Shown here piece after piece: positions 1-64,000 of a DNA stretch of 64,000 bases. This stretch comes from an uncultured Bacteroidota bacterium. Lineage in GTDB: Bacteria; Bacteroidota; Ignavibacteria; UBA10030; UBA6906. The notes under the pieces are model-generated. The model was not told the origin of the DNA, searched no databases, and was given only the letters and a program-made list of their open reading frames with translations. The DNA lies in NCBI GenBank assembly GCA_963700635.1, contig CAVOYH010000003.1, positions 384,001 to 448,000 of the forward strand, written 5' to 3'. Within the stretch, counting starts at the first letter, position 1. Every line of letters starts with the position of its first letter. Made by a program: the position numbers and the translations under genes.

Positions 1-395
1 GACAGAAGCGAGGCAAACACCTTTGTGAGTGTAAACCGTTCGTCCCTGCTCCAGACCGCATACAGCATGACCAGCAACGGTGCGGTGTACTGAATCAGAA
101 TTGCCGTCGCGACGGTACTCTCACGGATGGTAAAATAGTACGTGAAGTTTGTGCCGGCGACCCCGATCCCCCCGAGCAGGGCAAATTTCCAGAGATCACG
201 CCACCGCACACGCAGGAACTGCGGACGGAACCACCATACATATCCCAGTAGAATCACCAGCGAAAACGTTACACGCGATTGGACCACCAGAACGGGTTCG
301 AGGTTCTGGTTCAGCAGGGCCTTGGCGCCTGTGGCGGAGACTCCCCACAGCACCGCCGCACCGACGATCATGAGAATACCACGGACTTCTTTCAT
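1..395 (-). CDS. EamA/DMT family transporter (runs off window start)
   Basis: Manual minus-strand translation MKEVRGILMIVGAAVLWGVSATGAKALL...GTNFTYYFTIRESTVATAILIQYTAPLLV; hydrophobic helices typical of EamA; ATG at 395 overlaps upstream TGA (ATGA). Confidence 0.85.
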   Translation of the reverse strand, partial: MKEVRGILMIVGAAVLWGVSATGAKALLNQNLEPVLVVQSRVTFSLVILLGYVWWFRPQFLRVRWRDLWKFALLGGIGVAGTNFTYYFTIRESTVATAILIQYTAPLLVMLYAVWSRDERFTLTKVFASLL

Positions 396-952
396 GCAGC
401 GGGCGGATCCGCATCGGTGGCGGTCCCTTCCTGCCCCTCTGCCTTCTGCCGGCACCATTCACTCCGTTCGGCATCCCCCGCAATATCATAAAGCTGTGCA
501 AGGCGCTTGTAGAGCGGGGCCGGATGGGGCACGTGCTCGACTCCCCGCTTTAAAAAGTCTACCAGCACGCCAAGGGGTGGAATATTCAAATCCGGATCAT
601 AACAGTCGCATGCATCAAGGTAGGGATCGGGTTCTGCAGGACGCGCTGACGCGGCCTTCTGATAGTACTCGAGTGCCAGTTCGAAGTTGTCGTTTGATGA
701 AGCCGTGACTTCAAAGACGCTCGCCAGCCACAGATAGACGTCATAGGCGAGGTCATTAAATTCAACGGCCACCTTTTCACCGAACAATCTGATTTCGTCG
801 GGTGTAAGGGACTGATTCCAGAACAACAACCGGTACGGCTCAACGTCTTTCATCTTCTGACGCAGCGCGGCCTGAAAGACATCGAAGATTTCGTTGAAGT
901 CAGTGGACGCAGAGAAGGTCTGGCGTATGTCGTCTAGGGAATACTCGCGCAT
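392..952 (-). CDS. hypothetical TPR-like helical protein
   Basis: 186 aa; ELALEYYQKAA and LYKRLAQLYDIAGD resemble TPR helices; coupled to EamA gene. Confidence 0.7.
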   Translation of the reverse strand: MREYSLDDIRQTFSASTDFNEIFDVFQAALRQKMKDVEPYRLLFWNQSLTPDEIRLFGEKVAVEFNDLAYDVYLWLASVFEVTASSNDNFELALEYYQKAASARPAEPDPYLDACDCYDPDLNIPPLGVLVDFLKRGVEHVPHPAPLYKRLAQLYDIAGDAERSEWCRQKAEGQEGTATDADPPAA

Positions 953-1069
953 GGCAGGAAGGCATCCGTGCGAAAACTAACAAACCCCTCTCTCAAAAGC
1001 AACCAGAACACCCGTGAGCACCCCGGCCACCGCTCATCGGAACAGCCACCCCGGGACGCCCGGGCGGAA

Positions 1070-3511
1070 CTACCGGACGAGCACCATGGATCGTGTTGCA
1101 CTCGTCAGACCGTTTTGCAGGCGGTACCAGTACAGACCACTCGCTAATCGCCGGGCGTCAAAGACCACGACGTGCTCTCCTCGCACCAGCAGGCCATCCA
1201 CAGCAGTCGCTACTTCCCGCCCGAGAATGTCAAAGACCTTCACGGTTACTCTCGTCCTCTCTCCATCATGGCCAGCCGCCTCCCCCAGCGTAAATCTGAT
1301 TCGTGTTTCTCCGTTAAACGGATTCGGATAATTCTGGAAAAGCTGTGTAACCAGGGGAGTTGTGACAGGCTCGACGGCAAGCGGGAGTGCACGATAGAGC
1401 AGAATCCGGATATCGTCAACAAAAATGCCGTCTCTCTGGTCAAAACTATCCGTGTCCAGACGGAACCGTAGAAGAAAATCGGTGCCGAGGAAATGCTGGA
1501 GATCCATCACCTCTTCAACCCAATCGCGTTGTATCCTGTCCAGTCCGGGTACACCCGGCACCTGTTTGCCTCCCGCCGCTCCCGATCCGGGCCGGGTAAA
1601 CTTCCCGCTCAGAGCCTTCCACGTCTGACCCTGATCCGCAGAGCCTTCCACGAGCACAATATCATACGCGGCTTCGATATCCCATCTGCTGCGAAACCGG
1701 AGTTCGGCGGCAGAACCGGCAAGCGGGATGGGTTTCTTAAGTGTAAGCACACTGCTGAGATTGGGTTGGTACTCGCCCTCCGGACTGTCGGTGTACGAAT
1801 AGCTGCCGGAGAATGCCCGTGTCCCGGTGATGTTCCACTCGGCTCCGGCCAGCGTGCTGACGGCAGCCCATGTGCCATCAAGGGTATCCACGCTATCCTC
1901 AAAAGCGATCGAAGGAACACCAAGGCGGAAACTCACAGAGTCGTGCCCGCGGCCCTTCACGGACGAAGTCCGGAGCAGGAGGGTCGCCCATGAGCCGTCG
2001 GGTTTTGTCCGATCACGGCGGAACAGGACAGGAATCGGGGAGACTGACGCCGTGGAGACAAAAACGCTGCTCGGGGAAACCTGTTCGCCGGCTGCACCTT
2101 CAAATTGTACCGTAACCCCGGGCGACGGTTGTGCTACCCCTACGCTCCTCAGTGACAGAGAGATGGATACTGTATCGTTGTCCCTTTTCTGTGTGATGGA
2201 ACCCACCTCGACAGAAAAACTTTCACCCGCAAGCCGAGCCAGACTCAGGTTGGCTTGAAGGTTCTGTTCTGCCAGCGGAGCGATCTGACCCGGGGCGGGC
2301 CAGAATCCATCGCCGATGCTTCCGACTTCCGGAGTCATTGAATAGATGACGGGCTTGACCACCGTGTCGCCGTACATCCAGTCATCTGCACCGCCGTTCG
2401 TCGGGTAACCGATGGTTTCAGCGCCGGTTCCGTACACATAATAGTTGCGCCGGGTCAGAAGATCCCCAAGCTGGAGGAACAGGGCCGAATCCGGAGTGTG
2501 TGTATTGTTATACCCCCAGGGATGGATCAGCACATTGGCATACGAGTGGTAGTTTAAGGCTGCGGAAAAGCCCTTCCGCATGCAAAATTCCCTGATCGCC
2601 GCCGTCTCCGGCTCGGAAAAGGGCCCGGTACCGCGGTAGGTATCAAATGAAGGTGTAACACTGGAACCGACATTGTCCCGCCCCCATTGAACACCATAGT
2701 TGCGGTTGAGATCCACCCCGTAGGATCCATCGACATTCCGTCGCCGGTTCTTCCGCCACATACCACCGCCGTCAGGATTGGTTGACTGGTTGTAGAGATA
2801 CCCATCGGGGTTCAGGGCAGGCACAAAAAACAACTCTCGGTGGTCAAGAATTTCCGTGACCGCTTCATCCGAACCGTAGTGTTCAAGCAGATACCACATG
2901 GTCAACAGGAGGGTCATCATGCCCTGCGGCTCGCGCGCATGGTGGAGTGCGGTATACAGCACGCGAGGCTCCGGTTCATCGATTGAGGGGTTGCGCGAGA
3001 TCTTCACAGCCCAGATCGGGCGATTCTCCACACTGAACCCGATCGTGTCGCGTCCGGATATCAAAAGGGGAAATGCCGCCTGCATGGAAGCCACTTCGAT
3101 CTCGAGTTCCGCGAGGGTCAGGAACCCCCCCATGGATCCAAGGCGAAACCGTTGTACGAGTGAGGAGGGATGAGAAGGCAGCCGGAGTGTATGATGCCGC
3201 GCTCTGTCAGCGTATGTCCGCGCGACGTCATCATCGAGAACAGAAGGTGAGAAACCCAGATCCCGCAGGCGGATGATTTCGGCAGGGGAGAGTATCAATT
3301 CTATATCGCCTGCCCCGCGGCGCACTCCATGTTCAACCGGCATTCCCGCTGCAGCGAGCCGGATCAAATCCCCCGGGCCCAGAGGAACGGACAGGCGCGT
3401 GTACCGTGGCACTTCACCGGAGGTCCCCGTACTGCCGGGGAACACGAGAAGGACAACCACACCCGCGAAACAGATCGCGCGGAAAATCTTCCAGTGTCGT
3501 GTTGATCCCAC
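1070..3511 (-). CDS. M14 zinc carboxypeptidase (carboxypeptidase T-like) with beta-sandwich domain and T9SS CTD
   Basis: HHAREP (HxxE), RKNRR, GVDLNRNY, NYHSY, TPEVG; C-terminal LFQNYPNPFN...SGLYWYRL; signal peptide. Confidence 0.9.
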   Translation of the reverse strand: MGSTRHWKIFRAICFAGVVVLLVFPGSTGTSGEVPRYTRLSVPLGPGDLIRLAAAGMPVEHGVRRGAGDIELILSPAEIIRLRDLGFSPSVLDDDVARTYADRARHHTLRLPSHPSSLVQRFRLGSMGGFLTLAELEIEVASMQAAFPLLISGRDTIGFSVENRPIWAVKISRNPSIDEPEPRVLYTALHHAREPQGMMTLLLTMWYLLEHYGSDEAVTEILDHRELFFVPALNPDGYLYNQSTNPDGGGMWRKNRRRNVDGSYGVDLNRNYGVQWGRDNVGSSVTPSFDTYRGTGPFSEPETAAIREFCMRKGFSAALNYHSYANVLIHPWGYNNTHTPDSALFLQLGDLLTRRNYYVYGTGAETIGYPTNGGADDWMYGDTVVKPVIYSMTPEVGSIGDGFWPAPGQIAPLAEQNLQANLSLARLAGESFSVEVGSITQKRDNDTVSISLSLRSVGVAQPSPGVTVQFEGAAGEQVSPSSVFVSTASVSPIPVLFRRDRTKPDGSWATLLLRTSSVKGRGHDSVSFRLGVPSIAFEDSVDTLDGTWAAVSTLAGAEWNITGTRAFSGSYSYTDSPEGEYQPNLSSVLTLKKPIPLAGSAAELRFRSRWDIEAAYDIVLVEGSADQGQTWKALSGKFTRPGSGAAGGKQVPGVPGLDRIQRDWVEEVMDLQHFLGTDFLLRFRLDTDSFDQRDGIFVDDIRILLYRALPLAVEPVTTPLVTQLFQNYPNPFNGETRIRFTLGEAAGHDGERTRVTVKVFDILGREVATAVDGLLVRGEHVVVFDARRLASGLYWYRLQNGLTSATRSMVLVR

Positions 3512-3516
3512 GGGCT

Positions 3517-6500
3517 CTACCTCATCAGCAACATTGTTCTGGCCTCCTGATACTGCCCTACGCGCATAACATACAGATACATACCACTTGCCAGCGTCGA
3601 CGCATCAAACGATACCCTGTACTCGCCCGCCGTGAGGGGTGCGTCAACGAGCGTTGCTACCTCCCTGCCCAGAAGATCAAACACCTTGAGGATGACGCGT
3701 GGCGGGGTGGCTCCCGAACCCTGCACCCTCAGGCCAACGGTGGTCGTACTGTTAAACGGGTTCGGGTAGTTCTGCAGAAGCACGGTCGATGAAGGCAATT
3801 CCGAGGATACCCGGTCGAGGTGGGCACGGATTGAATCCGAACCACCAAACTGATAATACCGGGCGGCAAATTCCTGCACGTAGTGCATGGCAAGACCGGC
3901 GTCCTCGATGATCAGGGTGTTTTCGTTGTTTGTGTTTTCCGCTGCGTTTGACCAGTTATGCGATCCCGTTATGACCATGGGCTGCGAGGCGGGAAAACCG
4001 GCGTCTATCACCGCGTACTTGTGGTGCAGGAGTCCGGAACCGGTCTTGAGCCGGATGTCGACACCCTGGGAAACGAGGTAATCATACCGTGAGCCCGAAT
4101 CGTCTCTGTTGTCCATCACGCCGTGTAAGGAAAAGCCGGGCGCCTGTCGTTGGAGGATTGCACCGGCAATGTCGCTCCGCGTGAAGGTGAGGAGTGCAAA
4201 GTGGAATGAGTGGTTTGCTGTGGCAATCGCGTCTATGATCCGGGCTGTTGCATGGTCGCTCGGACTGAAGTAGCACGCGACGGGACGCCCGCCGATCACA
4301 AAATGATGGGGGGTATTGTCGGTTTTCCGTGCGCCAAAACGTGAAGCCGCGGCATCGGGCACTTCGGTGGCGCTTCCCCACATTTCATTAAACTCCACCG
4401 TGTATGCGCCCGCAAGTGCAGGGTCTTGAATCTCTATGGCGTTCTGATAATCATCGTTTGTTCCCGGCAGAGACGGATTCCAGGATCCGGTCCACACCCA
4501 CACGCTCTCCGGCACTCCGCCGTATGCATCGACCACCACGAACTTGTTGTGCATGAGACCGGCACCGGCATTAACCGGATCAAAGGTGTCGGTAATAAGC
4601 GGCACACCTGCTGCAACAAGGCTGTTAAAGGGCGCATTGCCGCGGTTATCCTGTTCGCTTATCACCCGTACCTTCACACCGCGCTGCCGCGCAGCAATCA
4701 GGGCTTGCGCAATATCTGTTCCGGGACCGGGCGTTCCGGAGAGATTATAAAAAGCGGCATCCACAGAGTAACGCGCAGCGGCAATTCTCCCGGTGAGCAG
4801 GGCGACAAAATTCTGATTTCCGGAAGCCGGATCACCCGGTGCGAGAGCGCTAAAAACACTTTTGTTAAAATACACGCGGATGACACCCGTTGCACGTTCC
4901 GGAGAGGTTGTGCTCACCACGATGGTGCCCGCCGTGCTCGTGTCACCGCCGGCCACTGAGAATACCTGGACGTGATAGATGCTCGCCGCGTCCAACCCTG
5001 TCACCGGAAGACTGTGCTGAATGCTCACTGCCGTGTCTGTGCCCAGAATCCCCAGCTCAAAAGAAGCGGTTTTACCGTACCGGAGACGGGATGTCCCCGG
5101 TAGCCCGGTTGTCCAGCGGATTCGGAACGAGGAGGAAGTCAGGTCTGTCTCCAGCGGCACCGACGTGATCCCCGGCCCCGTCACCATCAGATCGGTGATG
5201 CTCCGGGGCATAAGCTGGTACCCTCCTATGTACGGCGGGCTGCTGACGAACTGTCCCACAACACCGATGATATCACTCGGGGAAGTCGGAATCGGTGTCC
5301 CTACAAGATTGGTATTGTTGTCAATACGGACCTGCGTGGAATCGGTAGCATCCACAAGCACGTAGTTTGTGCCTGACGCCCACGCCCCGGTGCCGCCGAA
5401 GCGGACGTTGTTTACCCGGACCAGAAGTCCTTCATACAATTCAACACCACCCGCCCCGTCGCGGCGGATATCTGCCGCCGTCACGATCAGGGGCTCAACA
5501 ATATTCCCGCTGCCCGTAGTACGGTGAAGACGTGGATTGACGATTTCCGTCAACCCGGAAAACGGTTGCACAAGTCCCGAGACCAGCACCTCATCGCCGG
5601 TGGCGACAGCCGTGGAGAACGAGGATCCGTACACCGCCATGCCGCCGGTATTGTCCTGGATGTACGATGGCCCTCCAAATTCGTTCGCGACCGTCACAAT
5701 TCCACGGACGGTCACCAGCGTATTGTTCCGCAGCGGAACGCCGTTGAGGTCGTTTTCCTTGACCACTGAAATGGGAAGCGGTATACTGTACACGAAGATC
5801 GAAGGCTGCGTGGTGATGGCAAACACGGAATCGGAATGTGTTCCCGTGCTTGAAGAGAATGGAAAGAGCAGCGTGGTGTCGGCCGGAACGACGTTTTTCA
5901 GCGTGAGGAGCATACTGTCTGCTCCGCTCAGGGTCATCCCCGAGACCACAATGGTGTCCCCCGCGACAGTTACAGCCGGAGTCCCGCCTCCCTGCTGCAG
6001 AACGTCGGCTGGCAGGTGTGACCAGACCCACGTGGGAGGGACGCGGATGCGCACGGTCGAGATGATGTACGGTGTTTCCCCGTACACAGCAACATCCACG
6101 TCGTGTGCAATGCCGCCTGACAGGGTGGTGGGTGAAAGGAAAATGGATCCCCTCCCGGCACTCCCTCCCCCTACAGTGGCATCGGTTTCCTGTCCGGCAG
6201 TGACTGACCAGGGTCCTCTAAAAGTCTGATCGTGGCTTCCGTTATCGTTTTGAGAGACAAGCGAATCGATCGTGCCGGCCGGGACAGCGATCTTGAACCC
6301 ACCGGGTGCGTATGTGAATCCTTCTGCGATCCCGTTCTCCTCTGTCCGGTAACTGCCCACGATGACCCCGCCTGCATATGCGAGGAGTACTTTGTTCACT
6401 GCGGGGGATGAGGGACGCATGATCCATCCTCCGTTTCCCGAACCCTGCATTTCCAGGACCGAGAATGTTCTGGCATCAGAGGTAAGCCGGATGTTGGTAT

Positions 6501-6915
6501 CGCTGGTTTTTGCGGCGCGCACCGCGGCAGTGGTGCCGAGAGCGGTATTGTGTTTTGCGTAGATCCACCCCGACCAGTTGCCGGATGCATCAAGGGTCAC
6601 GACCGGCTGGTTTGAAGCGGAGTACGCAGTTCCATTGCTCCAGGCACTCCCCGTCCACATATACTCAATGGTTATCGAAGAATAGACTTTGACATACGCC
6701 TGCGCATTCGCTGCAGAAGACCATCCCTGGATCCGGACGAAGACAGCGTATGGCGTTCCGACGGATCCTGTCCCGCCGCCGCCGGCAACCGAACCGGGGA
6801 AGACGGCTGCAGTAATAGACTGAGCGGCTGCTGGCCCAATATTGGCAACGGATAGTAGCATCACAACGAAGATGAGTAATCGGATGTATCGTATATTATT
6901 GCGTCTAATCGTCAT
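3517..6915 (-). CDS. secreted phospholipase D/Nuc-like protein with OB-fold pair, FN3-like domain and T9SS CTD
   Basis: Two HxKxxxxD motifs (HNKFVVVD...GSWN; HHKYAVID...GSHN); OB-like VTVRGIVT...YIQDNTGG...GDEVLVSG and ELYEGLLVRVNNV; LLQNYPNPFN CTD. Confidence 0.85.
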   Translation of the reverse strand: MTIRRNNIRYIRLLIFVVMLLSVANIGPAAAQSITAAVFPGSVAGGGGTGSVGTPYAVFVRIQGWSSAANAQAYVKVYSSITIEYMWTGSAWSNGTAYSASNQPVVTLDASGNWSGWIYAKHNTALGTTAAVRAAKTSDTNIRLTSDARTFSVLEMQGSGNGGWIMRPSSPAVNKVLLAYAGGVIVGSYRTEENGIAEGFTYAPGGFKIAVPAGTIDSLVSQNDNGSHDQTFRGPWSVTAGQETDATVGGGSAGRGSIFLSPTTLSGGIAHDVDVAVYGETPYIISTVRIRVPPTWVWSHLPADVLQQGGGTPAVTVAGDTIVVSGMTLSGADSMLLTLKNVVPADTTLLFPFSSSTGTHSDSVFAITTQPSIFVYSIPLPISVVKENDLNGVPLRNNTLVTVRGIVTVANEFGGPSYIQDNTGGMAVYGSSFSTAVATGDEVLVSGLVQPFSGLTEIVNPRLHRTTGSGNIVEPLIVTAADIRRDGAGGVELYEGLLVRVNNVRFGGTGAWASGTNYVLVDATDSTQVRIDNNTNLVGTPIPTSPSDIIGVVGQFVSSPPYIGGYQLMPRSITDLMVTGPGITSVPLETDLTSSSFRIRWTTGLPGTSRLRYGKTASFELGILGTDTAVSIQHSLPVTGLDAASIYHVQVFSVAGGDTSTAGTIVVSTTSPERATGVIRVYFNKSVFSALAPGDPASGNQNFVALLTGRIAAARYSVDAAFYNLSGTPGPGTDIAQALIAARQRGVKVRVISEQDNRGNAPFNSLVAAGVPLITDTFDPVNAGAGLMHNKFVVVDAYGGVPESVWVWTGSWNPSLPGTNDDYQNAIEIQDPALAGAYTVEFNEMWGSATEVPDAAASRFGARKTDNTPHHFVIGGRPVACYFSPSDHATARIIDAIATANHSFHFALLTFTRSDIAGAILQRQAPGFSLHGVMDNRDDSGSRYDYLVSQGVDIRLKTGSGLLHHKYAVIDAGFPASQPMVITGSHNWSNAAENTNNENTLIIEDAGLAMHYVQEFAARYYQFGGSDSIRAHLDRVSSELPSSTVLLQNYPNPFNSTTTVGLRVQGSGATPPRVILKVFDLLGREVATLVDAPLTAGEYRVSFDASTLASGMYLYVMRVGQYQEARTMLLMR

Positions 6916-6982
6916 ATTTCTTCCAAAAAACTCGTTATGGAACGGGTGCTTTTTCGAGCTTGCTGTGACTCACTGTGATCTC

Positions 6983-7011
6983 AAGATACCCATACACCTT
7001 CCCAGGTGCAA
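6983..7011 (-). promoter_or_regulatory. sigma70-like promoter for the PLD/M14 operon
   Basis: Minus strand TTGCAC-17 bp-TATCTT. Confidence 0.55.
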
Positions 7012-7237
7012 GAATCAGTAATGATTTCATAACTTGTTTTTGAAGATTTTCTTGTAGACATTTGTGGCACCTCTCACGGTCACCCCGTTCCAATTCAGAT
7101 TCCGCCACGCTACCAGATGTCTTGGTGGCCCAGACATTCGGCGCCGTACGTTGAGGATAGAGTTCTGCGTTTGCTGAAACAGCGTTCCACCGTTCATCCC
7201 ACAACACAATTCAACACACATCACCAGGAGGTAATGT

Positions 7238-10147
7238 ATGGTCAGGACTCTTACTGCGTTCTTTGTCCTGCTCCTCATGCAATCGATCGCCTTTTCCCAG
7301 GGAGAAATCCGGGGACGGTTGATCGATTCAGAAGGAAAGGGTCCGCTTGTCGGTGCCACCGTCACGCTTGTCGGCACGAAGATGGGCGCTGTCTCGGACC
7401 TGGATGGCAAGTATGCCATCGCAAATGTTCCGGCCGGACAGTACACGGTGCGCTTTGCGTATGTCGGGTACATCTCAGCGCAACGCCGCGCAACTGTGGC
7501 GAACAGTCCCGTGACGCTCGATGTCGCACTCGATCCCACAATGATCCAGTCCAGCGAGGTTATTATCGAGGTTAACCGCGCGCGGGATCGCGAGACTCCC
7601 GTTGCATTCAGCAACATCGAGAAGATGGACATTGAACAGAGGATTCACGGACAGGATGCACCCCTGCTCGTCCAGGGCACTCCGGGTGTGTACACCTATT
7701 CCACCGATGGTGTTGGAAACGGCGAAGCCAAAGTGTTCGTGCGCGGGTTCAATCAGAACTACGTGCAGGTGCTCGTCAACGGTGTGCCGACCAACGATCC
7801 GGAATCCAATTCCGTGTACTGGTCGAACTGGGGTTCGGTCTCTTCATCAGCCGCATCCATTCAGATTCAGCGTGGCGCAGGATCATCCCTGTATGGCGCG
7901 GGTTCATTCGGCGGCTCCTTCAACATCGTCACCGCTGATGCACCCGCACAATCACGGTATGCCCTAAACCTGGCAATGGGTGATCCCTTCAACTCGATGT
8001 TCGGTATCGAAGCAAATACCGGTCTCATCAACAACAAGTTCGCCGCGACGGTTCGTCTTGACCGCAAAGTCGCGGAGGGAAGCCGCGTGAGCGGACGGTA
8101 CGAGGGCACAAACTACTACACATCCCTCGCATGGTACATCAATCCGCAACAGAGCCTGAAGTTTGTCCTCCACGGCGCACCGCAGGAACACGGCTATTCC
8201 TGGAGCAACGATGTCAGTTATTTCAAAAAATTCGGCTACAAGGCAAATCCGGCCCCGTTCTTACCACGGTCTGTGGTGGATGCAATGCCGGCGAATGCAA
8301 AGACCGGTCTGCCCAACTACGGCCTGCTAGACGACAGCCGCGAGCTTGTGGATGGGCGATTTGTAAACCTCGCGCACAATTTCTTCCACAAGGCGCAGGC
8401 AGAGCTGCACTACCGGTATGATATCAGCCCGATTTCATCGGTTCAGGCGACCGCCTTCTATTCGAAAGGCCGCGGGGGCGGGTCCAGCATGAACAGCACC
8501 GGCACCACTTACCGCCGGAATTCTGACGGGACCATCACCAATCTTCTCGGACCGGGAGGATACATCATTGACCCGGCCGTGGCACGGAATATCTACCTTG
8601 TAAACGCCTTCCAGCGTATCAGTTATTCATTACACCAGCAAGGCGGCATCCTGGCCAGCTTCACCACGAAGCCCGTTGACTTTTTGACCGTCACCGCCGG
8701 CGGTGAGTATCGCTCATGGACGGCCGACCATCCCGGTCATTTTGTCAACCTGTACGGCAAGACCTCGGTTAACGCAAGTTATGCCCGCCGCGACTCGTTG
8801 GGCAAAATCATGACCAGCACATTCTCCCGCCGTGTGTACCAGGGCGACCTGAACGGACCGGAAAGTGATCTCGGAAGCATCTTTGGCTGGAATATGGCAG
8901 AAGGAAACGACGCGGCATATTCATCGCAGTACAGGAATTACAAAGGCGAAACCCCACAGTACACGATCTTCCTGCAGGGTAATGCTCAGTTCGGAAAAGT
9001 CAACTTTATGGGGTCGATTCAGTACGTGTGGTATAAATACGTCCTGAGTGAAAACATGCCCAGCGAGAATGCCATCGGACGTATGTTGAGCCGCGCAGAA
9101 GAAACATCACGCGGCACGCTGGCCGAAGGCCCGGTTGGAAACGGCAAATTCCTCATGAAAGATAATGCCGCGACCGCTCCCCGCTGGTACGAGTTCGACC
9201 TTGTGAACGAGGCTCGCTCCCGCGGATTTGTGCAACCCAAAGGAGGCGTGAACGTTAACCTCACCGACAACCTGAACGTGTTCGGCAACTATGCTCATGC
9301 CGAGCGGTTCGTGGACCTCGGCGTGTACTACAACCAGGGCCGCGTTGATCCTCTGGTAGAGGATGAAAAATCAGATCAGCTCGAAGCCGGACTTGGCTGG
9401 ACCTCGTCATGGATGCGTGCAAAGGTGAATGCCTACTGGATGACATGGGCAAACAAATCCACCCGCATTACCGACCTTTCCAAAGCAGGTGAGCCGGGAT
9501 ATGACCGGAACGGCAACCGCTCCGAGCTCGTCGGCAAATCCATACACCAGGGAATTGAAGCAGAAGCACTGGTCAGTCTGGATGAATACATGCCGGTCAA
9601 GGGTTTTGAGCTCACCGGAAGCTTTACCCTGATGGACAACCGGTGGAAGGATATCCTGGATAAGGTGCTCAAGGATCCGGTCACCGGAGCACGGCGCGCG
9701 TTTAACACCAGCGCTCTGAACGAAAAGGGTAAGGTGGACACGCTGTTCTTCGACGAACTGAAAGACACGCCTGTTGCCAGCGGACCCCAGACGATGCTCT
9801 CCATCGGCCTGAACTACCGCTCGCAATCCTTCTTCATGGGTCTTAATGTCAACTACTTTGCGCGACTCGTCGCTCTTGACGGAGGGTCGTACATGGCGGT
9901 GGACGGCGGATGGGCATTCGTGAACAGCAAACGCGTCTTTGATCCCAAGTTCGATTCCAAGCTCCCATCCTACACGGTGGTCAATCTTAATTTCGGGACA
10001 CACTTCGACCTGCTCGGCCTCAAATCATCTGCGTCGGTGCAGGTCCTGAACGCGCTGGACAGCGAATTCTTTGCAGATGCCGACCGGAGTGGTGTTATTC
10101 CGGGCATTGGCAGGGCATTCCGGCTTAGCCTGTCCACAGGATTCTGA
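7238..10147 (+). CDS. TonB-dependent receptor
   Basis: Signal peptide, N-terminal carboxypeptidase-regulatory-like domain, plug (VRGFNQ...NGVP...GAGSSLYGAGSFGGSFNIVT), C-terminal Phe; RBS AGGAGG. Confidence 0.92.
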   Translation: MVRTLTAFFVLLLMQSIAFSQGEIRGRLIDSEGKGPLVGATVTLVGTKMGAVSDLDGKYAIANVPAGQYTVRFAYVGYISAQRRATVANSPVTLDVALDPTMIQSSEVIIEVNRARDRETPVAFSNIEKMDIEQRIHGQDAPLLVQGTPGVYTYSTDGVGNGEAKVFVRGFNQNYVQVLVNGVPTNDPESNSVYWSNWGSVSSSAASIQIQRGAGSSLYGAGSFGGSFNIVTADAPAQSRYALNLAMGDPFNSMFGIEANTGLINNKFAATVRLDRKVAEGSRVSGRYEGTNYYTSLAWYINPQQSLKFVLHGAPQEHGYSWSNDVSYFKKFGYKANPAPFLPRSVVDAMPANAKTGLPNYGLLDDSRELVDGRFVNLAHNFFHKAQAELHYRYDISPISSVQATAFYSKGRGGGSSMNSTGTTYRRNSDGTITNLLGPGGYIIDPAVARNIYLVNAFQRISYSLHQQGGILASFTTKPVDFLTVTAGGEYRSWTADHPGHFVNLYGKTSVNASYARRDSLGKIMTSTFSRRVYQGDLNGPESDLGSIFGWNMAEGNDAAYSSQYRNYKGETPQYTIFLQGNAQFGKVNFMGSIQYVWYKYVLSENMPSENAIGRMLSRAEETSRGTLAEGPVGNGKFLMKDNAATAPRWYEFDLVNEARSRGFVQPKGGVNVNLTDNLNVFGNYAHAERFVDLGVYYNQGRVDPLVEDEKSDQLEAGLGWTSSWMRAKVNAYWMTWANKSTRITDLSKAGEPGYDRNGNRSELVGKSIHQGIEAEALVSLDEYMPVKGFELTGSFTLMDNRWKDILDKVLKDPVTGARRAFNTSALNEKGKVDTLFFDELKDTPVASGPQTMLSIGLNYRSQSFFMGLNVNYFARLVALDGGSYMAVDGGWAFVNSKRVFDPKFDSKLPSYTVVNLNFGTHFDLLGLKSSASVQVLNALDSEFFADADRSGVIPGIGRAFRLSLSTGF

Positions 10148-10259
10148 CCGTGTGCTTTTCGGACTCCCCCGGTACGCCGGAGTAGTCCACGCTCCGTTGC
10201 CCTTCTGAGGGCGCGCAGGACACAGTCAGTTGTAGATCATCTGTGGTATGGAGAAGTAC

Positions 10260-10301
10260 AGAAGGCGGCGGACACAGAAATGTGTCCGCCGCCTTCTCTT
10301 T
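10260..10301 (+). terminator. intrinsic terminator-like hairpin after the TBDR
   Basis: Perfect 17-bp stem AGAAGGCGGCGGACACA-GAAA-TGTGTCCGCCGCCTTCT followed by CTTT. Confidence 0.8.
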
Positions 10302-10412
10302 GGACGGGCGAATTGCTTTTTCAGGGATTATTGACGAAATTTCTGTAGTGTTTTGTTTTTTCCACGCCATTCACCCCGATCATTCCGAGCTCACATTCGC
10401 AGAGAGGTTTTT

Positions 10413-11489
10413 ATGCACAAGAAACTCTTTATCCCCGGTCCGACAGAAGTTGCCCCCGATGTTCTTCAGAAAATGGCCACTCCGATGATCGGTCACCGGT
10501 CAAAGGACGCGTCAACACTCCAGCGCGAGATCAGTGAAAAGATGCGAAAGGTATTCCATACCGCGAACCCCATTCTTCTTTCCACCACGTCGGGATCGGG
10601 CCTGATGGAAGGATCCATCCGATCCCTCACCGCAAAACGGGCGGTGGTCTTCTCCGTCGGTGCATTTGGCAACCGCTGGTACAAGATGGCCGAAGCAAAT
10701 GGTGTCGGAGCCGACAAAGTGGAGTCCGAATGGGGTAAACCCACCACCCCGGAAATGGTGGACAAAGCCCTTGCCACCGGCAAATATGATGTGTTTACCG
10801 TCACGCATAATGAGACATCCACGGGAATTATGAATCCGGTCGCGGAAATCGCAGAAGTGAGGAAGAAGTATCCGGATGTACTCTGGCTTGTTGATGCTGT
10901 CAGCTCCATGGCAGGTGCGAAAATAGAAGTTGACAAGCTCGGCATTGACGTCTGTATCACATCCACCCAAAAAGCCCTGGCCCTCCCTCCCGGAATGGCA
11001 ATCTGCTCTATCACGCCGCGGGCCCTGGAGCACGGGAAGCTGGTAAAACAGCGCGGATGGTATCTGGATCTCCTGGAGATCTACAAATACGTCGAGACCA
11101 AGGACCATCAGTACTCTGCAACGCCTTCGCTCTCCCACATGTTTGCCCTGAATTACCAGCTGGACCGGATCCTTGCCGAAGGTCTCGAAAAAAGGTACGC
11201 ACGGCACAGGGAAATGGCCGAATACACGCGCGCGTGGGCGAAGAAAAACTTTGCACTCTTTCCCCAGGAGAACTGTGCGTCCCTGACGCTGACGACCATC
11301 ACCAATACTCGGTCGATCTCGGTAAAGGCGCTGAACGACGCCCTGGCTAAGATGGGGATGCAGATCTCCAACGGTTATGGTGACCTCAAGGAAAAAACAT
11401 TCCGCATCGCACACATGGGTGAGCTGACGATGTCGGACATCAAGGAAGTCATCGCCGCGATCGACAAGATCCTTCCGACGCTCGGCTGA
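10413..11489 (+). CDS. class V PLP aminotransferase (serine-pyruvate/alanine-glyoxylate or phosphoserine type)
   Basis: LFIPGPTEV, THNETSTG, VDAVSS, TSTQKAL (PLP Lys), FRIAHMG; start set at ATG 10413 after AGAGG. Confidence 0.9.
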   Translation: MHKKLFIPGPTEVAPDVLQKMATPMIGHRSKDASTLQREISEKMRKVFHTANPILLSTTSGSGLMEGSIRSLTAKRAVVFSVGAFGNRWYKMAEANGVGADKVESEWGKPTTPEMVDKALATGKYDVFTVTHNETSTGIMNPVAEIAEVRKKYPDVLWLVDAVSSMAGAKIEVDKLGIDVCITSTQKALALPPGMAICSITPRALEHGKLVKQRGWYLDLLEIYKYVETKDHQYSATPSLSHMFALNYQLDRILAEGLEKRYARHREMAEYTRAWAKKNFALFPQENCASLTLTTITNTRSISVKALNDALAKMGMQISNGYGDLKEKTFRIAHMGELTMSDIKEVIAAIDKILPTLG

Positions 11490-11564
11490 AATACCCCGGC
11501 AGGGTGCAGGTAAAGCACCCCGGGAAGGTCAAAGAGTCACACATTCACAACGCACATCGAGGCC

Positions 11565-12806
11565 ATGGCCACACTCCGTCCGTTCAAAGGGTACCGCCCT
11601 CTCCCACACTACGCCGCACAGGTTGCAGCAAAACCGTATGACGTGCTCAATTCAGAAGAAGCGCGCATCGAAGTACAGGGCAATCCATTTTCGTTCCTGC
11701 ATGTCGGGAAACCCGAGATCGATCTCCCTTCCGAAGTGCATCTCTATGACCAACGGGTGTATCAAAAGGGAAAAGAGAATCTCGAAAGACTGATCGGGGA
11801 TGGAATCCTGAAGGAGGATTCGTTACCGGCCTTCTATATCTACGCCCAGACCATGGGGGGACACACCCAGTATGGAATCGTCGGATGCGCGTCGGTGCAG
11901 GAGTATCTGGATAACACCATCAAGAAACACGAACTCACGCGAAAAGACAAGGAAGACGACCGGACGAACCATGTACGGGTGACCAACGCCCATTCCGGTC
12001 CGATTTTTCTGACGTACCGCGCACAGCCGTCGATTGATACCATTGTGACCGGCGTGTGCGCATCGGCGCCGGAGTATGACTTCGTCGCCGGAGACGATAT
12101 CCGGCACCGGTTGTGGGTCATCACCGATCCACAGACGCTCGTCGCAATTCAGAATGAGTTTAAGGCGATTCCGGCGTTGTACGTGGCGGACGGCCACCAC
12201 CGTTCTGCCGCCGCGGCGCGTGTGGGGAAGGAACTGGCCGACGCCAATCCGGGGCACCGCGGAGATGAAGAGTACAACTTCTTTCTGGCAGTGCTCTTTC
12301 CGCATAAACAGCTGCGCATAATGGATTACAACCGTGTTGTCAGGGATCTGAACGGCCGCACCGAAGAGCAGTTCCTCAAGGAGGTCCGGGCTTGCTTCGA
12401 GGTCGCGCCGGCCCCGGCACAGCACAAGCCTTCCCGCAAGGGAGAATACGGCATGTATCTGAATCACAGATGGTATTCGTTAGCGGCTCCCGCTTCGCTG
12501 ACGTCCGTCACCGACCCTGTTGAACGGCTTGACGTTTCGCTTCTGCAGAAAGCCATCCTTTCGCCCATCCTGGGAATCGATGATCCGCGGACGAGCAAAC
12601 GGATAGATTTTGTAGGAGGAATCAGGGGGTTGGGAGAGCTTGAAAAGCGGGTGGATTCAGGTGAGATGAAGGTTGCGTTCGCGCTCTTCCCGACGTCGAT
12701 AGAGGAATTGCTGGCCATCGCCGACGCCGGAAAAATTATGCCCCCCAAATCGACGTGGTTCGAGCCGAAGCTGAGGGACGGGGTGGTCGTGCATATGGTC
12801 CGGTAA
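11565..12806 (+). CDS. DUF1015 family protein
   Basis: PYDV, IKKHELTR, YVADGHHR, MPPKSTWFEPKLRDG. Confidence 0.9.
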   Translation: MATLRPFKGYRPLPHYAAQVAAKPYDVLNSEEARIEVQGNPFSFLHVGKPEIDLPSEVHLYDQRVYQKGKENLERLIGDGILKEDSLPAFYIYAQTMGGHTQYGIVGCASVQEYLDNTIKKHELTRKDKEDDRTNHVRVTNAHSGPIFLTYRAQPSIDTIVTGVCASAPEYDFVAGDDIRHRLWVITDPQTLVAIQNEFKAIPALYVADGHHRSAAAARVGKELADANPGHRGDEEYNFFLAVLFPHKQLRIMDYNRVVRDLNGRTEEQFLKEVRACFEVAPAPAQHKPSRKGEYGMYLNHRWYSLAAPASLTSVTDPVERLDVSLLQKAILSPILGIDDPRTSKRIDFVGGIRGLGELEKRVDSGEMKVAFALFPTSIEELLAIADAGKIMPPKSTWFEPKLRDGVVVHMVR

Positions 12807-12873
12807 CGCCCGCACCCCGGATGATCGGTTCACACCAAATCCATTCCGGGGCGTTGCTCCAGATCCGACTGTC

Positions 12874-13524
12874 TCAGAGCTCCTTGATGAGCTTCACGAC
12901 TTTCCACACAAAATTCACTTCCCGCCGTTTTACCACCACCGCGTCGAATTCGGGATTAAACGGTATCAGATGAAGATAATTCCCTTCAAACTTCACTTTC
13001 TTGAGTGTGTCTTCGCCGTTCACGCGCACGACGCAGACATCCCCTGACCGTGCTTCCTGCTGTGGACTCACGACGACAACATCGCCGTCCTCAATCCGCG
13101 TCGCCATGCTGTTTCCCTTCACCCTTAAGGCAAAAGCTTCGGGGTCTTTGATGTCATCCACCGTGACATAGTCATCGGTGTACTCGGGATGAAACAGCGT
13201 AGCGACCTTGCCCGCAGGGACAGCGGAGATGAGGGGGAGGTCCACCAGACGGGTCTTCCGGCGGGATGAACCCGGAAGCAGATACATGTTCTCCGGACGG
13301 GGGGGCAGTGCATAGATATCTCCTTCGCCGGTCAGGAGCCAGCTTGCCTGCACACCGGTCGCTTTTGCCAGTCGGGTGATGGCAACGCCATCAGGCACCT
13401 GCTCCCCTTTCTCCCACCGCTGCAACGTCCTGGTTACCACCCCGGCTTTGCCCGCAAGGGTGGCCTGATCCATCTCCTTGTTCTCCCTCGCCTCCCGCAA
13501 CCGTTCACCGATGGTATTCTTCAT
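12874..13524 (-). CDS. XRE HTH + S24 peptidase (CI/LexA-like autocleaving repressor)
   Basis: N-terminal HTH (RLREAR...LQRWEKG...WLLTGEG); Ala-Gly site VPAG; Ser in VKGNSM; Lys in TLKK. Confidence 0.9.
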   Translation of the reverse strand: MKNTIGERLREARENKEMDQATLAGKAGVVTRTLQRWEKGEQVPDGVAITRLAKATGVQASWLLTGEGDIYALPPRPENMYLLPGSSRRKTRLVDLPLISAVPAGKVATLFHPEYTDDYVTVDDIKDPEAFALRVKGNSMATRIEDGDVVVVSPQQEARSGDVCVVRVNGEDTLKKVKFEGNYLHLIPFNPEFDAVVVKRREVNFVWKVVKLIKEL

Positions 13525-13535
13525 TCATCTCCAGG

Positions 13536-13582
13536 GACATATTTGTCAACTTTTTTCTTGACAGTACGACATAAATGTCGTA
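13536..13582. promoter_or_regulatory. two palindromic operators, GACA-N4-TGTC
   Basis: GACATATTTGTC (13536-13547) and perfect inverted repeat TACGACAT-AA-ATGTCGTA (13565-13582). Confidence 0.75.
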
Positions 13583-13586
13583 TCAT
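13558..13586 (+). promoter_or_regulatory. sigma70 promoter for DUF72
   Basis: TTGACA-17 bp-TATCAT with the palindrome in the spacer. Confidence 0.75.
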
Positions 13587-13596
13587 GCTGGTGGTC

Positions 13597-13625
13597 AATA
13601 TACGGAAGGCAAGGGAGACTGTCAA
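13597..13625 (-). promoter_or_regulatory. sigma70 promoter for the repressor
   Basis: Minus strand TTGACA-17 bp-TATATT. Confidence 0.7.
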
Positions 13626-13651
13626 GGTTTTTTTTCAGAGGAGAGGCGAAG

Positions 13652-14560
13652 ATGAATAGTGCACGGTATCTTGTGGGTATCGGCGGATGGGAACACGACA
13701 TTCTGGATCATTGTTTCTATCCGGCCGCGGGCGCTTCGTCCGCACAGAAACTGGAGTTTTACGCCAGGTACTTCAACACGACGGAGATTCGTCCCACGTT
13801 CTGGGACGCTTCACTGGGCGCGAGCGATGCGCGCGAGTGGGCACGTGCCGTCTCCGCGAGGAGGGATTTCCGGTTTGTCGTAAAACTTCACTCTTCACTC
13901 ACACACGCACGGACGATCACCGCCCCCGTCGTGCACTCCATGCTTGATGTGCTGCATGAACTCCAACGTGGCGGCCAGCTGGGAGCCGTGCTGGCTCAAT
14001 TCCCCTATGCGTTCACGAACACCGGCGCCCACCGGTTCCATCTGGAAAAACTCGCCGCGACCTTCCGCGGGTTCCCCGTGCATGTGGAGCTCCGCCATGC
14101 GTCCTGGGAACAACCGTTTCTGGCAAGATTCTTCCGGGATCTTGATCTCTCTCCTGTTCATGCCGATCTCCCCCGGATCAAGCAGTTTCCGGTTTCCTTT
14201 CCCCGGCCGATCGGCCAGCAAGCGTATTTCCGGTTACACGGACGGAATGAAAAGGGGTGGCTGTTGAATGGCTACGATATCCGTTACGATTACCTCTACA
14301 ATACGCGGGAACTCCGGGAAATAAAACGGCGCGCGCTTTCCGTTCCGCCAAACTGCACAGATGTGCTTCTCCTCTGGAACAACACCACGGGAGGAAAGGG
14401 CCTTGCCAATGCCATGGAGATGAATGCGGCCCTGCACGAAGGCCGAACGATCTCTCTTCCTGCTCCAACCCTCCGCTCTTTTCCGCATCTGGCAAAAATC
14501 AACAGGCCGGCAGATCTCACGGGATCACTGTTTGACGGAGAATATAGAGACGTGGGGTAG
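13652..14560 (+). CDS. DUF72 domain protein
   Basis: GIGGW, LEFYARYF, LAQFP, VELRHASW, YFRLHGRN, YDYLY. Confidence 0.9.
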   Translation: MNSARYLVGIGGWEHDILDHCFYPAAGASSAQKLEFYARYFNTTEIRPTFWDASLGASDAREWARAVSARRDFRFVVKLHSSLTHARTITAPVVHSMLDVLHELQRGGQLGAVLAQFPYAFTNTGAHRFHLEKLAATFRGFPVHVELRHASWEQPFLARFFRDLDLSPVHADLPRIKQFPVSFPRPIGQQAYFRLHGRNEKGWLLNGYDIRYDYLYNTRELREIKRRALSVPPNCTDVLLLWNNTTGGKGLANAMEMNAALHEGRTISLPAPTLRSFPHLAKINRPADLTGSLFDGEYRDVG

Positions 14561-14622
14561 AGTCCATTGAGCTCCCGGCCGCACGGACCGACATGGTTCA
14601 ACACAGTGCGGGGAGATCGGCT

Positions 14623-15480
14623 TCAGGAGTATACACCGGCCAGCGGAAATAGCCTGACAGGCCGGGGGGGCTTCACTGAGTTAATGAGATTAGCGGGGTC
14701 GGCGGGGAGGATAGGGCGGCTTTTTCCCTGAACCGCGCGGGCCGGACGAAGAAGGTCTGCCGGAGGACGAAGAGGTCCTGCCGGAGGACGAAGAGGTCTG
14801 CCGGAGGACGAAGAGGTCCTGCCGGAGGACGAAGAAGGTCTGCCGGAGGATGAAGAGGTTCTGTCGGAGGATGATGAAGGTCTGCCGGAGGACGAGCGAT
14901 TCGAGGACGAGCCTCTGTTCCCGCTCGTCGGACGCTGGCCTGATGATGGGCGTTTGGAATATGAAGTGGGTCTCGGCCTCATCGGTGGCGGTCCGGGCTG
15001 CAACCACTTGACAAAGGAGCCCTGGAATTCATACTCCTCAGGGGCCCGCGCAAGTTTCTCCTTCACAGGCGTCCTCCAGATCTCCCGGGCAAGGACCTTC
15101 GTTTCCTCCCCCTTGCGCAGCACACGCTCGCGATATGTTTTCTTCCACAAGACATGCCCGATGCCGGACACCATCCGGTCATTTGCCGCGGCACGAAAGG
15201 CGCTCAAGAATCCTTTCATGTAGGATTCATCATCCTTCCCCTGTACGAGCAATAGTACCCGTGCGGGGAGGAAACAGTATGCCTGTACTTCAAATCGATG
15301 CTCCATCGCCGTCTCGCGCAGGGCGTTCAGCACGTTCAGCACCCGCTCCCTGGCGGTGAAGACCGCGGCGCCGGCATGTGTCTCAAGGGTGATGACGTAC
15401 CGGTGCCGCCCGCGATAGTTAAACCGTTCCCGCGGTGTTTCTCCAGCACTGTACAGCTGCATGACGTCCGTTGTTGCCAT
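14623..15480 (-). CDS. RAYT/Y1 (IS200-like) transposase-fold protein, degenerate active site, Ser-rich tail
   Basis: RFNYRGRHRYVITLET, YCFLPARVLLLV, LWKKTYRERVLR, EIWRTPVKEKL follow the RAYT layout; probable original stop at 14690. Confidence 0.7.
   Translation of the reverse strand: MATTDVMQLYSAGETPRERFNYRGRHRYVITLETHAGAAVFTARERVLNVLNALRETAMEHRFEVQAYCFLPARVLLLVQGKDDESYMKGFLSAFRAAANDRMVSGIGHVLWKKTYRERVLRKGEETKVLAREIWRTPVKEKLARAPEEYEFQGSFVKWLQPGPPPMRPRPTSYSKRPSSGQRPTSGNRGSSSNRSSSGRPSSSSDRTSSSSGRPSSSSGRTSSSSGRPLRPPAGPLRPPADLLRPARAVQGKSRPILPADPANLINSVKPPRPVRLFPLAGVYS
14741..14896. repeat. 21-bp tandem repeat (about 7 units, CCGGAGGACGAAGA(G/A)GT(C)CTG) encoding SSSSGR(P/T)
   Basis: Units start at 14760, 14781 (only 20 bp), 14801, 14822, 14843, 14864, with partial flanking units. 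Confidence 0.9.
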
Positions 15481-15484
15481 GTCG

Positions 15485-16285
15485 TTAGAACAACCCTCTC
15501 ATCATCCCGCCATCCACGCTCACCGTTGCACCTGTCACGTAACTCGCCCGTTCCGATCCCAGAAACACGATCACATTGGCAAGTTCTTCAGGATCGCCGT
15601 AGCGCAGCAGCGGAATATCACCGGCCTGGTTCTGGAAATACTCCTCTACGGAGAGTCCCTGCTGTTTTGATCGCAGCGTGCCGATCTGCTGCATGCGGTT
15701 TGTAAGCATGAATCCCGGCGCCACGCTGTTTATCAGAATGCCGTCCTTGCCGCACTGCGATGCCAGCACCCGTGAGAGTCCCAGGATGCCGGGGCGGAGT
15801 GCCGAGGAGACGACCAGGTCATTTATCGGTTGTTTTGCGGCGATCGACGTAATGTTGACGATGCGGCCCCATTTCCTTTTGCGCATATGAGGAAGAACTG
15901 CACGGATACACCGCACGGTGCTCATCAGGGTCAACGTTACACCCTTCGTCCACTGAGCATCATCCAGAGCCTCGAATGGCGCAACAGGGGGACCGCCGGC
16001 ATTGGTAACAAGCACATCGATCCGCCCGAAGGTCTTCATTGTCCTGGTTACCATAGCTGAAATATGCCTGGGTTTCGTCAGGTCTGCGACCATGGGCACA
16101 ACCCGTACCGGAAGGTCCTCGGCAGCAGCACGTATCTCCTTCGCCGTCTCCGTAAGAGCCTTCCGCTCGCGGGAACAGATAACAACATGCGCGCCCTCTC
16201 GGGCAAATCCCAACGCTGCCGCCTTGCCCAATCCATGACTTGCCGCGCAGACAAGCGCTACGCGGCCGCGAAGTCCAAGATCCAT
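15485..16285 (-). CDS. SDR family oxidoreductase
   Basis: AASHGLG, TNAGGPP, GRIVNITS, VDGG. Confidence 0.92.
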   Translation of the reverse strand: MDLGLRGRVALVCAASHGLGKAAALGFAREGAHVVICSRERKALTETAKEIRAAAEDLPVRVVPMVADLTKPRHISAMVTRTMKTFGRIDVLVTNAGGPPVAPFEALDDAQWTKGVTLTLMSTVRCIRAVLPHMRKRKWGRIVNITSIAAKQPINDLVVSSALRPGILGLSRVLASQCGKDGILINSVAPGFMLTNRMQQIGTLRSKQQGLSVEEYFQNQAGDIPLLRYGDPEELANVIVFLGSERASYVTGATVSVDGGMMRGLF

Positions 16286-16410
16286 AGGATGTTCAACCTT
16301 GTGAGGTTAGTGGCAGTCCGATGGGCGCGCGCAGTGCGCGCCCGATCCGGACTCGTGCTCTAACGTGCGGAGAAGAACCGGCCGTTCACGACAACCGAAA
16401 GCACACCCTT

Positions 16411-16674
16411 TCACTCAGAAATACCGCGTGCTTTGAGAGCGCCGCGAATCCGAACCACGGCCTCTGCTTCCGGAATCTGCAGCCGGGCGGCCGTCGTGTT
16501 CACCACAATGTCCAGCGGATCCCGGCGATGCGAAAGCCAGAGCCAGATGTTGTACCCCAGCCGGTCACGATCGTGTGGCTCTGCCACCGGAATTCCTGCA
16601 ACACTTTCGTATGCAATTTTTTCAAGTGAACCTTCGGCACCCGGCTTTATCGGTGAAGGAGCTTTCGTCGTCAT
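16411..16674 (-). CDS. small hypothetical protein
   Basis: 87 aa MTTKAPSP... after AAGGAAG RBS; fills gap in minus-strand run. Confidence 0.6.
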   Translation of the reverse strand: MTTKAPSPIKPGAEGSLEKIAYESVAGIPVAEPHDRDRLGYNIWLWLSHRRDPLDIVVNTTAARLQIPEAEAVVRIRGALKARGISE

Positions 16675-16752
16675 TCGTGCTTCCTTATTGTCCCTGGCAA
16701 AATGGTGACCCGCAACGGAGAATGCGACCAATATACACAATCCCGGCTGGCA

Positions 16753-19488
16753 TTACAATTGATAGCCAATCATGAAATATGCCATGAATGGTCCCTGCTG
16801 TACGGGTTGATTCGAAAGGCCGGGTTGGAAATAGAACGCTTTTCCCATTCCTACTACGGCAGGACCTATAGGCGTTGCAAGGGCGAGTTCCAGCCCAACT
16901 CCGTGCAGGAGCGAACTGAATTTTATCTCTTCCGGCACCGCAGAAATGGTACCAAAATCGTATCGCGCCCGGATATACGTGTCAAAAAGCCACCGGATTG
17001 GCAGCATGTATCTCAGTTCGATGTTCACAAGGATTAATTGTCTCCCGCGACGGTCGTCTTCCCGCAATCCGTAAAACGAATCACGCCCTCCCATCCGGAA
17101 CTGTTGAGCGAGCGGCATAGTCTCATCGGCGAAACCGATGGTAAACTTTGGATGAAAGGTGAAGTGTTCTCCCAGGCTGGCGTAACTCTCATACATCACC
17201 TGCAGTGCGTTGAAGCCCACATCACTTCCCAGACTTTCCAGGCAGAACTCATACGACATCCGGAATCCGACTCCGGATGTCGGAAACGGGTAGGCGTTTT
17301 TTGTATCGACGATGGTTGCCAGCCGGACCATCGCAAGATGGTACCGTGCACCCAGGGCCGGCACATTGTCCAGATTCACCAGCCGGACATTCTGTACAAT
17401 CAGTTCAGCGGTTGCGTTGCCAAGGCGTTCCAGCAGACTCCCGAACGAGAGGCTGACCCCGTACCGTATGTCACGATATTCGCCAATACTCTCACGTTCC
17501 CAGCGGTTTGGATGTGAAAGTGAACTGTTCACGTAGAGGTACGAATCGTATGACCGGTGGAACGCGCTTATCCCCAGAGTAAGATACGTTTCGAAAAGAC
17601 GTTGCGCGCTGAATTCCAGCTTCACGTCCCCGTTACGCTGTCCCCCCGAAACCGTGAGTCCCAGCTGCATCCCCGTCCCGCGGAAATTTTCATCCCGGAT
17701 GTCCACCAGTCCCTGCAGATGGCGTTCATCATCTGCGCGTAGCCCCATGCGGACAAGTTGCGAGGGCCGTTCTTTGATGCGAATCGTAAGCACGATCTCA
17801 TCCGTCAGCGATGTGATCTCCAGATACACGTACTCGAACAACGATGTTCCGTTGATTTGCGAAAGTCCACGGCGCGCCTGTTCCAGCTGGAACACATCGC
17901 CCGGCACCATGGGAAATTCCTGAAGAAGAAAGGCATCCTGTGTACGCACTCCCCCCTCTACCTCAATTCTGCCGACAACACCCTCATTCATGGTGATCGC
18001 AAGGACCCCGGAGCGTTCATCGAGGTTGAGTGATTCCACGTGAGCCAGGGAGACGCCCCGCTTCCGGTACAGCCTGATGAGATTTTCCCTGGCGAGGGTC
18101 GTCGCGTCGTGGTTCATCACCTTCCCGATGAGCGGCTGGAACACGGACTGCAACTCTGCGGAAGAAACGAGGCGATTTCCAGAAAAGACCACCCGGGAGA
18201 GCAGGGGGTTGGTTCTGGCATGCACCCACAACCGGGATCCCTCTGGCCCGGTCGTTACATCTGCCCAGACGCTATCATAGTTCCCCGTGGCATACACTGC
18301 GCCCAGAAATTGTTCCAGGTCATAGAGCGGAACCGGTCCGACCGTAAACGGCTGCGTGAGGGCCTCCCACAAAGAATCCGGGATCGCCGCATCGTCACGG
18401 TTACATGTGACCGGCGAGCGCAGAACTTCTCCCCCTGCAGCCGCAGCAATACTGTCTGTCAGCCGTTCGTACCGCTTCAGAATATCCGCCAGATGTTGTT
18501 CCGCCGTTTTATCCCCGATCCGGATGAGCGAATCAAGTCCTGCAAATGACGACGAAAGGTGACGCCCGATATCCGGCGTGATAATGATATCTCCGCCTGA
18601 CATCTGACGTTCGTTTACCTGCTTCATCATGATGCCCATGATCTGATCTGCAGTCTGCCAGGGGGCATTCATTTCATCCGCGCGCCGCAGTCCGCTTGCG
18701 GAATTAACAACAATAATAAGGTCACACCCTGCAGCACGCGCCACATCAACAGGAATATTGGATACCAGGCCCCCGTCCACGAGCTGCATGCTGTCTTTTT
18801 CGATAGGCGTAAACAGCAACGGAACTGTTGCGCTCGCGCGAAGCGCTTCAGCCAGCGAGCCATTCTGTAGAACAACCCGTTTCCCCGACACCAGATCCGT
18901 TGCCATGGCGCGGAAGGGTATTTTGAGATGATCAAAATCGGGGAATGGGTAATAGAGCGACTGAAGCATGCGGGCGCTGAGAAAATCTGTGAGGCGCTGC
19001 CCGGTGGATACCGCCGAAGGGAAGACCGGCTGCAATCCTTCAAATCGCACAGCAATAAAACTCCGGTCGTCGAAAATCTTCTGGTCCACAAACAACTGCG
19101 AACGCTGTATTTCGTCCCCGAGGCTGAGCACCTCATCCCAGTCCGTTGACACCGCGAGGGATTCAAGATCCTGTGTGGTGTATCCGGCGGCATACAGACC
19201 ACCGACAATCGCACCCATGCTCGTCGCGGCAATAAAATCAATGGGGATCCCGTTCCTCTCGAGGGATCGCAGGACACCAATCTGAGCAACGCCCCGGGCT
19301 CCACCACCGCTCAGGACAAGTCCGACTTTCGGGCGCTGAAGAGTATGTTGCGTGAGAAGACTTCGTTGTACCACGAAGGGAGGACGGAAGCGTGGATGGA
19401 GCACAAAGGAGGAATCAGCGGCGCAGAGGGCCTGTACACCGAACAACACCAGAACGGGGAGTACCATCATCCGGCGACGGCGCTTCAT
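16753..19488 (-). CDS. patatin-like phospholipase with POTRA and Omp85/BamA barrel (PlpD-like)
   Basis: LSGGGARG, ATSMG, VDGG; POTRA-like segments; FRMGGRDSFYG; terminal YFMIGYQL. Confidence 0.88.
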   Translation of the reverse strand: MKRRRRMMVLPVLVLFGVQALCAADSSFVLHPRFRPPFVVQRSLLTQHTLQRPKVGLVLSGGGARGVAQIGVLRSLERNGIPIDFIAATSMGAIVGGLYAAGYTTQDLESLAVSTDWDEVLSLGDEIQRSQLFVDQKIFDDRSFIAVRFEGLQPVFPSAVSTGQRLTDFLSARMLQSLYYPFPDFDHLKIPFRAMATDLVSGKRVVLQNGSLAEALRASATVPLLFTPIEKDSMQLVDGGLVSNIPVDVARAAGCDLIIVVNSASGLRRADEMNAPWQTADQIMGIMMKQVNERQMSGGDIIITPDIGRHLSSSFAGLDSLIRIGDKTAEQHLADILKRYERLTDSIAAAAGGEVLRSPVTCNRDDAAIPDSLWEALTQPFTVGPVPLYDLEQFLGAVYATGNYDSVWADVTTGPEGSRLWVHARTNPLLSRVVFSGNRLVSSAELQSVFQPLIGKVMNHDATTLARENLIRLYRKRGVSLAHVESLNLDERSGVLAITMNEGVVGRIEVEGGVRTQDAFLLQEFPMVPGDVFQLEQARRGLSQINGTSLFEYVYLEITSLTDEIVLTIRIKERPSQLVRMGLRADDERHLQGLVDIRDENFRGTGMQLGLTVSGGQRNGDVKLEFSAQRLFETYLTLGISAFHRSYDSYLYVNSSLSHPNRWERESIGEYRDIRYGVSLSFGSLLERLGNATAELIVQNVRLVNLDNVPALGARYHLAMVRLATIVDTKNAYPFPTSGVGFRMSYEFCLESLGSDVGFNALQVMYESYASLGEHFTFHPKFTIGFADETMPLAQQFRMGGRDSFYGLREDDRRGRQLILVNIELRYMLPIRWLFDTYIRARYDFGTISAVPEEIKFSSLLHGVGLELALATPIGPAVVGMGKAFYFQPGLSNQPVQQGPFMAYFMIGYQL

Positions 19489-19528
19489 CAGGACACCTCG
19501 CTCAGTCCCTCGCATGTATGCAGCGGAA

Positions 19529-20626
19529 CTACCTCGGCACATCTGTGCTCAGCCGGTAGCGTAAAATTATCCCCTGTTCCTGATCAAGCACGTACAGGAC
19601 TTTTTCGAAGAATGCCAATCCGGAAGGACGGCGCATTTGTCCATCCGAGCGAACGCGACCGAATGATTCCCCGCGCACAACACCGCGGCTGTTGAACTTG
19701 AACACACTGTCCAATCCTGCATCGGCAATAAACACATCCCTGCGCGAAGGATCAATGGCAACAGCCTTCGGGTAGACAAAACGGTTCGGACGGATAAAGT
19801 CAGCCGTCCGGTCCTCGAATCGTGCAGGATCAAACCGCGGCAGCCAACCCTGGAAATCACTTGTGCTTGAATAGACCATCCACAAAGCGCCGTATGCCAC
19901 GCCATCGGATGACTGGACCAGGACAAAATCATTACTGTTCGGGAATGCGGTTATCGATGTTGGATGGTTGATGTTGGCAATCCCGGTTCCGCTGCCGGTG
20001 ACAAAAGCGGGTAGTGGCGTAATAAACTTGTCGTTCTTGTCAAAGTACAGCACACGCGCGTCAGGGTCGATAAAACTTGAATTATCCTGTCCGTCTCTGA
20101 CGGCAAGGTAACTGTTGTCGCTTAATACCGTAATCCCGGGAAACCGTCTCCGGGGATGTGCAAGCTCGCGCCAAACGGTATCGATACGGGCCACTTCCAG
20201 ACGGTGGGCGGAATCCGCGGCCCCCGATACAAGATGAATACGAAACAGTGCACCAACCGTGTCACCGTTGGCAGCCACAAATTCTCCGCCAACAAGGAGA
20301 TCCAGACGGCTGTCCTGGCCGATTGCCACCGGACGGAGCATGGTACGCGTGCTCAATACACCGCCGGCCCTGTTGAGCATGACCAACCGATTCGCACGCG
20401 TGTCAGCCACGTACAGCAATTGGTCCCTGCCCAGCAGCAATCCTTCCGGCCCGGTGAAACCGCCGAACGGCGGCGTGATCGCGACGTATGCTGTGTCAAG
20501 CAGAGAGGCTGGCTGTTGCGGCAGCGTGGAGAGATCCATAGGAGAATCGCAGCCGGCAGTCCAAACCACGAGGCTCGAGATCAGGATAACGATTGAGCGC
20601 TGTATGGTGTCTCGAGAATGTCGCAT
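19529..20626 (-). CDS. NHL/beta-propeller lipoprotein
   Basis: Lipobox TAGC; repeats LYVADT, VFIADAG, PKAVAID, PSGLAF. Confidence 0.75.
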   Translation of the reverse strand: MRHSRDTIQRSIVILISSLVVWTAGCDSPMDLSTLPQQPASLLDTAYVAITPPFGGFTGPEGLLLGRDQLLYVADTRANRLVMLNRAGGVLSTRTMLRPVAIGQDSRLDLLVGGEFVAANGDTVGALFRIHLVSGAADSAHRLEVARIDTVWRELAHPRRRFPGITVLSDNSYLAVRDGQDNSSFIDPDARVLYFDKNDKFITPLPAFVTGSGTGIANINHPTSITAFPNSNDFVLVQSSDGVAYGALWMVYSSTSDFQGWLPRFDPARFEDRTADFIRPNRFVYPKAVAIDPSRRDVFIADAGLDSVFKFNSRGVVRGESFGRVRSDGQMRRPSGLAFFEKVLYVLDQEQGIILRYRLSTDVPR

Positions 20627-21708
20627 CAGTAGGTAAAGGTCACGGAAAATCGGTGAAGGGCGCCCAGCAGACTGTACTGTGAGTACGCATAGTCTGCGGT
20701 AATCGTACTTACGCCGGTCGAAACCCGGAAGCCGGCGCCGAGCATAAAGTTCTCTTCAGAGGTCTCATCAGCTGCAAGCAGTTTCTGACCGATTGTGCGT
20801 TTGATCCCCCCGCGCACAAAAAGCGTATTATGCCACGCATATTCCATACCAAGCCGGACATTCTCCGCATTGTCATTCGGGTGGTTCAATTGAACGGATG
20901 TCGTTAATCGCTGGTCTTCCGACAGGATCGGATCCATTGCGAAGCCGAGTTTGAAGAGCGTCGGCAGGGAGAACGATTGGAATTCGGTCACCGAAACGCC
21001 GCCCGCCGTTGCCACCGTCCCCTGAGGGGCAACATCCGACCCGAAGTTGCTGATCACCACGGCGAACCGTGCGGTTCCCAGTCCCGTCCAGTAATACGTT
21101 CCCAGATCGACCATCACCGACCGCATCCTTAACATATCCAGGGTCTCTTCGACGTAACGGACGGTCGCTCCAAAGCTGAACTGTTCAGTCATTTTCCGGG
21201 CATAGGTCACTCCAATCCCGATATCCCCGAAGCTGAAATACCGCCCGGTGCCGAGTGGCTGGGTCTCCGTCGTGATCTCCATGTCCTGCATGTGGAGGGA
21301 TGTCAGGGACAGCCCGATCGCGTCTGCATCAGTAAGATGGTAGATGGCGCCAAGGTATTCATGCCGGATTTCTGCAACATACTCGGTATGTGCAACAAAG
21401 ACCTGATCTTCCTCGGTCTGTACAAGACCTGCCGGATTCCAGAAGAGACTCGACGCATCGTCAGCGACAGCCACGAATGCCTCGCCCATAGCCACACCGC
21501 GCGCGCCAACACCAATCTTAAGGAATTGGAACGCTGAGATCCCGGCCCGCTGCCCGCCGAGATTTGGTACAAGTTGCGCCTCTGCGGAGACCACGCCGAG
21601 ACAACTCATAAGCGCGAACAGGAGTATTGCCGGTCCTGCGTGCTCCCGGCACGGGCGACCGGTTCGTCGCGCCCTATCATGTTTCCGTATGGAGTGTTCT
21701 CTTGCCAT
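20626..21708 (-). CDS. PorV/PorQ (FadL-like) outer-membrane barrel
   Basis: FLKIGVGARGVAMGEAFVAVADDASSLFWNPAGL; terminal HRFSVTFTY. Confidence 0.85.
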   Translation of the reverse strand: MAREHSIRKHDRARRTGRPCREHAGPAILLFALMSCLGVVSAEAQLVPNLGGQRAGISAFQFLKIGVGARGVAMGEAFVAVADDASSLFWNPAGLVQTEEDQVFVAHTEYVAEIRHEYLGAIYHLTDADAIGLSLTSLHMQDMEITTETQPLGTGRYFSFGDIGIGVTYARKMTEQFSFGATVRYVEETLDMLRMRSVMVDLGTYYWTGLGTARFAVVISNFGSDVAPQGTVATAGGVSVTEFQSFSLPTLFKLGFAMDPILSEDQRLTTSVQLNHPNDNAENVRLGMEYAWHNTLFVRGGIKRTIGQKLLAADETSEENFMLGAGFRVSTGVSTITADYAYSQYSLLGALHRFSVTFTY

Positions 21709-21711
21709 CGG

Positions 21712-24579
21712 TTAAAACCTGAACGAAATACTGCCGCGTATGGTACGGGGGTTCAGATACCGTGCCGGGCTGTACGGGAACGGCGACACACCCCCCGTCA
21801 ATTGCGGATAAAGCGGGTCGTTGTAGCCTGACGGTGTCGCATCGCCGTATTCATAGGCTCGTCCCGTGACGGGGTTGACGATCTGCGAGTTCCGCGTATC
21901 CAACAGATTCTGTATCTCAATACTCGCCACAAGTTTTCCGAATCCCAGTGGAATGGACTTTTCAAGATTCACGTCGATATAGAACCACGGCTCGCCGATC
22001 CCGCCATTCACGTTGTCCAGATCCGCGATGTACTGTGGCCGGCCGGTGCTGGGATCGTCGCCCGTGTACAGCTGGGGCGTGTACCGCTTGCCGGACTGAT
22101 AAAACACGCGCACGAAGGCATTCCAATCGTCCAGAAATCCCGGAGCCACACCAAACAACGGCTGATCCTTTGGGACCGAAAAATTTAACGTCATGGAAAT
22201 CTGAACGGGGCGATCCCAGATAAGATAGTTTTCACGGATGTTCTCGGGCTCCCCCTGCTGGATGCGGATCACATTCTCGTTGGGCGCGGAACTCTTGCCC
22301 GTGGCAATGGAATAGGATCCTGCCACGCCACCCCGGAACCAGTTGCCGAACCGTGTCTTGTATTCCACCTCAATACCGCGCACGCGACCGTAGTCGGAGT
22401 TGAGATACGTTGAATAGTACTGTGCTCCGCCCACAGAATTGAGCCGCAGAACAGTCTTCTCCGTGATGTAGTCAAATATGTCCTTGTAGAATGCTGTGAT
22501 GGTGAGAACATCACTGCCGGACAACTGATTCCGGAGGCCGAGTTCATACGCAACCGTGGTTTCGGGATTCAGATTCGGGTTTCCCACCGGCAGAGACGAT
22601 CGCACAGAACTCTGGTTGAGCTTTGCGTACACAAACTGCGGACGCGGGAGCTTGGAGAAATGGCCGTACGAGAAGAACAGGGTCTGGTTATCGGAAACGG
22701 GATGGGAGATACCGAGCCGCGGGCTCAGTCGTGCCTTATACCGGCGCCCGAAGAGGGACACGGTGTTGTCCTTGTACTCGTTACGAAGCGCCGATGAGAT
22801 GATCAGGGTGGACGACGTGTCTTCCGCGATATCATCGACGAATTTGCCGGGGGCCCAGTAGTCCAGCCGCAGGCCAAAATTCAGCAACATCCCGCTCAAC
22901 GCAACATTGTCCTGCGCGTAAAACGATCCCTGCAACGGCTGTACGCTGTACACATCATGGTCAAATCCAAGCGGCTTCACCCAGGGTCGATAAATGTCAA
23001 CCATCTGCATATCCTGAAACCGGACCTCAAAGCCGGCCTTGAATTTGTTTTTCTCCGAAAAGAAATTCGTCAGATCCCCCTTGAGCGTGTACTCTGTCAG
23101 GAAATGATCGCGCCAGGATGTCGGTGAACCAAGATCATAGAACCCGTCGCCCGGAACAACTCCAACGGTGTCGCGGCCGAGGTTGTAATAGGTGATCGGA
23201 TACGTCACAATATCCTGCGGCTCAAGGTATGCGCTAAATTCCTTCCCGTTTGCATCACCGCGGATATGAGCCGTGTACCGGCTCAGTTTGACCTCATAGA
23301 AGGTCTGCGTGCTCAGCGTGTGCGTCCAGGAGAATGAATGCTGGATATTAATCTGGGTGAACGTTTGCGCACTGTCAGGGATAAACTGAAACAGATACTG
23401 ATACCCCGGATTCGGCTCAATATATTCCAGGGTCGCCTGGATTGCCTGCGTGTTCTGGTCGATCACCACGGACTGGTTATAGGCATACGCAAGTTTCATG
23501 GTCGGATCCGGTTTCCAGGTGACCTTGCTGAGCCAGGAATAGTTGTTGGAGCGCCGTGGTGCCCACCGCTTGCCCCCGGCGATGGATGAATACAGGCCAT
23601 TGGGGGCTTTGACCACCCATCCGCTTGGCCGGTAATCTCCTCCTACCGTTTCAACCCAGCGGGTGAAACCATCGGTGAGGTTCGCATAGAGCGACCCGAA
23701 AAAGCTGACAGTCCCCGGAATCTCAAGACCGATGGCCGGCAACACAAAGGTGGTCAAGGGCTCAGGACCACTGAGTGTTGCGTCATAGATGTCGGTATTC
23801 CAGTTTGAGCGGGTGTCATTGTTGAATCCGAAATGATCAGTTTTGTATCCCAGCGAGCCGCTGTAACGGTCCGACCCTTCACGTGTGGTAATATTGACTA
23901 TACCCGATGTCGCCTGGCCGTATTCTGCATTATAACCGCCGGTGATCACTTCCACTTCCTGGATCGAAGACGGACTCAGCTGAAGGCCGAACCCTGAGCC
24001 GGCCATGGGATCCTGAATCGAGATGCCATCCAGCAGGAATGCATTCTCGTGCGTGCGGCCGCCCCGGATGTGGATTTCGTTATCGGCCATCACCACACCG
24101 GGTTGCATGGCGACAACAGCCTGCACGTTCTGCACGGCAGCCGCCTGAATGTCCGCCTGCTGCACATTCCGGCGGCTGGCAGTTTCTTCTATATCGAACA
24201 GCGGCCGTTCACCGATGACCACAATATCCTGACCCAGGGTCAGCACGGTCTCTTCCAGCTTTGCACGGATGGTGGTCGTTTGTCCGGCTTCCACCTTCAC
24301 ATTCGTAAACTTCACCTGTTTGTAGCCCAGCAGCGACACCTCAACGACATAGGCCCCGGGATTAATCGATTCGATGCGGACGTTTCCCTCGATGTCAGTT
24401 GTTCCGCCATAGTACGTCCCCTTGACCACCACATTGGCGCCGGGAAGCCCTTCCCCTGTCCCGGACTCAGTCACCGTCCCGACAATCCGGCCTGTGGTCT
24501 GGGCAGAGACCCGGGCGGGAATCATCAGGAGCGCCGCGACAAGCAGGCAAAGGGTTCCTTGTTGCACAACCTTCTTCAT
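21712..24579 (-). CDS. TonB-dependent receptor
   Basis: Signal peptide, N-terminal extension, IHIRGGR, ITGGYNAEYGQATSGIVNI, GNPNLNPE, C-terminal FRF. Confidence 0.92.
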   Translation of the reverse strand: MKKVVQQGTLCLLVAALLMIPARVSAQTTGRIVGTVTESGTGEGLPGANVVVKGTYYGGTTDIEGNVRIESINPGAYVVEVSLLGYKQVKFTNVKVEAGQTTTIRAKLEETVLTLGQDIVVIGERPLFDIEETASRRNVQQADIQAAAVQNVQAVVAMQPGVVMADNEIHIRGGRTHENAFLLDGISIQDPMAGSGFGLQLSPSSIQEVEVITGGYNAEYGQATSGIVNITTREGSDRYSGSLGYKTDHFGFNNDTRSNWNTDIYDATLSGPEPLTTFVLPAIGLEIPGTVSFFGSLYANLTDGFTRWVETVGGDYRPSGWVVKAPNGLYSSIAGGKRWAPRRSNNYSWLSKVTWKPDPTMKLAYAYNQSVVIDQNTQAIQATLEYIEPNPGYQYLFQFIPDSAQTFTQINIQHSFSWTHTLSTQTFYEVKLSRYTAHIRGDANGKEFSAYLEPQDIVTYPITYYNLGRDTVGVVPGDGFYDLGSPTSWRDHFLTEYTLKGDLTNFFSEKNKFKAGFEVRFQDMQMVDIYRPWVKPLGFDHDVYSVQPLQGSFYAQDNVALSGMLLNFGLRLDYWAPGKFVDDIAEDTSSTLIISSALRNEYKDNTVSLFGRRYKARLSPRLGISHPVSDNQTLFFSYGHFSKLPRPQFVYAKLNQSSVRSSLPVGNPNLNPETTVAYELGLRNQLSGSDVLTITAFYKDIFDYITEKTVLRLNSVGGAQYYSTYLNSDYGRVRGIEVEYKTRFGNWFRGGVAGSYSIATGKSSAPNENVIRIQQGEPENIRENYLIWDRPVQISMTLNFSVPKDQPLFGVAPGFLDDWNAFVRVFYQSGKRYTPQLYTGDDPSTGRPQYIADLDNVNGGIGEPWFYIDVNLEKSIPLGFGKLVASIEIQNLLDTRNSQIVNPVTGRAYEYGDATPSGYNDPLYPQLTGGVSPFPYSPARYLNPRTIRGSISFRF

Positions 24580-24610
24580 AAGGAAAAGACCGTCCTGTAG
24601 ATTGTTGTCC

Positions 24611-26377
24611 TTAGAAACGCGCCCTGTTTATCACCTGGGCCGGGCTGAATTGGACGAGCGCCTTGTCAAAAAAGGCGCCCAGTCCGCGCGGGTTTCCCTC
24701 TGTTGTATTGTTGAGAAGATGTAATGGGAGACCCACAAAGATAATAGTGTTCTGTCCATCAATGACCGCCAGATTGGGCGAGCCCAGATACCGCTGCGGG
24801 ATCCGCGCGTCCGCTTGCATACGATAAATGTATCGCGCATCCGAGCGGCGGTAGATCGGACGCATAAAGACCGAATGGATCACGGGTGACGTATTAAAGG
24901 CAAGCTGCGGATAGACCGACGACAGATCACTGCTGTCCGCATACACGACGTAGTTTGCCGGTATCCTCGAGTCGCCCACAACGGCCGGTGGCGGTGCCGG
25001 ACGTGTCGGAGAAAGATCAACGCTGCTCACGCTGTCAATCGGTGCGAAGTCCCGCAAGGCCCCGCGCGGATCACTCGTGTTCAGAAACATCGTCGAGAAT
25101 ATCACCCGCCCGCCGTTCTGAAGATACGGGAAAATGGACAGCTGCGCGACGCCGAGACTGGGCACCTGATCGGTGTACCAGAGCACGTAATCATACAGAA
25201 GAAAGGTCTGAATCAGAGCGGGGTCCACAAATTGAGGAACCAATCGGCCGTACCGCCCCGCCTCCTTGTCCGCCGCTGTTACACCAAGGGTTATGTCCAG
25301 CTGGTCTACCTGCGTGAATGCACCGCCGGGCACGGAAGCAAGTGCACTGCTGTACGTCGTCCGGGCAAGCTGAGCATCGAAGTTTGTATAGTCACTCACC
25401 AGAAGCAACTTCGCACGTGGTTTGCGGACGTACCACCGGTCTGTTCCCGACGGAAGACGGAGCGGAAGACTGTATTCACCTGCAACGTCCCGCGCCTGGA
25501 CAAAAACAGCATTGTCAGCGTCCAGACGGAGATTCGGCACCTGGCCGATAAGACGCCTGCCGAGAAACGGTCCGCTGTACAGATCAGCCGTCACCGTAGC
25601 ACCCGCCGCGTCACTCCGCGAACGGGGCACAACCATCGTCACGATCGTATCACGGAGCGCCACCGTCACCCATTGCCCGGTGGCACCGGTGTCGTTGAGC
25701 GCAATACGATACGACGCAAGTGTGTTATCCCCGTCCGAATCGGAACCCTTAAATCCAATGGTGATCACCGTGTATGTCGTATCGGGGAGCCGCTGGACTA
25801 TGGTGGCGTCTTTGGGATTGGGGAGCAAACCGATTGTCGGCGGTGTGTTGCGAATAGGGAACGTCAGGACTGCCCCGACCGGGTCAACCGCTCCGGTGAG
25901 CGTTTCAAGACGCTGATCGGCGGCGTCAAACACCCCGTTGTCATTCTTGTCCCAGAACGGGAACGGTAACAAACGGACGGGGCTGTGCTCCGGGAGCCCC
26001 GGGAACGCATCATCCACAGCCCGCACCACGACGGCAAACCGCCTGAAGAGCGTGTCCAGCGGAAAAAGAAACGTTGAATCGTTGCGGGTCACCCAAACAT
26101 ACCGAAGCGTGTCCGGCACAGGCAGTGTCGTGACATTCCCGGTGACCACCTTGAACGAAAAGAGGTAGCCGCGAATGAGGCCGTCCGGCGACTCGCCCCA
26201 CCAGCGCAGATGTGTCCGGCTCACGCCAACACGCACCTCAGCGTCGGGAAACAGCCACAAAAATGTTTGTGGGGGCCTCCCGGGAACCGGCTTGTCCGTC
26301 ACACTCTCACGGCAACCGGAGAGCTGAAGCGCAAAAAGCGCCACAACCGCAAACGATATAGAATAGTATTTCAGCAC
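24611..26377 (-). CDS. hypothetical lipoprotein
   Basis: GTG start after GGAG, lipobox LSGC; beta-rich; DKNDNG Ca-loop-like motif. Confidence 0.75.
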   Translation of the reverse strand: MLKYYSISFAVVALFALQLSGCRESVTDKPVPGRPPQTFLWLFPDAEVRVGVSRTHLRWWGESPDGLIRGYLFSFKVVTGNVTTLPVPDTLRYVWVTRNDSTFLFPLDTLFRRFAVVVRAVDDAFPGLPEHSPVRLLPFPFWDKNDNGVFDAADQRLETLTGAVDPVGAVLTFPIRNTPPTIGLLPNPKDATIVQRLPDTTYTVITIGFKGSDSDGDNTLASYRIALNDTGATGQWVTVALRDTIVTMVVPRSRSDAAGATVTADLYSGPFLGRRLIGQVPNLRLDADNAVFVQARDVAGEYSLPLRLPSGTDRWYVRKPRAKLLLVSDYTNFDAQLARTTYSSALASVPGGAFTQVDQLDITLGVTAADKEAGRYGRLVPQFVDPALIQTFLLYDYVLWYTDQVPSLGVAQLSIFPYLQNGGRVIFSTMFLNTSDPRGALRDFAPIDSVSSVDLSPTRPAPPPAVVGDSRIPANYVVYADSSDLSSVYPQLAFNTSPVIHSVFMRPIYRRSDARYIYRMQADARIPQRYLGSPNLAVIDGQNTIIFVGLPLHLLNNTTEGNPRGLGAFFDKALVQFSPAQVINRARF

Positions 26378-26453
26378 GATTCTCCGAATCCTGTCAGGCC
26401 ACGCTTCCGGCGTTGCCGGAGCGCGGCTCAATCAGGATATCACTTTTTCCATA

Positions 26454-28706
26454 CTATTTCACCAGCATCATCTTCTTCACTGCTCTGAACGAGCCGCTTT
26501 CAACGCGATAAAAATACACGCCGCTCGGAAGGGACGATGCATTAAACCGGACCGTATGCCTGCCGGCGGCCTGCTGGCCGTTGAACAACGTCGCAATTTC
26601 CTGCCCGATAAGATTGTACACACGTATTGTGGTCAGTCCGGCAGAAGGCAGCAAATACTGAATTGTTGTCGCAGGATTGAACGGATTCGGGTAGTTCTGC
26701 TCCAGCGCATAGGCCACTGGTGTTGTTCCGGGCAGATCCTGTTCGACGCCGGTCACAACTCCGAAGAAATCAGCGTCGGTGCGCGGCACAAACTTGTACT
26801 GATTGAAGCTGTAGTACACAATTCCGGTCAGAGCGCCGATCTTTGTCCCCACGGTGAGGATGGTCTTCCCTGAAGCGGAATCCGCGGCAATATTCGAAAA
26901 GTTGTATTTCCCGCTTCGCTGGACCACGATGCCGCCACTTCCGTCATTGACGGTGAACTCCGTGGGATCAGAGAATGTGGGATTGAGGTCGGTCACGGTC
27001 ACGTTGATAAACCGTACCAGCATCCCTTCATACATCTCTGCGCTTGCCACTCCGTTGCCGACACTGAGCGTGCTCGTGGTGCGGACCACAGGCTCAGGCC
27101 CCGGGTTGCCGCCGGATACCTTTACCACCGAGGTGATGTTTCCCAGGCGGGTAACGTCGAACTGTTCCTGGACGGTTCCGGTCACTATGATACTGTCGCC
27201 GTTCCGCAATGCGGCCATCTGCCGCTGGGCCGCGGTATCGGACGTCGTCAGCCAGAGGCCGTTCCAGGGTTGATTCGTGGACTGCATGTACCACGCGTTG
27301 GTGCTCCCTGTCGTCACGGGCGAAAGTGATACGTTTGCGGTGTCACCGGTGACAATTCCCGACAGGCTCAGGACCGCGCCCAGATATGGACTCCGGCCGT
27401 TTATGTATGGCGTATACTGGACGTCCTGTATGGCAAGAGGGCGAAGCAGTGATGTATAGAAGAAGAACCCCTTGGACGTGTCCGATGCAAGGCCGCCACT
27501 TGTGGAAGAATTGGCGAGCCGCACGGTCTGGCCGAAGGAATCAGAGACAGCAATAAAATAACGCACCACGACATTGGTTTGCTGCGACGGGATCACGCCC
27601 AGATAGGTGGTATCCGAAGCCTGATACGTCATCGCGACAGTCTGGAATGCCGCGTAATTGACACTATACAACAGCGATACGGTTTTGGGTGTGGACCCGT
27701 TTGGCTGTTGTGTTACGCGCACGCTGACCTTGGCCGTCGAGTCCGGAGATACCACAACCGGGTTCCGGCGATGGGAAGCAATGAGCGGGGGTGTAGGTGC
27801 GGCTGCAAAGACGATATCCCCGCGGTACATCGGCGAAATGCGGTAGCCACGCGGTCCCTCACTGCCGGATGCTGTTGTAATATATCCCCGGATCGTGTCG
27901 ATCCGGGTACCGTTGCCGATCGCCGCATAGATCCTCGACCAGGCCGTGTCCGCAGGCCAAGGGGGAAGCTGGGACGTCCCGTGTCCGAGCGTGAAATAAC
28001 GGGACCAGTCGTAATCCGAAATCTCGTTCCCTGAGGCGTCCACCATGCTGAATGTTCCCCGGGGAATGTTCACCTTGTTATTCAACGTGACATTATGGAA
28101 CTCCACATACATCCCCTCGAAGGGTTCACCACTTGCGACCTGGACTTTCCCCGTTGAGAACACTCCGGTATAAAAGTCGCCGATGTTTTTGACGATCGGC
28201 TTGGGAAGGGGCGCCGCACCGATAATGCTGATGGGGTTTCCGGCAACAGGTTCGATCTGCGACGCGCTAGTTCCTCTGGACGTGGGAAATTCACTTATCC
28301 AGCCGACCAGCGTAATGATATCGCCGGCTTCCACATTCAGGAACCCGTCTGTTTTAAGCTGTGTGCTGTCCGCAATATTGGCACGAAGGAGAATCCCGCC
28401 CCAATCGGAGGCCACCGCGGCGGTGTCGTACAGCAGCATCGTCCAGATGTCCGCCGTGTACGTGATCACACCGGGGGGCACGGCCACAAGCGCGGTCACG
28501 CGCACCGTATCACCCATGTACGGGGAGGTCTGCAATGTCCATCGCGGCTGCGTTGAGTTCGCGGCAAAATTTGTGATCCCGTCCGCAACGACGAGGGATT
28601 CTGCAGGAACCTGCTGGAGCTGACGGACGGTGACGTCCGGATACTGCGCCAGCGCCGAAGACACCGCGGCCGCCAGCAGGACAACAGATAGAAAAATTCG
28701 GTTCAT
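26454..28706 (-). CDS. T9SS CTD protein built from duplicated OB-fold pairs, no recognisable catalytic domain
   Basis: SPYMGDTVRVTA...EPFEGMYVEFHNV and SPYLGAVLSLSGIVT...EMYEGMLVRFINV...YKFVPR; LEQNYPNPFNP CTD; RBS AAGGAGAGG. Confidence 0.8.
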   Translation of the reverse strand: MNRIFLSVVLLAAAVSSALAQYPDVTVRQLQQVPAESLVVADGITNFAANSTQPRWTLQTSPYMGDTVRVTALVAVPPGVITYTADIWTMLLYDTAAVASDWGGILLRANIADSTQLKTDGFLNVEAGDIITLVGWISEFPTSRGTSASQIEPVAGNPISIIGAAPLPKPIVKNIGDFYTGVFSTGKVQVASGEPFEGMYVEFHNVTLNNKVNIPRGTFSMVDASGNEISDYDWSRYFTLGHGTSQLPPWPADTAWSRIYAAIGNGTRIDTIRGYITTASGSEGPRGYRISPMYRGDIVFAAAPTPPLIASHRRNPVVVSPDSTAKVSVRVTQQPNGSTPKTVSLLYSVNYAAFQTVAMTYQASDTTYLGVIPSQQTNVVVRYFIAVSDSFGQTVRLANSSTSGGLASDTSKGFFFYTSLLRPLAIQDVQYTPYINGRSPYLGAVLSLSGIVTGDTANVSLSPVTTGSTNAWYMQSTNQPWNGLWLTTSDTAAQRQMAALRNGDSIIVTGTVQEQFDVTRLGNITSVVKVSGGNPGPEPVVRTTSTLSVGNGVASAEMYEGMLVRFINVTVTDLNPTFSDPTEFTVNDGSGGIVVQRSGKYNFSNIAADSASGKTILTVGTKIGALTGIVYYSFNQYKFVPRTDADFFGVVTGVEQDLPGTTPVAYALEQNYPNPFNPATTIQYLLPSAGLTTIRVYNLIGQEIATLFNGQQAAGRHTVRFNASSLPSGVYFYRVESGSFRAVKKMMLVK

Positions 28707-28781
28707 GGTAACCTCTCCTTAATGATGTTTAAATACACACAGCCAAGCCGCAGGCACCACGTACATCCGTCGCAGCTGATA

Positions 28782-30908
28782 TCATTTGATGATCAAAAAC
28801 TTCCCTGTTTGCACATTTCCTGTATCCGTGTCTTTCACACTGAACAGGTATAATCCCGTAGCAATGGCCTGGTCGAACTTCGTAATCAGGTCCCAGGCAT
28901 GCTCCCCGCCGGAAAACTGGATGGGCACGTCACTACCGCCGAATTGGCGGAACCACTGAATATCCCTGCCCGTATAGGTTGCGGCATCATGCGATAATTC
29001 AGCCACGATATCGCCGGCCAGCGTATAGACGCGGATGGTGCAACGCTGCGGGAGATTTGTAAAATAGATCTTGCGGGTCCGTTCTCCTGAAGCATCCCAC
29101 GCTGCTTGCGCGTAGTACGGGTTCGGATACACGCCTACCTTCTGCGTACCGGAGTTGGGAGATGCACCGGAGACAATCCTCACAATCACCATCTTGCTCT
29201 CCAGTGAGCTTACACCCGCTGCGGAATCTCCCTGATCAAACGACGAAACACCATACACATACTGCCACCCGCTGAGGTGGCTCACGGTGACGTCCTTGGG
29301 CGGGAAGCGGTACCAGTAGGTCACGGTGTCACCGGCAAACTGTTTCGGTTGGTCCAGAAGGATCTTCCCGAAGCCGGTGTTGTATCCAATCTCGTTGTCG
29401 GCCCTGTCAAACTCGCCGACCCGGGGAAGTGTCAACAGCAGATTTGCCGGATCCGTGAAATCGGAACCGGCATTGGATCGGTAGATACGGTATCCCTCAA
29501 AATCCAGCTTCCGTGATATCGGATCGATGGAAGTTTCTGCGCTGGTCATGTCCCAGTAGAGGACCACGTTCTGGTTCTCCAGTTCGGCGCGAACGACGGG
29601 CGGTTTCGGGGGCTGTGGAAGCCGGTAATGATCCAGAATACCGTTGCCGTTCAGGTCTTCACCGGGATCAAGTCTGTTATTGCCGTTCAGGTCCTCACCG
29701 TCATACGCCTGCTGACACAACGCTGCATTCGAAACGAGCGTCTTGCGCTGATCACGCGTGTCAAGCCGGGCCGCCTGCGTTCCGGCCTTCCGCGCGCACA
29801 CGACGCCGAAGACGACCGACACTGAATCCCCGGGCTTGAGAGTGACAAATGGACCGGTGGAGAGTAATGTGGTCATGTTGTCAGCCTGGGTGCGCAGGGG
29901 ATCGATTTTGTTCTGCGGGAGAGACGTGACAAGCCGTTCATACCGGCTGCGCGCACCCAGAATATTCTCTGCATCGTCCTGTGGCGAAAAATACTCTGCA
30001 TCCCCGCTCGAGCTGCTGTACCGCCAGGCATTGTAGTACGTTCGCCCGCCAAGATGACCGAGGGAATCTATCCCCCGCGGAAATGGCACTGCTCCCAGGA
30101 GTTTGATGCCGACATACGAATCCGCCGCGGGGGGGGTGGGAATACCGTCAAAATCGAAGGTGTATCCCATGCGCAGGGAATCCAGATATCCGTTTGCGCC
30201 ATGGTTAAAGAATCCGGGTGTCCCCGGACGCACATTGTTGGTATTCCGCACAACGTTGTTGGTCCAGAGACCAACATACACGGAGTCGAGGGTATCGGCA
30301 CCGGCATTATAGATCGTGTAGTTCAGAATCACAAAAAAATCGGCAAACGGAAAATTCCAGGCATAACTTTCCTGATGCACCCGGATCCCGAGCGGGGTAG
30401 ATTGATCCGGAGCAGAACTGTCACGCACCACGAAATCGTGGTAATCCGCCAAAAAATCCTGATGGCTCACAGCATGCTGATCGAAGTACGGAGATTCCGA
30501 AAGGGTGGAACGCTGCACGACTGATGAGCCGGCCAGGGACAAATACTCGATACCTTTTCCGGTCGTGGTAGAAACCCGGTCGCTTGACCCCGTGGAAACA
30601 TGGATTTGTCCGGTACGGCGTGAGAGCGCTCCTACCCACAACGCGCCCTGATACATATGTTCTACGCGGGATCCCCGTGGATATTCACAGGATGGCTGGC
30701 TCGGCCAGTAGGCATTCCGTGTGCCGATTGTGCCGAAGTTGGTGACCGTGAGCCCCAGTGAGCCGGCCGTCGTGGCGTTTCTGTCCGTGTCCTCAGTCCG
30801 CTTTGCAAGCTCCTGAGAAGACGCCATGCTGCCCGCACTACTCATCAAGAGCAGCACCGAGAAAAGCACGGCTGGGACAGTAATAGGAAGAATGTGCGGA
30901 CAGCGCAT
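28782..30908 (-). CDS. secreted protein with DxNGN repeats, FN3-like domain and variant CTD
   Basis: Signal peptide; LTVTNFGTIG...CEYPRGS; EDLNGN x2; DFEGYRIYRS; VYPNPYY...FTNLP...IRVYTLAG...WDL...GLYLF...GKFLIIK. Confidence 0.8.
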   Translation of the reverse strand: MRCPHILPITVPAVLFSVLLLMSSAGSMASSQELAKRTEDTDRNATTAGSLGLTVTNFGTIGTRNAYWPSQPSCEYPRGSRVEHMYQGALWVGALSRRTGQIHVSTGSSDRVSTTTGKGIEYLSLAGSSVVQRSTLSESPYFDQHAVSHQDFLADYHDFVVRDSSAPDQSTPLGIRVHQESYAWNFPFADFFVILNYTIYNAGADTLDSVYVGLWTNNVVRNTNNVRPGTPGFFNHGANGYLDSLRMGYTFDFDGIPTPPAADSYVGIKLLGAVPFPRGIDSLGHLGGRTYYNAWRYSSSSGDAEYFSPQDDAENILGARSRYERLVTSLPQNKIDPLRTQADNMTTLLSTGPFVTLKPGDSVSVVFGVVCARKAGTQAARLDTRDQRKTLVSNAALCQQAYDGEDLNGNNRLDPGEDLNGNGILDHYRLPQPPKPPVVRAELENQNVVLYWDMTSAETSIDPISRKLDFEGYRIYRSNAGSDFTDPANLLLTLPRVGEFDRADNEIGYNTGFGKILLDQPKQFAGDTVTYWYRFPPKDVTVSHLSGWQYVYGVSSFDQGDSAAGVSSLESKMVIVRIVSGASPNSGTQKVGVYPNPYYAQAAWDASGERTRKIYFTNLPQRCTIRVYTLAGDIVAELSHDAATYTGRDIQWFRQFGGSDVPIQFSGGEHAWDLITKFDQAIATGLYLFSVKDTDTGNVQTGKFLIIK

Positions 30909-30967
30909 GAATTCGGGATCATTCAAGGGTGGAACGGGGGTGAAATCGCGTGAAGAGTATGTTAATC

Positions 30968-30996
30968 AATATATTTTTAATGCGACGGAAAGTCAA
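30968..30996 (-). promoter_or_regulatory. sigma70 promoter for the surface operon
   Basis: Minus strand TTGACT-17 bp-TATATT in AT-rich divergent gap. Confidence 0.65.
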
Positions 30997-31041
30997 GTTG
31001 CATTTGAGAGGGATTTTCTCCATTTTTTTACGTCTACGACG

Positions 31042-33237
31042 ATGACGTTCCTCAATCCCCTAGTGTTGTTTGGACTCGCAGCGGCTGCCATCCCGATTCT
31101 GCTCCACCTGCTGAATCTTCGCAAACTCAAGACAGTTCAATTCAGCACACTGCGGTTCCTTCATGAGATCCAGCGCACACGCATGCGAAGAATCCGGCTC
31201 CGGCAGTGGATTCTGCTGGTGGTGCGTACCCTGCTTATCCTCTTTCTTGTCCTTGCATTTTCCCGGCCCACGCTCAAAGGCTCGCTCGCCGGTCTGGGCT
31301 CATCTACCGCCCGGTCCACAATCATCATCCTTGTTGATGATTCCCCCAGCATGGGAATACGTAACACGGAAGGAATCATCTTTGACCAGGCCCGTACAAC
31401 GATCCTGCAGATTGCCGGACTCGCAAAACCCGGTGATGATCTTCACATTCTGCGTCTTTCCGGATCAGCAGCCGGTGATTCCTCGGGAACCTTCTGGTCT
31501 GCTGAAGGAGCGATAAAGACTGCGCACTCTATGTCCCTGTCCAATCGATCCTCCAGGTACGACCACCTTCTCCGGCGCGCACTGGATATTGCAGAAAAAT
31601 CTTCAACGGCCAATCGGGAAATCTATCTGCTGACGGATCTCCAGGGGACACAGTTTACAACGGCTCTGGAAAAGGCGGACTCGTCCGCACGGACCCAGCA
31701 GAACGTGCGCGTCTTTGTCGTGGCATATGATCAGATGAATCTGGCGAATGCAGCCGTGACTTCGTGTACAATTGAGAGCCGGATCCTTGCGCAAAACAGG
31801 CCCATGACGATTAACGCCACCGTGAGGAATTACGGTGACCAGCCGATGCAGAACAGCGTTGTAAGTCTTTATCTTGATGGGACCCGCGTTGCGCAGCAGA
31901 CTGTCGACCTTGCCTCCCGTGGCTCCGCGGCGGTAACGCTGACCGCAATTCCGCATCGGCGGGGAATTCTGGGAGGACGTATTCGTATCGAAGACGACAT
32001 TCTGGAAATCGACAACAGCAGGTACTTTGCAGCGGCGATCCCGGAAACGATCCACGTGCTGCTGGCTGGAGGAGTTCCAGAGGACACGCGGTACGCCTCG
32101 CTGGCCCTGACGCTCTCCGGCGACTCGTCCGTTGCGGGTCTCTTTCAGGTTACCCGGATCATTGACAATCAACTTGCGTACGCCGACCTCCAGCACTATG
32201 ATGCCTTTGTGTTTGCCGCATCCCGTTCGCTCCCTCCGGGATTCGCATCCCGGGTCGCTTCCGCTGTCCGGCAGGGCAAGGGATTGCTTTTCTTCCCCGG
32301 TCCGGCAATGAACGTGGTGGAGGTGAATACCGGTTTGCTTGCCGCCTTCGGCATACCACCGATCACGATGCCCGCGATCATTTCGGGCGACAAAGAACCT
32401 GCCGGTTTTACCAGATTTCAGAGTATTGACTATTCGCATCCGATCTTCGCAGGCATGTTTGAAAGCGACCAGATTGCGGGCAGGAGCAAACCATCCATCG
32501 AATCTCCCCGAATACGATATGCAACAACGTCTGGAAGCGGGGCGACCGGCCTGACTCTGGTCTCGCTCACTGACGGACGCCCGTTCCTGCGGGAATATCA
32601 ACAGGGAACGGGCCGGGTATTCGTGTGTGCGGTGGATGCAGGAACTGAATGGTCGGATTTTGCAGTAAGAGGGATTTTTGCTCCCCTGCTCCATCGTTCA
32701 ATCCTCTACCTTGCCACCCCCCGGCAGTTGCGTGAAGACGCACAGGTCGGCGATCGACTGACTTTTCAGATACTCCGGTCTTCGGATGATTTTGGGCGGG
32801 AGTATGTGCTTGTATCACCCGGCGGGACCGAGGAGCGGGTCACCCCGCAGAATGTACCTGGAACAGGAGCGCTGATGTTCGAATCAGCGCCGACCGAGGA
32901 ACCTGGACTCTACCGATTACGGTACGGGGGGAATGGCACGGGAGGAGACCAGACTCCCCTTCAAGCCATCGCGGTTCACCCTGACGTGCTGGAGTCCGAC
33001 CTGCGACCCGCTTCAGATGAAATTCTTGCAGAATTCTGGAAACGCCAGGGAATACCTGATCGTGCTCTTGTACGTCTGGACGCAGGGAGTTCCATCGTGC
33101 GCGCTGTGGAACAATCACGACACGGGGTCGAGCTCTGGCAACTCTTCCTGATTCTCGCGGTTGGATGTGCATTGCTTGAGATGATCATCGCCCGCGTGTC
33201 ACCGGCCACCATACCCGAGGAAACCCCGCATGCCTGA
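31042..33237 (+). CDS. BatA-domain/vWA membrane protein
   Basis: MTFLNPLVLFGLAAAAIPILLHLL...FSTLRFL; MIDAS DDSPSM and LLTD; C-terminal ELWQLFLILA TM. Confidence 0.88.
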   Translation: MTFLNPLVLFGLAAAAIPILLHLLNLRKLKTVQFSTLRFLHEIQRTRMRRIRLRQWILLVVRTLLILFLVLAFSRPTLKGSLAGLGSSTARSTIIILVDDSPSMGIRNTEGIIFDQARTTILQIAGLAKPGDDLHILRLSGSAAGDSSGTFWSAEGAIKTAHSMSLSNRSSRYDHLLRRALDIAEKSSTANREIYLLTDLQGTQFTTALEKADSSARTQQNVRVFVVAYDQMNLANAAVTSCTIESRILAQNRPMTINATVRNYGDQPMQNSVVSLYLDGTRVAQQTVDLASRGSAAVTLTAIPHRRGILGGRIRIEDDILEIDNSRYFAAAIPETIHVLLAGGVPEDTRYASLALTLSGDSSVAGLFQVTRIIDNQLAYADLQHYDAFVFAASRSLPPGFASRVASAVRQGKGLLFFPGPAMNVVEVNTGLLAAFGIPPITMPAIISGDKEPAGFTRFQSIDYSHPIFAGMFESDQIAGRSKPSIESPRIRYATTSGSGATGLTLVSLTDGRPFLREYQQGTGRVFVCAVDAGTEWSDFAVRGIFAPLLHRSILYLATPRQLREDAQVGDRLTFQILRSSDDFGREYVLVSPGGTEERVTPQNVPGTGALMFESAPTEEPGLYRLRYGGNGTGGDQTPLQAIAVHPDVLESDLRPASDEILAEFWKRQGIPDRALVRLDAGSSIVRAVEQSRHGVELWQLFLILAVGCALLEMIIARVSPATIPEETPHA

Positions 33238-34489
33238 GCTGAGAGCGACAACGGAGCGTGAACGCGCTATCATCGTGGGACTCGTGACGGGATCGGTGGG
33301 CCGTGCGCAAACCGAAGATTACATGGCAGAGCTTGCGTTGCTCACTGATTCAGCCGGCGCAGACGTCGTGCATCGGGTTATACAGGAGCGTCAGAACATT
33401 GACGCGGCCTTTTTTGTCGGAAAGGGGAAGGCGGAAGAAATTTCCCGGCTGGTCGAGGATGATCACATTGATCTTGTGATCTTCGACGACGACCTGTCAG
33501 CCGTGCAGAACCGGAATCTGGCACGCCTGATAAAATGCAAAATCGTTGACCGGAGCGCACTTATCCTCGATATTTTTGCATCCCGAGCAAAAACACGGGA
33601 AGCAAAGACGCAGGTTGAACTTGCGCAGCTCCAATACATGCTGCCGCGGCTCACGCGGCAGTGGACCCATCTTTCCAAGCAATACGGCGGCATAGGCACA
33701 AAAGGACCCGGCGAGACGCAGATTGAAACCGACCGCCGGGCCATTCGCACACGTATCACACGTTTGCGTTCAAAGCTCGGAGACATCGACCGCGAGCGGG
33801 CCGTCCAGCGGAAGGGACGGGAACAGTTTGTCCGGGTCGCTCTGGTCGGCTATACAAACGCCGGGAAATCGACACTGCTCAACTGGTTCTCCGATGCCGG
33901 CGTGCTCGTCGAGGATCGCCTCTTCGCAACGCTCGATTCCACCGTCCGTCAGGTCACACTCTCCCCCGTACACCGCATCCTGCTTTCGGATACTGTGGGA
34001 TTCATCCGGAAACTCCCCCATCATCTGGTCGCGTCTTTTAAGAGCACGCTGGATGAGGTCCGTGAGGCAGATATTCTCCTGCATGTTGTCGATATCAGCC
34101 ACCCGCTCTTCGAAGAACAGATGAACGTCGTCAACGAAATCCTCGAGGAGCTTGGCGCATCAGGCAAATCCACGGTGACCGTGTTTAATAAGATTGATCT
34201 GCTGGCACAGAGAACGATATTCCCGTATCTCACGGCGAACTACCCCGGTGCGGTTTTTGTCTCGGCGGCGCGCGGCATCCATATGTCCGGCCTGCGCGAA
34301 CGGCTGGTACAGATCCTGGACAGCAGGATTGAAGAACAAACTGTGACGTTCAATATCGCCGACTCTGCACGCATCGCACACATGCATGAAGTGGCAGAGG
34401 TTCTGGATACGCAGTATGACGGGGATACGGTAACCATGCGCATTCGTATCCTCAAAGTCAACGCGGAACGACTTGCACGAAAACAGTAG
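33230..34489 (+). CDS. hflX: GTPase HflX
   Basis: GPGETQIETDRR, GYTNAGKST, LFATLD, DTVGFI, NKID. Confidence 0.97.
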   Translation: MPELRATTERERAIIVGLVTGSVGRAQTEDYMAELALLTDSAGADVVHRVIQERQNIDAAFFVGKGKAEEISRLVEDDHIDLVIFDDDLSAVQNRNLARLIKCKIVDRSALILDIFASRAKTREAKTQVELAQLQYMLPRLTRQWTHLSKQYGGIGTKGPGETQIETDRRAIRTRITRLRSKLGDIDRERAVQRKGREQFVRVALVGYTNAGKSTLLNWFSDAGVLVEDRLFATLDSTVRQVTLSPVHRILLSDTVGFIRKLPHHLVASFKSTLDEVREADILLHVVDISHPLFEEQMNVVNEILEELGASGKSTVTVFNKIDLLAQRTIFPYLTANYPGAVFVSAARGIHMSGLRERLVQILDSRIEEQTVTFNIADSARIAHMHEVAEVLDTQYDGDTVTMRIRILKVNAERLARKQ

Positions 34490-34542
34490 CGTCACCCTGT
34501 TCACCCATTGTCATTACTATCACGAGACCAGAGAAGATCATT

Positions 34543-35313
34543 ATGCTCAACGTAGCTGTTGAAGCTGCCCGCGAAGCAGGCCGGTTTCTGAAACTCAATG
34601 TCGGCAAAGTTCGATCGGTTGAAGTGAAGCAGGGGGAGGAACGGAACCTTGTTTCAGAGATCGATCGGGGCGCCGAAGCAAAGATTATCAGCATCATTCA
34701 GAGGCACTATCCCCAGCACGCCATCCTCGCAGAAGAGAGTGGAGGAAGTCTTGCGCCCGCCGATGTCCGGTGGATTATTGATCCACTGGACGGTACGACA
34801 AATTTTCTGCACGGTGTTCCGATTTTCTGCGTGAGCATCGGGATCGAACGGAAGGGCGAACTTGTTGCGGGGGTGGTCTATGACCCCAACCTGGATGAAC
34901 TCTTTACGGCGGAAAAAGGAGCAGGCGCGTTTCTGAATGGCAGGCGGCTGAAGGTCTCGTCGTCGTCGTCACTCGCCGACAGCCTTCTGGTGACCGGCTT
35001 TCCGTACAATATTACGGCGAACCCGGGTAATACGGTCGAACATTTTGTCCACTTCCTGATGGCGGCCCGGGGAGTACGCCGTCTCGGGTCAGCTGCGCTG
35101 GACCTTTCGTATGTCGCGGCCGGACGGTTTGACGGATTCTGGGAGGTAAGTCTGAACCCGTGGGATATGGCGGCGGGTGCTCTGTTCATCCAGGAAGCAG
35201 GCGGGAAAATCTCGGACATGCGGGGAAATCCGCTCTCCATCTACCAGAAAACGGTGCTGGCCAGTAATGGAACCATCCACGACGCCATGCTGGCGGTCGT
35301 GAACAAAACGTAA
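34543..35313 (+). CDS. suhB: inositol monophosphatase
   Basis: WIIDPLDGTTNF, RRLGSAALDL, PWDMAAG. Confidence 0.93.
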   Translation: MLNVAVEAAREAGRFLKLNVGKVRSVEVKQGEERNLVSEIDRGAEAKIISIIQRHYPQHAILAEESGGSLAPADVRWIIDPLDGTTNFLHGVPIFCVSIGIERKGELVAGVVYDPNLDELFTAEKGAGAFLNGRRLKVSSSSSLADSLLVTGFPYNITANPGNTVEHFVHFLMAARGVRRLGSAALDLSYVAAGRFDGFWEVSLNPWDMAAGALFIQEAGGKISDMRGNPLSIYQKTVLASNGTIHDAMLAVVNKT

Positions 35314-35390
35314 CCAGCCCCGTAGGGTAATCCTTCTGCCTGTTTCATCGTTCGTTTCTCGCTGCACAGAGAAGGTTCAAATCGAGCTCC

Positions 35391-36734
35391 CTAGTACACC
35401 ACGGGAGTCGTCCATGGCCGCTTCCCGTCGCTGTCCACAATAGTGCTGATGGTCGGTCGCAGGGGAACCGCTTCAGGGGCGTAGAAAATACAGGAACCCA
35501 GCAGTGAGGCGACACGTGCCACCGCATCTCCACGGTTGCCCATCACGCGGGCGATCGGTTCGCCCCGCCGGACTGTTTCACCGAGTTTTTTGAACACCAG
35601 GATACCCGCGACGGGGTCGATGACATCATCTGCTTTGAGCCGGCCCGCCCCGAGTTCAGCCGCCAGCACGCCGATACGCCGCGTCTTGAATCTGACGACA
35701 ATACCATCCTCCGGGCTGAGCACCTCTTCTGTGTACCCCGGCCGCGGGTACAGCGAAGGCTGTTCCAGGACATCGGTGGACCCTCCCTGGCGGGTCACAC
35801 TCTGGAGAAACTTTTCATACGCTTTGCCCGACCAGATTGCAGACCTGCACAGCGCCATCCCCTCGGCAAGGGTTGACGCCTTGCCGCCGAGCATTACCAT
35901 CGCACCTCCCAATACGAGCGTAACTTCCATAAGATCCGGCACCTGTTTCCCCCGCAGGCACTCCACGGACTCCACAACTTCGCACCAATTCCCGATTGCG
36001 GTACCGAGTGGTTGATCCATGCTTGTCAGGAAGGCTACGGTCTTTTTGCCGGCCATGGTGCCAATCCGGACCAGAGCGTTCGCCAGGGCCAGCGCATCCT
36101 CTTCATCCCGCATGAATGCCCCGTCGCCTGTCTTCACATCCAGCACAAGCGCGTCAATGCCTTCCGCCAGCTTTTTGCTCATGATACTTCCGGCGATGAG
36201 CGGGATGGACTCCACCGTTGCCGTAACGTCCCGCAGTGCGTACATCCTGCGATCGGCCGGCGCAATATCTTCTGTCTGTCCGATGAGAACGACGCCGACT
36301 TCGTCTATGACCCTCCGGTACTCGTCAACCGTAAGTGTGGTGCGGAACCCCGGAATCGTCTCCAGTTTGTCGAGTGTCCCCCCGGTGTGTCCGAGCCCGC
36401 GGCCGGAGATCATGGGCACCGGGACGCCACAGGCTGCGACCATTGGAGCCAGGATAAGTGAGACCTTGTCACCCACGCCTCCGGTCGAATGTTTGTCCAC
36501 CTTGACGCCCTGAATCGCGGAAAGATCCACCACCTCGCCTGAATGGAGCATCACATCGGTGAACGCTGATGTTTCACCATCGGTCATGCCGCTGAAATAG
36601 ACCGCCATAAGGAATGCGGCCATCTGATAATCGGGAAGGACGCCGCCGACATACGAGGAAATAAACTCCTCCATTTCGGAACGGGTAAGTTCGCCTCCAT
36701 TCCGTTTTTTACGTATCAGTTCAACGGGATTCAT
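35391..36734 (-). CDS. pdp: pyrimidine-nucleoside/thymidine phosphorylase
   Basis: DKHSTGGVGDK, SGRGLGHTGGTLDKLE, SIMSKKLAEG. Confidence 0.93.
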   Translation of the reverse strand: MNPVELIRKKRNGGELTRSEMEEFISSYVGGVLPDYQMAAFLMAVYFSGMTDGETSAFTDVMLHSGEVVDLSAIQGVKVDKHSTGGVGDKVSLILAPMVAACGVPVPMISGRGLGHTGGTLDKLETIPGFRTTLTVDEYRRVIDEVGVVLIGQTEDIAPADRRMYALRDVTATVESIPLIAGSIMSKKLAEGIDALVLDVKTGDGAFMRDEEDALALANALVRIGTMAGKKTVAFLTSMDQPLGTAIGNWCEVVESVECLRGKQVPDLMEVTLVLGGAMVMLGGKASTLAEGMALCRSAIWSGKAYEKFLQSVTRQGGSTDVLEQPSLYPRPGYTEEVLSPEDGIVVRFKTRRIGVLAAELGAGRLKADDVIDPVAGILVFKKLGETVRRGEPIARVMGNRGDAVARVASLLGSCIFYAPEAVPLRPTISTIVDSDGKRPWTTPVVY

Positions 36735-37426
36735 GAAGCATGCGCCCTGGTGGAATGCCCTGGGGCCGATTCTGCGCCAGCGGCCCGGACGATCGATGGA
36801 AGTTCGGTGATCCGGCCAATGATATAGTCGGGTTGATAGGCAACAAGTTCCTCATGCCGGAGCGAACCATAGGTGACCGCGCATGTGCTGACACCTGCGT
36901 GCCGTCCGGCAAGAATGTCCGCATCGGTGTCTCCTACCATGAGTGTATCGTTTTCACGCCAGTGGAGGTGTGAGAGGATTGCAAGAATCACATCGGGCGC
37001 GGGTTTAAACGGCATGCCGTCACTCCCCTGAAGCCGATCAAACAATGGCGTGATGCCAAAATGGTCCGTCGCCCGCTGGATACCTGCTCCCTTTTTTGTT
37101 GACGCAATCGCAAGGCGATGGCCGCGGGAATGCAGGAGGGTAAGCGTCTCGTGGACGCCCGGAAAGAGCACGGTCGTGCGCAGAGCGCGGGGGGTATAAT
37201 ACTCGCTGTACAGACGGATCGCCTCCGGGATACGGTGGTGGTCCGCCGGGGGAAGGACCCGTGAAAACGTCTCCTGCAACGGCTTCCCGATGAGCGGGTA
37301 CAAATCCTGTTCCTGATAATCGGAGAATCCCATTTGCCCGAGGGCCCAGAGCTGTGCGCCGGCGATATCCCGCCTGGAATCGGTCAACGTTCCGTCAAAA
37401 TCAAATATGATATTCTGATAGGGCAT
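36731..37426 (-). CDS. HAD-IA hydrolase (Gph-like)
   Basis: FDFDGTL, KPAPD, MVGDTDADI. Confidence 0.9.
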   Translation of the reverse strand: MPYQNIIFDFDGTLTDSRRDIAGAQLWALGQMGFSDYQEQDLYPLIGKPLQETFSRVLPPADHHRIPEAIRLYSEYYTPRALRTTVLFPGVHETLTLLHSRGHRLAIASTKKGAGIQRATDHFGITPLFDRLQGSDGMPFKPAPDVILAILSHLHWRENDTLMVGDTDADILAGRHAGVSTCAVTYGSLRHEELVAYQPDYIIGRITELPSIVRAAGAESAPGHSTRAHAS

Positions 37427-37448
37427 CGTATTGATTCTATTCCTGAGT

Positions 37449-37985
37449 TCAGGTGATTCTGTCACGGGCGAGCAGCAACCCGATGATCGTCTTGCCGTCT
37501 TTGATCACTCCATCATTCACCATCTGCAATGCCTCCGCAACCGGCAGCAGACGGAGCGTCATGGTAAATTCTCCCTCTTCGCGCTTGTGTCCGTCCGGAG
37601 AAAGCCGCAGCCCACGCGCAAGATAGATGTGGAGTTCTTCATTACAGAAACCCGGCGACGTGTAGAACGAACAGAGTTTTTCGAGCGAGCCCGCCACCCA
37701 ACCGGTTTCCTCCTCCAGTTCACGCCCCGCACAGAGGGAAGGATCCTCGCCGGGGAAAAGTTTTCCAGCGGGCAGCTCCAGAATATGGCGCTCCAGGGGG
37801 TAGCGAAGCTGGTCTACGAGTATCACTCTTCCGTCATCGAGTACCGGAACCACCGCCGCTCCGCCCGGGTGATGCGCCACTTCGCGGACAGTCCGGCGGC
37901 CGGAAGGATATTCGATCTGATCCACGTGGAGATCGATGATCTTTCCCCTGTAAAGGGTCTCACGGGAGAGTCTCTTGAGTTCCAT
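37449..37985 (-). CDS. NUDIX hydrolase (ADP-ribose pyrophosphatase-like)
   Basis: ELPAGK...RELEEETG Nudix box; YTSPGF; DGKT. Confidence 0.92.
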   Translation of the reverse strand: MELKRLSRETLYRGKIIDLHVDQIEYPSGRRTVREVAHHPGGAAVVPVLDDGRVILVDQLRYPLERHILELPAGKLFPGEDPSLCAGRELEEETGWVAGSLEKLCSFYTSPGFCNEELHIYLARGLRLSPDGHKREEGEFTMTLRLLPVAEALQMVNDGVIKDGKTIIGLLLARDRIT

Positions 37986-37993
37986 GTGATCTT

Positions 37994-38578
37994 CTATTGG
38001 TTCCCCCTGCTGCCGGGCTTCGTCACGACCAGACCACGCGCACAGAGTGAACACTGGTCGGGTTGATATGTTACTGCACGCATCGTCAGCACGGCTGTAT
38101 GGGGTCCCTTGAGACCCGGAAAGGCCACGGTGCCGCCGCTCCGGTCCACGATGCAGGACACGCCTGCAACAATTCCGGCGGCGTCCGTTACGAGTTTAAT
38201 CACTTCTCCGACTGACCCGCCGGTGGTAACCACATCTTCACAGACCAGCACCCGTTCACCCGGGACAATCTCAAAACCCCGTCGTAGCTGCATGACGCCT
38301 TCTTTTCGTTCTGCAAACATTGTGCGTACTCCAAGCTGGCGTCCCACCTCCTGCCCCACCACGATTCCACCAAGCGCGGGAGCTATGACCACATCGACGT
38401 TACGTGCCCGGGCATCATGCGCAAGCACGCTGCAGAGTTTTTCACAGTGCTCGGGGTGCTGCAGTACTCTGGCACACTGAAAGTACTGATTACTGTGCAA
38501 TCCAGAGGTTAGTTGAAAGTGCCCTTCGAGTAATGCCCCGGTCTGTTTGAAGATGGACAGCACTTCAGAAGATTCCAT
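37994..38578 (-). CDS. pyrE: orotate phosphoribosyltransferase
   Basis: GHFQLTSGLHS, VLVCEDVVTTGGS. Confidence 0.93.
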   Translation of the reverse strand: MESSEVLSIFKQTGALLEGHFQLTSGLHSNQYFQCARVLQHPEHCEKLCSVLAHDARARNVDVVIAPALGGIVVGQEVGRQLGVRTMFAERKEGVMQLRRGFEIVPGERVLVCEDVVTTGGSVGEVIKLVTDAAGIVAGVSCIVDRSGGTVAFPGLKGPHTAVLTMRAVTYQPDQCSLCARGLVVTKPGSRGNQ

Positions 38579-38609
38579 ACATTCCTGCCGAACCTGGTAA
38601 TGGAGAGAC

Positions 38610-39269
38610 TCAGAGTTTGAATTTGACGCCACCACGGAAAAGGAGTACGAGTCCGACATTGGGATCGTTATGAAGATAGATGCCCCGCACATCCGCCTGG
38701 AGCGCAAACCCCCGCGCAAGGTAGTAATCTGCCCCCGCCACTCCGCCGATTGTCAGTCGGGTTGTACCCGGGATGTCATAGTACGTTACGCGCACCGCAT
38801 TGATGACTTCCTTGTTTTCCGCACCGCTGATCCGGGCAAAGCCAATGTCTCCACCAAGATAGGGGGAGAAGCGTGAACGTGCCTGGAAGTAGTTGCGAAT
38901 GGAAAGATAGAGATGGACCAGAGTCTGATCCTGTGCTGGAAGAGGGGCCCCGGGATACCGCTCGAGAAATGTGCCCCGGCGAAAACTGTACAGGGAGGCT
39001 TCAATCCCGACACCAATTTTGAGGTTATCCGTCACACGTAACATCAGACCAAAGCCCATCGCCGGACCACGTTTCCAGAAATCGGTGAACGAGGTGTGTG
39101 TGAGGGGAAGCCCCATACCGCCCCAGACCTCCAGCGTTTTATCACGCGGAACGTACACAGCCCGGCCGGGCGGATCGGGTTTGGAGCTCCCGGTCTGCGC
39201 ATTGCCCACCGTGCAGCTCACGACAAGAATCACCACGGTGCAGGCAAGGACACGTCGGGCTATTTCCAT
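38610..39269 (-). CDS. small outer-membrane beta-barrel protein
   Basis: Signal peptide; FSPYLGGDIG; alternating strands; terminal GVKFKL. Confidence 0.75.
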   Translation of the reverse strand: MEIARRVLACTVVILVVSCTVGNAQTGSSKPDPPGRAVYVPRDKTLEVWGGMGLPLTHTSFTDFWKRGPAMGFGLMLRVTDNLKIGVGIEASLYSFRRGTFLERYPGAPLPAQDQTLVHLYLSIRNYFQARSRFSPYLGGDIGFARISGAENKEVINAVRVTYYDIPGTTRLTIGGVAGADYYLARGFALQADVRGIYLHNDPNVGLVLLFRGGVKFKL

Positions 39270-39742
39270 CCTTTTGCCTCACAGAGCGAACGGATGTGCC
39301 CAAGATGCTTCTCTCCGTGCGCGGCGTACGTTGCCGCTGTGCCCGCAAATGTCACCTCCCCGCGCTCAGGATGCACAGCGGACTTCGTCCACATGGATTC
39401 CGGAACGTTCTCAAGAAAATGTGCCCAGCGTTCATGGAGTCCCATCAGAATCACCAGTGAGTGTTCAATGGGGCCCGACCGGGCATCTGCCTGATTTGCC
39501 CAGACGTCCTGATCATAGGGTTTGATTGTCGGATGATCTTCCGTCATCATAAATTTCATTCTGAGATACGCGTGCATATGCGAATCCGCAAGATGATGGA
39601 TCACCTGTCGTATCGTCCAGCCACCATCCCTGTACGGCGTGTCGAGTTGTGATGTCTCCAGGTGCAGCACGGCATCTCGTATTTGTGCGGGTAAAGCTCG
39701 TATCGCCGCAATCTGCTGTAGTCTAGTCTCTTCCATCGGCAT
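39260..39742 (-). CDS. YfiT/BstA DinB-family thiol transferase
   Basis: LDTPYRDGGWTIRQVIHHLADSH, PYDQD, HGEKHLGHI. Confidence 0.88.
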   Translation of the reverse strand: MPMEETRLQQIAAIRALPAQIRDAVLHLETSQLDTPYRDGGWTIRQVIHHLADSHMHAYLRMKFMMTEDHPTIKPYDQDVWANQADARSGPIEHSLVILMGLHERWAHFLENVPESMWTKSAVHPERGEVTFAGTAATYAAHGEKHLGHIRSLCEAKGWK

Positions 39743-40781
39743 ACCCTTCCTTTCTCATCCGTTCGATCGATCCTTCTTTGTACGTTTCCAGTTCGGCATT
39801 GTCAAACGGCGCGTCCCTTCGGACAAACTCAGGCCGGTAACATTCTGCCGATTCGAACTCCTGCACCCAACCGTGGTTCATTCCGAGCGTGTCAAGAGTG
39901 TCCAGCACCCTGTGGTATTCCCCCGCCCTGATTTTCCTGTCAAGCAGCGGCGTGGTGGGAGCCCGATGTGCCGGATAGTATTGTGCCATAACGCTGACCG
40001 TAACACGCGCCCCGAGCGTCGAGGCGATCCACCGGAGCGTATCACGACTTCCCGCAAGATCGTTGGGAAGAACAAGATGCCTGATAATCAGACCACGCTG
40101 CACAACCCCTTCTTCATCGAGGTGCAGTTCCGGCCCGACCTGCCGGTGCATCTCCTGTACAGCTGCCCTGGCAAATTCAGGATAGTTTTCTACTTTTGAA
40201 TACGTCTGTCCGAACTCCGCCTCCGCATACTTGAGATCGGGTAAATATACGTCTATGATCCCTTCAAGAAGCCGCAGCACTTCGACCGAATCATAGGCAT
40301 TGGTATTGTACACGAGCGGTACACACAAACCCCTATCGGCGGCCAGCACGAGCGCGCGGATGATTTGAGGAACGACATGTGTCGGAGAGACGAATCCGAT
40401 CGAGTGACACCCGCGTACCTGAAGTTCCAGCATGATGTCTGCAAGTCTCCCGATGCTGACCTCATGCGCCTGTTCCGTACGGTGATTCTGACTGATCTGG
40501 TGATTCTGGCAGTAGACGCAGCGTAAATTACAGTTCCCGAAGAAGATGTTCCCGGCTCCGCGCGTCCCCACCAGACCGGGTTCTTCTCCGAAATGTGGTG
40601 CGAATGAAGAAACAACGGGAAGAGATCCTGTGTAACAGCGGGCGCGCTCGTTCCGGTGTCGATTATTGCCGCACAGGAGCGGACACAGCGTGCAGTTGCT
40701 CAGAAACGCATCGAGGACATCGGCGCGGCGGGAAAGTTCTCCGGACTGATGCAGGGCGATATAGGAAGGAACGCGGGTCAC
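39723..40781 (-). CDS. radical SAM protein, PflX family
   Basis: HFGEEP, CNLRCVYCQN, VSPTH, YLPDLKY, IRHLVLP; GTG start near 40781 avoids murI overlap. Confidence 0.88.
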   Translation of the reverse strand: MTRVPSYIALHQSGELSRRADVLDAFLSNCTLCPLLCGNNRHRNERARCYTGSLPVVSSFAPHFGEEPGLVGTRGAGNIFFGNCNLRCVYCQNHQISQNHRTEQAHEVSIGRLADIMLELQVRGCHSIGFVSPTHVVPQIIRALVLAADRGLCVPLVYNTNAYDSVEVLRLLEGIIDVYLPDLKYAEAEFGQTYSKVENYPEFARAAVQEMHRQVGPELHLDEEGVVQRGLIIRHLVLPNDLAGSRDTLRWIASTLGARVTVSVMAQYYPAHRAPTTPLLDRKIRAGEYHRVLDTLDTLGMNHGWVQEFESAECYRPEFVRRDAPFDNAELETYKEGSIERMRKEGYADGRD

Positions 40782-40809
40782 GGGTTTGTAATCTTTAATA
40801 TAGCGAACT

Positions 40810-41652
40810 TCACCCGAGTGGTGCAACCCCTCCACCTTCGCCGGGAACGCGCCGGACTCTCCCCATTGCCTGCCCCAGAAAGCGTTCTCCCACTTCTGCG
40901 AATTTTGCCGGGATATCACTGACAAAGAACTGCAAGTTCGGGCGTTCCGTACTCCGGTTCCGCAGCGTGTGTGTATTCAGGACATGTTCTACCTCAAGTG
41001 CCGTTGCCTCTCCCGAATCAACCAGCGTGATGTCCTGACCAACCGCTGCAACGATCGCGGAGCGTAACACCGGATAATGCGTGCACCCGAGAATCAACGT
41101 GTCAATCCTCTCAAGTGTCAAGGGAAACAGATATTCCTTGGCAACCAATCGCGTGACCTGGTGGTCGATCCATCCCTCTTCGGCGAGCGGGACAAAGAGG
41201 GGACATGCTTTGGAAAACAGCTGCACCCCGGGCGCAATGCCACGAATCGCATGGGTGTACGCCTGGCTGTTGACGGTGGCCTGGGTTCCGATAATGCCGA
41301 TCCTCTTTCTTTTGGATTCCCTTACCGCGGCAACGGCACCCGGTTGAATCACACTCACCACCGGGACACGCGCCAGTTTCTGCACGATATCCAGCGCTAC
41401 CGCCGACACGGTATTACAGGCAATGACCACCATCTTCACATGGTGCCCCATCAGAAACGCGACGTCCTGTGCAGCATATTCTCGCACAACCTGGGGAGAT
41501 TTTGGGCCATAGGGAACGCGGGCCGTGTCGCCAAAATAGACAATATTTTCATTCGGCAGTCGTTTTGTCAGGGCGCGGACGACGGTAAGCCCGCCGATAC
41601 CGCTGTCAAACACACCGATCGGTTGGTCTTCTTTTGCGCTTGGGGGTTTCAT
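40810..41652 (-). CDS. murI: glutamate racemase
   Basis: FDSGIGGLTV, IACNT, LGCTHYP. Confidence 0.97.
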   Translation of the reverse strand: MKPPSAKEDQPIGVFDSGIGGLTVVRALTKRLPNENIVYFGDTARVPYGPKSPQVVREYAAQDVAFLMGHHVKMVVIACNTVSAVALDIVQKLARVPVVSVIQPGAVAAVRESKRKRIGIIGTQATVNSQAYTHAIRGIAPGVQLFSKACPLFVPLAEEGWIDHQVTRLVAKEYLFPLTLERIDTLILGCTHYPVLRSAIVAAVGQDITLVDSGEATALEVEHVLNTHTLRNRSTERPNLQFFVSDIPAKFAEVGERFLGQAMGRVRRVPGEGGGVAPLG

Positions 41653-44294
41653 GCGGGTTCCAGTACTGCTGTGCTCCGGACTGTGGCAAGGATTTGTGCG
41701 CCAATGTGTGCGCGGCGGACGTCGTCAACGACAGGACCACCTGTCCGCTCGTGAACATAGAATGAATCAACGATACCATCCACACGCGTGGCGATTTTTG
41801 CAAACACGATATTCAAGCCAAGCCGGGAGATGGTTTCCGTCACACGGTAGAGGAAGCCAACGGAATCAGGGGCGTAGACATCGATAATCGTATATCCCGG
41901 GGTTTCCTCAAATTCAACATCCGTCCGGATATTGGGGTTCGCAATCGCCCGTGATCGGCGTTTCCATTTTCTGTGGTGTTCGCGGAACAATTGCCCGACC
42001 TCTATCCGTCCGGCAAGAAGCTCTTTCATCTCACGCGCAATCTTATCACATGCCGCCGGTTCCAGTTGCTGATGGGTGAGCGTCGCGCTGACACGAAACC
42101 GGTCGATGATCACCCCATCGTTGCGTGTGAAGATGTTCGCATCAAAGATATTGGCATCGTTTGCGGCAAGAACGGCACAGAAACGTGAGAGCGCATAGGG
42201 TGCATCGCTGGCGATGACCGTCACTTCGGTATGTGCCTCACGATGGGCGAAGAGGGTCGTCACGTTGTTGGCGATTCTCCCGGCGACGATGTGCTCGGCG
42301 ATTTCCACGGGCGAAAACGCCGCCTGGTATGCATCGGTATTCATTCCCTCCAGATGAGCCGCAACTTCATCCGGGGGGATACTCCGCGCCAGGGTCTGGC
42401 TCAGCGTGGCGACTGCCTCCTGATGCCGGGCTTGATGGTAGTGATCGATCTCGGAGCCGCGCAGGTTTCGTTGCAGGACATCCGCCGTGCGGTGATAAAG
42501 ATCGTGCAGCATCGCCGCCTTCCACTCTGTCCAGACCGACGTGTTCACCGCCGAGAGATCGGCATACGTCAGCACATACAGGTAGTCCAGAAGGTCCGGT
42601 GTTTCGAACCGCGCGGCAAATTCCCGGATCGTCGCGGGGTCATGTACGTTGCGCCGGAATGCTGTTTGCTCCATCATGAGATGATGGCGAACCAGAAAGC
42701 CTACGGCCGGAATATGCTCCGGCATTCCAAGATCCTCCAGCACACGACGCGCTAATTCAACCCCCGTCACTTCGTGGTCGGCGACGCCGAGTGGTTTTGC
42801 AATATCATGCAACAAGATCGCCAGAATCATCACCTCGCGCTCCGCGAGCCCGCGGAATGTCTCGCCCAGAGGGCCCTGATTCTGCCCAAGATGTTCTGCA
42901 TTGGCGATGGCAATGAGCGTGTGTTCATCCGCTGTAAAGTAGTGGTAGACATTGTGCTGGAAAAACGAGACAAGGTCGCCGAAGGGGGGAATGAACCAAC
43001 CGAGCAGATCCAGATCATTCATCATGCGCAACACGGATCCGGCACGCCCTGAGCGGAGGATGCGGCGAAATGCAGGCCTCAGGGCCGGCAGGTTCCGCTG
43101 TTCAACGCTGAGGCGTTCGCCTCCGCGGGCGATCGCGCCCAGAACACGGAAGTCCGGTTCAACCCCCCGTTCTGCAATCAGCGCGAGCGCTTCAAAGATG
43201 ACCACCGGATCATCAATGACCCGGACACCCGGCTTCAACGAAACCCGGGCCTCGCCGATCAGGAGCGGCCCGAGAGATGTGGCCAGACCCTCTGTATGAT
43301 GCGCCGCCGGTTCAATCTCTTCCCTGAACCGCTGGCTGAGAAGCCGGTGCACGCTGTGCACCTGCCTCGCGTGGCGATAGTAGGCGGCCATAAAGACTTC
43401 CACCGAACGCAATTCCGCCTGGCCTCCGAAACCGAGAGCGTTTGCCACATCCCGCTGGAGCGCGTACTCCAGCGTATCGTTCAGCACCTCTCTCTGATAG
43501 TGCATTTCATGGCGTGTCCGCAAAAGAAAGCCGAGCGCTTCCCGCAGCTGCGCAACATCGTCGGCATCCAGCTCGTCGCGCTCCTGCAATCGTTCAAGGA
43601 AGATGAGTGTAGCCGGACGATTATCGACCAGCGTGAACATCGAATCGGGATCTGCGCCGCGATGAAGCCAGAATACCATGTGCATGTCCCGCAAACCACC
43701 CGCGCTCTTCTTGATGTTCGGCTCGAGGAGTTTCACCGAAGAACCGAACCGGTCGTGACGTGCCTGCATATCGGCGAAAACACCTCGAAGAAACCACTGA
43801 TCGGGCCCGAAGCCAACCTGCTTGCGCAGAGCCTCCTGGAATCTCCCGGCGATATCCCTGTTTCCGCTCAGGAATCTCCCCTCCAGCATTGCGGTCCAGG
43901 CGTCATGGGATCGACCGTGAAGTTCGAACGCTTCTTCAAGCGTCCGGACGCTGTGACCGACATCCATCCCGGCATCCCAGAGAAGATGGAGAAACCGCTT
44001 CACCGCAGTTTGTACGTCTTGGCTCCTCCTGTGTGGGTCGATCAACACCATGATGTCAATATCAGAGTGCGGACAGAGCTCACCGCGTCCATACCCCCCG
44101 GTGGCAAGAACAGCACAACTCGACTGGAGCGGGGCCGGAACTCCCCTGTCAAACGCCAGGCGGAGGACGGTATCCAGCGCGTGGCTCAGAGACTGGCAGG
44201 TCTCCCATCCATCCGCCCCCGCCCGGTGAGCCAGACGAACTGTCTCACGTCCGGAGAGAAAGAGAGAGCGGATATCGCTGATTTCCGAAGGCAT
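41649..44294 (-). CDS. glnD: [protein-PII] uridylyltransferase
   Basis: GGYGRGELCPHSDIDI, EPNIKKSAGGLRD, HYFTADEH, LLHDIAK, two ACT domains. Confidence 0.93.
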   Translation of the reverse strand: MPSEISDIRSLFLSGRETVRLAHRAGADGWETCQSLSHALDTVLRLAFDRGVPAPLQSSCAVLATGGYGRGELCPHSDIDIMVLIDPHRRSQDVQTAVKRFLHLLWDAGMDVGHSVRTLEEAFELHGRSHDAWTAMLEGRFLSGNRDIAGRFQEALRKQVGFGPDQWFLRGVFADMQARHDRFGSSVKLLEPNIKKSAGGLRDMHMVFWLHRGADPDSMFTLVDNRPATLIFLERLQERDELDADDVAQLREALGFLLRTRHEMHYQREVLNDTLEYALQRDVANALGFGGQAELRSVEVFMAAYYRHARQVHSVHRLLSQRFREEIEPAAHHTEGLATSLGPLLIGEARVSLKPGVRVIDDPVVIFEALALIAERGVEPDFRVLGAIARGGERLSVEQRNLPALRPAFRRILRSGRAGSVLRMMNDLDLLGWFIPPFGDLVSFFQHNVYHYFTADEHTLIAIANAEHLGQNQGPLGETFRGLAEREVMILAILLHDIAKPLGVADHEVTGVELARRVLEDLGMPEHIPAVGFLVRHHLMMEQTAFRRNVHDPATIREFAARFETPDLLDYLYVLTYADLSAVNTSVWTEWKAAMLHDLYHRTADVLQRNLRGSEIDHYHQARHQEAVATLSQTLARSIPPDEVAAHLEGMNTDAYQAAFSPVEIAEHIVAGRIANNVTTLFAHREAHTEVTVIASDAPYALSRFCAVLAANDANIFDANIFTRNDGVIIDRFRVSATLTHQQLEPAACDKIAREMKELLAGRIEVGQLFREHHRKWKRRSRAIANPNIRTDVEFEETPGYTIIDVYAPDSVGFLYRVTETISRLGLNIVFAKIATRVDGIVDSFYVHERTGGPVVDDVRRAHIGAQILATVRSTAVLEPA

Positions 44295-44454
44295 TGGAGA
44301 AGATACCGATTGGAGCGGGGAGATTCAACTGCGGGACGATTCAATCGCCCGCCGATTGCGGAAACAACAGAGTTTACCTATATTCTTTCACATTGGGTTC
44401 TGAGTCAGGAATAGACACAAACCACCATCCATCCATATACCTGTCGAGGCCGCC

Positions 44455-44724
44455 ATGAACCAACCACTCCCCACCGCCCAGCCCAGCACCGAACCATTGA
44501 GCACAAAAGACTGGTTCATCACGCTGCTCATCACCTATATCCCCCTCGTAGGTCTGATCATGTTGTTGGTGTGGGCTTTCGACAGCAGCACAAACCTGAA
44601 CAAAAAGAACTTTGCCAAAGCATCATTGATATGGGTCCTCGTTGGCATCGGCCTTGCCATCATCTTCTTTGTGATTTTCGCGAGCGTGCTGATGGGGGTG
44701 CTGGGATCGATGGAAAGTTACTAA
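44455..44724 (+). CDS. small membrane protein
   Basis: DWFITLLITYIPLVGLIMLLVWAF...KKNFAKA; two hydrophobic segments. Confidence 0.8.
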   Translation: MNQPLPTAQPSTEPLSTKDWFITLLITYIPLVGLIMLLVWAFDSSTNLNKKNFAKASLIWVLVGIGLAIIFFVIFASVLMGVLGSMESY

Positions 44725-44780
44725 GAAGAAACGATCGCTGCAGATCCCGGTGGAATGCGGCGATTTGCACACGCCGCACT

Positions 44781-46145
44781 TTAGGTTTCCTCACCTTCCC
44801 CCTCTTCCAGGGCTTGCTCCAACAGGCGGGGGGGAAGGCTTTTACTCGCTTTGGCTCCCATTTCCTTCAGCTCGGCGGCTCTCCGAATGATATTTCCTCT
44901 CCCTGCGGACAACTTGTTCATGGCGTTGGTATGAGCCTCGCGCGCGGCTTCCAGTTTGTCGCCGACCGCGCCCAGGTCCGCCAAAAATGCCACGAACTTG
45001 TCGTGCAACTCCCCGCTTTTCCGGGCAATCTCCAGCGCATTCCGACTCTGACTTTCCTGACGCCACATGCCTCCGATGGTGCGCAGGGTTGCCAGTAACG
45101 TCGATGTCGTGACAATCACAATATTCCGGTCGAAGGCGTCATTGAACAGCGTGATGTCGTTCTTCATCGCCAGGGAAAATGCCGGTTCCAGGGGAACAAA
45201 CATCAGGACAAAATCCACACTCTGAATGCCGTGAATATTCTGGTACCCCTTCTCACTGAGCATCTTGATGTGGCGGCGTATCGAGTCGACATGCTGGGCA
45301 AGAAACTCCTTCTGAGTGACAGGATCCTCTGCTTTGTTGTATTCTGTGTACGCCGTGAGCGACACTTTCGAATCGATCACCAGATGCTTGTTGTCGGGCA
45401 ACAGGATTACCACGTCAGGTCTCTGTGTCTTCCCTTCCTGCCCCTGCAGGGACTCCTGCACAAGGTAATGCGTCCCTTTAGTGAGGCCGGACCGTTCGAG
45501 AATCTGCTCCAGAATCAATTCACCCCAATCCCCCTGTGTTTTTGACTGCCCTTTGAGAGCCGTCGTCAGATTCGACGCTTCGAGCGTAATCTGCTGGTTC
45601 AGGTCGGTCAGATGCCTGATTTGTTCCGCAAGCGTTGCGCGTTCGCGTGCTTCGCTGGCGTATGTCGTGGAGATCGTCTTCTCGAATTCGCGGATTTTTT
45701 CTTGCAGAGGCGTCAGGAGCGCACCCAGATTGTCTTTGTTCAACTCCGTAAACTTGCGGCTTTTATCCTCCAGAATGTCGTTGGCCAGGTTCTTGAACGC
45801 CGCGGTGAATTGTTCCTGAAGCTCCCGTACCTGATCCTTCTGCTCCAGCAGTTTTGATTCAGTGTTTTTCATCTCCGTCTCTGCCACAGCAAGTGAAGAC
45901 CGGGTCTGGACGAGGGCAACGCGTTCCCGGGAAAGTTCATCCTGAACCCGCCCGATCTGTTCTTCCAACAACGACGATCGCTCCTCAGTCTTGCCCTTCT
46001 CGAGCTGCAGCGAAACGATCTGCGTGCGCAGTGTCTCAACATCCTCCCTGGGGACACCACGATGACGCTCAAACCGGAGCTTCAGAACGAGATACGTCAG
46101 AAGCGCTCCAAAGGCAAAACTGGCGAGAAGAAAAAGAATGTCCAT
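44781..46145 (-). CDS. rmuC: DNA recombination protein RmuC
   Basis: N-terminal TM, coiled coil, QGDWGELIL, RPDVVI, IDSKVSL, DFVLMFVP. Confidence 0.95.
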   Translation of the reverse strand: MDILFLLASFAFGALLTYLVLKLRFERHRGVPREDVETLRTQIVSLQLEKGKTEERSSLLEEQIGRVQDELSRERVALVQTRSSLAVAETEMKNTESKLLEQKDQVRELQEQFTAAFKNLANDILEDKSRKFTELNKDNLGALLTPLQEKIREFEKTISTTYASEARERATLAEQIRHLTDLNQQITLEASNLTTALKGQSKTQGDWGELILEQILERSGLTKGTHYLVQESLQGQEGKTQRPDVVILLPDNKHLVIDSKVSLTAYTEYNKAEDPVTQKEFLAQHVDSIRRHIKMLSEKGYQNIHGIQSVDFVLMFVPLEPAFSLAMKNDITLFNDAFDRNIVIVTTSTLLATLRTIGGMWRQESQSRNALEIARKSGELHDKFVAFLADLGAVGDKLEAAREAHTNAMNKLSAGRGNIIRRAAELKEMGAKASKSLPPRLLEQALEEGEGEET

Positions 46146-46157
46146 GGGGATTTCCGT

Positions 46158-46811
46158 TCACTGTCCGGGAAAACCGAATACGCCCAGCAGCACATCCGCA
46201 AGCGCCCGCACAACCTTACCGATTGGCAGGATATCGATGTGCAGCAGCTGTTCGGCCAGAATGATGGCAAACAACCCGTACGTCCCGTACCGGAAATACC
46301 GGTGGGCATTGGGCGTATCGCCGATGTTCAAAACGCTGAGAAGGACATGCGAGCCATCAAGCGGCGGTACCGGGATGGAGTTGAACACAAACAACCCGAG
46401 ATTGATATAGATTCCGGCAATAAGCGTATTGAGCATCCACCCGTACACGGTATCACCGTCATAGGGGAAGAGGGCAAGGGCAAGGGTGAGTACCGCCGCA
46501 CCGAGAATGCTGAGGCCGAGATTGGAAAGAGGTCCGGCAGAAGCGATGAGCGCGTCATCGCGGCGAGGATTACTGAGCTTCGAACGGTCGATCATCACCG
46601 GCTTGGCCCACCCGAAACCGGCAATCACGATAAACACCAGTCCCAGCATGTCAATGTGGACGAGCGGATTAAGCGACGCTCTCCCCATCAGTTTCGCCGT
46701 GTCATCGCCGAGCCGTGACGCAACATATGCATGCGCAAACTCGTGGATGGTCAGCCCGAGAATGATCCCCGGGAGTAGCAGGAGCATGCTCTCAACACTC
46801 AATAAGCCCAT
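46158..46811 (-). CDS. site-2 protease (M50)
   Basis: HEFAH, AGPLSN, NSIPVPPLDG. Confidence 0.92.
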   Translation of the reverse strand: MGLLSVESMLLLLPGIILGLTIHEFAHAYVASRLGDDTAKLMGRASLNPLVHIDMLGLVFIVIAGFGWAKPVMIDRSKLSNPRRDDALIASAGPLSNLGLSILGAAVLTLALALFPYDGDTVYGWMLNTLIAGIYINLGLFVFNSIPVPPLDGSHVLLSVLNIGDTPNAHRYFRYGTYGLFAIILAEQLLHIDILPIGKVVRALADVLLGVFGFPGQ

Positions 46812-46839
46812 ATCAAGGTTCTTTCCCGCGGAACGGTGT

Positions 46840-49266
46840 TTACATGCGTTTCGACCGCAACACAACTCTTCCCGGACTCACATGATGTTTCTCGCCGTTC
46901 GGGAAAATTGCCTCCACCCATACCCCGCGTGGTGACGTTATCGTCATCTCATACAGCTTTTCGGTTTGTCGCCATTGGACGGCAATGAGTCCGGAAGGGC
47001 TGTTGAACGACGCCAGGGTATACTTCAGAGCGCCGGGACTGGGAGCAACATACACTTTCCGCCAGCCGACACTCCCCGGTTGTTGCCTGATCCCTGCAAG
47101 GTAGGCAAACTGCCATTCCATCAAATGACCGAGCATAAAATGGTTCATGCTGTTTGGTGTGCCGGGACGGGCATCCCAGCTTTCAGGCAGCGTGGTAAAC
47201 CCCTGTTTCACCATGTACCCGTATCCGCCACGCTCTTCACGCGCATACACACGATGGAGAATGTCATTCCGCCCTGCTTCAGCCAGTGTGCGGACGAAGA
47301 ACACCTGAAGCACTTCTCCCACTGTCTGCTGCCATGCACGTTTTTCAAGATCGTCTACGATACCCTTGAGCACTGCCGGACGGTCCTGCTCGGGCACCAG
47401 TCCAACCCAGAGTGCCACGCTGTGTGCCGCCTGGCATGAGCCGTTGTTCCTGACGATCTTGGTGGTGTCATTGTAGAAGTGGCGCTGAAAATCCTTTCGC
47501 ACTTTTTCAAACAGACCTCTGTACCGTTTTGCATCGGCAGGTCGTCTTAAAACGGTTGCCGCATCTGCAACGGTTTTCGCGCCCAGCGCCCAGATGGCGG
47601 TTGCACTGACCTCGTTCGGCGTCCAGCGGGACGGGCCATCACCCATGCCGTGACCGTAGTCATACCAATCGCCGAGGTTGCTCGTGATAATCCCGTCCTT
47701 TGCCAGGGACGACAGATAGTCGATGTACTTCTTCATGCTTTCATAATTGGATTTCAGGACGGATGTGTCGCCATACCATTCATACACATGCCAGGGTATC
47801 AACACACCGGAGATGCCCCATTCGGGCGCTTCGTTCCAGTACCCGTGCGGCGGGATCCCTACAAGGTAGTTCGGACAGTTTGTCGGAATATGCCCGTCCG
47901 GCAGTTGTGTATCCCGCACGTCCCGTGCAATTTTTGCCAGCCAGGTGCGGATGTCGAACCGATAACTCATCGCACGCGCCATGTGCCAGTTTTCTTCCTG
48001 CCAGCCGTTTTTCTCACGATGCGGACAGTCCGTGGCAACGTAGCTCATGTTCGATCGGATCGCCCAGTCAATCATCTGATGTGCGCCATTCTGCAGCGGA
48101 TCGGAACTCATAAATGTTCCGGCCACAGCATTGGCCGCGCGGACATGCACAAGATCCATACTTTTCACAACAGGCAACCCTTCGGGATTGGGATAACCTT
48201 CCGGGACCGCCCCCGTAACTCCAACATACTGGGACCCCACATAGCAGAAAAGAATCTGATGTGACTCCGGTCCCCCGCCGCGCAACGTGTAGTCGTGCCA
48301 GATATCCTTTCCCGTTCCCCATGTATAGGTGAATCGGACCTGCCCGGTGGAGTCCATGTATTCACAAGGCTTAAACCGTATGGTATTGCCCGCATCACCT
48401 TCAACGGTGAATCTCAGAAGCGCAGAGCAATTCTGCGGAAACACATACGTAAACTCTCCTGCCCGTGGGTTCTTTATTTCGGACGGCAGAAAGACCTCGA
48501 AGGCTTTGAGCGGGGGGGCCGCGTATCGTTCTACCACGCCGGGCGGAGGAGGAACGGGCAGTACCGGTTTCCATGACTGATCGTCAAAGCCGGCGGTGTT
48601 CCACCCGGGTTGCACCCGGCGCGCATCATAATCTTCCCCCGCATAAATATGGGAAAACGTCAATGGACTCTCCGACCATTTCCAGGCACTATCGGAGGTG
48701 ACTGTCCGGACTTTGCCGTCGGCCATGGTCAGGCGCGCCTCAAGCCAGAAGAGATAGGGGTGGGCACCGGCGAAATCCGGCATGGCATCGGTCTTGACAT
48801 ACCGATTCGAATCGTTCGCCGCACCGACATACCAGAATGAATTTCCCAGCTGTGCCCCGATCACATTTTCACCTTGTCTCAACTGGGAACTGATGTCAAA
48901 TTCCTGCCAGTAGAGTGTCTTGTTGTACTGCGACCAGGGTTGATTGACGAGTGATTCGCCAACACGTTTGCCGTTCATCGTCAACTCGAAATGGCCGAGG
49001 CCGATTACACGAACCGAACCTGAGAGAGGCCGGTCGGGCAGGGTGAACGATGTGCGAAGTAACGGGCATGGCGTTGCCGGGGAGTTCTGCTCAGCGCCAA
49101 AGGGGATGATCCACTGGCTCCGGTGACTGTCGGACCCGGCACGCGGCACCGCTCGAGCACTCCCGCAGAGTGCCCCGATGCAAACCACAAGCCACAAAAT
49201 GGTACTACAGACCAGGATCTTCCTGTTGAAGCGATTGTACAGTTCAAGCAGATGGGGTAGTTTCAT
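46840..49266 (-). CDS. GH78 alpha-L-rhamnosidase family protein
   Basis: GEDYDAR, TDCPHREKNGW, LGDW, TTLPESW, SMNHFMLG. Confidence 0.9.
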   Translation of the reverse strand: MKLPHLLELYNRFNRKILVCSTILWLVVCIGALCGSARAVPRAGSDSHRSQWIIPFGAEQNSPATPCPLLRTSFTLPDRPLSGSVRVIGLGHFELTMNGKRVGESLVNQPWSQYNKTLYWQEFDISSQLRQGENVIGAQLGNSFWYVGAANDSNRYVKTDAMPDFAGAHPYLFWLEARLTMADGKVRTVTSDSAWKWSESPLTFSHIYAGEDYDARRVQPGWNTAGFDDQSWKPVLPVPPPPGVVERYAAPPLKAFEVFLPSEIKNPRAGEFTYVFPQNCSALLRFTVEGDAGNTIRFKPCEYMDSTGQVRFTYTWGTGKDIWHDYTLRGGGPESHQILFCYVGSQYVGVTGAVPEGYPNPEGLPVVKSMDLVHVRAANAVAGTFMSSDPLQNGAHQMIDWAIRSNMSYVATDCPHREKNGWQEENWHMARAMSYRFDIRTWLAKIARDVRDTQLPDGHIPTNCPNYLVGIPPHGYWNEAPEWGISGVLIPWHVYEWYGDTSVLKSNYESMKKYIDYLSSLAKDGIITSNLGDWYDYGHGMGDGPSRWTPNEVSATAIWALGAKTVADAATVLRRPADAKRYRGLFEKVRKDFQRHFYNDTTKIVRNNGSCQAAHSVALWVGLVPEQDRPAVLKGIVDDLEKRAWQQTVGEVLQVFFVRTLAEAGRNDILHRVYAREERGGYGYMVKQGFTTLPESWDARPGTPNSMNHFMLGHLMEWQFAYLAGIRQQPGSVGWRKVYVAPSPGALKYTLASFNSPSGLIAVQWRQTEKLYEMTITSPRGVWVEAIFPNGEKHHVSPGRVVLRSKRM

Positions 49267-49328
49267 AGACGATACTGATTGCCGGGATTTGGGGAATGGG
49301 ATTCGGACCGAAAGGCACCATAGGGAAC

Positions 49329-49357
49329 AAGATACGCAGTACAATCCGGGGTCGCAA
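49329..49357 (-). promoter_or_regulatory. sigma70-like promoter for GH78
   Basis: Minus strand TTGCGA-17 bp-TATCTT. Confidence 0.45.
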
Positions 49358-49362
49358 CCTTA

Positions 49363-49731
49363 TTACACCTGACGGATTTTCATACTTTCATTATAACCCC
49401 GCTCACCGAAGGGTTGAAGCGCTTCCAGCCAGATCTGCTCCAGGAGCGTGAGTTCGTCGTCCACATCGAATCCCTCATCATCTTTGATCCGGACCTCTTC
49501 CAGAATCTCGAAAAGGAACTTGTCCGGACCGTACGTATCCCAGTCACGCTGCAGGGCTGTGTTGTCATGCCATCCGATTGTCAGCATGAACCTGTGACGG
49601 TTCAGCGGTCCTTCGAGGTTCAGACTGCTCCCCAGCATCACTTTGCCGTTTGCTGTGTTCTTAATCTGAAACACTCCCGCCGGCTTTTTCCGCTCCCTGT
49701 ATTCCCTTTTTATCTCCTGCCGCGTTTTCAG
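49363..49731 (-). CDS. GIY-YIG nuclease family protein
   Basis: PAGVFQIKN...MLGSSLNL...LQRDWDTYG...FEILE...GYN; frame extends upstream to CTG at 49731 after GGAG. Confidence 0.75.
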   Translation of the reverse strand: MKTRQEIKREYRERKKPAGVFQIKNTANGKVMLGSSLNLEGPLNRHRFMLTIGWHDNTALQRDWDTYGPDKFLFEILEEVRIKDDEGFDVDDELTLLEQIWLEALQPFGERGYNESMKIRQV

Positions 49732-49918
49732 TTCATCTCCACGATTGGATCGTACCTGATACGTAATGCCGGCGTCACATCTGTGGTCCGCACTCTCGTC
49801 ATCGCCATCACGCCGCGTTCTTCGACAAGTTTCACCTTCAAGCCTATCGCCCTCGGCGGTATGCCTTAAAAGTCTTGACCTCTTTTCTTCTCATATCCGA
49901 AACCGGTCTCGATCTGTA

Positions 49919-50215
49919 TCAAACCCGGTGGTGCTTTTTCTTCTTTCGGGTCAGAGTAATACCTCCGAACCCCGCGATAACAGCGATATAGAATCCTAAA
50001 TCATACCACCAGCCGGTATTAGCCGGTTCGTAGATCCGAACACCGTCTTTAAACAAGCCCACGATCAACGAGATGGGGGCGATCCAGCCGTGCCAGACGC
50101 CGGAGAAGAAACCGGCGGGTTCCTGTGTTGAATATGTGCTCCCACCAGGAAAGCAACCGCTGAATGTTATCGTGATTACAACGACACACAGTAAAGCGAC
50201 AAGTATTTTTCTCAT
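49919..50215 (-). CDS. small membrane lipoprotein
   Basis: Lipobox FSGC; PAGFFSGVWHGWIAP...NTGWWYDLGF. Confidence 0.8.
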   Translation of the reverse strand: MRKILVALLCVVVITITFSGCFPGGSTYSTQEPAGFFSGVWHGWIAPISLIVGLFKDGVRIYEPANTGWWYDLGFYIAVIAGFGGITLTRKKKKHHRV

Positions 50216-50271
50216 GGTCACCTCTTTGATCAGACAAGTTGTCATGGCTGAAACGTAAGGGGTTTGACTGT

Positions 50272-51264
50272 TCACTCCCGGGCCTGGCCCAGACTCTTTG
50301 CGAGGGCACGGATCGGGCCAAGTGCCGATTTGTAGCCGATGGCGATCACCTCTTCGGCGCGGTCGAATTCAAGAAGATGCACCGAACCCAGCGGCGGCCG
50401 GATGAGAATCTCCGGCTGTTCGATATCCAGCCGGCTCTCCGTGAGGCGTACCTGCATGATATGCATCGATGCCAGCAACACTTCGGTCATGCTGGGAAGC
50501 GGATCCTTATCAAGCCACGCGCGGACCCGAACTACCGCCGGATGTTCTGTTGTTTGAAGTCCTTTCCCCATGCGCGAAGCGGCCCAGACATAATTCCTCA
50601 CACCAAGACGGGCAAGAGCGGCGCTGCGCTTCTGTCCGGCCCGTGCTTTTCGCCTGTGCGCCTTGCCGGCGACAATTTCATGATTAAGGTCAATCGCGAC
50701 AACCAGGTCTGCTCCCAGAGCACGGGCTGCATCGACCGGCACCGGGTTGACAAGTCCGCCATCAACCAGAATCCGGGAATCTCTGCGTACGGGGGTAAAG
50801 ATGCCGGGGACGGAAATACTGGCGCGAACCGCTTCGACCAGGTTGCCCTCACGGATAACGACCTCTTCCCCGTTAGAGATGTCGGTGGCAACCGCACAGA
50901 ACGGGACGGGCAGTTCTCCGATGGACTGTAACGGCACATGGGTGCGCAGAAACTCCGCGATCTTCTTCCCATTGATGAGTCCGGATCTGGGGAATACCGG
51001 GTCGAACAATGAGCCGATGGATCTCCAGTCAAAGTTCCGGAAGGCATGCTCCAGGGCATCGAGTCTGCCTGACGCATACACGGCGCCGATCAAGGCGCCC
51101 ATGCTGGTCCCGGCCACCACATCCACCTTGATCCCCATCTCTTCGATCGCGCGGATTACCCCGATATGAGCCAGCCCCCTGGCCGAGCCGCTGCCCAGAA
51201 CAAGTCCAATCTTCGGCCGGGGTGTTGTGGATTCCGGCGGGATCCTGATACGAGGCGGCGTCAT
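50272..51264 (-). CDS. patatin-like phospholipase (RssA-like)
   Basis: GSGSARG, GTSMG, VDGG; ATGA overlap with LOG gene. Confidence 0.9.
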   Translation of the reverse strand: MTPPRIRIPPESTTPRPKIGLVLGSGSARGLAHIGVIRAIEEMGIKVDVVAGTSMGALIGAVYASGRLDALEHAFRNFDWRSIGSLFDPVFPRSGLINGKKIAEFLRTHVPLQSIGELPVPFCAVATDISNGEEVVIREGNLVEAVRASISVPGIFTPVRRDSRILVDGGLVNPVPVDAARALGADLVVAIDLNHEIVAGKAHRRKARAGQKRSAALARLGVRNYVWAASRMGKGLQTTEHPAVVRVRAWLDKDPLPSMTEVLLASMHIMQVRLTESRLDIEQPEILIRPPLGSVHLLEFDRAEEVIAIGYKSALGPIRALAKSLGQARE

Positions 51265-51869
51265 ATTCTGGCAAAGTCCCGTGCTTCTGGACCCCACGGT
51301 GCAGCATGCTGTATGGCCGCCACCACTTCATCTGCCCGGCTCACGTGGCTCCACATTGCCCGGTGACGGACATCCATAAAGTTTTCCCGGATCGCCCCCT
51401 CGAGAAATGTCAGAAGGGGATCAAAAAAACCGCTGATATTAACAAGCACGATCGGGTTCACATACAATCCGAGGCGTTTCAGGGTCACAGCTTCAAAGAG
51501 TTCCTCCAATGTACCCGAGCCACCCGGGAGCGCAACAACCGCATCCGTATTTTCGATCATTATCCGTTTGCGCTCATGGAGGTCGTTGACGAGACGTAAT
51601 TCCGAGAGCCCCGGATGGCCCCATTCAACATCATTCATAAAGCGGGGGAGGACGCCAAGAACGTGTCCACCCTCCTTGAGCGCCCCGTCGGCAAGCGCGC
51701 CCATGAGCCCGCTGCCTCCACCGCCATACACCAGAGTTATACCCTCGCGTGCCAGAAGCCGGCCAAGCTGTTCGGCGGCTTCGAAATATCGGGCGTCGAC
51801 CTTCCGGCTTGAGGCACAATAGACACAGACTCGTCGAATGGCGCGCGGAATGGTTGTGCCCTTGTTCAT
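51261..51869 (-). CDS. LOG family nucleotide phosphoribohydrolase (TIGR00730)
   Basis: VYGGG, GLMG, PGGSGTLEE. Confidence 0.92.
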   Translation of the reverse strand: MNKGTTIPRAIRRVCVYCASSRKVDARYFEAAEQLGRLLAREGITLVYGGGGSGLMGALADGALKEGGHVLGVLPRFMNDVEWGHPGLSELRLVNDLHERKRIMIENTDAVVALPGGSGTLEELFEAVTLKRLGLYVNPIVLVNISGFFDPLLTFLEGAIRENFMDVRHRAMWSHVSRADEVVAAIQHAAPWGPEARDFARI

Positions 51870-53410
51870 CGTTTTTCCTTTCGCCCGCCCTCAGGAGGAC
51901 TGTCAGGTGCCGCACGCTCGTTTTCCTCTTCTGCTTTTTCCACGATCCGACGCAACATTCCGCCGAACACCAGCTGATGCAACGGATACATCATGTACCA
52001 GTAGACGAGTCCAAACAACCCCACCGGATCGAATATTGCTGTTTGACGGATCACCGCGGAAGTGTTGTCTCCAACAACTTCGAATTCCAGCCATGCTCGT
52101 CCGGGCAGTTTCATCTCGGCCACAAGCCGCAGGAGGCGGGATTGTTCAAACGCTTCAACCCGCCAGAAGTCTACAGTGTCTCCGACCCGAAGGTTTTGCA
52201 CAGTCGGACGCCCCCGCCGCATTCCGACGCCTCCGACGAGCAGATCGATAAATCCCCGAAGCTGCCAGAGCCGATTCCATGCGTACCAGCCCGTGTCGCC
52301 CCCGATCCGTTGGATCGGAGTGAACGCTTGCGTGGGAGTCATTGACACATGAGCCGTTCGCGAATCAACGAGTCGGGTTCCGAATCGAATACCTCCCCAG
52401 GAACGCACGTCGCCCGATGAAGACAGAGCATCGGACCAACGGGTTGCGGCAAATTCTTTGTCTTCGTTGGTGAGTGCGTGACGGATGGCGTCCTCGATTC
52501 CCATCGGGCGGACGCTGAACACACTGAGCGCAGCAGTATCCCGAACCACCGTGGAATGAACAATACTCTCAATCAGGGTGCGGCCGATACGGGCATACAG
52601 GGGTGTGACCAGCCCCAGCCACAAACTGGAGAGGAATGGTGTGAGCGCGGGCACCGGAATCATCCGGAGCCGCATTCCCCGGGCGCGAGCATAGGTACGC
52701 ATGATATCGGCGTACGACACCTGGTCAGATCCGCCAATCTCGTACACGCGGTAGTCGGGAACGGGCAGATGCACTGCCGCGGTCAGATACGCGATCAGGT
52801 CCTCGACAGCAATCGGCTGTGCCGGCATGGAGACCCACCGGGGTGTGATCATCACCGGCAATCGTTCCACCAGTGAACGGATCATTTCAAATGACAGGCT
52901 TCCTGACCCGATCACAATCGACGCGCGGAACTCCAGGACGGCCACTCCCGACTGGCGCAGGATGTGTCCCACTTCCTGCCGGCTACGAAGGTGCGGCGAG
53001 AGGTCCTGCGTATCATCCCCCAGTCCCCCGAGGTAAATGATACGCTCGACGCCTGCCGCCTTTGCCGCTTCCGCGAAATTATGCGCAGCACGCCGGTCGT
53101 TCTCTTCAAATGACCCCGTGGCACCCATGGAGTGAATAAGGTAGTACGCCACGCGCACGCCACGCAGAACAGGATCGAGACTGTGCCGGTCGAGCACATC
53201 ACCCGGAACAACTTCGGTTGATGGACTGACTTTGGGTCTGAGAAACTCAGGCCGGCGAGCGAGGCAGCGCACACGACATCCCTTCTGCTCCAACGATTGC
53301 AGAAGTCGTCCACCGACATACCCCGAAGCACCCGTGAGAAGTATAAGGGGAGAGTCGGAATCAGGAGTGACGGGCGCGTTTGTGGATTCGCTGTTCGATT
53401 GTGGGTTCAT
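51866..53410 (-). CDS. NAD(P)-binding atypical SDR with DUF2867 (YbjT-like)
   Basis: TGASGYVG, YYLIHSM, HLRSR, AEMKLPGRAWLEF. Confidence 0.88.
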   Translation of the reverse strand: MNPQSNSESTNAPVTPDSDSPLILLTGASGYVGGRLLQSLEQKGCRVRCLARRPEFLRPKVSPSTEVVPGDVLDRHSLDPVLRGVRVAYYLIHSMGATGSFEENDRRAAHNFAEAAKAAGVERIIYLGGLGDDTQDLSPHLRSRQEVGHILRQSGVAVLEFRASIVIGSGSLSFEMIRSLVERLPVMITPRWVSMPAQPIAVEDLIAYLTAAVHLPVPDYRVYEIGGSDQVSYADIMRTYARARGMRLRMIPVPALTPFLSSLWLGLVTPLYARIGRTLIESIVHSTVVRDTAALSVFSVRPMGIEDAIRHALTNEDKEFAATRWSDALSSSGDVRSWGGIRFGTRLVDSRTAHVSMTPTQAFTPIQRIGGDTGWYAWNRLWQLRGFIDLLVGGVGMRRGRPTVQNLRVGDTVDFWRVEAFEQSRLLRLVAEMKLPGRAWLEFEVVGDNTSAVIRQTAIFDPVGLFGLVYWYMMYPLHQLVFGGMLRRIVEKAEEENERAAPDSPPEGGRKEKR

Positions 53411-53434
53411 GCAGCTATCAGCGCTGGTAAGCGA

Positions 53435-54880
53435 TTACTTCTGTTGTTTGTCATCCGGGGGAGGGTCATCGTGAAAACTGTCGGATATCGATGCACCATG
53501 TTGAATTCTGTAGACTATCCGTTCGATTCTCTTGACAAAGGACAACACCCTGCCGATAAATCCTTTCTGTCTGAAGTTTAATGTTGTTTGTATGTCCTCG
53601 ATCTCCTTGCCGAGTTCTGCCTGAAGCGAAGGCGATTTCGTAATGGAAAGTACTTGCGAGGGATACACGCTCCTGTGTCCTGAAATGAGAAAACTGACCA
53701 CACACGCCAGCGTTGCATACGGCGCGACGGCAGGGCCAAAGAGCTCAACAGCAAGAATACTTGCGGCAATGGGGGTGTTGGTTGCGCCGGCGAGGACGCT
53801 TACCAGACCGATCGCCGCGAACGTTGAAGGACTCAGGCTGAGGAGATGAGCAAACGTCACCCCGGCTGTCGACCCGACAAAGAAAATGGGCGTGACGATC
53901 CCGCCACTCCCTCCAAAGTTGAGTGTGAGAGCTGTAAAGAGTGGTTTAACGAGAAAAGCATACCAGTCCGTATCTCCTCCTCTGAGACTTGATTCGACAG
54001 TCTCCAGGCCAAGACCCAGGTAGCGGGTTGAAAAGATATACGTCAGGCCAATCAGGGCTATCCCGCCGAATATGCCTTTGATCGGTGACCAGACCCGGAT
54101 TCGGGCTGCCAACCGTTCCCCCCACTTGAGCATTTCGATGAGAAAGATCGAGCAGAGCCCGAAGAACAGTCCCGCGAGAAGAACCTTAACGAGAAACATC
54201 TCCGTAAAATCCGGGACGACGGTGACGGGTTGATGGAAATACATAACCCCGAGAGAGCTTGACACCTGGTACGCAGTGATTCCGGCGATAAACGAGGGCA
54301 ACAAGACGTCATACATAATCGCCCCCACAAACAGGACTTCAACCCCGAAGATTGATCCGGCGATCGGCGTTCCAAAAACTGAAGCAAACCCTGCACTGAT
54401 TCCACAGATTACCATCTTCTTGCGGTCATGATCGTCAAACCTGAGCAGGTCGCTGAACAGTGACGTTAAACCGGCCCCAATCTGCGCGCAGGGCCCCTCC
54501 TTGCCTGCTGAACCTCCCAGCGCGAGAGTGATTACGGTTGCAACAAGTTTCACCGGCACGACCAGAACGGGAATTTTCCCGGCCCGCTTGTGTATCGCTT
54601 CGATTACCTTTTCCGTGCCGTGCCCCCCCGCGTCGGGGGCGAGGTATTTGATCAGGAGCGCACTGATGAAGAGGGAAGCCGGCAGCAACCAGAAAAAGTT
54701 CGGGAACTGTGCGCTGAGGCCCGTGCTCCAGGTTAACAGTTTGAGAAACAGGGCGACGGCTCCGCCCACGATGGCCCCTGCCACTGACGCGAGGATTGCC
54801 CATTTCACAACGCTGATGAAGAGAATCGTCGATTCTGCAATCGACTTCTTCATAACAGTCCTTTTATCCGGCATCCTCAC
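53435..54880 (-). CDS. ClC-family anion channel/transporter
   Basis: GKEGP, FGTPIAG, GGIVTP, ATNTPIA. Confidence 0.9.
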   Translation of the reverse strand: MRMPDKRTVMKKSIAESTILFISVVKWAILASVAGAIVGGAVALFLKLLTWSTGLSAQFPNFFWLLPASLFISALLIKYLAPDAGGHGTEKVIEAIHKRAGKIPVLVVPVKLVATVITLALGGSAGKEGPCAQIGAGLTSLFSDLLRFDDHDRKKMVICGISAGFASVFGTPIAGSIFGVEVLFVGAIMYDVLLPSFIAGITAYQVSSSLGVMYFHQPVTVVPDFTEMFLVKVLLAGLFFGLCSIFLIEMLKWGERLAARIRVWSPIKGIFGGIALIGLTYIFSTRYLGLGLETVESSLRGGDTDWYAFLVKPLFTALTLNFGGSGGIVTPIFFVGSTAGVTFAHLLSLSPSTFAAIGLVSVLAGATNTPIAASILAVELFGPAVAPYATLACVVSFLISGHRSVYPSQVLSITKSPSLQAELGKEIEDIQTTLNFRQKGFIGRVLSFVKRIERIVYRIQHGASISDSFHDDPPPDDKQQK

Positions 54881-55434
54881 AGGACACCTCCGCTCCCTTC
54901 GTCAATAAAATAAAGACGGCTGTCCTCGATCCGAAATAGCAGTGGAGCGACCACGATACTTGGATACCGCAGCCGCAGGCGTTTCACCTCGCTCAAGGTG
55001 AAATCAACCTCGTTTCCAATTTCGAACATCGGGGCGAAGTGAAAAAAATGATCCTCAGCCTGTTGCTGCGACCATCCCGCGCTCTCGACCAATCCGTTAA
55101 CGAATTGTTCTTTCCGTGCAATCAGGTTGACCATGCCGCATTGGTTGTGGCCGATCAGCGCAATCGCATGAACACCTCCCACCGCCACAGCATACGATAC
55201 CTTGAATTCGCTATACCGCAGGTTAGCGCCCCCGGCCCGTATGATAAACGCAAAATTGTCGGGTATATGGAGGTGTTTCCTGTTATCCATACACATCCCG
55301 ATGAGCAATTGAGCGTTTGTGTACGTTTCAACTTTTCTGTTCAGATTTTGATATTCAAGCAACAGCCCAACAGGATTGTCCCGGTACTGCGGGGGAATAT
55401 CAGCCTTGGTGTTTATCTCCATCAATCGATGCAT
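54877..55434 (-). CDS. beta-class carbonic anhydrase
   Basis: CMDNR (CxDxR), IRAGG, HNQCG (HxxC). Confidence 0.85.
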   Translation of the reverse strand: MHRLMEINTKADIPPQYRDNPVGLLLEYQNLNRKVETYTNAQLLIGMCMDNRKHLHIPDNFAFIIRAGGANLRYSEFKVSYAVAVGGVHAIALIGHNQCGMVNLIARKEQFVNGLVESAGWSQQQAEDHFFHFAPMFEIGNEVDFTLSEVKRLRLRYPSIVVAPLLFRIEDSRLYFIDEGSGGVL

Positions 55435-55511
55435 TCGATCGTCCTCCGTTTTACTTCTTCAAGAATCGAACCTGAGAGCGCCGGGAACCAGCCAGCGTAA
55501 CGATGTGCCTT

Positions 55512-55872
55512 TCATGCGGTCTTCTCTTCTATCCATCGGATCATGACATCAAGGGCCATACCGACGTACCACTCATGGATCGTTCCCTCTTGTATAGAAT
55601 TCAGCAGCGCGGTAGTAGAAAGCCGCATTCACGGATCGCCCTTCTCGAACGGCCTTGTCCGCAAGCTTGAGCATTTCTCTCTTCCAATCCTCGAAATCTG
55701 TCACCCGCGATCCCGCCTCGACCATATCCTCGAATCTGGTGTACCCGAGGGAATACCAGCGATTGAGTTGAAAATTGAAGAGCTGTTTCCTGTGGAACCT
55801 GTGATAACCGATGGGAAAGAAAAACCGCGCAGTGCTTGTGTCATGTCCTGCTGGGATTCCCTGTTCGTTCAT
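55512..55872 (-). pseudogene. internally deleted alpha/beta hydrolase remnant
   Basis: N-terminus FPIGYHRFH...NFQLNRW...AAFYYRAAEFY stops at 99 aa; next frame gives VGMALDVMIRWIEEKTA-stop, resembling a hydrolase C-terminal helix. Confidence 0.55.
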
Positions 55873-56699
55873 TAGAGTTGTTTTCCACAGTACTTGCAGT
55901 GTACGGCATCCTCATCGTGCTTGTCAGCGCTGCAGCCACGACAGGCCCTGATGGCTCCTCTTGATTTGAACACCTGCGACATTTCCACCGTGACGATGCC
56001 GGTCGGGACAGCGATAATGCCGTATCCCATAATCATGATGACGACGGAAAGGAGTTGTCCCAGGACGGTCTGGGGTGTGATGTCCCCGTACCCGACTGTC
56101 GTGAGCGTTACAATTGCCCAGTAGATGCTCTTGGGGATGCTGGTGAAGCCATTCCCCTCTCCTTCGATAAGATACATGAGCGATCCAAGGATCGTCACAA
56201 GCGTAAGGACGGTGAAGATGAAAATGGTGATCTTCCGCCGGCTTGCGCGGAGAGCCTGAACGAGGATTCTGCTCTCTCCGACATACTGCACCAGCTTGAG
56301 CACGCGGAAGACCCTGAGGATACGCAGGAGCCGGATAACGAGCAGATACTGCCCGCCCGGGTAGAGAAGGCTGATGTATGTCGGCAGGATTGCAAGAAGA
56401 TCCACAACGCCAAAAAAACTTCTTGCATAGAGCATGGGCCGGGTGACGGCAAAAAGACGGAGCAGATACTCAAACGTAAACAGGATGGTAAAGAACCATT
56501 CGGCATACATCAACCATTGTCCGTACTGCGCCCGAACAGGTTGCACGCTGTCCAGCATGACAGCGGCCACGCTCAGCCCGATGAAGACGATCAGGACAAT
56601 GTCGAAGCGTCTTCCCATCGGCGTATCAGCTTCAAAAATGACCTCGTGGAGCTTACGGCGCCAGGTGGAAAACGTACCACGCGAGTCTTGAATGGTCAT
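55872..56699 (-). CDS. 6TM voltage-gated potassium channel
   Basis: S4 RLLRILRVFRVLK; filter TTVGYGD. Confidence 0.93.
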   Translation of the reverse strand: MTIQDSRGTFSTWRRKLHEVIFEADTPMGRRFDIVLIVFIGLSVAAVMLDSVQPVRAQYGQWLMYAEWFFTILFTFEYLLRLFAVTRPMLYARSFFGVVDLLAILPTYISLLYPGGQYLLVIRLLRILRVFRVLKLVQYVGESRILVQALRASRRKITIFIFTVLTLVTILGSLMYLIEGEGNGFTSIPKSIYWAIVTLTTVGYGDITPQTVLGQLLSVVIMIMGYGIIAVPTGIVTVEMSQVFKSRGAIRACRGCSADKHDEDAVHCKYCGKQL

Positions 56700-56729
56700 G
56701 TCTCGAGAAAACCTCTTGAAGGGAGCTTT

Positions 56730-56758
56730 AAAGTACGCAACATGCTACTCACTGTCAA
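56730..56758 (-). promoter_or_regulatory. sigma70 promoter upstream of the K+ channel
   Basis: Minus strand TTGACA-17 bp-TACTTT. Confidence 0.55.
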
Positions 56759-56834
56759 AACACCTGTCCTGCAAACCGGGGTATCCCCAACCGAGAACCG
56801 GCCGAGTCCCGCTGACTGATTCGCTTCCCAGGTT

Positions 56835-57524
56835 TTACGTTTGATCACCGCGGCCGTTCGATGCCGTTCTGGCGAGTCGTGCGATATCCACATTCTCCAG
56901 TATCGGTTTTGAATACCCAAATAGGGTTGCATGTATCATTGCAGTCCCGAGATCTTCTGCTGTGCACACAGCCCGCGGGAACAGGGCTTTCCAGATCGGA
57001 TACGGCCACGCCACTACTTTGAAAATCGGATGTACATTCTTCTGACCCCGGGTCGGTTTAATAAGTCCCGGCCGGAATGCATATATCCCCTTGAACGGGA
57101 GTCTCCTCAGGTGATTTTCGGTCCTTCCTTTTACTCTCGCCCACATGAGACGACCCCTTTCCGTACTGTCTGTACCTGTTCCCGACACGTAGCAAAATGT
57201 CATTGCGGGATTCAGTCGCGACAATGTCGCTGCCGCATGCATCGTGAGATCATACGTGATCCGGGTGTATTCGGGCTCACTCTTGCCGACGGACGAGACA
57301 CCCAGACAGAAAAAGCATGCATCGTAACCCCTGAGGTGGGCTTCAATTCCGGACAAATCGAAGAAATCCTGATGCATCAATTCCTTCAACCCGGGATCCT
57401 CCGCCAGGCACGGCTTTCTGCCGACAACCAGGACCGATTCTACCGCGGGATGCTTGAGAGTTTCGAAAAGCACTCCCTCTCCGACCATGCCTGAAGCTCC
57501 GAATACGATTACCTTTATCTTCAT
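56835..57524 (-). CDS. NAD-dependent epimerase/atypical SDR
   Basis: GASGMVG, CFFCLG, MWARVKG, FRPG. Confidence 0.87.
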   Translation of the reverse strand: MKIKVIVFGASGMVGEGVLFETLKHPAVESVLVVGRKPCLAEDPGLKELMHQDFFDLSGIEAHLRGYDACFFCLGVSSVGKSEPEYTRITYDLTMHAAATLSRLNPAMTFCYVSGTGTDSTERGRLMWARVKGRTENHLRRLPFKGIYAFRPGLIKPTRGQKNVHPIFKVVAWPYPIWKALFPRAVCTAEDLGTAMIHATLFGYSKPILENVDIARLARTASNGRGDQT

Positions 57525-57584
57525 TGTCTCACCATGGTTCAATACGATCGGTGGAACATGCCGAGAGGAGATTAGGGACACACT

Positions 57585-57937
57585 CTATACTAAGAGTTGT
57601 CGTGTCCTCTGGCAAGAGTGATGGTACCGGACAGGATCGTCTTCAACCTTGGATTCCTCTCCTACGATCCTCATAACATATGTACCGTTGTACTCATGGT
57701 AGCCCACTTCCACCCAGAGCTCTTTTCCCGGTTTGGTGACTTTTCCGGTTACCTGACGGGCATATTTCTCCTCGCTTGTGCAGACCTTCTCTATTGCCTC
57801 TCTTGTTCCCTCAATGAGAACGGTGCCGCCCATATTCTTGATGGCATTGGAAGTGTCCTTGAACTCTCCATCCTGGCTCCGGCGACCACGGGTACCATCA
57901 AGGAACCGACAATGCAGAACATCACCATGCTTCTCAT
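57585..57937 (-). pseudogene. frameshifted remnant of an exported protein (possibly OmpA-family N-terminal domain)
   Basis: GGAGG-ATG and signal peptide MRSMVMFCIVGSLMVPVVAG in one frame; NAIKNMGG...GKELWVEV...YVMRIV in another. Confidence 0.45.
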
Positions 57938-58013
57938 CGTATCCTCCATAGTGTGAAGTGGCGTGGTTCTTCAGCAAGGTGACCTGTTATGGAAAGCTGT
58001 AGATGCCCCCGGG

Positions 58014-59153
58014 CTAAGACTTTACTACATCATTCACCGCCCGGCGCGCAGAATGTGGTGTCGGTGTGGAACGGCCAAGCCGGAAGAGCATCTGCGGTTT
58101 TTCGTTCTTGATGTTCACAGCAGTAATAAACTGGGATTGCACCGAGTCAATTTCCATAATTTGACTCATCGGATGCAGAGATAACCCCATTCGGGTGGCG
58201 GTCAGGAACAGGCGTGCGAAATGGCGTCCCACCATAATCTCATCCGCTCTTGTTGTCCCGCGGCTGCAAAGAAGTCCGATTGCCTGGGAACTGAACGCAC
58301 CCTCCCGTATTGACTCGACCGTTCGTTGCAGGAACGACTCGTCGAAGGCAGAGCTGCGGCCGGTAAACATCCGGGCAAAAAACAGTTTCACACCGGTAAT
58401 ACCGAGGTTCGGAAAACTGATACCATCACGGTGTTGTTCAACCTCTTCGTCAGTGAATCGTAGCATTTCGACTGTCTCGGCATGCATTGCACGGTTGTAA
58501 GTTTCAATACGCATGGCCTCTGTCATCATTTCTGCAACACTGACAATGAGCGCCGGATCGGTGAACACCTGAAGCGGAAAATCCGCGTCCTCGTATGATC
58601 CGTGAAGCATCGTAAGTTCTGCGTCCGTGAGATGCGGTCCCGCATATACACGACGGTTGGTGTGGCGTTTGAGGATGAAACCGAAGAGCGCATCCTCCCG
58701 GACTTCTTTGTGTTCTGTCAAAGCAATGTGGGCAACGGGATTCTGCCCGATGTTTTCCAGTGGATCCACACCATGAGGAAACAGCGTAATATCGGCTTTC
58801 AGTCCAAAATGAGTTGCGGCGATGGAGAGGGTTTCGAGAAATGCGCCCTGGCTGATCATGATCTGCCGCGCCGGCGGGTCTGTGTGAGGAAGCAAACGAC
58901 CGGGGTCAACATACAACTCTATGCCGTCTCCGCGGAGATCTACAATCCATGGTTGTTTGTTGTGAGAATTTGGCGCAAGCATAGCGTACGACACAAGTAT
59001 GAGCCGGATGTCCGTGTTCTCCGGCAGACTGGAGGGACCGTTCCAGGGAGCGAGAGCATCAAGGGGTTGATCAGCGCAACCCGTGATCGGGGAGGGCAGT
59101 AGTACACTGACACCCCCTGCCCCGAGAATTTTCACAAAGTCCCTTCGGTCCAT
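58014..59153 (-). CDS. Tat-exported Acg-type nitroreductase/FMN-binding protein
   Basis: MDRRDFVK, LAPNSHNKQPW, RHTNRR, GLSLHPMSQ, QMLFRLG. Confidence 0.85.
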   Translation of the reverse strand: MDRRDFVKILGAGGVSVLLPSPITGCADQPLDALAPWNGPSSLPENTDIRLILVSYAMLAPNSHNKQPWIVDLRGDGIELYVDPGRLLPHTDPPARQIMISQGAFLETLSIAATHFGLKADITLFPHGVDPLENIGQNPVAHIALTEHKEVREDALFGFILKRHTNRRVYAGPHLTDAELTMLHGSYEDADFPLQVFTDPALIVSVAEMMTEAMRIETYNRAMHAETVEMLRFTDEEVEQHRDGISFPNLGITGVKLFFARMFTGRSSAFDESFLQRTVESIREGAFSSQAIGLLCSRGTTRADEIMVGRHFARLFLTATRMGLSLHPMSQIMEIDSVQSQFITAVNIKNEKPQMLFRLGRSTPTPHSARRAVNDVVKS

Positions 59154-59457
59154 ATATCACCTCATTGTTCTGTGCACACCATGATTACCCGATCAGCGAC
59201 CATCCCGCACGTCCCGGAACGTCCAGAACGAGGATTCGGACCCGGTGAGCCACCGGATGTTTGAGTTGAAGTGTGCTATTCATACGGTTTGCCCTGGGAA
59301 TGGTGTGCAAAGGTTCCGGGGTACGATGGTGCAAGCTCGGCTCCGTGGACTGCGAGCAAACGCTGCGTTTCGTTAGCGTTAAACGTCGCCATTCTCTCTC
59401 CTCGTTCATTCGGGAACTGTAAGGGATTCGCCGAATCAGGGACCCCCGGTGGCGGTG

Positions 59458-59952
59458 CTAGTCCGTGCGGAAGATTACCTGACCTGGCGCGCGAAGGAGT
59501 TGAGTCACTCCAGCACCGGACCTCACGCGAACGATCGCATCAACGGAAACGTCAGGCCCCCAGTACGGACCATTCCTGACAATCCGGCAAATCTGGTTGG
59601 GTCTTAATTCCCCCGGAGGCATCGTTTGTTTCTGAAGCCAGGCCTTCCAGATAGTATCTCCATAGACCAGCCACACAGCATCGGCAGATAGTGGTACGGT
59701 GAGCCTCGCTGTATCCGTCGCGGTAAGATAGAACACCCCTTGCAGCGGACGTCCATCAGGAGGACTGACAGGCATGAAGTCCCTCCAGAGGAATGTAGAA
59801 AGGGTAAAGTGCCTTCCATCGGCTCTTACCGTATCACGGGCCGCCAGAAGTTCTGCTCTGGGTATGTCCGGCGGCATCGGGGCTAATGGCTCACCGGCAT
59901 CGGAACAACCAACAGACCAGACGATCATAAGCACAACGGTGTATTTTTTCAT
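59458..59952 (-). CDS. hypothetical lipoprotein
   Basis: MKKYTVVLMIVWSVGC lipobox; LWRDFMP...GPYWGPD; upstream TTGACA-16-TAATAT at 60068-60041. Confidence 0.7.
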   Translation of the reverse strand: MKKYTVVLMIVWSVGCSDAGEPLAPMPPDIPRAELLAARDTVRADGRHFTLSTFLWRDFMPVSPPDGRPLQGVFYLTATDTARLTVPLSADAVWLVYGDTIWKAWLQKQTMPPGELRPNQICRIVRNGPYWGPDVSVDAIVRVRSGAGVTQLLRAPGQVIFRTD

Positions 59953-60144
59953 AGGCGCTCTGGTGAATCCCCTCATCTCATACCTCCTGGTTTCGCCGGT
60001 CCGTGAGTGTGGGGCTGACTTTGAATCACATGGAGACTCAATATTAGACGGACAACCGAGAATGTCAACATTTCCCACAACACCCCCGCCAGCCGCCAGG
60101 ATGGTCTTTCGGGCAGAACAGGATGGCAACCGAACACCTCGATT

Positions 60145-60930
60145 TTAGAGTACCAGTCTCTCATACTCGTACTTGACCATTTCGTGGCCGTATGTTCTCT
60201 CCAGACGGCGCACGGTGAAATGCCCCCTTGCCATGTTCTGGAAATGATCGATAAAGACGAGATTGATGATCGCCCCACCCGCAGCCCCGACCACGGGGAC
60301 CGCCTGAAGGGCCACTTTTTCTGAAACCTGAATCCCAAATCGTTCTGCGATCTGAATGACGAGCCGCACGAAGGGGGGAGCACCCTCCTTGGCGATTCCT
60401 CTCTCCGCAATGTACTGGGCTGCCTCTGATATCGCCTTTGCCAGCGCCGCCCGCACTGCAAAGTAGCCTGTCTCGGAAGCATCATCATGCGGTGCGCGTC
60501 CGCCCAGCGCAAACACTTCCAGGCATGCAAGTTGTGATCGCGTTTCTTTCAAGTCTTCCCCGTGGCTCCGCGCGATATCAGCAATTGATCGAAGCATGAT
60601 CGTGGTGGAGAGGGGGAGTTCGACAACCAGCGCAGGCAGACCGAAGGCGCCACCGCCGGCCCCGGTCGCGACCGCAGCGATCTTGTGCAGGAAATCGCCC
60701 GAATTCCGATTCCTTGGAGTACCCATCGTGTGAAGAGCAACTGTAAGTGCAGCGTGGAGCGATTTCTGTGTGGCTTCGGTAACAACCTGCCGCAGTCTTT
60801 GCGGCAGCAACTCAATCCCCTTTTCGACTGGTTTGCCAAGCAGGTGTACCACTTTTGCGGCCAGACCCGGGTTTTCTAAGATCTGTTTTGCTCCACGAAG
60901 TTCTTGCAGGTCTTCAAACGACATCGGCAT
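60145..60930 (-). CDS. EcsC family protein
   Basis: GGAFGL, TTIMLRSIADIAR, CLEVFALGG, VPVVGAAGG. Confidence 0.88.
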   Translation of the reverse strand: MPMSFEDLQELRGAKQILENPGLAAKVVHLLGKPVEKGIELLPQRLRQVVTEATQKSLHAALTVALHTMGTPRNRNSGDFLHKIAAVATGAGGGAFGLPALVVELPLSTTIMLRSIADIARSHGEDLKETRSQLACLEVFALGGRAPHDDASETGYFAVRAALAKAISEAAQYIAERGIAKEGAPPFVRLVIQIAERFGIQVSEKVALQAVPVVGAAGGAIINLVFIDHFQNMARGHFTVRRLERTYGHEMVKYEYERLVL

Positions 60931-60969
60931 ACACTCATCTCCATCCTCTACGCTGACCTCCCGCTCGAT

Positions 60970-62217
60970 TCACGGTGCGGCGGAAGAAGTGCCAGCAGAT
61001 CCGTTATTCAGAAATCTGCCCGTAAGTCTCTTGTGCCACTGTACGTCATTCCAGTTTTCGAACTGCGGTTGCACGTAGTTGTGCGGCGTCCACCCCCACA
61101 TCCTGTGTGCAATCGCACCATCGACACTCATTTCGGCCCACTCAAGCAGCCATTCCCAATCCAGATCGGGATGATCGACATAGTACCAGGTTGCCCATGA
61201 TTCGCTGGTCGTAAGCGGCATACCCTGGCGGCCGGCCCAGGAAGAAAAACTGGCAAGCTTGTGCTGCTGCTTCTGGAAGGTCATGGGCATTACCGCATTC
61301 CGGGCTTTTCGGCAACGGTCGCTGAATTCCCTGAACCATGTATCGTCGGTGTACATGCCGTGCGTCACCCACTCATCGAATTTTGTCCGGTTGATCCACC
61401 GTTGATCGGCGTCAAGATAAAAATGGACGTCCAGACAGTCAAAATGTAACGGCACGCTCAGCCATCTCTCATCACCATGGATCGAGGCCGTGAACCGTAA
61501 CTCGGGGAATTCTCTCTGCAACAGCCTCATCGCTCCATTAAGATCGTCTGAAAGGAACTCGATCTGCTCGGATGTGAACGGAAGCCCTTGGTCCCAGTCC
61601 AATCCTACCTTTTCCCTCAGAAGCTGTTTGTATCCTTTTAAAAAGAACGGCACTTCGTTGTGAATGTCAACATAGAGCAGCCGGTCAAACCCAAAAATCT
61701 TTTTCCATTGCAGGAGGAATTCTATCCAGATCTCGGCGGCTTCTCTGTGGTCCTGGGGGATACGTTTTACAGCCGGCGAAATCCCCCCCTTCCCGCACCA
61801 GTTTGTTTCATCGAACCACCAGGTGCTGAGCGTATAGGAGAGCTGCTTCTTCAGTACCGTGTGCATGAATTCGATCAGCCATTGACCGGCTGGACCGGTG
61901 CATGCCTGGCGGTTTCCCCAGGGAAAGAACGGACGCTGCGGGTCAGCCCATTGTAATGTCGTTTGCGGGCTCTCCAGGTCGATCAGATTCGGCAGCGGGT
62001 CAATGCGGACCGTATTGTATCCCCGCTCCGATGCTTCGTCCAGGACCTTTGTATAATCGGCGAAGGACTCGCCAGGGAGATGGCGGACGAGATAGGCCTG
62101 GTCCCACATCATAATCGTCAGGCGTGCGGGATCCAGCAATTTCCTGCAATCGAACTTCGTTTCAATGTCCGCACTTCTATAGTCTGTAGTACCCGTTACC
62201 TGCCGTGGAAAATCCAT
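60970..62217 (-). CDS. cellulase-like (clan GH-A) glycoside hydrolase
   Basis: GYNTVRID, HNEVP (acid/base), DVHFY, TSESW (nucleophile). Confidence 0.75.
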   Translation of the reverse strand: MDFPRQVTGTTDYRSADIETKFDCRKLLDPARLTIMMWDQAYLVRHLPGESFADYTKVLDEASERGYNTVRIDPLPNLIDLESPQTTLQWADPQRPFFPWGNRQACTGPAGQWLIEFMHTVLKKQLSYTLSTWWFDETNWCGKGGISPAVKRIPQDHREAAEIWIEFLLQWKKIFGFDRLLYVDIHNEVPFFLKGYKQLLREKVGLDWDQGLPFTSEQIEFLSDDLNGAMRLLQREFPELRFTASIHGDERWLSVPLHFDCLDVHFYLDADQRWINRTKFDEWVTHGMYTDDTWFREFSDRCRKARNAVMPMTFQKQQHKLASFSSWAGRQGMPLTTSESWATWYYVDHPDLDWEWLLEWAEMSVDGAIAHRMWGWTPHNYVQPQFENWNDVQWHKRLTGRFLNNGSAGTSSAAP

Positions 62218-62225
62218 AATATCCT

Positions 62226-64000
62226 CTAGAGTTCGTTGGTGCTATTCATGACTCGCTGAACCTCTTCCGGCAACACGCCCGGCCAACCGCCGCGTCGTGT
62301 GCCTTCTCGAACAATCGTCGTCAGCAACTCATCAAACCCTTCCGGTTTTTCCGGGAAACGATGCGCATTGTCGGACCACATGTTCTGTCCTTTGTTGAGG
62401 AATATCACTCCCGGATGCGTTTGTGCCCAAACTACGTTGCCGGTCACCACCGCGCCGTCAACATTGTCATCCAGGTAGATTGCAAACACCCACTTCTGCC
62501 CCTCGATCGAGGTGTTCCCTCGTTTCATGAGGTTGCTGTAGTAGAGGTTTCCCATTCCGGTCGACCAGGAATAGAGCGGAGCACCGTCACTCAGCACTTC
62601 CAGATAGTCGATAATGATATTGTGATGAACTTTGTTGTCTGTCGAATGGAGATACGGTTTGAAAGTTTCCCGGGTGAACCGGGAAGCCCGTCCGTCCGGG
62701 AAGTCCTCCCAGCGAGTGAAGTATTGCGCTCGTGCTTTCCCGTATGCATCCACACCGCCGGGGTCGGTGAGATCCACGTTGTTTGACCTGGGATCTCCGT
62801 TGTAGGCATCCCAGTTGGCGCCGCAAATCTGGACACCGACATAGGGAACATGATTGATGATGTTGAAGGAGATGTCGTTCGAACCGGCCTGATAGACCGT
62901 TACGGCTGCGGAATGCAGGTATCCACCCGTGCCGGTGTGATGAATATGGTTGTGCGATATGGTGTTTTTTCTGTTCACATCCTTGAGTCCGGGTCCGTAC
63001 CCCTGCAGAAGGACGCCGCCGCACCCCATGTGGCCCATCTCGTTGTGAAGAACGGCGATATTTTGCGCATACTTCTCGAGATCAACCGCGTAGCTGCCGC
63101 TCCACAGAAACGTGCAATGTGAAATCCGGACGTGCTCTGCATCCTCCACGGAGATCATTGCGTCAGGTAATTCTGCCTGCCGTTTTATCCATTCTTCAGG
63201 CCAGACGTCTTCGGGCATTCGATCTGTGTATCTGAACTCGATTCCACGTATGTGAATATTACGTACCAGTCCACTGCCCTCTTCGTCGCCTTGTATGTGA
63301 ATCAAACGATAGAGTACCGGCGCGATGATTTCGTCACCGGGTTGAATTGTCCCTGAGGTGGGAAACAGATAGACCTTGCCCTCCGAACTGTCGATCGCCC
63401 ACTCGCCGGGCTCATCAATATACCCTACAGAGTTGAGGAGATTGTAATTCCCCTCCAGGAACGAATCGGCCCAAAACGTGGTGGGATTCTTGCTGTGCCG
63501 GTACGCGGTCGACCGGGCGGGATCAATTCCCCGGAGAACGGAGAGGGTGTTCCAGAAATTTACAGGCAGCAGATTCATTTCAATCTGCCCGTCCATCCCC
63601 TCCAGGTTGTCCAGTTCCCCCTCCCTGAAGACAAGTTGCTGCCCCCCTTCTCCAACCGGGCCAATGTGCACCGGTTTCGGCCATTGAAACCACTCATCTG
63701 TATTGTAAAGTCTCGCGAGCCGTTGCGGTACACCGTTGACGTACAGAAAATGGAATTTCCATCCCTTCCTGACCGAGGCGACGTAGATCCGCCCGGCGAG
63801 CTCTTGCCGCATGCCTTTTACTCTCCCGGTCAACAGCTCCCATCCCTCGACAAGTTTCCCACCCATCACCACTGCCTTTTCGCCGGGGTACGCGGCATAG
63901 ACAATCGGCGCACTCTCCTCGCCTGAATCTTCCGGACGCAGCGTAAACGTCTCATCCCTGAAGTGTCGTCCCTCTCTGAGGAACACGGTCACACCCCCGC
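62226..64000 (-). CDS. right-handed beta-helix carbohydrate-active protein (GH141-like), 5' end beyond window
   Basis: LREGRH...YAAYPGE, DEPGEW, repeated NxIxH coils, DGAPLY, IYLDD. Confidence 0.8.
   Translation of the reverse strand, partial: GGVTVFLREGRHFRDETFTLRPEDSGEESAPIVYAAYPGEKAVVMGGKLVEGWELLTGRVKGMRQELAGRIYVASVRKGWKFHFLYVNGVPQRLARLYNTDEWFQWPKPVHIGPVGEGGQQLVFREGELDNLEGMDGQIEMNLLPVNFWNTLSVLRGIDPARSTAYRHSKNPTTFWADSFLEGNYNLLNSVGYIDEPGEWAIDSSEGKVYLFPTSGTIQPGDEIIAPVLYRLIHIQGDEEGSGLVRNIHIRGIEFRYTDRMPEDVWPEEWIKRQAELPDAMISVEDAEHVRISHCTFLWSGSYAVDLEKYAQNIAVLHNEMGHMGCGGVLLQGYGPGLKDVNRKNTISHNHIHHTGTGGYLHSAAVTVYQAGSNDISFNIINHVPYVGVQICGANWDAYNGDPRSNNVDLTDPGGVDAYGKARAQYFTRWEDFPDGRASRFTRETFKPYLHSTDNKVHHNIIIDYLEVLSDGAPLYSWSTGMGNLYYSNLMKRGNTSIEGQKWVFAIYLDDNVDGAVVTGNVVWAQTHPGVIFLNKGQNMWSDNAHRFPEKPEGFDELLTTIVREGTRRGGWPGVLPEEVQRVMNSTNEL

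Follow-up and report, generated by a model that had tools for sequence, protein, structure and literature searches.

A conserved TonB-dependent receptor operon with a PorV-family barrel of its own in Ignavibacteria, and its possible role in polymer uptake

Introduction

What is the function of a run of genes that places a TonB-dependent receptor (TBDR) beside a PorV-like barrel and two proteins with T9SS CTDs? Such a run is found in an uncultured Bacteroidota bacterium of the class Ignavibacteria, in a stretch of 64,000 nucleotides which as a whole is here called the window. An earlier note, made from the sequence of this window, had read the genes as a seven-gene operon in which an operon-specific PorV paralogue displays its own cargo next to the receptor and a polymer, plausibly DNA or RNA, is imported. 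Overall this interpretation is partly supported by the analysis reported here. The cluster is confirmed to be real and widely conserved, and it is apparently undescribed so far, since a literature search found no published description of it.

Gene content and order

ORF analysis of the window confirmed seven co-oriented minus-strand reading frames at 16753-30926 (Table 1). The junctions named in the earlier note are exact, with 3 bp between g4 and g5 and a 1-bp overlap of g5 with g6, and to these can be added a 14-bp overlap of g6 with g7 and spacings of 75, 22 and 31 bp for g1/g2, g2/g3 and g3/g4. The domain calls of that note were likewise upheld by domain searches of g1 to g7, in which no SusD or glycosidase domain was found, and the absence of SusD that had been claimed for the cluster extends to the whole genome (97% complete), where SusD_RagB has no match.

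Table 1. Features of the receptor operon and its surroundings in window coordinates
Feature	Position	Strand	Description
Sigma-70-like promoter candidate	30968-30996	-	TTGACT-17-TATATT, 10/12 matches, upstream of g1
g1	28782-30926	-	714 aa, secreted, variant-CTD protein
g2	26454-28706	-	750 aa, secreted, OB/DUF5689-like, type A CTD
g3	24611-26431	-	606 aa, lipoprotein
g4	21712-24579	-	955 aa, TonB-dependent receptor
g5	20626-21708	-	360 aa, PorV/PorQ-family barrel
g6	19529-20626	-	365 aa, NHL beta-propeller lipoprotein
g7	16753-19542	-	929 aa, patatin + POTRA + Omp85
Possible accessory nuclease	3517-6915	-	1132 aa, secreted, DUF5689 + double PLD (NucT-like), type A CTD

The promoter candidate lies in the sole intergenic region of the cluster that exceeds 80 bp, a divergent one of about 116 bp given that the divergent BatA-like gene truly starts near 31043. 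Of the single promoter claimed previously, the site itself and its placement before g1 stand, but such matches are no commoner than chance in this region (10 observed against 9.1 +/- 2.6 expected), and a role as promoter is therefore plausible at most.

The order g1 to g6 is the same in 19 of 20 loci fetched at distances from genus to phylum, the twentieth being without g2, and a further 42 public loci were long enough to be compared for g1 to g5, which follow this order in 37 of them. This strongly kept synteny, for which a neighbourhood survey had been suggested, means that the cluster is more than a product of chance. Median gaps are -1 for g3-g4 and 1 bp for g4-g5 (19 loci each) and -4 for g5-g6 (17 loci), and most of the orthologous loci have an overlap of g3 with g4 or no gap between the two. 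The most conserved genes are g1 and g4; of 301 genomes sampled from the phylum, 96 have g1, each as a single copy, and 92 have g3, mostly as a single full-length match. Judged by these comparisons g1-g6 is an old, single-copy operon of conserved order. It is patchy within orders, being present for example in 6/14 and 8/16 genomes of two families, and it was not found in three sampled families (0/16, 0/63 and 0/22 genomes) that have strong DUF5689 genes or none. The seventh gene has a different standing: g7 follows g6 only in L057 and L058 (2/20 loci) and in L081 (1/42 loci), and it is a lineage-specific addition confined to the nearest relatives and outside the conserved core, so that the conserved unit comprises six genes and not the seven first proposed.

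Probable pairing of g1 with the barrel g5

No Pfam family matched g1, which appears to consist of a signal peptide, a galactose-mutarotase-like supersandwich (residues ~46-437), an FN3 domain (~445-585) and a PorZ-like variant T9SS CTD (~596-714), and which carries the Ca-loop-like motif GEDxNGNGxLDPGED. Its predicted structure (pLDDT 78) matches 9ju0 with Z 19.1, rmsd 3.5 and 261 aligned residues. In a profile-profile comparison the tail aligns with the type A CTD at a probability of 97.4% (E 1.6e-11), which marks it, by sequence homology, as a true variant of that domain. Exactly 14 proteins of the genome carry the variant, with 68-134 bits and a type A score of 0, although the model was built from 11 of these 14 matches and the independent hits are three (124.7, 113.6 and 67.8 bits). 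PorZ of this genome, scored with both models, reaches 27 bits for the variant and 0 for type A; the best matches of the C-terminal part of a PorZ model are the variant tails (E 1e-10), the match of g1 to the PorZ C-terminus being weak. The ordinary type A CTD is found in some 130 proteins of the genome, g2 among them.

The barrel g5 exceeds the cut-off of the PorV/PorQ family model NF033709 by a wide margin (221 bits against 90) but falls below the equivalog cut-offs of both PorV (88 against 250) and PorQ (95 against 220). Of the genome's 18 PorV-family genes above the family cut-off the best one follows PorU, and this PorU-PorV pair on another contig rules out g5 as the housekeeping PorV. Together with 11 orthologues g5 forms a clade of its own (support 100/99), and the claim that it is an operon-specific paralogue is thus borne out; it is a private barrel of the PorV/PorQ family, encoded on what is predicted to be the same tightly coupled message.

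TBDR clusters number 14 in this genome, and every one of them combines a single PorV-like barrel with a single variant-CTD protein. These clusters take up 14 of the 20 PorV-like ORFs and follow the order TBDR, large protein, barrel in 13 cases; for 13 of the 14 variant-CTD genes the distance between the gene end and a PorV-like gene is 0-101 bp, and the fourteenth, g1, shares its operon with g5. The closest genomic paralogues of g4 and g1 belong to one such module (C3:33111-37725). The operon, ancient and single-copy, hence belongs to a large family of TBDR/partner/barrel modules that has 14 members in this genome. Because each of these clusters pairs one barrel with one variant CTD, g1 and not g2 is the probable partner of g5, and g1 is probably a cargo docked on g5 by way of its variant CTD. 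The idea of a barrel displaying its own cargo accordingly survives with a different protein in the cargo's place, the OB-fold protein g2 having a tail shared by about 130 others. It should also be mentioned that adjacency of tail and barrel genes is expected from duplication of whole modules even without binding, which counts against docking. In a section of the review PMC10202324 the PorZ CTD is described as retained and bound to PorQ, and cognate PorV-like barrels are proposed there to shield such CTDs from cleavage.

The receptor, the lipoproteins and the OB-fold protein

In the receptor g4 a CarboxypepD_reg domain at the N-terminus precedes the plug and the TonB barrel, and g4 matches the SusC/RagA model only in its N-terminal part. 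In g3, which likewise matched no Pfam family, the cysteine of the lipobox LSGC is invariant in 19/19 orthologues, and beta-sandwich domains (~49-335) are followed by a GATase1/ThuA-like alpha/beta domain (~340-600). The predicted structure of g3 (pLDDT 82), whose fold matches are 7bob (Z 13.2) and 2gk3 (Z 12.5), is not a helical SusD-like fold. The NHL match of g6 is weak (E 3.2e-6), and its lipobox cysteine is also invariant in 19/19 orthologues.

In g2 two DUF5689/OB-like modules (~25-305 and 425-650) flank an Ig-like domain, and a type A T9SS CTD closes the chain (672-747; Por_Secre_tail E 1.3e-11). The Ig-like domain resembles that of PPAD (E 6e-7), and the tail matches the solved T9SS CTD 8glj_D. 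The modules are weak ones, with 21.1 bits against DUF5689 (Pfam cut-off 28.6) and an hhalign probability of 77.8% (E 1.9e-5) with a DdbD-like DUF5689. The N-terminal part furthermore matches positions 3-116 of the model of ExeM/NucH endonucleases (LTD, OB-fold, EEP) at E 3.3e-11, and a scan of 14 proteins, g2-type ones and neighbours, found lamin-tail domains (LTD) in the 2 orthologues of the Balneola type. These enzymes differ from g2 in having a catalytic domain, and the match of 42.8 bits is far from the cut-off of 300; g2 looks like the stand-alone binding part of such an enzyme and is probably a binder of a polymer, namely nucleic acid.

Enzymes encoded next to the operon

Among 59 orthologous loci there are 24 in which the operon is followed by a gene for a nuclease or phosphodiesterase from one of three unrelated families, namely a PLD/NucT-like nuclease (6), an EEP nuclease-type protein (8, one weak) or an NPP phosphodiesterase (10). 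Such genes were counted directly after g6 or, where an additional TBDR intervenes (three loci), behind that TBDR; in L198-L202 (five positive) and L213, where g6 was outside the fetched stretch or undetected, adjacency was inferred from the distance to g1. The PLD and EEP proteins encoded downstream mostly have a T9SS CTD. The 24 positives are not independent events, since they are kin clustered in six sampled families. No such enzyme follows g6 in 29 of the 59 loci and another 6 could not be classified, and all 12 loci of the window's own order are among these 35; in the present genome the operon contains no nuclease gene, and the phospholipase-type autotransporter g7 follows g6.

NucT was the best NCBIfam match of the PLD domains in 4/4 tested, at E 4.9e-9 to 1.7e-19 but with scores under the model's cut-off, and the NPP genes match the phosphatase PafA weakly. 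Of the seven PLD proteins that were scanned, namely the products of six seventh genes and the DUF5689-PLD protein of Table 1, four are fusions with DUF5689, one of them also with an LTD. The protein of Table 1 scores 30.5 bits with DUF5689, which is over the cut-off, and E 5.7e-37 with PLDc_2, and the NCBIfam model that it matches best is NucT, at E 4.9e-9 and with a score under the cut-off. Its gene lies about 10 kb downstream of the operon, a spacing kept only in the two nearest relatives. The protein shares 42% identity over 863 aa with the product of the seventh gene of L202, and genes of its orthologue type stand seventh in the operons of related families. A role as accessory nuclease of the operon is possible.

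The neighbours in related genomes suggest that extracellular DNA or RNA is captured and imported by the cluster. Proteins with DUF5689 have been proposed as DNA-binding TBDR partners for ddbCD of Bacteroides thetaiotaomicron, according to a passage of bioRxiv 10.1101/2025.03.18.642099, and transformation of Riemerella is stated in part of PMC8459023 to require DUF5689 proteins. The guess of a nucleic acid substrate made in the earlier note has hence gained comparative support from the likeness of g2 to DUF5689, ExeM and LTD proteins, with DUF5689 in 4/19 and an OB fold in 4/19 of the g2 orthologues, and from the 24 loci. Against it stand the loci without an enzyme, the 15/19 g2 orthologues that do not match DUF5689, and a receptor g4 that is not of the DdbC type.

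Discussion

We propose, as a reading with about an even chance of being right, that g1-g6 constitute a single SusD-independent outer-membrane uptake machine whose polymer would most likely be extracellular DNA or RNA. In this machine g1 would be exported by the T9SS and keep its PorZ-like variant CTD, by which it would be docked on g5 beside the receptor g4 as PorZ is on PorQ, serving as a surface partner or lid in the role that SusD lipoproteins have in Bacteroidia. The ordinary PorV/PorU route would export g2 and fix it to the surface, where its two DUF5689/OB-like modules would bind the polymer. DNA or RNA may be cut by secreted nucleases, the candidate here being the DUF5689-PLD protein of Table 1, and the fragments would be imported by g4 with TonB energy, be it for supply of nucleotides, phosphate or nitrogen or, in transformation, as the step at the outer membrane. 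As for g3 and g6, they might be additional components at the surface or in the periplasm, and g7, as a later lineage addition, need not take part. An uptake role is also in agreement with the LacI, GH38, ABC sugar-transport, GHL10 and PIG-L genes that neighbour the paralogous modules.

The same neighbours raise the question whether the substrate of an identical architecture of TBDR, docked partner and private barrel could be a glycan, the OB/DUF5689-like modules of g2 binding polysaccharide. The genes beside 12 paralogous modules, which also include a GH gene of the MGH1/rhamnosidase type and PIG-L deacetylases, give these modules a glycan-directed look, and the fold of the g1 body, which resembles the N-domains of GH94, GH15 and GH65 (Z 19.1 to 14), is one typically seen in carbohydrate-active enzymes; both points count against DNA or RNA, and there are furthermore weak CBM_56 hits in the Ig region of g2 and CBM/FN3-like sandwiches in g3. 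A common fold is however no proof of function, the recurrent neighbours of the operon itself are nucleases and phosphodiesterases, and no glycosidase, lyase or sugar-regulator gene was found in or beside the six conserved genes in the 20 loci inspected. A single-copy operon with highly conserved g1 and g4 is moreover unlike diversifying PULs, and we regard a glycan as a rather unlikely substrate. The PLD, EEP and NPP families and the patatins, to which g7 belongs, all have members that cleave phospholipids, and together with the weak PafA match this could point to another phosphodiester substrate, such as a phospholipid, a lipid-linked or teichoic-type polymer or an organic phosphate, with g5 as a channel for hydrophobic products instead of a dock. 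The barrel is indeed FadL-like, with a weak Toluene_X hit and in line with what a passage of PMC12578637 says of the PorV family. The best matches to NucT and the DUF5689-PLD fusions, one with an LTD as in ExeM/NucH-type nucleases, nevertheless speak for nucleic acid, and a channel would leave the one-to-one link of variant CTD and barrel unexplained, which makes this alternative improbable.

Least probable of all, we believe, is a surface structure such as an adhesin, an S-layer-like assembly or a T9SS-associated attachment complex, with the TBDR-like barrel as an anchor or in some other role. A single-copy operon that is conserved across classes and has a core without enzymes would suit such a structure, PorV/PorQ relatives work in attachment complexes according to a section of PMC10202324, and part of PMC12578637 provides a precedent in a FadL-like barrel that is a structural component of the Bacteroidota BAM complex. 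The plug and barrel of g4 are however complete and its N-terminal extension is present, as in active TBDRs, the 13 paralogous modules are found in nutrient-use contexts, and the patchiness within orders is more readily understood for an accessory nutrient system than for an essential structure.

Among known systems the proposed uptake machine is reminiscent of SusC/SusD (RagA/RagB), in that g4 is a CarboxypepD_reg-type TBDR in one operon with surface-exposed partners and lipoproteins and the paralogous modules occur in PUL-like loci, but it differs from it in the lack of SusD in cluster and genome, in a g4 score far under the SusC/RagA cut-off (65.6 bits against 368) and in a g3 model that is not SusD-like; the lipid-anchored helical lid appears to be replaced by a variant-CTD T9SS protein and a private PorV-like barrel. 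The genetic pairing of a PorV/PorQ-family barrel with one protein whose CTD is not of the cleaved type A recalls PorQ-PorZ, PorV-PorU and the type B CTD with PorP/SprF, and the tail of g1 resembles that of PorZ; here, unlike in these systems, the pair is tied to a TBDR and present 14-fold in one genome, g5 is neither PorV nor PorQ by the equivalog models, and retention of the g1 tail would follow by analogy.

With the outer-membrane DNA uptake systems DdbC/DdbD (ddbABCDEF of B. thetaiotaomicron) and RA0C_RS04915/04920 of Riemerella anatipestifer, which in the portions of their descriptions cited above consist of a TBDR and a DUF5689 partner, the operon shares a CarboxypepD_reg TBDR, a protein with DUF5689-like modules and, beside its orthologues, secreted nuclease genes. 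It departs from them in its four further conserved genes (g1, g3, g5 and g6) and in g2, which is no lipoprotein and would be secreted by way of its T9SS CTD, the two DUF5689-like modules of g2 being weak and below the Pfam cut-off. A DdbC-type g4 can be dismissed, as the DdbC-like receptors of 10 genomes never match it at E <= 1e-5; in 6/10 cases they match a different receptor, at 7238-10147 of the window, and the pair at 3517-10147 is by sequence the better Ddb-like candidate of the window. As for g7, which combines Patatin, POTRA and Omp85 in one chain as do the type Vd autotransporter phospholipases of the PlpD/FplA type, what sets this predicted phospholipase apart from them is its junction, solely in the nearest relatives, to the present operon.

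Operon layout and conservation

All seven open reading frames (ORFs) of the cluster lie on one strand at the positions that an earlier note, made from the sequence alone, had assigned to them, and the 3-bp gap between the TonB-dependent receptor (TBDR) gene g4 and the barrel gene g5 as well as the 1-bp overlap of g5 and the lipoprotein gene g6 are likewise as described there; the overlap of g6 with g7 amounts to 14 bp. The earlier note had furthermore placed one promoter ahead of these genes, and a promoter-like site is indeed present in the operon's sole sizeable intergenic region, but the frequency of matches there is at chance level. A scan for sigma-70 sites and terminators returned site numbers not above those of shuffled sequences, and Rfam elements, riboswitches included, were found neither in the window nor in 19 orthologous loci, except for a piece of a group II intron (domain match of 46 bits, cut-off 40) about 0.7 kb upstream of the g1 orthologue on a MAG contig. 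The gene divergent from g1 encodes a BatA-like/VWA protein; its listed ORF start overlaps g1, and the BatA domain and N-terminal sequence place its true start near 31043.

Coordinates of the operon genes and of other features referred to in the text (window positions unless prefixed; L-numbers are fetched loci, C3, C4 and C5 are coordinates of the same genome outside the window)
Feature	Coordinates	Strand
g1, variant-CTD protein (ORF)	28782-30926	-
g2, OB/DUF5689-like type A CTD protein (ORF)	26454-28706	-
g3, lipoprotein (ORF)	24611-26431	-
g4, TBDR (ORF)	21712-24579	-
g5, PorV/PorQ-family barrel (ORF)	20626-21708	-
g6, NHL lipoprotein (ORF)	19529-20626	-
g7, patatin-POTRA-Omp85 protein (ORF)	16753-19542	-
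BatA-like/VWA gene, listed ORF	30826-33237	+
Secreted nuclease-type protein	3517-6915	-
CarboxypepD_reg TBDR	7238-10147	+
M14 carboxypeptidase protein	1070-3511	-
Group II intron domain	L120:193-306	+
M4 peptidase	L090:13601-16747	+
Lytic transglycosylase	L060:2-1936	+
Lytic transglycosylase	L062:3-1856	+
Lytic transglycosylase	L063:1-1683	+
Lytic transglycosylase	L065:15038-16999	-
Extended g3 orthologue	L061:8033-10645	-
Second TBDR	L222:1165-3918	+
Second TBDR	L223:1830-4463	+
Second TBDR	L224:1091-3739	+
Tandem barrel genes (L026)	C5:195123-197058	
Module with nearest g1 and g4 paralogues	C3:33111-37725	
Module with split or frameshifted gene	L019:3796-6300	
Module with split or frameshifted gene	L021:3596-7060	
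Module with split or frameshifted gene	L022:1000-7260	
Module with split or frameshifted gene	L023:14400-17650	
Split partner	C3:1798795-1801291	
Split partner	C3:1654095-1657558	
Split partner	C4:64321-66756	
Split receptor	C4:60512-63161	
Split receptor	C3:141420-144624	

The genes g1 to g6 occur in identical order in 19 of 20 loci ranging from genus to phylum distance, the one remaining locus lacking g2. A scan with one genome per species, in which 573 g1 relatives were found among 600 matched stretches and 80 loci were kept, furthermore gave 42 loci with at least 9.9 kb after g1, of which 37 keep the order g1 to g5, two have an extra gene after g2 and three are without the operon. Synteny is thus conserved, and the gene cluster described in the earlier note stands with g1 to g6 as its core, but the seventh gene falls outside it: g7 follows g6 in just one of the 42 loci and, in the set of 20, in the two nearest relatives only, and because it is confined to these few close loci it was rejected as a member of the conserved system. 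Among 301 sampled genomes of the phylum g1 was found in 96 (E <= 1e-30), as a rule in one copy per genome, and g3 in 92; neither gene was found in three well-sampled families (0/63, 0/22 and 0/16), and the operon is patchy within the window's own order and class (e.g. 6/14 and 8/16). The records holding g1 relatives are labelled Ignavibacteria, 'Chlorobi'-group, Bacteroidota MAGs, Rubrivirga, Balneola, Rhodohalobacter and Chloroherpetonaceae, together with single MAGs labelled Calditrichota and Eisenbacteria. Conservation is highest for g1 and g4 and divergence fastest for g3 and g6, and the tight median spacing at three junctions (-1 bp for g3-g4, 1 bp for g4-g5 and -4 bp for g5-g6) suggests that translation of g3-g4-g5-g6 may be coupled.

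Some orthologous loci carry additional genes. A thermolysin-type M4 peptidase with a C-terminal FlgD_ig match and no match to Por_Secre_tail lies between g2 and g3 in L090, and a further CTD protein of 1003 aa is found at the same place in L126. In four loci the immediate upstream neighbour of g1, in the same orientation, is a lytic transglycosylase gene (SLT + LysM), and the sole locus without g2 has a g3 orthologue of 870 aa, with BNR/PSII_BNR repeats in a C-terminal extension.

The barrel g5 and the PorV family

The g5 protein matches the PorV/PorQ family almost end to end (NF033709: 221.1 bits, E 2.8e-65, model positions 2-325 of 326, curated cut-off 90), and it remains below the cut-offs of both the PorV equivalog (NF033710: 88.3 bits, cut-off 250) and the PorQ equivalog (NF033711: 95 bits, cut-off 220). 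The whole genome (4.2 Mb in 6 contigs) gives 25 matches to the family, 18 of them over the family cut-off, and the top-scoring member (312 bits) directly follows a Peptidase_C25/PorU gene (E 3.4e-85) on another contig. This PorU-PorV pair is the housekeeping pair, and the possibility that g5 is the genome's only housekeeping PorV, entertained in the earlier note, is therefore ruled out; indeed g5 and 11 orthologues form one clade (support 100/99) apart from the 17 other PorV-family genes of the genome included in the tree. The earlier note was accordingly right in taking g5 for an operon-specific PorV paralogue. Elsewhere in the genome two PorV-family barrel genes are found in tandem with neither a TBDR nor a variant-CTD protein nearby, and these two branch together in the tree, one of them on a very long branch.

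A repeated module and its variant CTD

Comparison of the seven proteins of the cluster with every ORF of the genome showed that 14 of its 20 PorV-like ORFs cluster with a TBDR. The gene order is TBDR, a protein of 590-1283 aa and barrel in 13 of these 14 clusters, the middle proteins being paralogues of g1, and it is in the window locus alone that the receptor abuts the barrel and g1 comes first in the operon. The nearest paralogues of g1 and g4 share one other module. All middle proteins end in a common tail of about 110 residues, which shows full-length homology to the type A CTD (profile-profile probability 97.4%, E 1.6e-11, 79 columns). The loop that follows its PNPY motif is longer, and the Pfam model misses the tail; the tails of g1 orthologues have a further insert of about 22 residues. 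Since the g1 tail is unmatched by type A models (no Pfam match to PF18962/TIGR04183 and a score of 0 with our own type A model), yet homologous by profile-profile comparison, we regard it as a variant of the type A CTD.

A model of the variant tail matches exactly 14 proteins in the genome (68-134 bits, type A score 0 in all), just three of these matches being independent since the other 11 proteins served to build the model, and ordinary type A proteins come next, at 35 bits or less. For 13 of the variant-CTD proteins a PorV-like gene lies 0-101 bp from the end, and the remaining one is g1. Furthermore, the PorZ of this genome (330 bits) reaches 27 bits with the variant model, against 0 with that of type A, and the best matches of the C-terminal part of the PorZ model are variant tails (E 1e-10). 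A review describes the CTD of PorZ as retained and as binding PorQ, and raises the notion that CTDs may be shielded from cleavage by cognate PorV-like barrels (PMC10202324). The gene pairing, the likeness to the PorZ tail and the PorZ-PorQ precedent together argue that the protein held by g5 is likely g1, and not the OB-fold protein g2, which the earlier note had proposed as the barrel's own cargo. For a docking of the PorQ-PorZ kind, with a CTD kept and bound by the barrel, the observations are the pairing of barrel and partner genes and the likeness of the variant tail to that of PorZ.

Among the neighbours of the other modules are a LacI regulator, GH38 and one more GH, GHL10, PIG-L deacetylases and an ABC sugar transporter, and owing to such neighbours the modules as a class look like nutrient-uptake units. 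The window locus is one old member of this large family of SusD-independent TBDR modules. No description of a module of TBDR, variant-CTD protein and PorV-like barrel was found among the matches listed from the openly accessible literature. In four of the 14 paralogous modules the gene for the partner or the receptor is split or frameshifted, which could reflect decay or assembly errors.

The other components and the absence of SusD

Unlike the SusC/SusD system, the window cluster has no SusD/RagB lipoprotein beside g4, and g4 itself, a complete TBDR with a CarboxypepD_reg N-terminal domain according to Pfam and NCBIfam, stays under the cut-off of the SusC/RagA model TIGR04056 (65.6 bits against 368, model positions 3-209 only). 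As the earlier note had it, SusD is missing: SusD_RagB gave no match in the cluster or the whole genome, while the positive control matched in Bacteroides thetaiotaomicron. The lipoprotein g3 was considered as a SusD analogue and rejected on its fold, which is not SusD-like helical; its model (pLDDT 82) consists of beta-sandwiches and a GATase1/ThuA-like domain (Z 13.2 to 12), and a PDB sequence-profile search gave just a weak FN3-like match. The lipobox cysteine is invariant in 19 of 19 g3 orthologues and likewise in 19 of 19 orthologues of g6, in which NHL repeats were weakly matched.

Neither g1 nor g3 matched any family in Pfam or NCBIfam. The g1 model (pLDDT 78) has a galactose-mutarotase-like supersandwich at 46-437, which in a VIA wide structure search matches 9ju0 (Z 19.1, rmsd 3.5, 261 aligned) as well as the N-domains of GH94, GH15 and GH65, and this is followed by a Ca-loop-like motif, an FN3 domain and the variant tail. 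A Foldseek search of the PDB with the g1 model gave low TM-scores, a PDB sequence-profile search gave nothing usable, and all 30 of the 30 nearest ESM Atlas clusters of the g1 body are unnamed. The g2 protein carries a type A CTD (PF18962/TIGR04183: 45 bits, cut-off 27, E 1.3e-11), which is matched in 19 of 19 orthologues; its tail resembles solved T9SS CTDs, its Ig-like domain resembles that of Porphyromonas peptidylarginine deiminase (E 6e-7), and in the ESM Atlas unnamed clusters come first, followed by Por_Secre_tail, OB-fold or DUF5689 clusters at scores below 0.9. Finally, g7 combines Patatin (E 1.6e-30), POTRA (E 8.1e-11) and Omp85 (E 3e-24) in one polypeptide, which we take to be the type Vd autotransporter architecture, PlpD-like.

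Candidate substrates

The gene after g6 was surveyed in 59 loci, made up of 20 (13 downstream genes scanned) and another 39. It encodes a double-PLD protein that often carries DUF5689 or LTD along with a CTD in 6 loci, an EEP protein, mostly with a CTD and in one case weakly matched, in 8, and an NPP-type phosphodiesterase in 10, three of these after a second TBDR; in 29 loci it is of none of these types and in 6 it is not resolved. The 24 positive loci, which include kin and so are not independent, are distributed over the sampled families as 5/6, 3/3, 4/4, 10/12, 1/1 and 1/1, and no PLD, EEP or NPP gene was found after g6 in the 32 loci outside these six families, which include all 12 of the window's own order. 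Adjacency to g6 was deduced from the distance to g1 in L198-L202 and L213. For the PLD domains the best match is the nuclease NucT, at scores below cut-off (E 4.9e-9 to 1.7e-19), and there are weak matches of the EEP proteins to the membrane nuclease MnuA and of the NPP proteins to the phosphatase PafA. The second TBDR between g6 and the NPP gene is found in three genomes of one family; the one in L222 was scanned and has CarboxypepD_reg, Plug and barrel, and those in L223 and L224 are known by a phmmer match to g4 only. In the window's own genome, the counterpart of the enzyme after g6 is probably the secreted nuclease-type protein about 10 kb beyond g7, which shares 42% identity over 863 aa with the product of gene 7 in L202; this spacing is kept in the two nearest relatives only.

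The make-up of g2 is likewise relevant. Its match to DUF5689 (PF18942) reaches 21.1 bits, the cut-off being 28.6, and 4 of 19 orthologues match DUF5689 (E <= 0.01, best 7.7e-6) and 4 of 19 an OB-fold family, while the g2 family, aligned by hhalign with 10 DdbD-like proteins, reaches a probability of 77.8% (E 1.9e-5, 182 columns). When 14 proteins from further loci, g2-type and neighbouring ones, were scanned, a lamin-tail domain was seen in the two Balneola-type g2 orthologues (E 2.5e-11 and 6.9e-12). In contrast to a full-length ExeM/NucH endonuclease with its EEP catalytic domain, g2 matches just the N-terminal part of the model (NF033681: 42.8 bits, E 3.3e-11, positions 3-116 of 546, cut-off 300). 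The notion of g2 as the sole DUF5689-like protein in the genome was dropped, as hmmscan finds a stronger DUF5689 domain in the secreted nuclease-type protein.

Three unrelated enzyme families with common phosphodiester substrates have been recruited to one position, after g6, and together with the make-up of g2 this would make nucleic acid, DNA or RNA, the best-supported candidate substrate, as a leading but unproven hypothesis. Counted against it are the facts that the window operon itself has no nuclease gene, that the DUF5689 likeness of g2 is under curated thresholds, that the g1 fold and the paralogous modules point to glycans, that the PLD, EEP, NPP and patatin families also include lipid-cleaving enzymes, and that no riboswitch or other Rfam element is found in the window and 19 loci, bar the intron piece of L120. 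The earlier interpretation of the locus, as a surface capture and uptake system, thus survives in outline, but with a core of six genes, with g1 instead of g2 as the likely cargo, and with the locus being one of a large family of modules.

TonB-dependent nutrient capture in Bacteroidota is understood almost wholly by way of SusC/SusD, and to our knowledge Ignavibacteria, Rhodothermia and Balneolia have many TBDRs and no SusD. It is a tentative and on balance rather doubtful proposal that an uncleaved PorZ-like CTD on a private PorV/PorQ barrel is the general lipid-free TBDR partner in SusD-less relatives of Bacteroidia, occurring 14 times here, and that the single-copy ancient operon is at the same time their machine for DNA/RNA capture and import, a second independent solution beside the TBDR/DUF5689 pair DdbC/DdbD of B. 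thetaiotaomicron and possibly the entry for transformation in Ignavibacteria, Rhodothermia and Balneolia. If a T9SS-delivered partner does sit on its own PorV-like barrel, this would account for the building of capture complexes in SusD-less groups and give many unexplained PorV/PorQ paralogues a role. If, furthermore, DNA is what the six-gene operon handles, this would matter for the turnover of extracellular DNA and the cycling of phosphorus in sediments, soils and saline waters, as well as for gene transfer in the same three groups. Cultivated carriers would allow a direct test of the proposal.

A candidate Ddb-like pair in the same window

A preprint states that ddbABCDEF are needed for depletion of exogenous DNA in B. 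thetaiotaomicron, and that DdbD is proposed as the substrate-binding partner of DdbC from an AlphaFold3 model and a likeness to the p202 DNA-binding domain (bioRxiv 10.1101/2025.03.18.642099); a homologous pair in Riemerella anatipestifer, RA0C_RS04915/04920, is essential for natural transformation according to PMC8459023. Receptors beside strong DUF5689 genes were taken from 10 genomes and searched against all ORFs of the window's own genome. None of these 10 DdbC-like receptors matches g4 at E <= 1e-5, and g4 was therefore rejected as a DdbC orthologue; six have the CarboxypepD_reg TBDR of the window as their best match (E 7e-9 to 1e-16) and four have no match. This second receptor gene is divergent from that of the secreted nuclease-type protein, which is 1132 aa long and combines DUF5689, a double PLD (NucT-like) and a type A CTD, and judged by these sequence features the pair is a better candidate for Ddb-like DNA utilisation than g4. 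The gene adjoining that of the secreted nuclease-type protein encodes an M14 carboxypeptidase with a MAM-like domain and a type A CTD.
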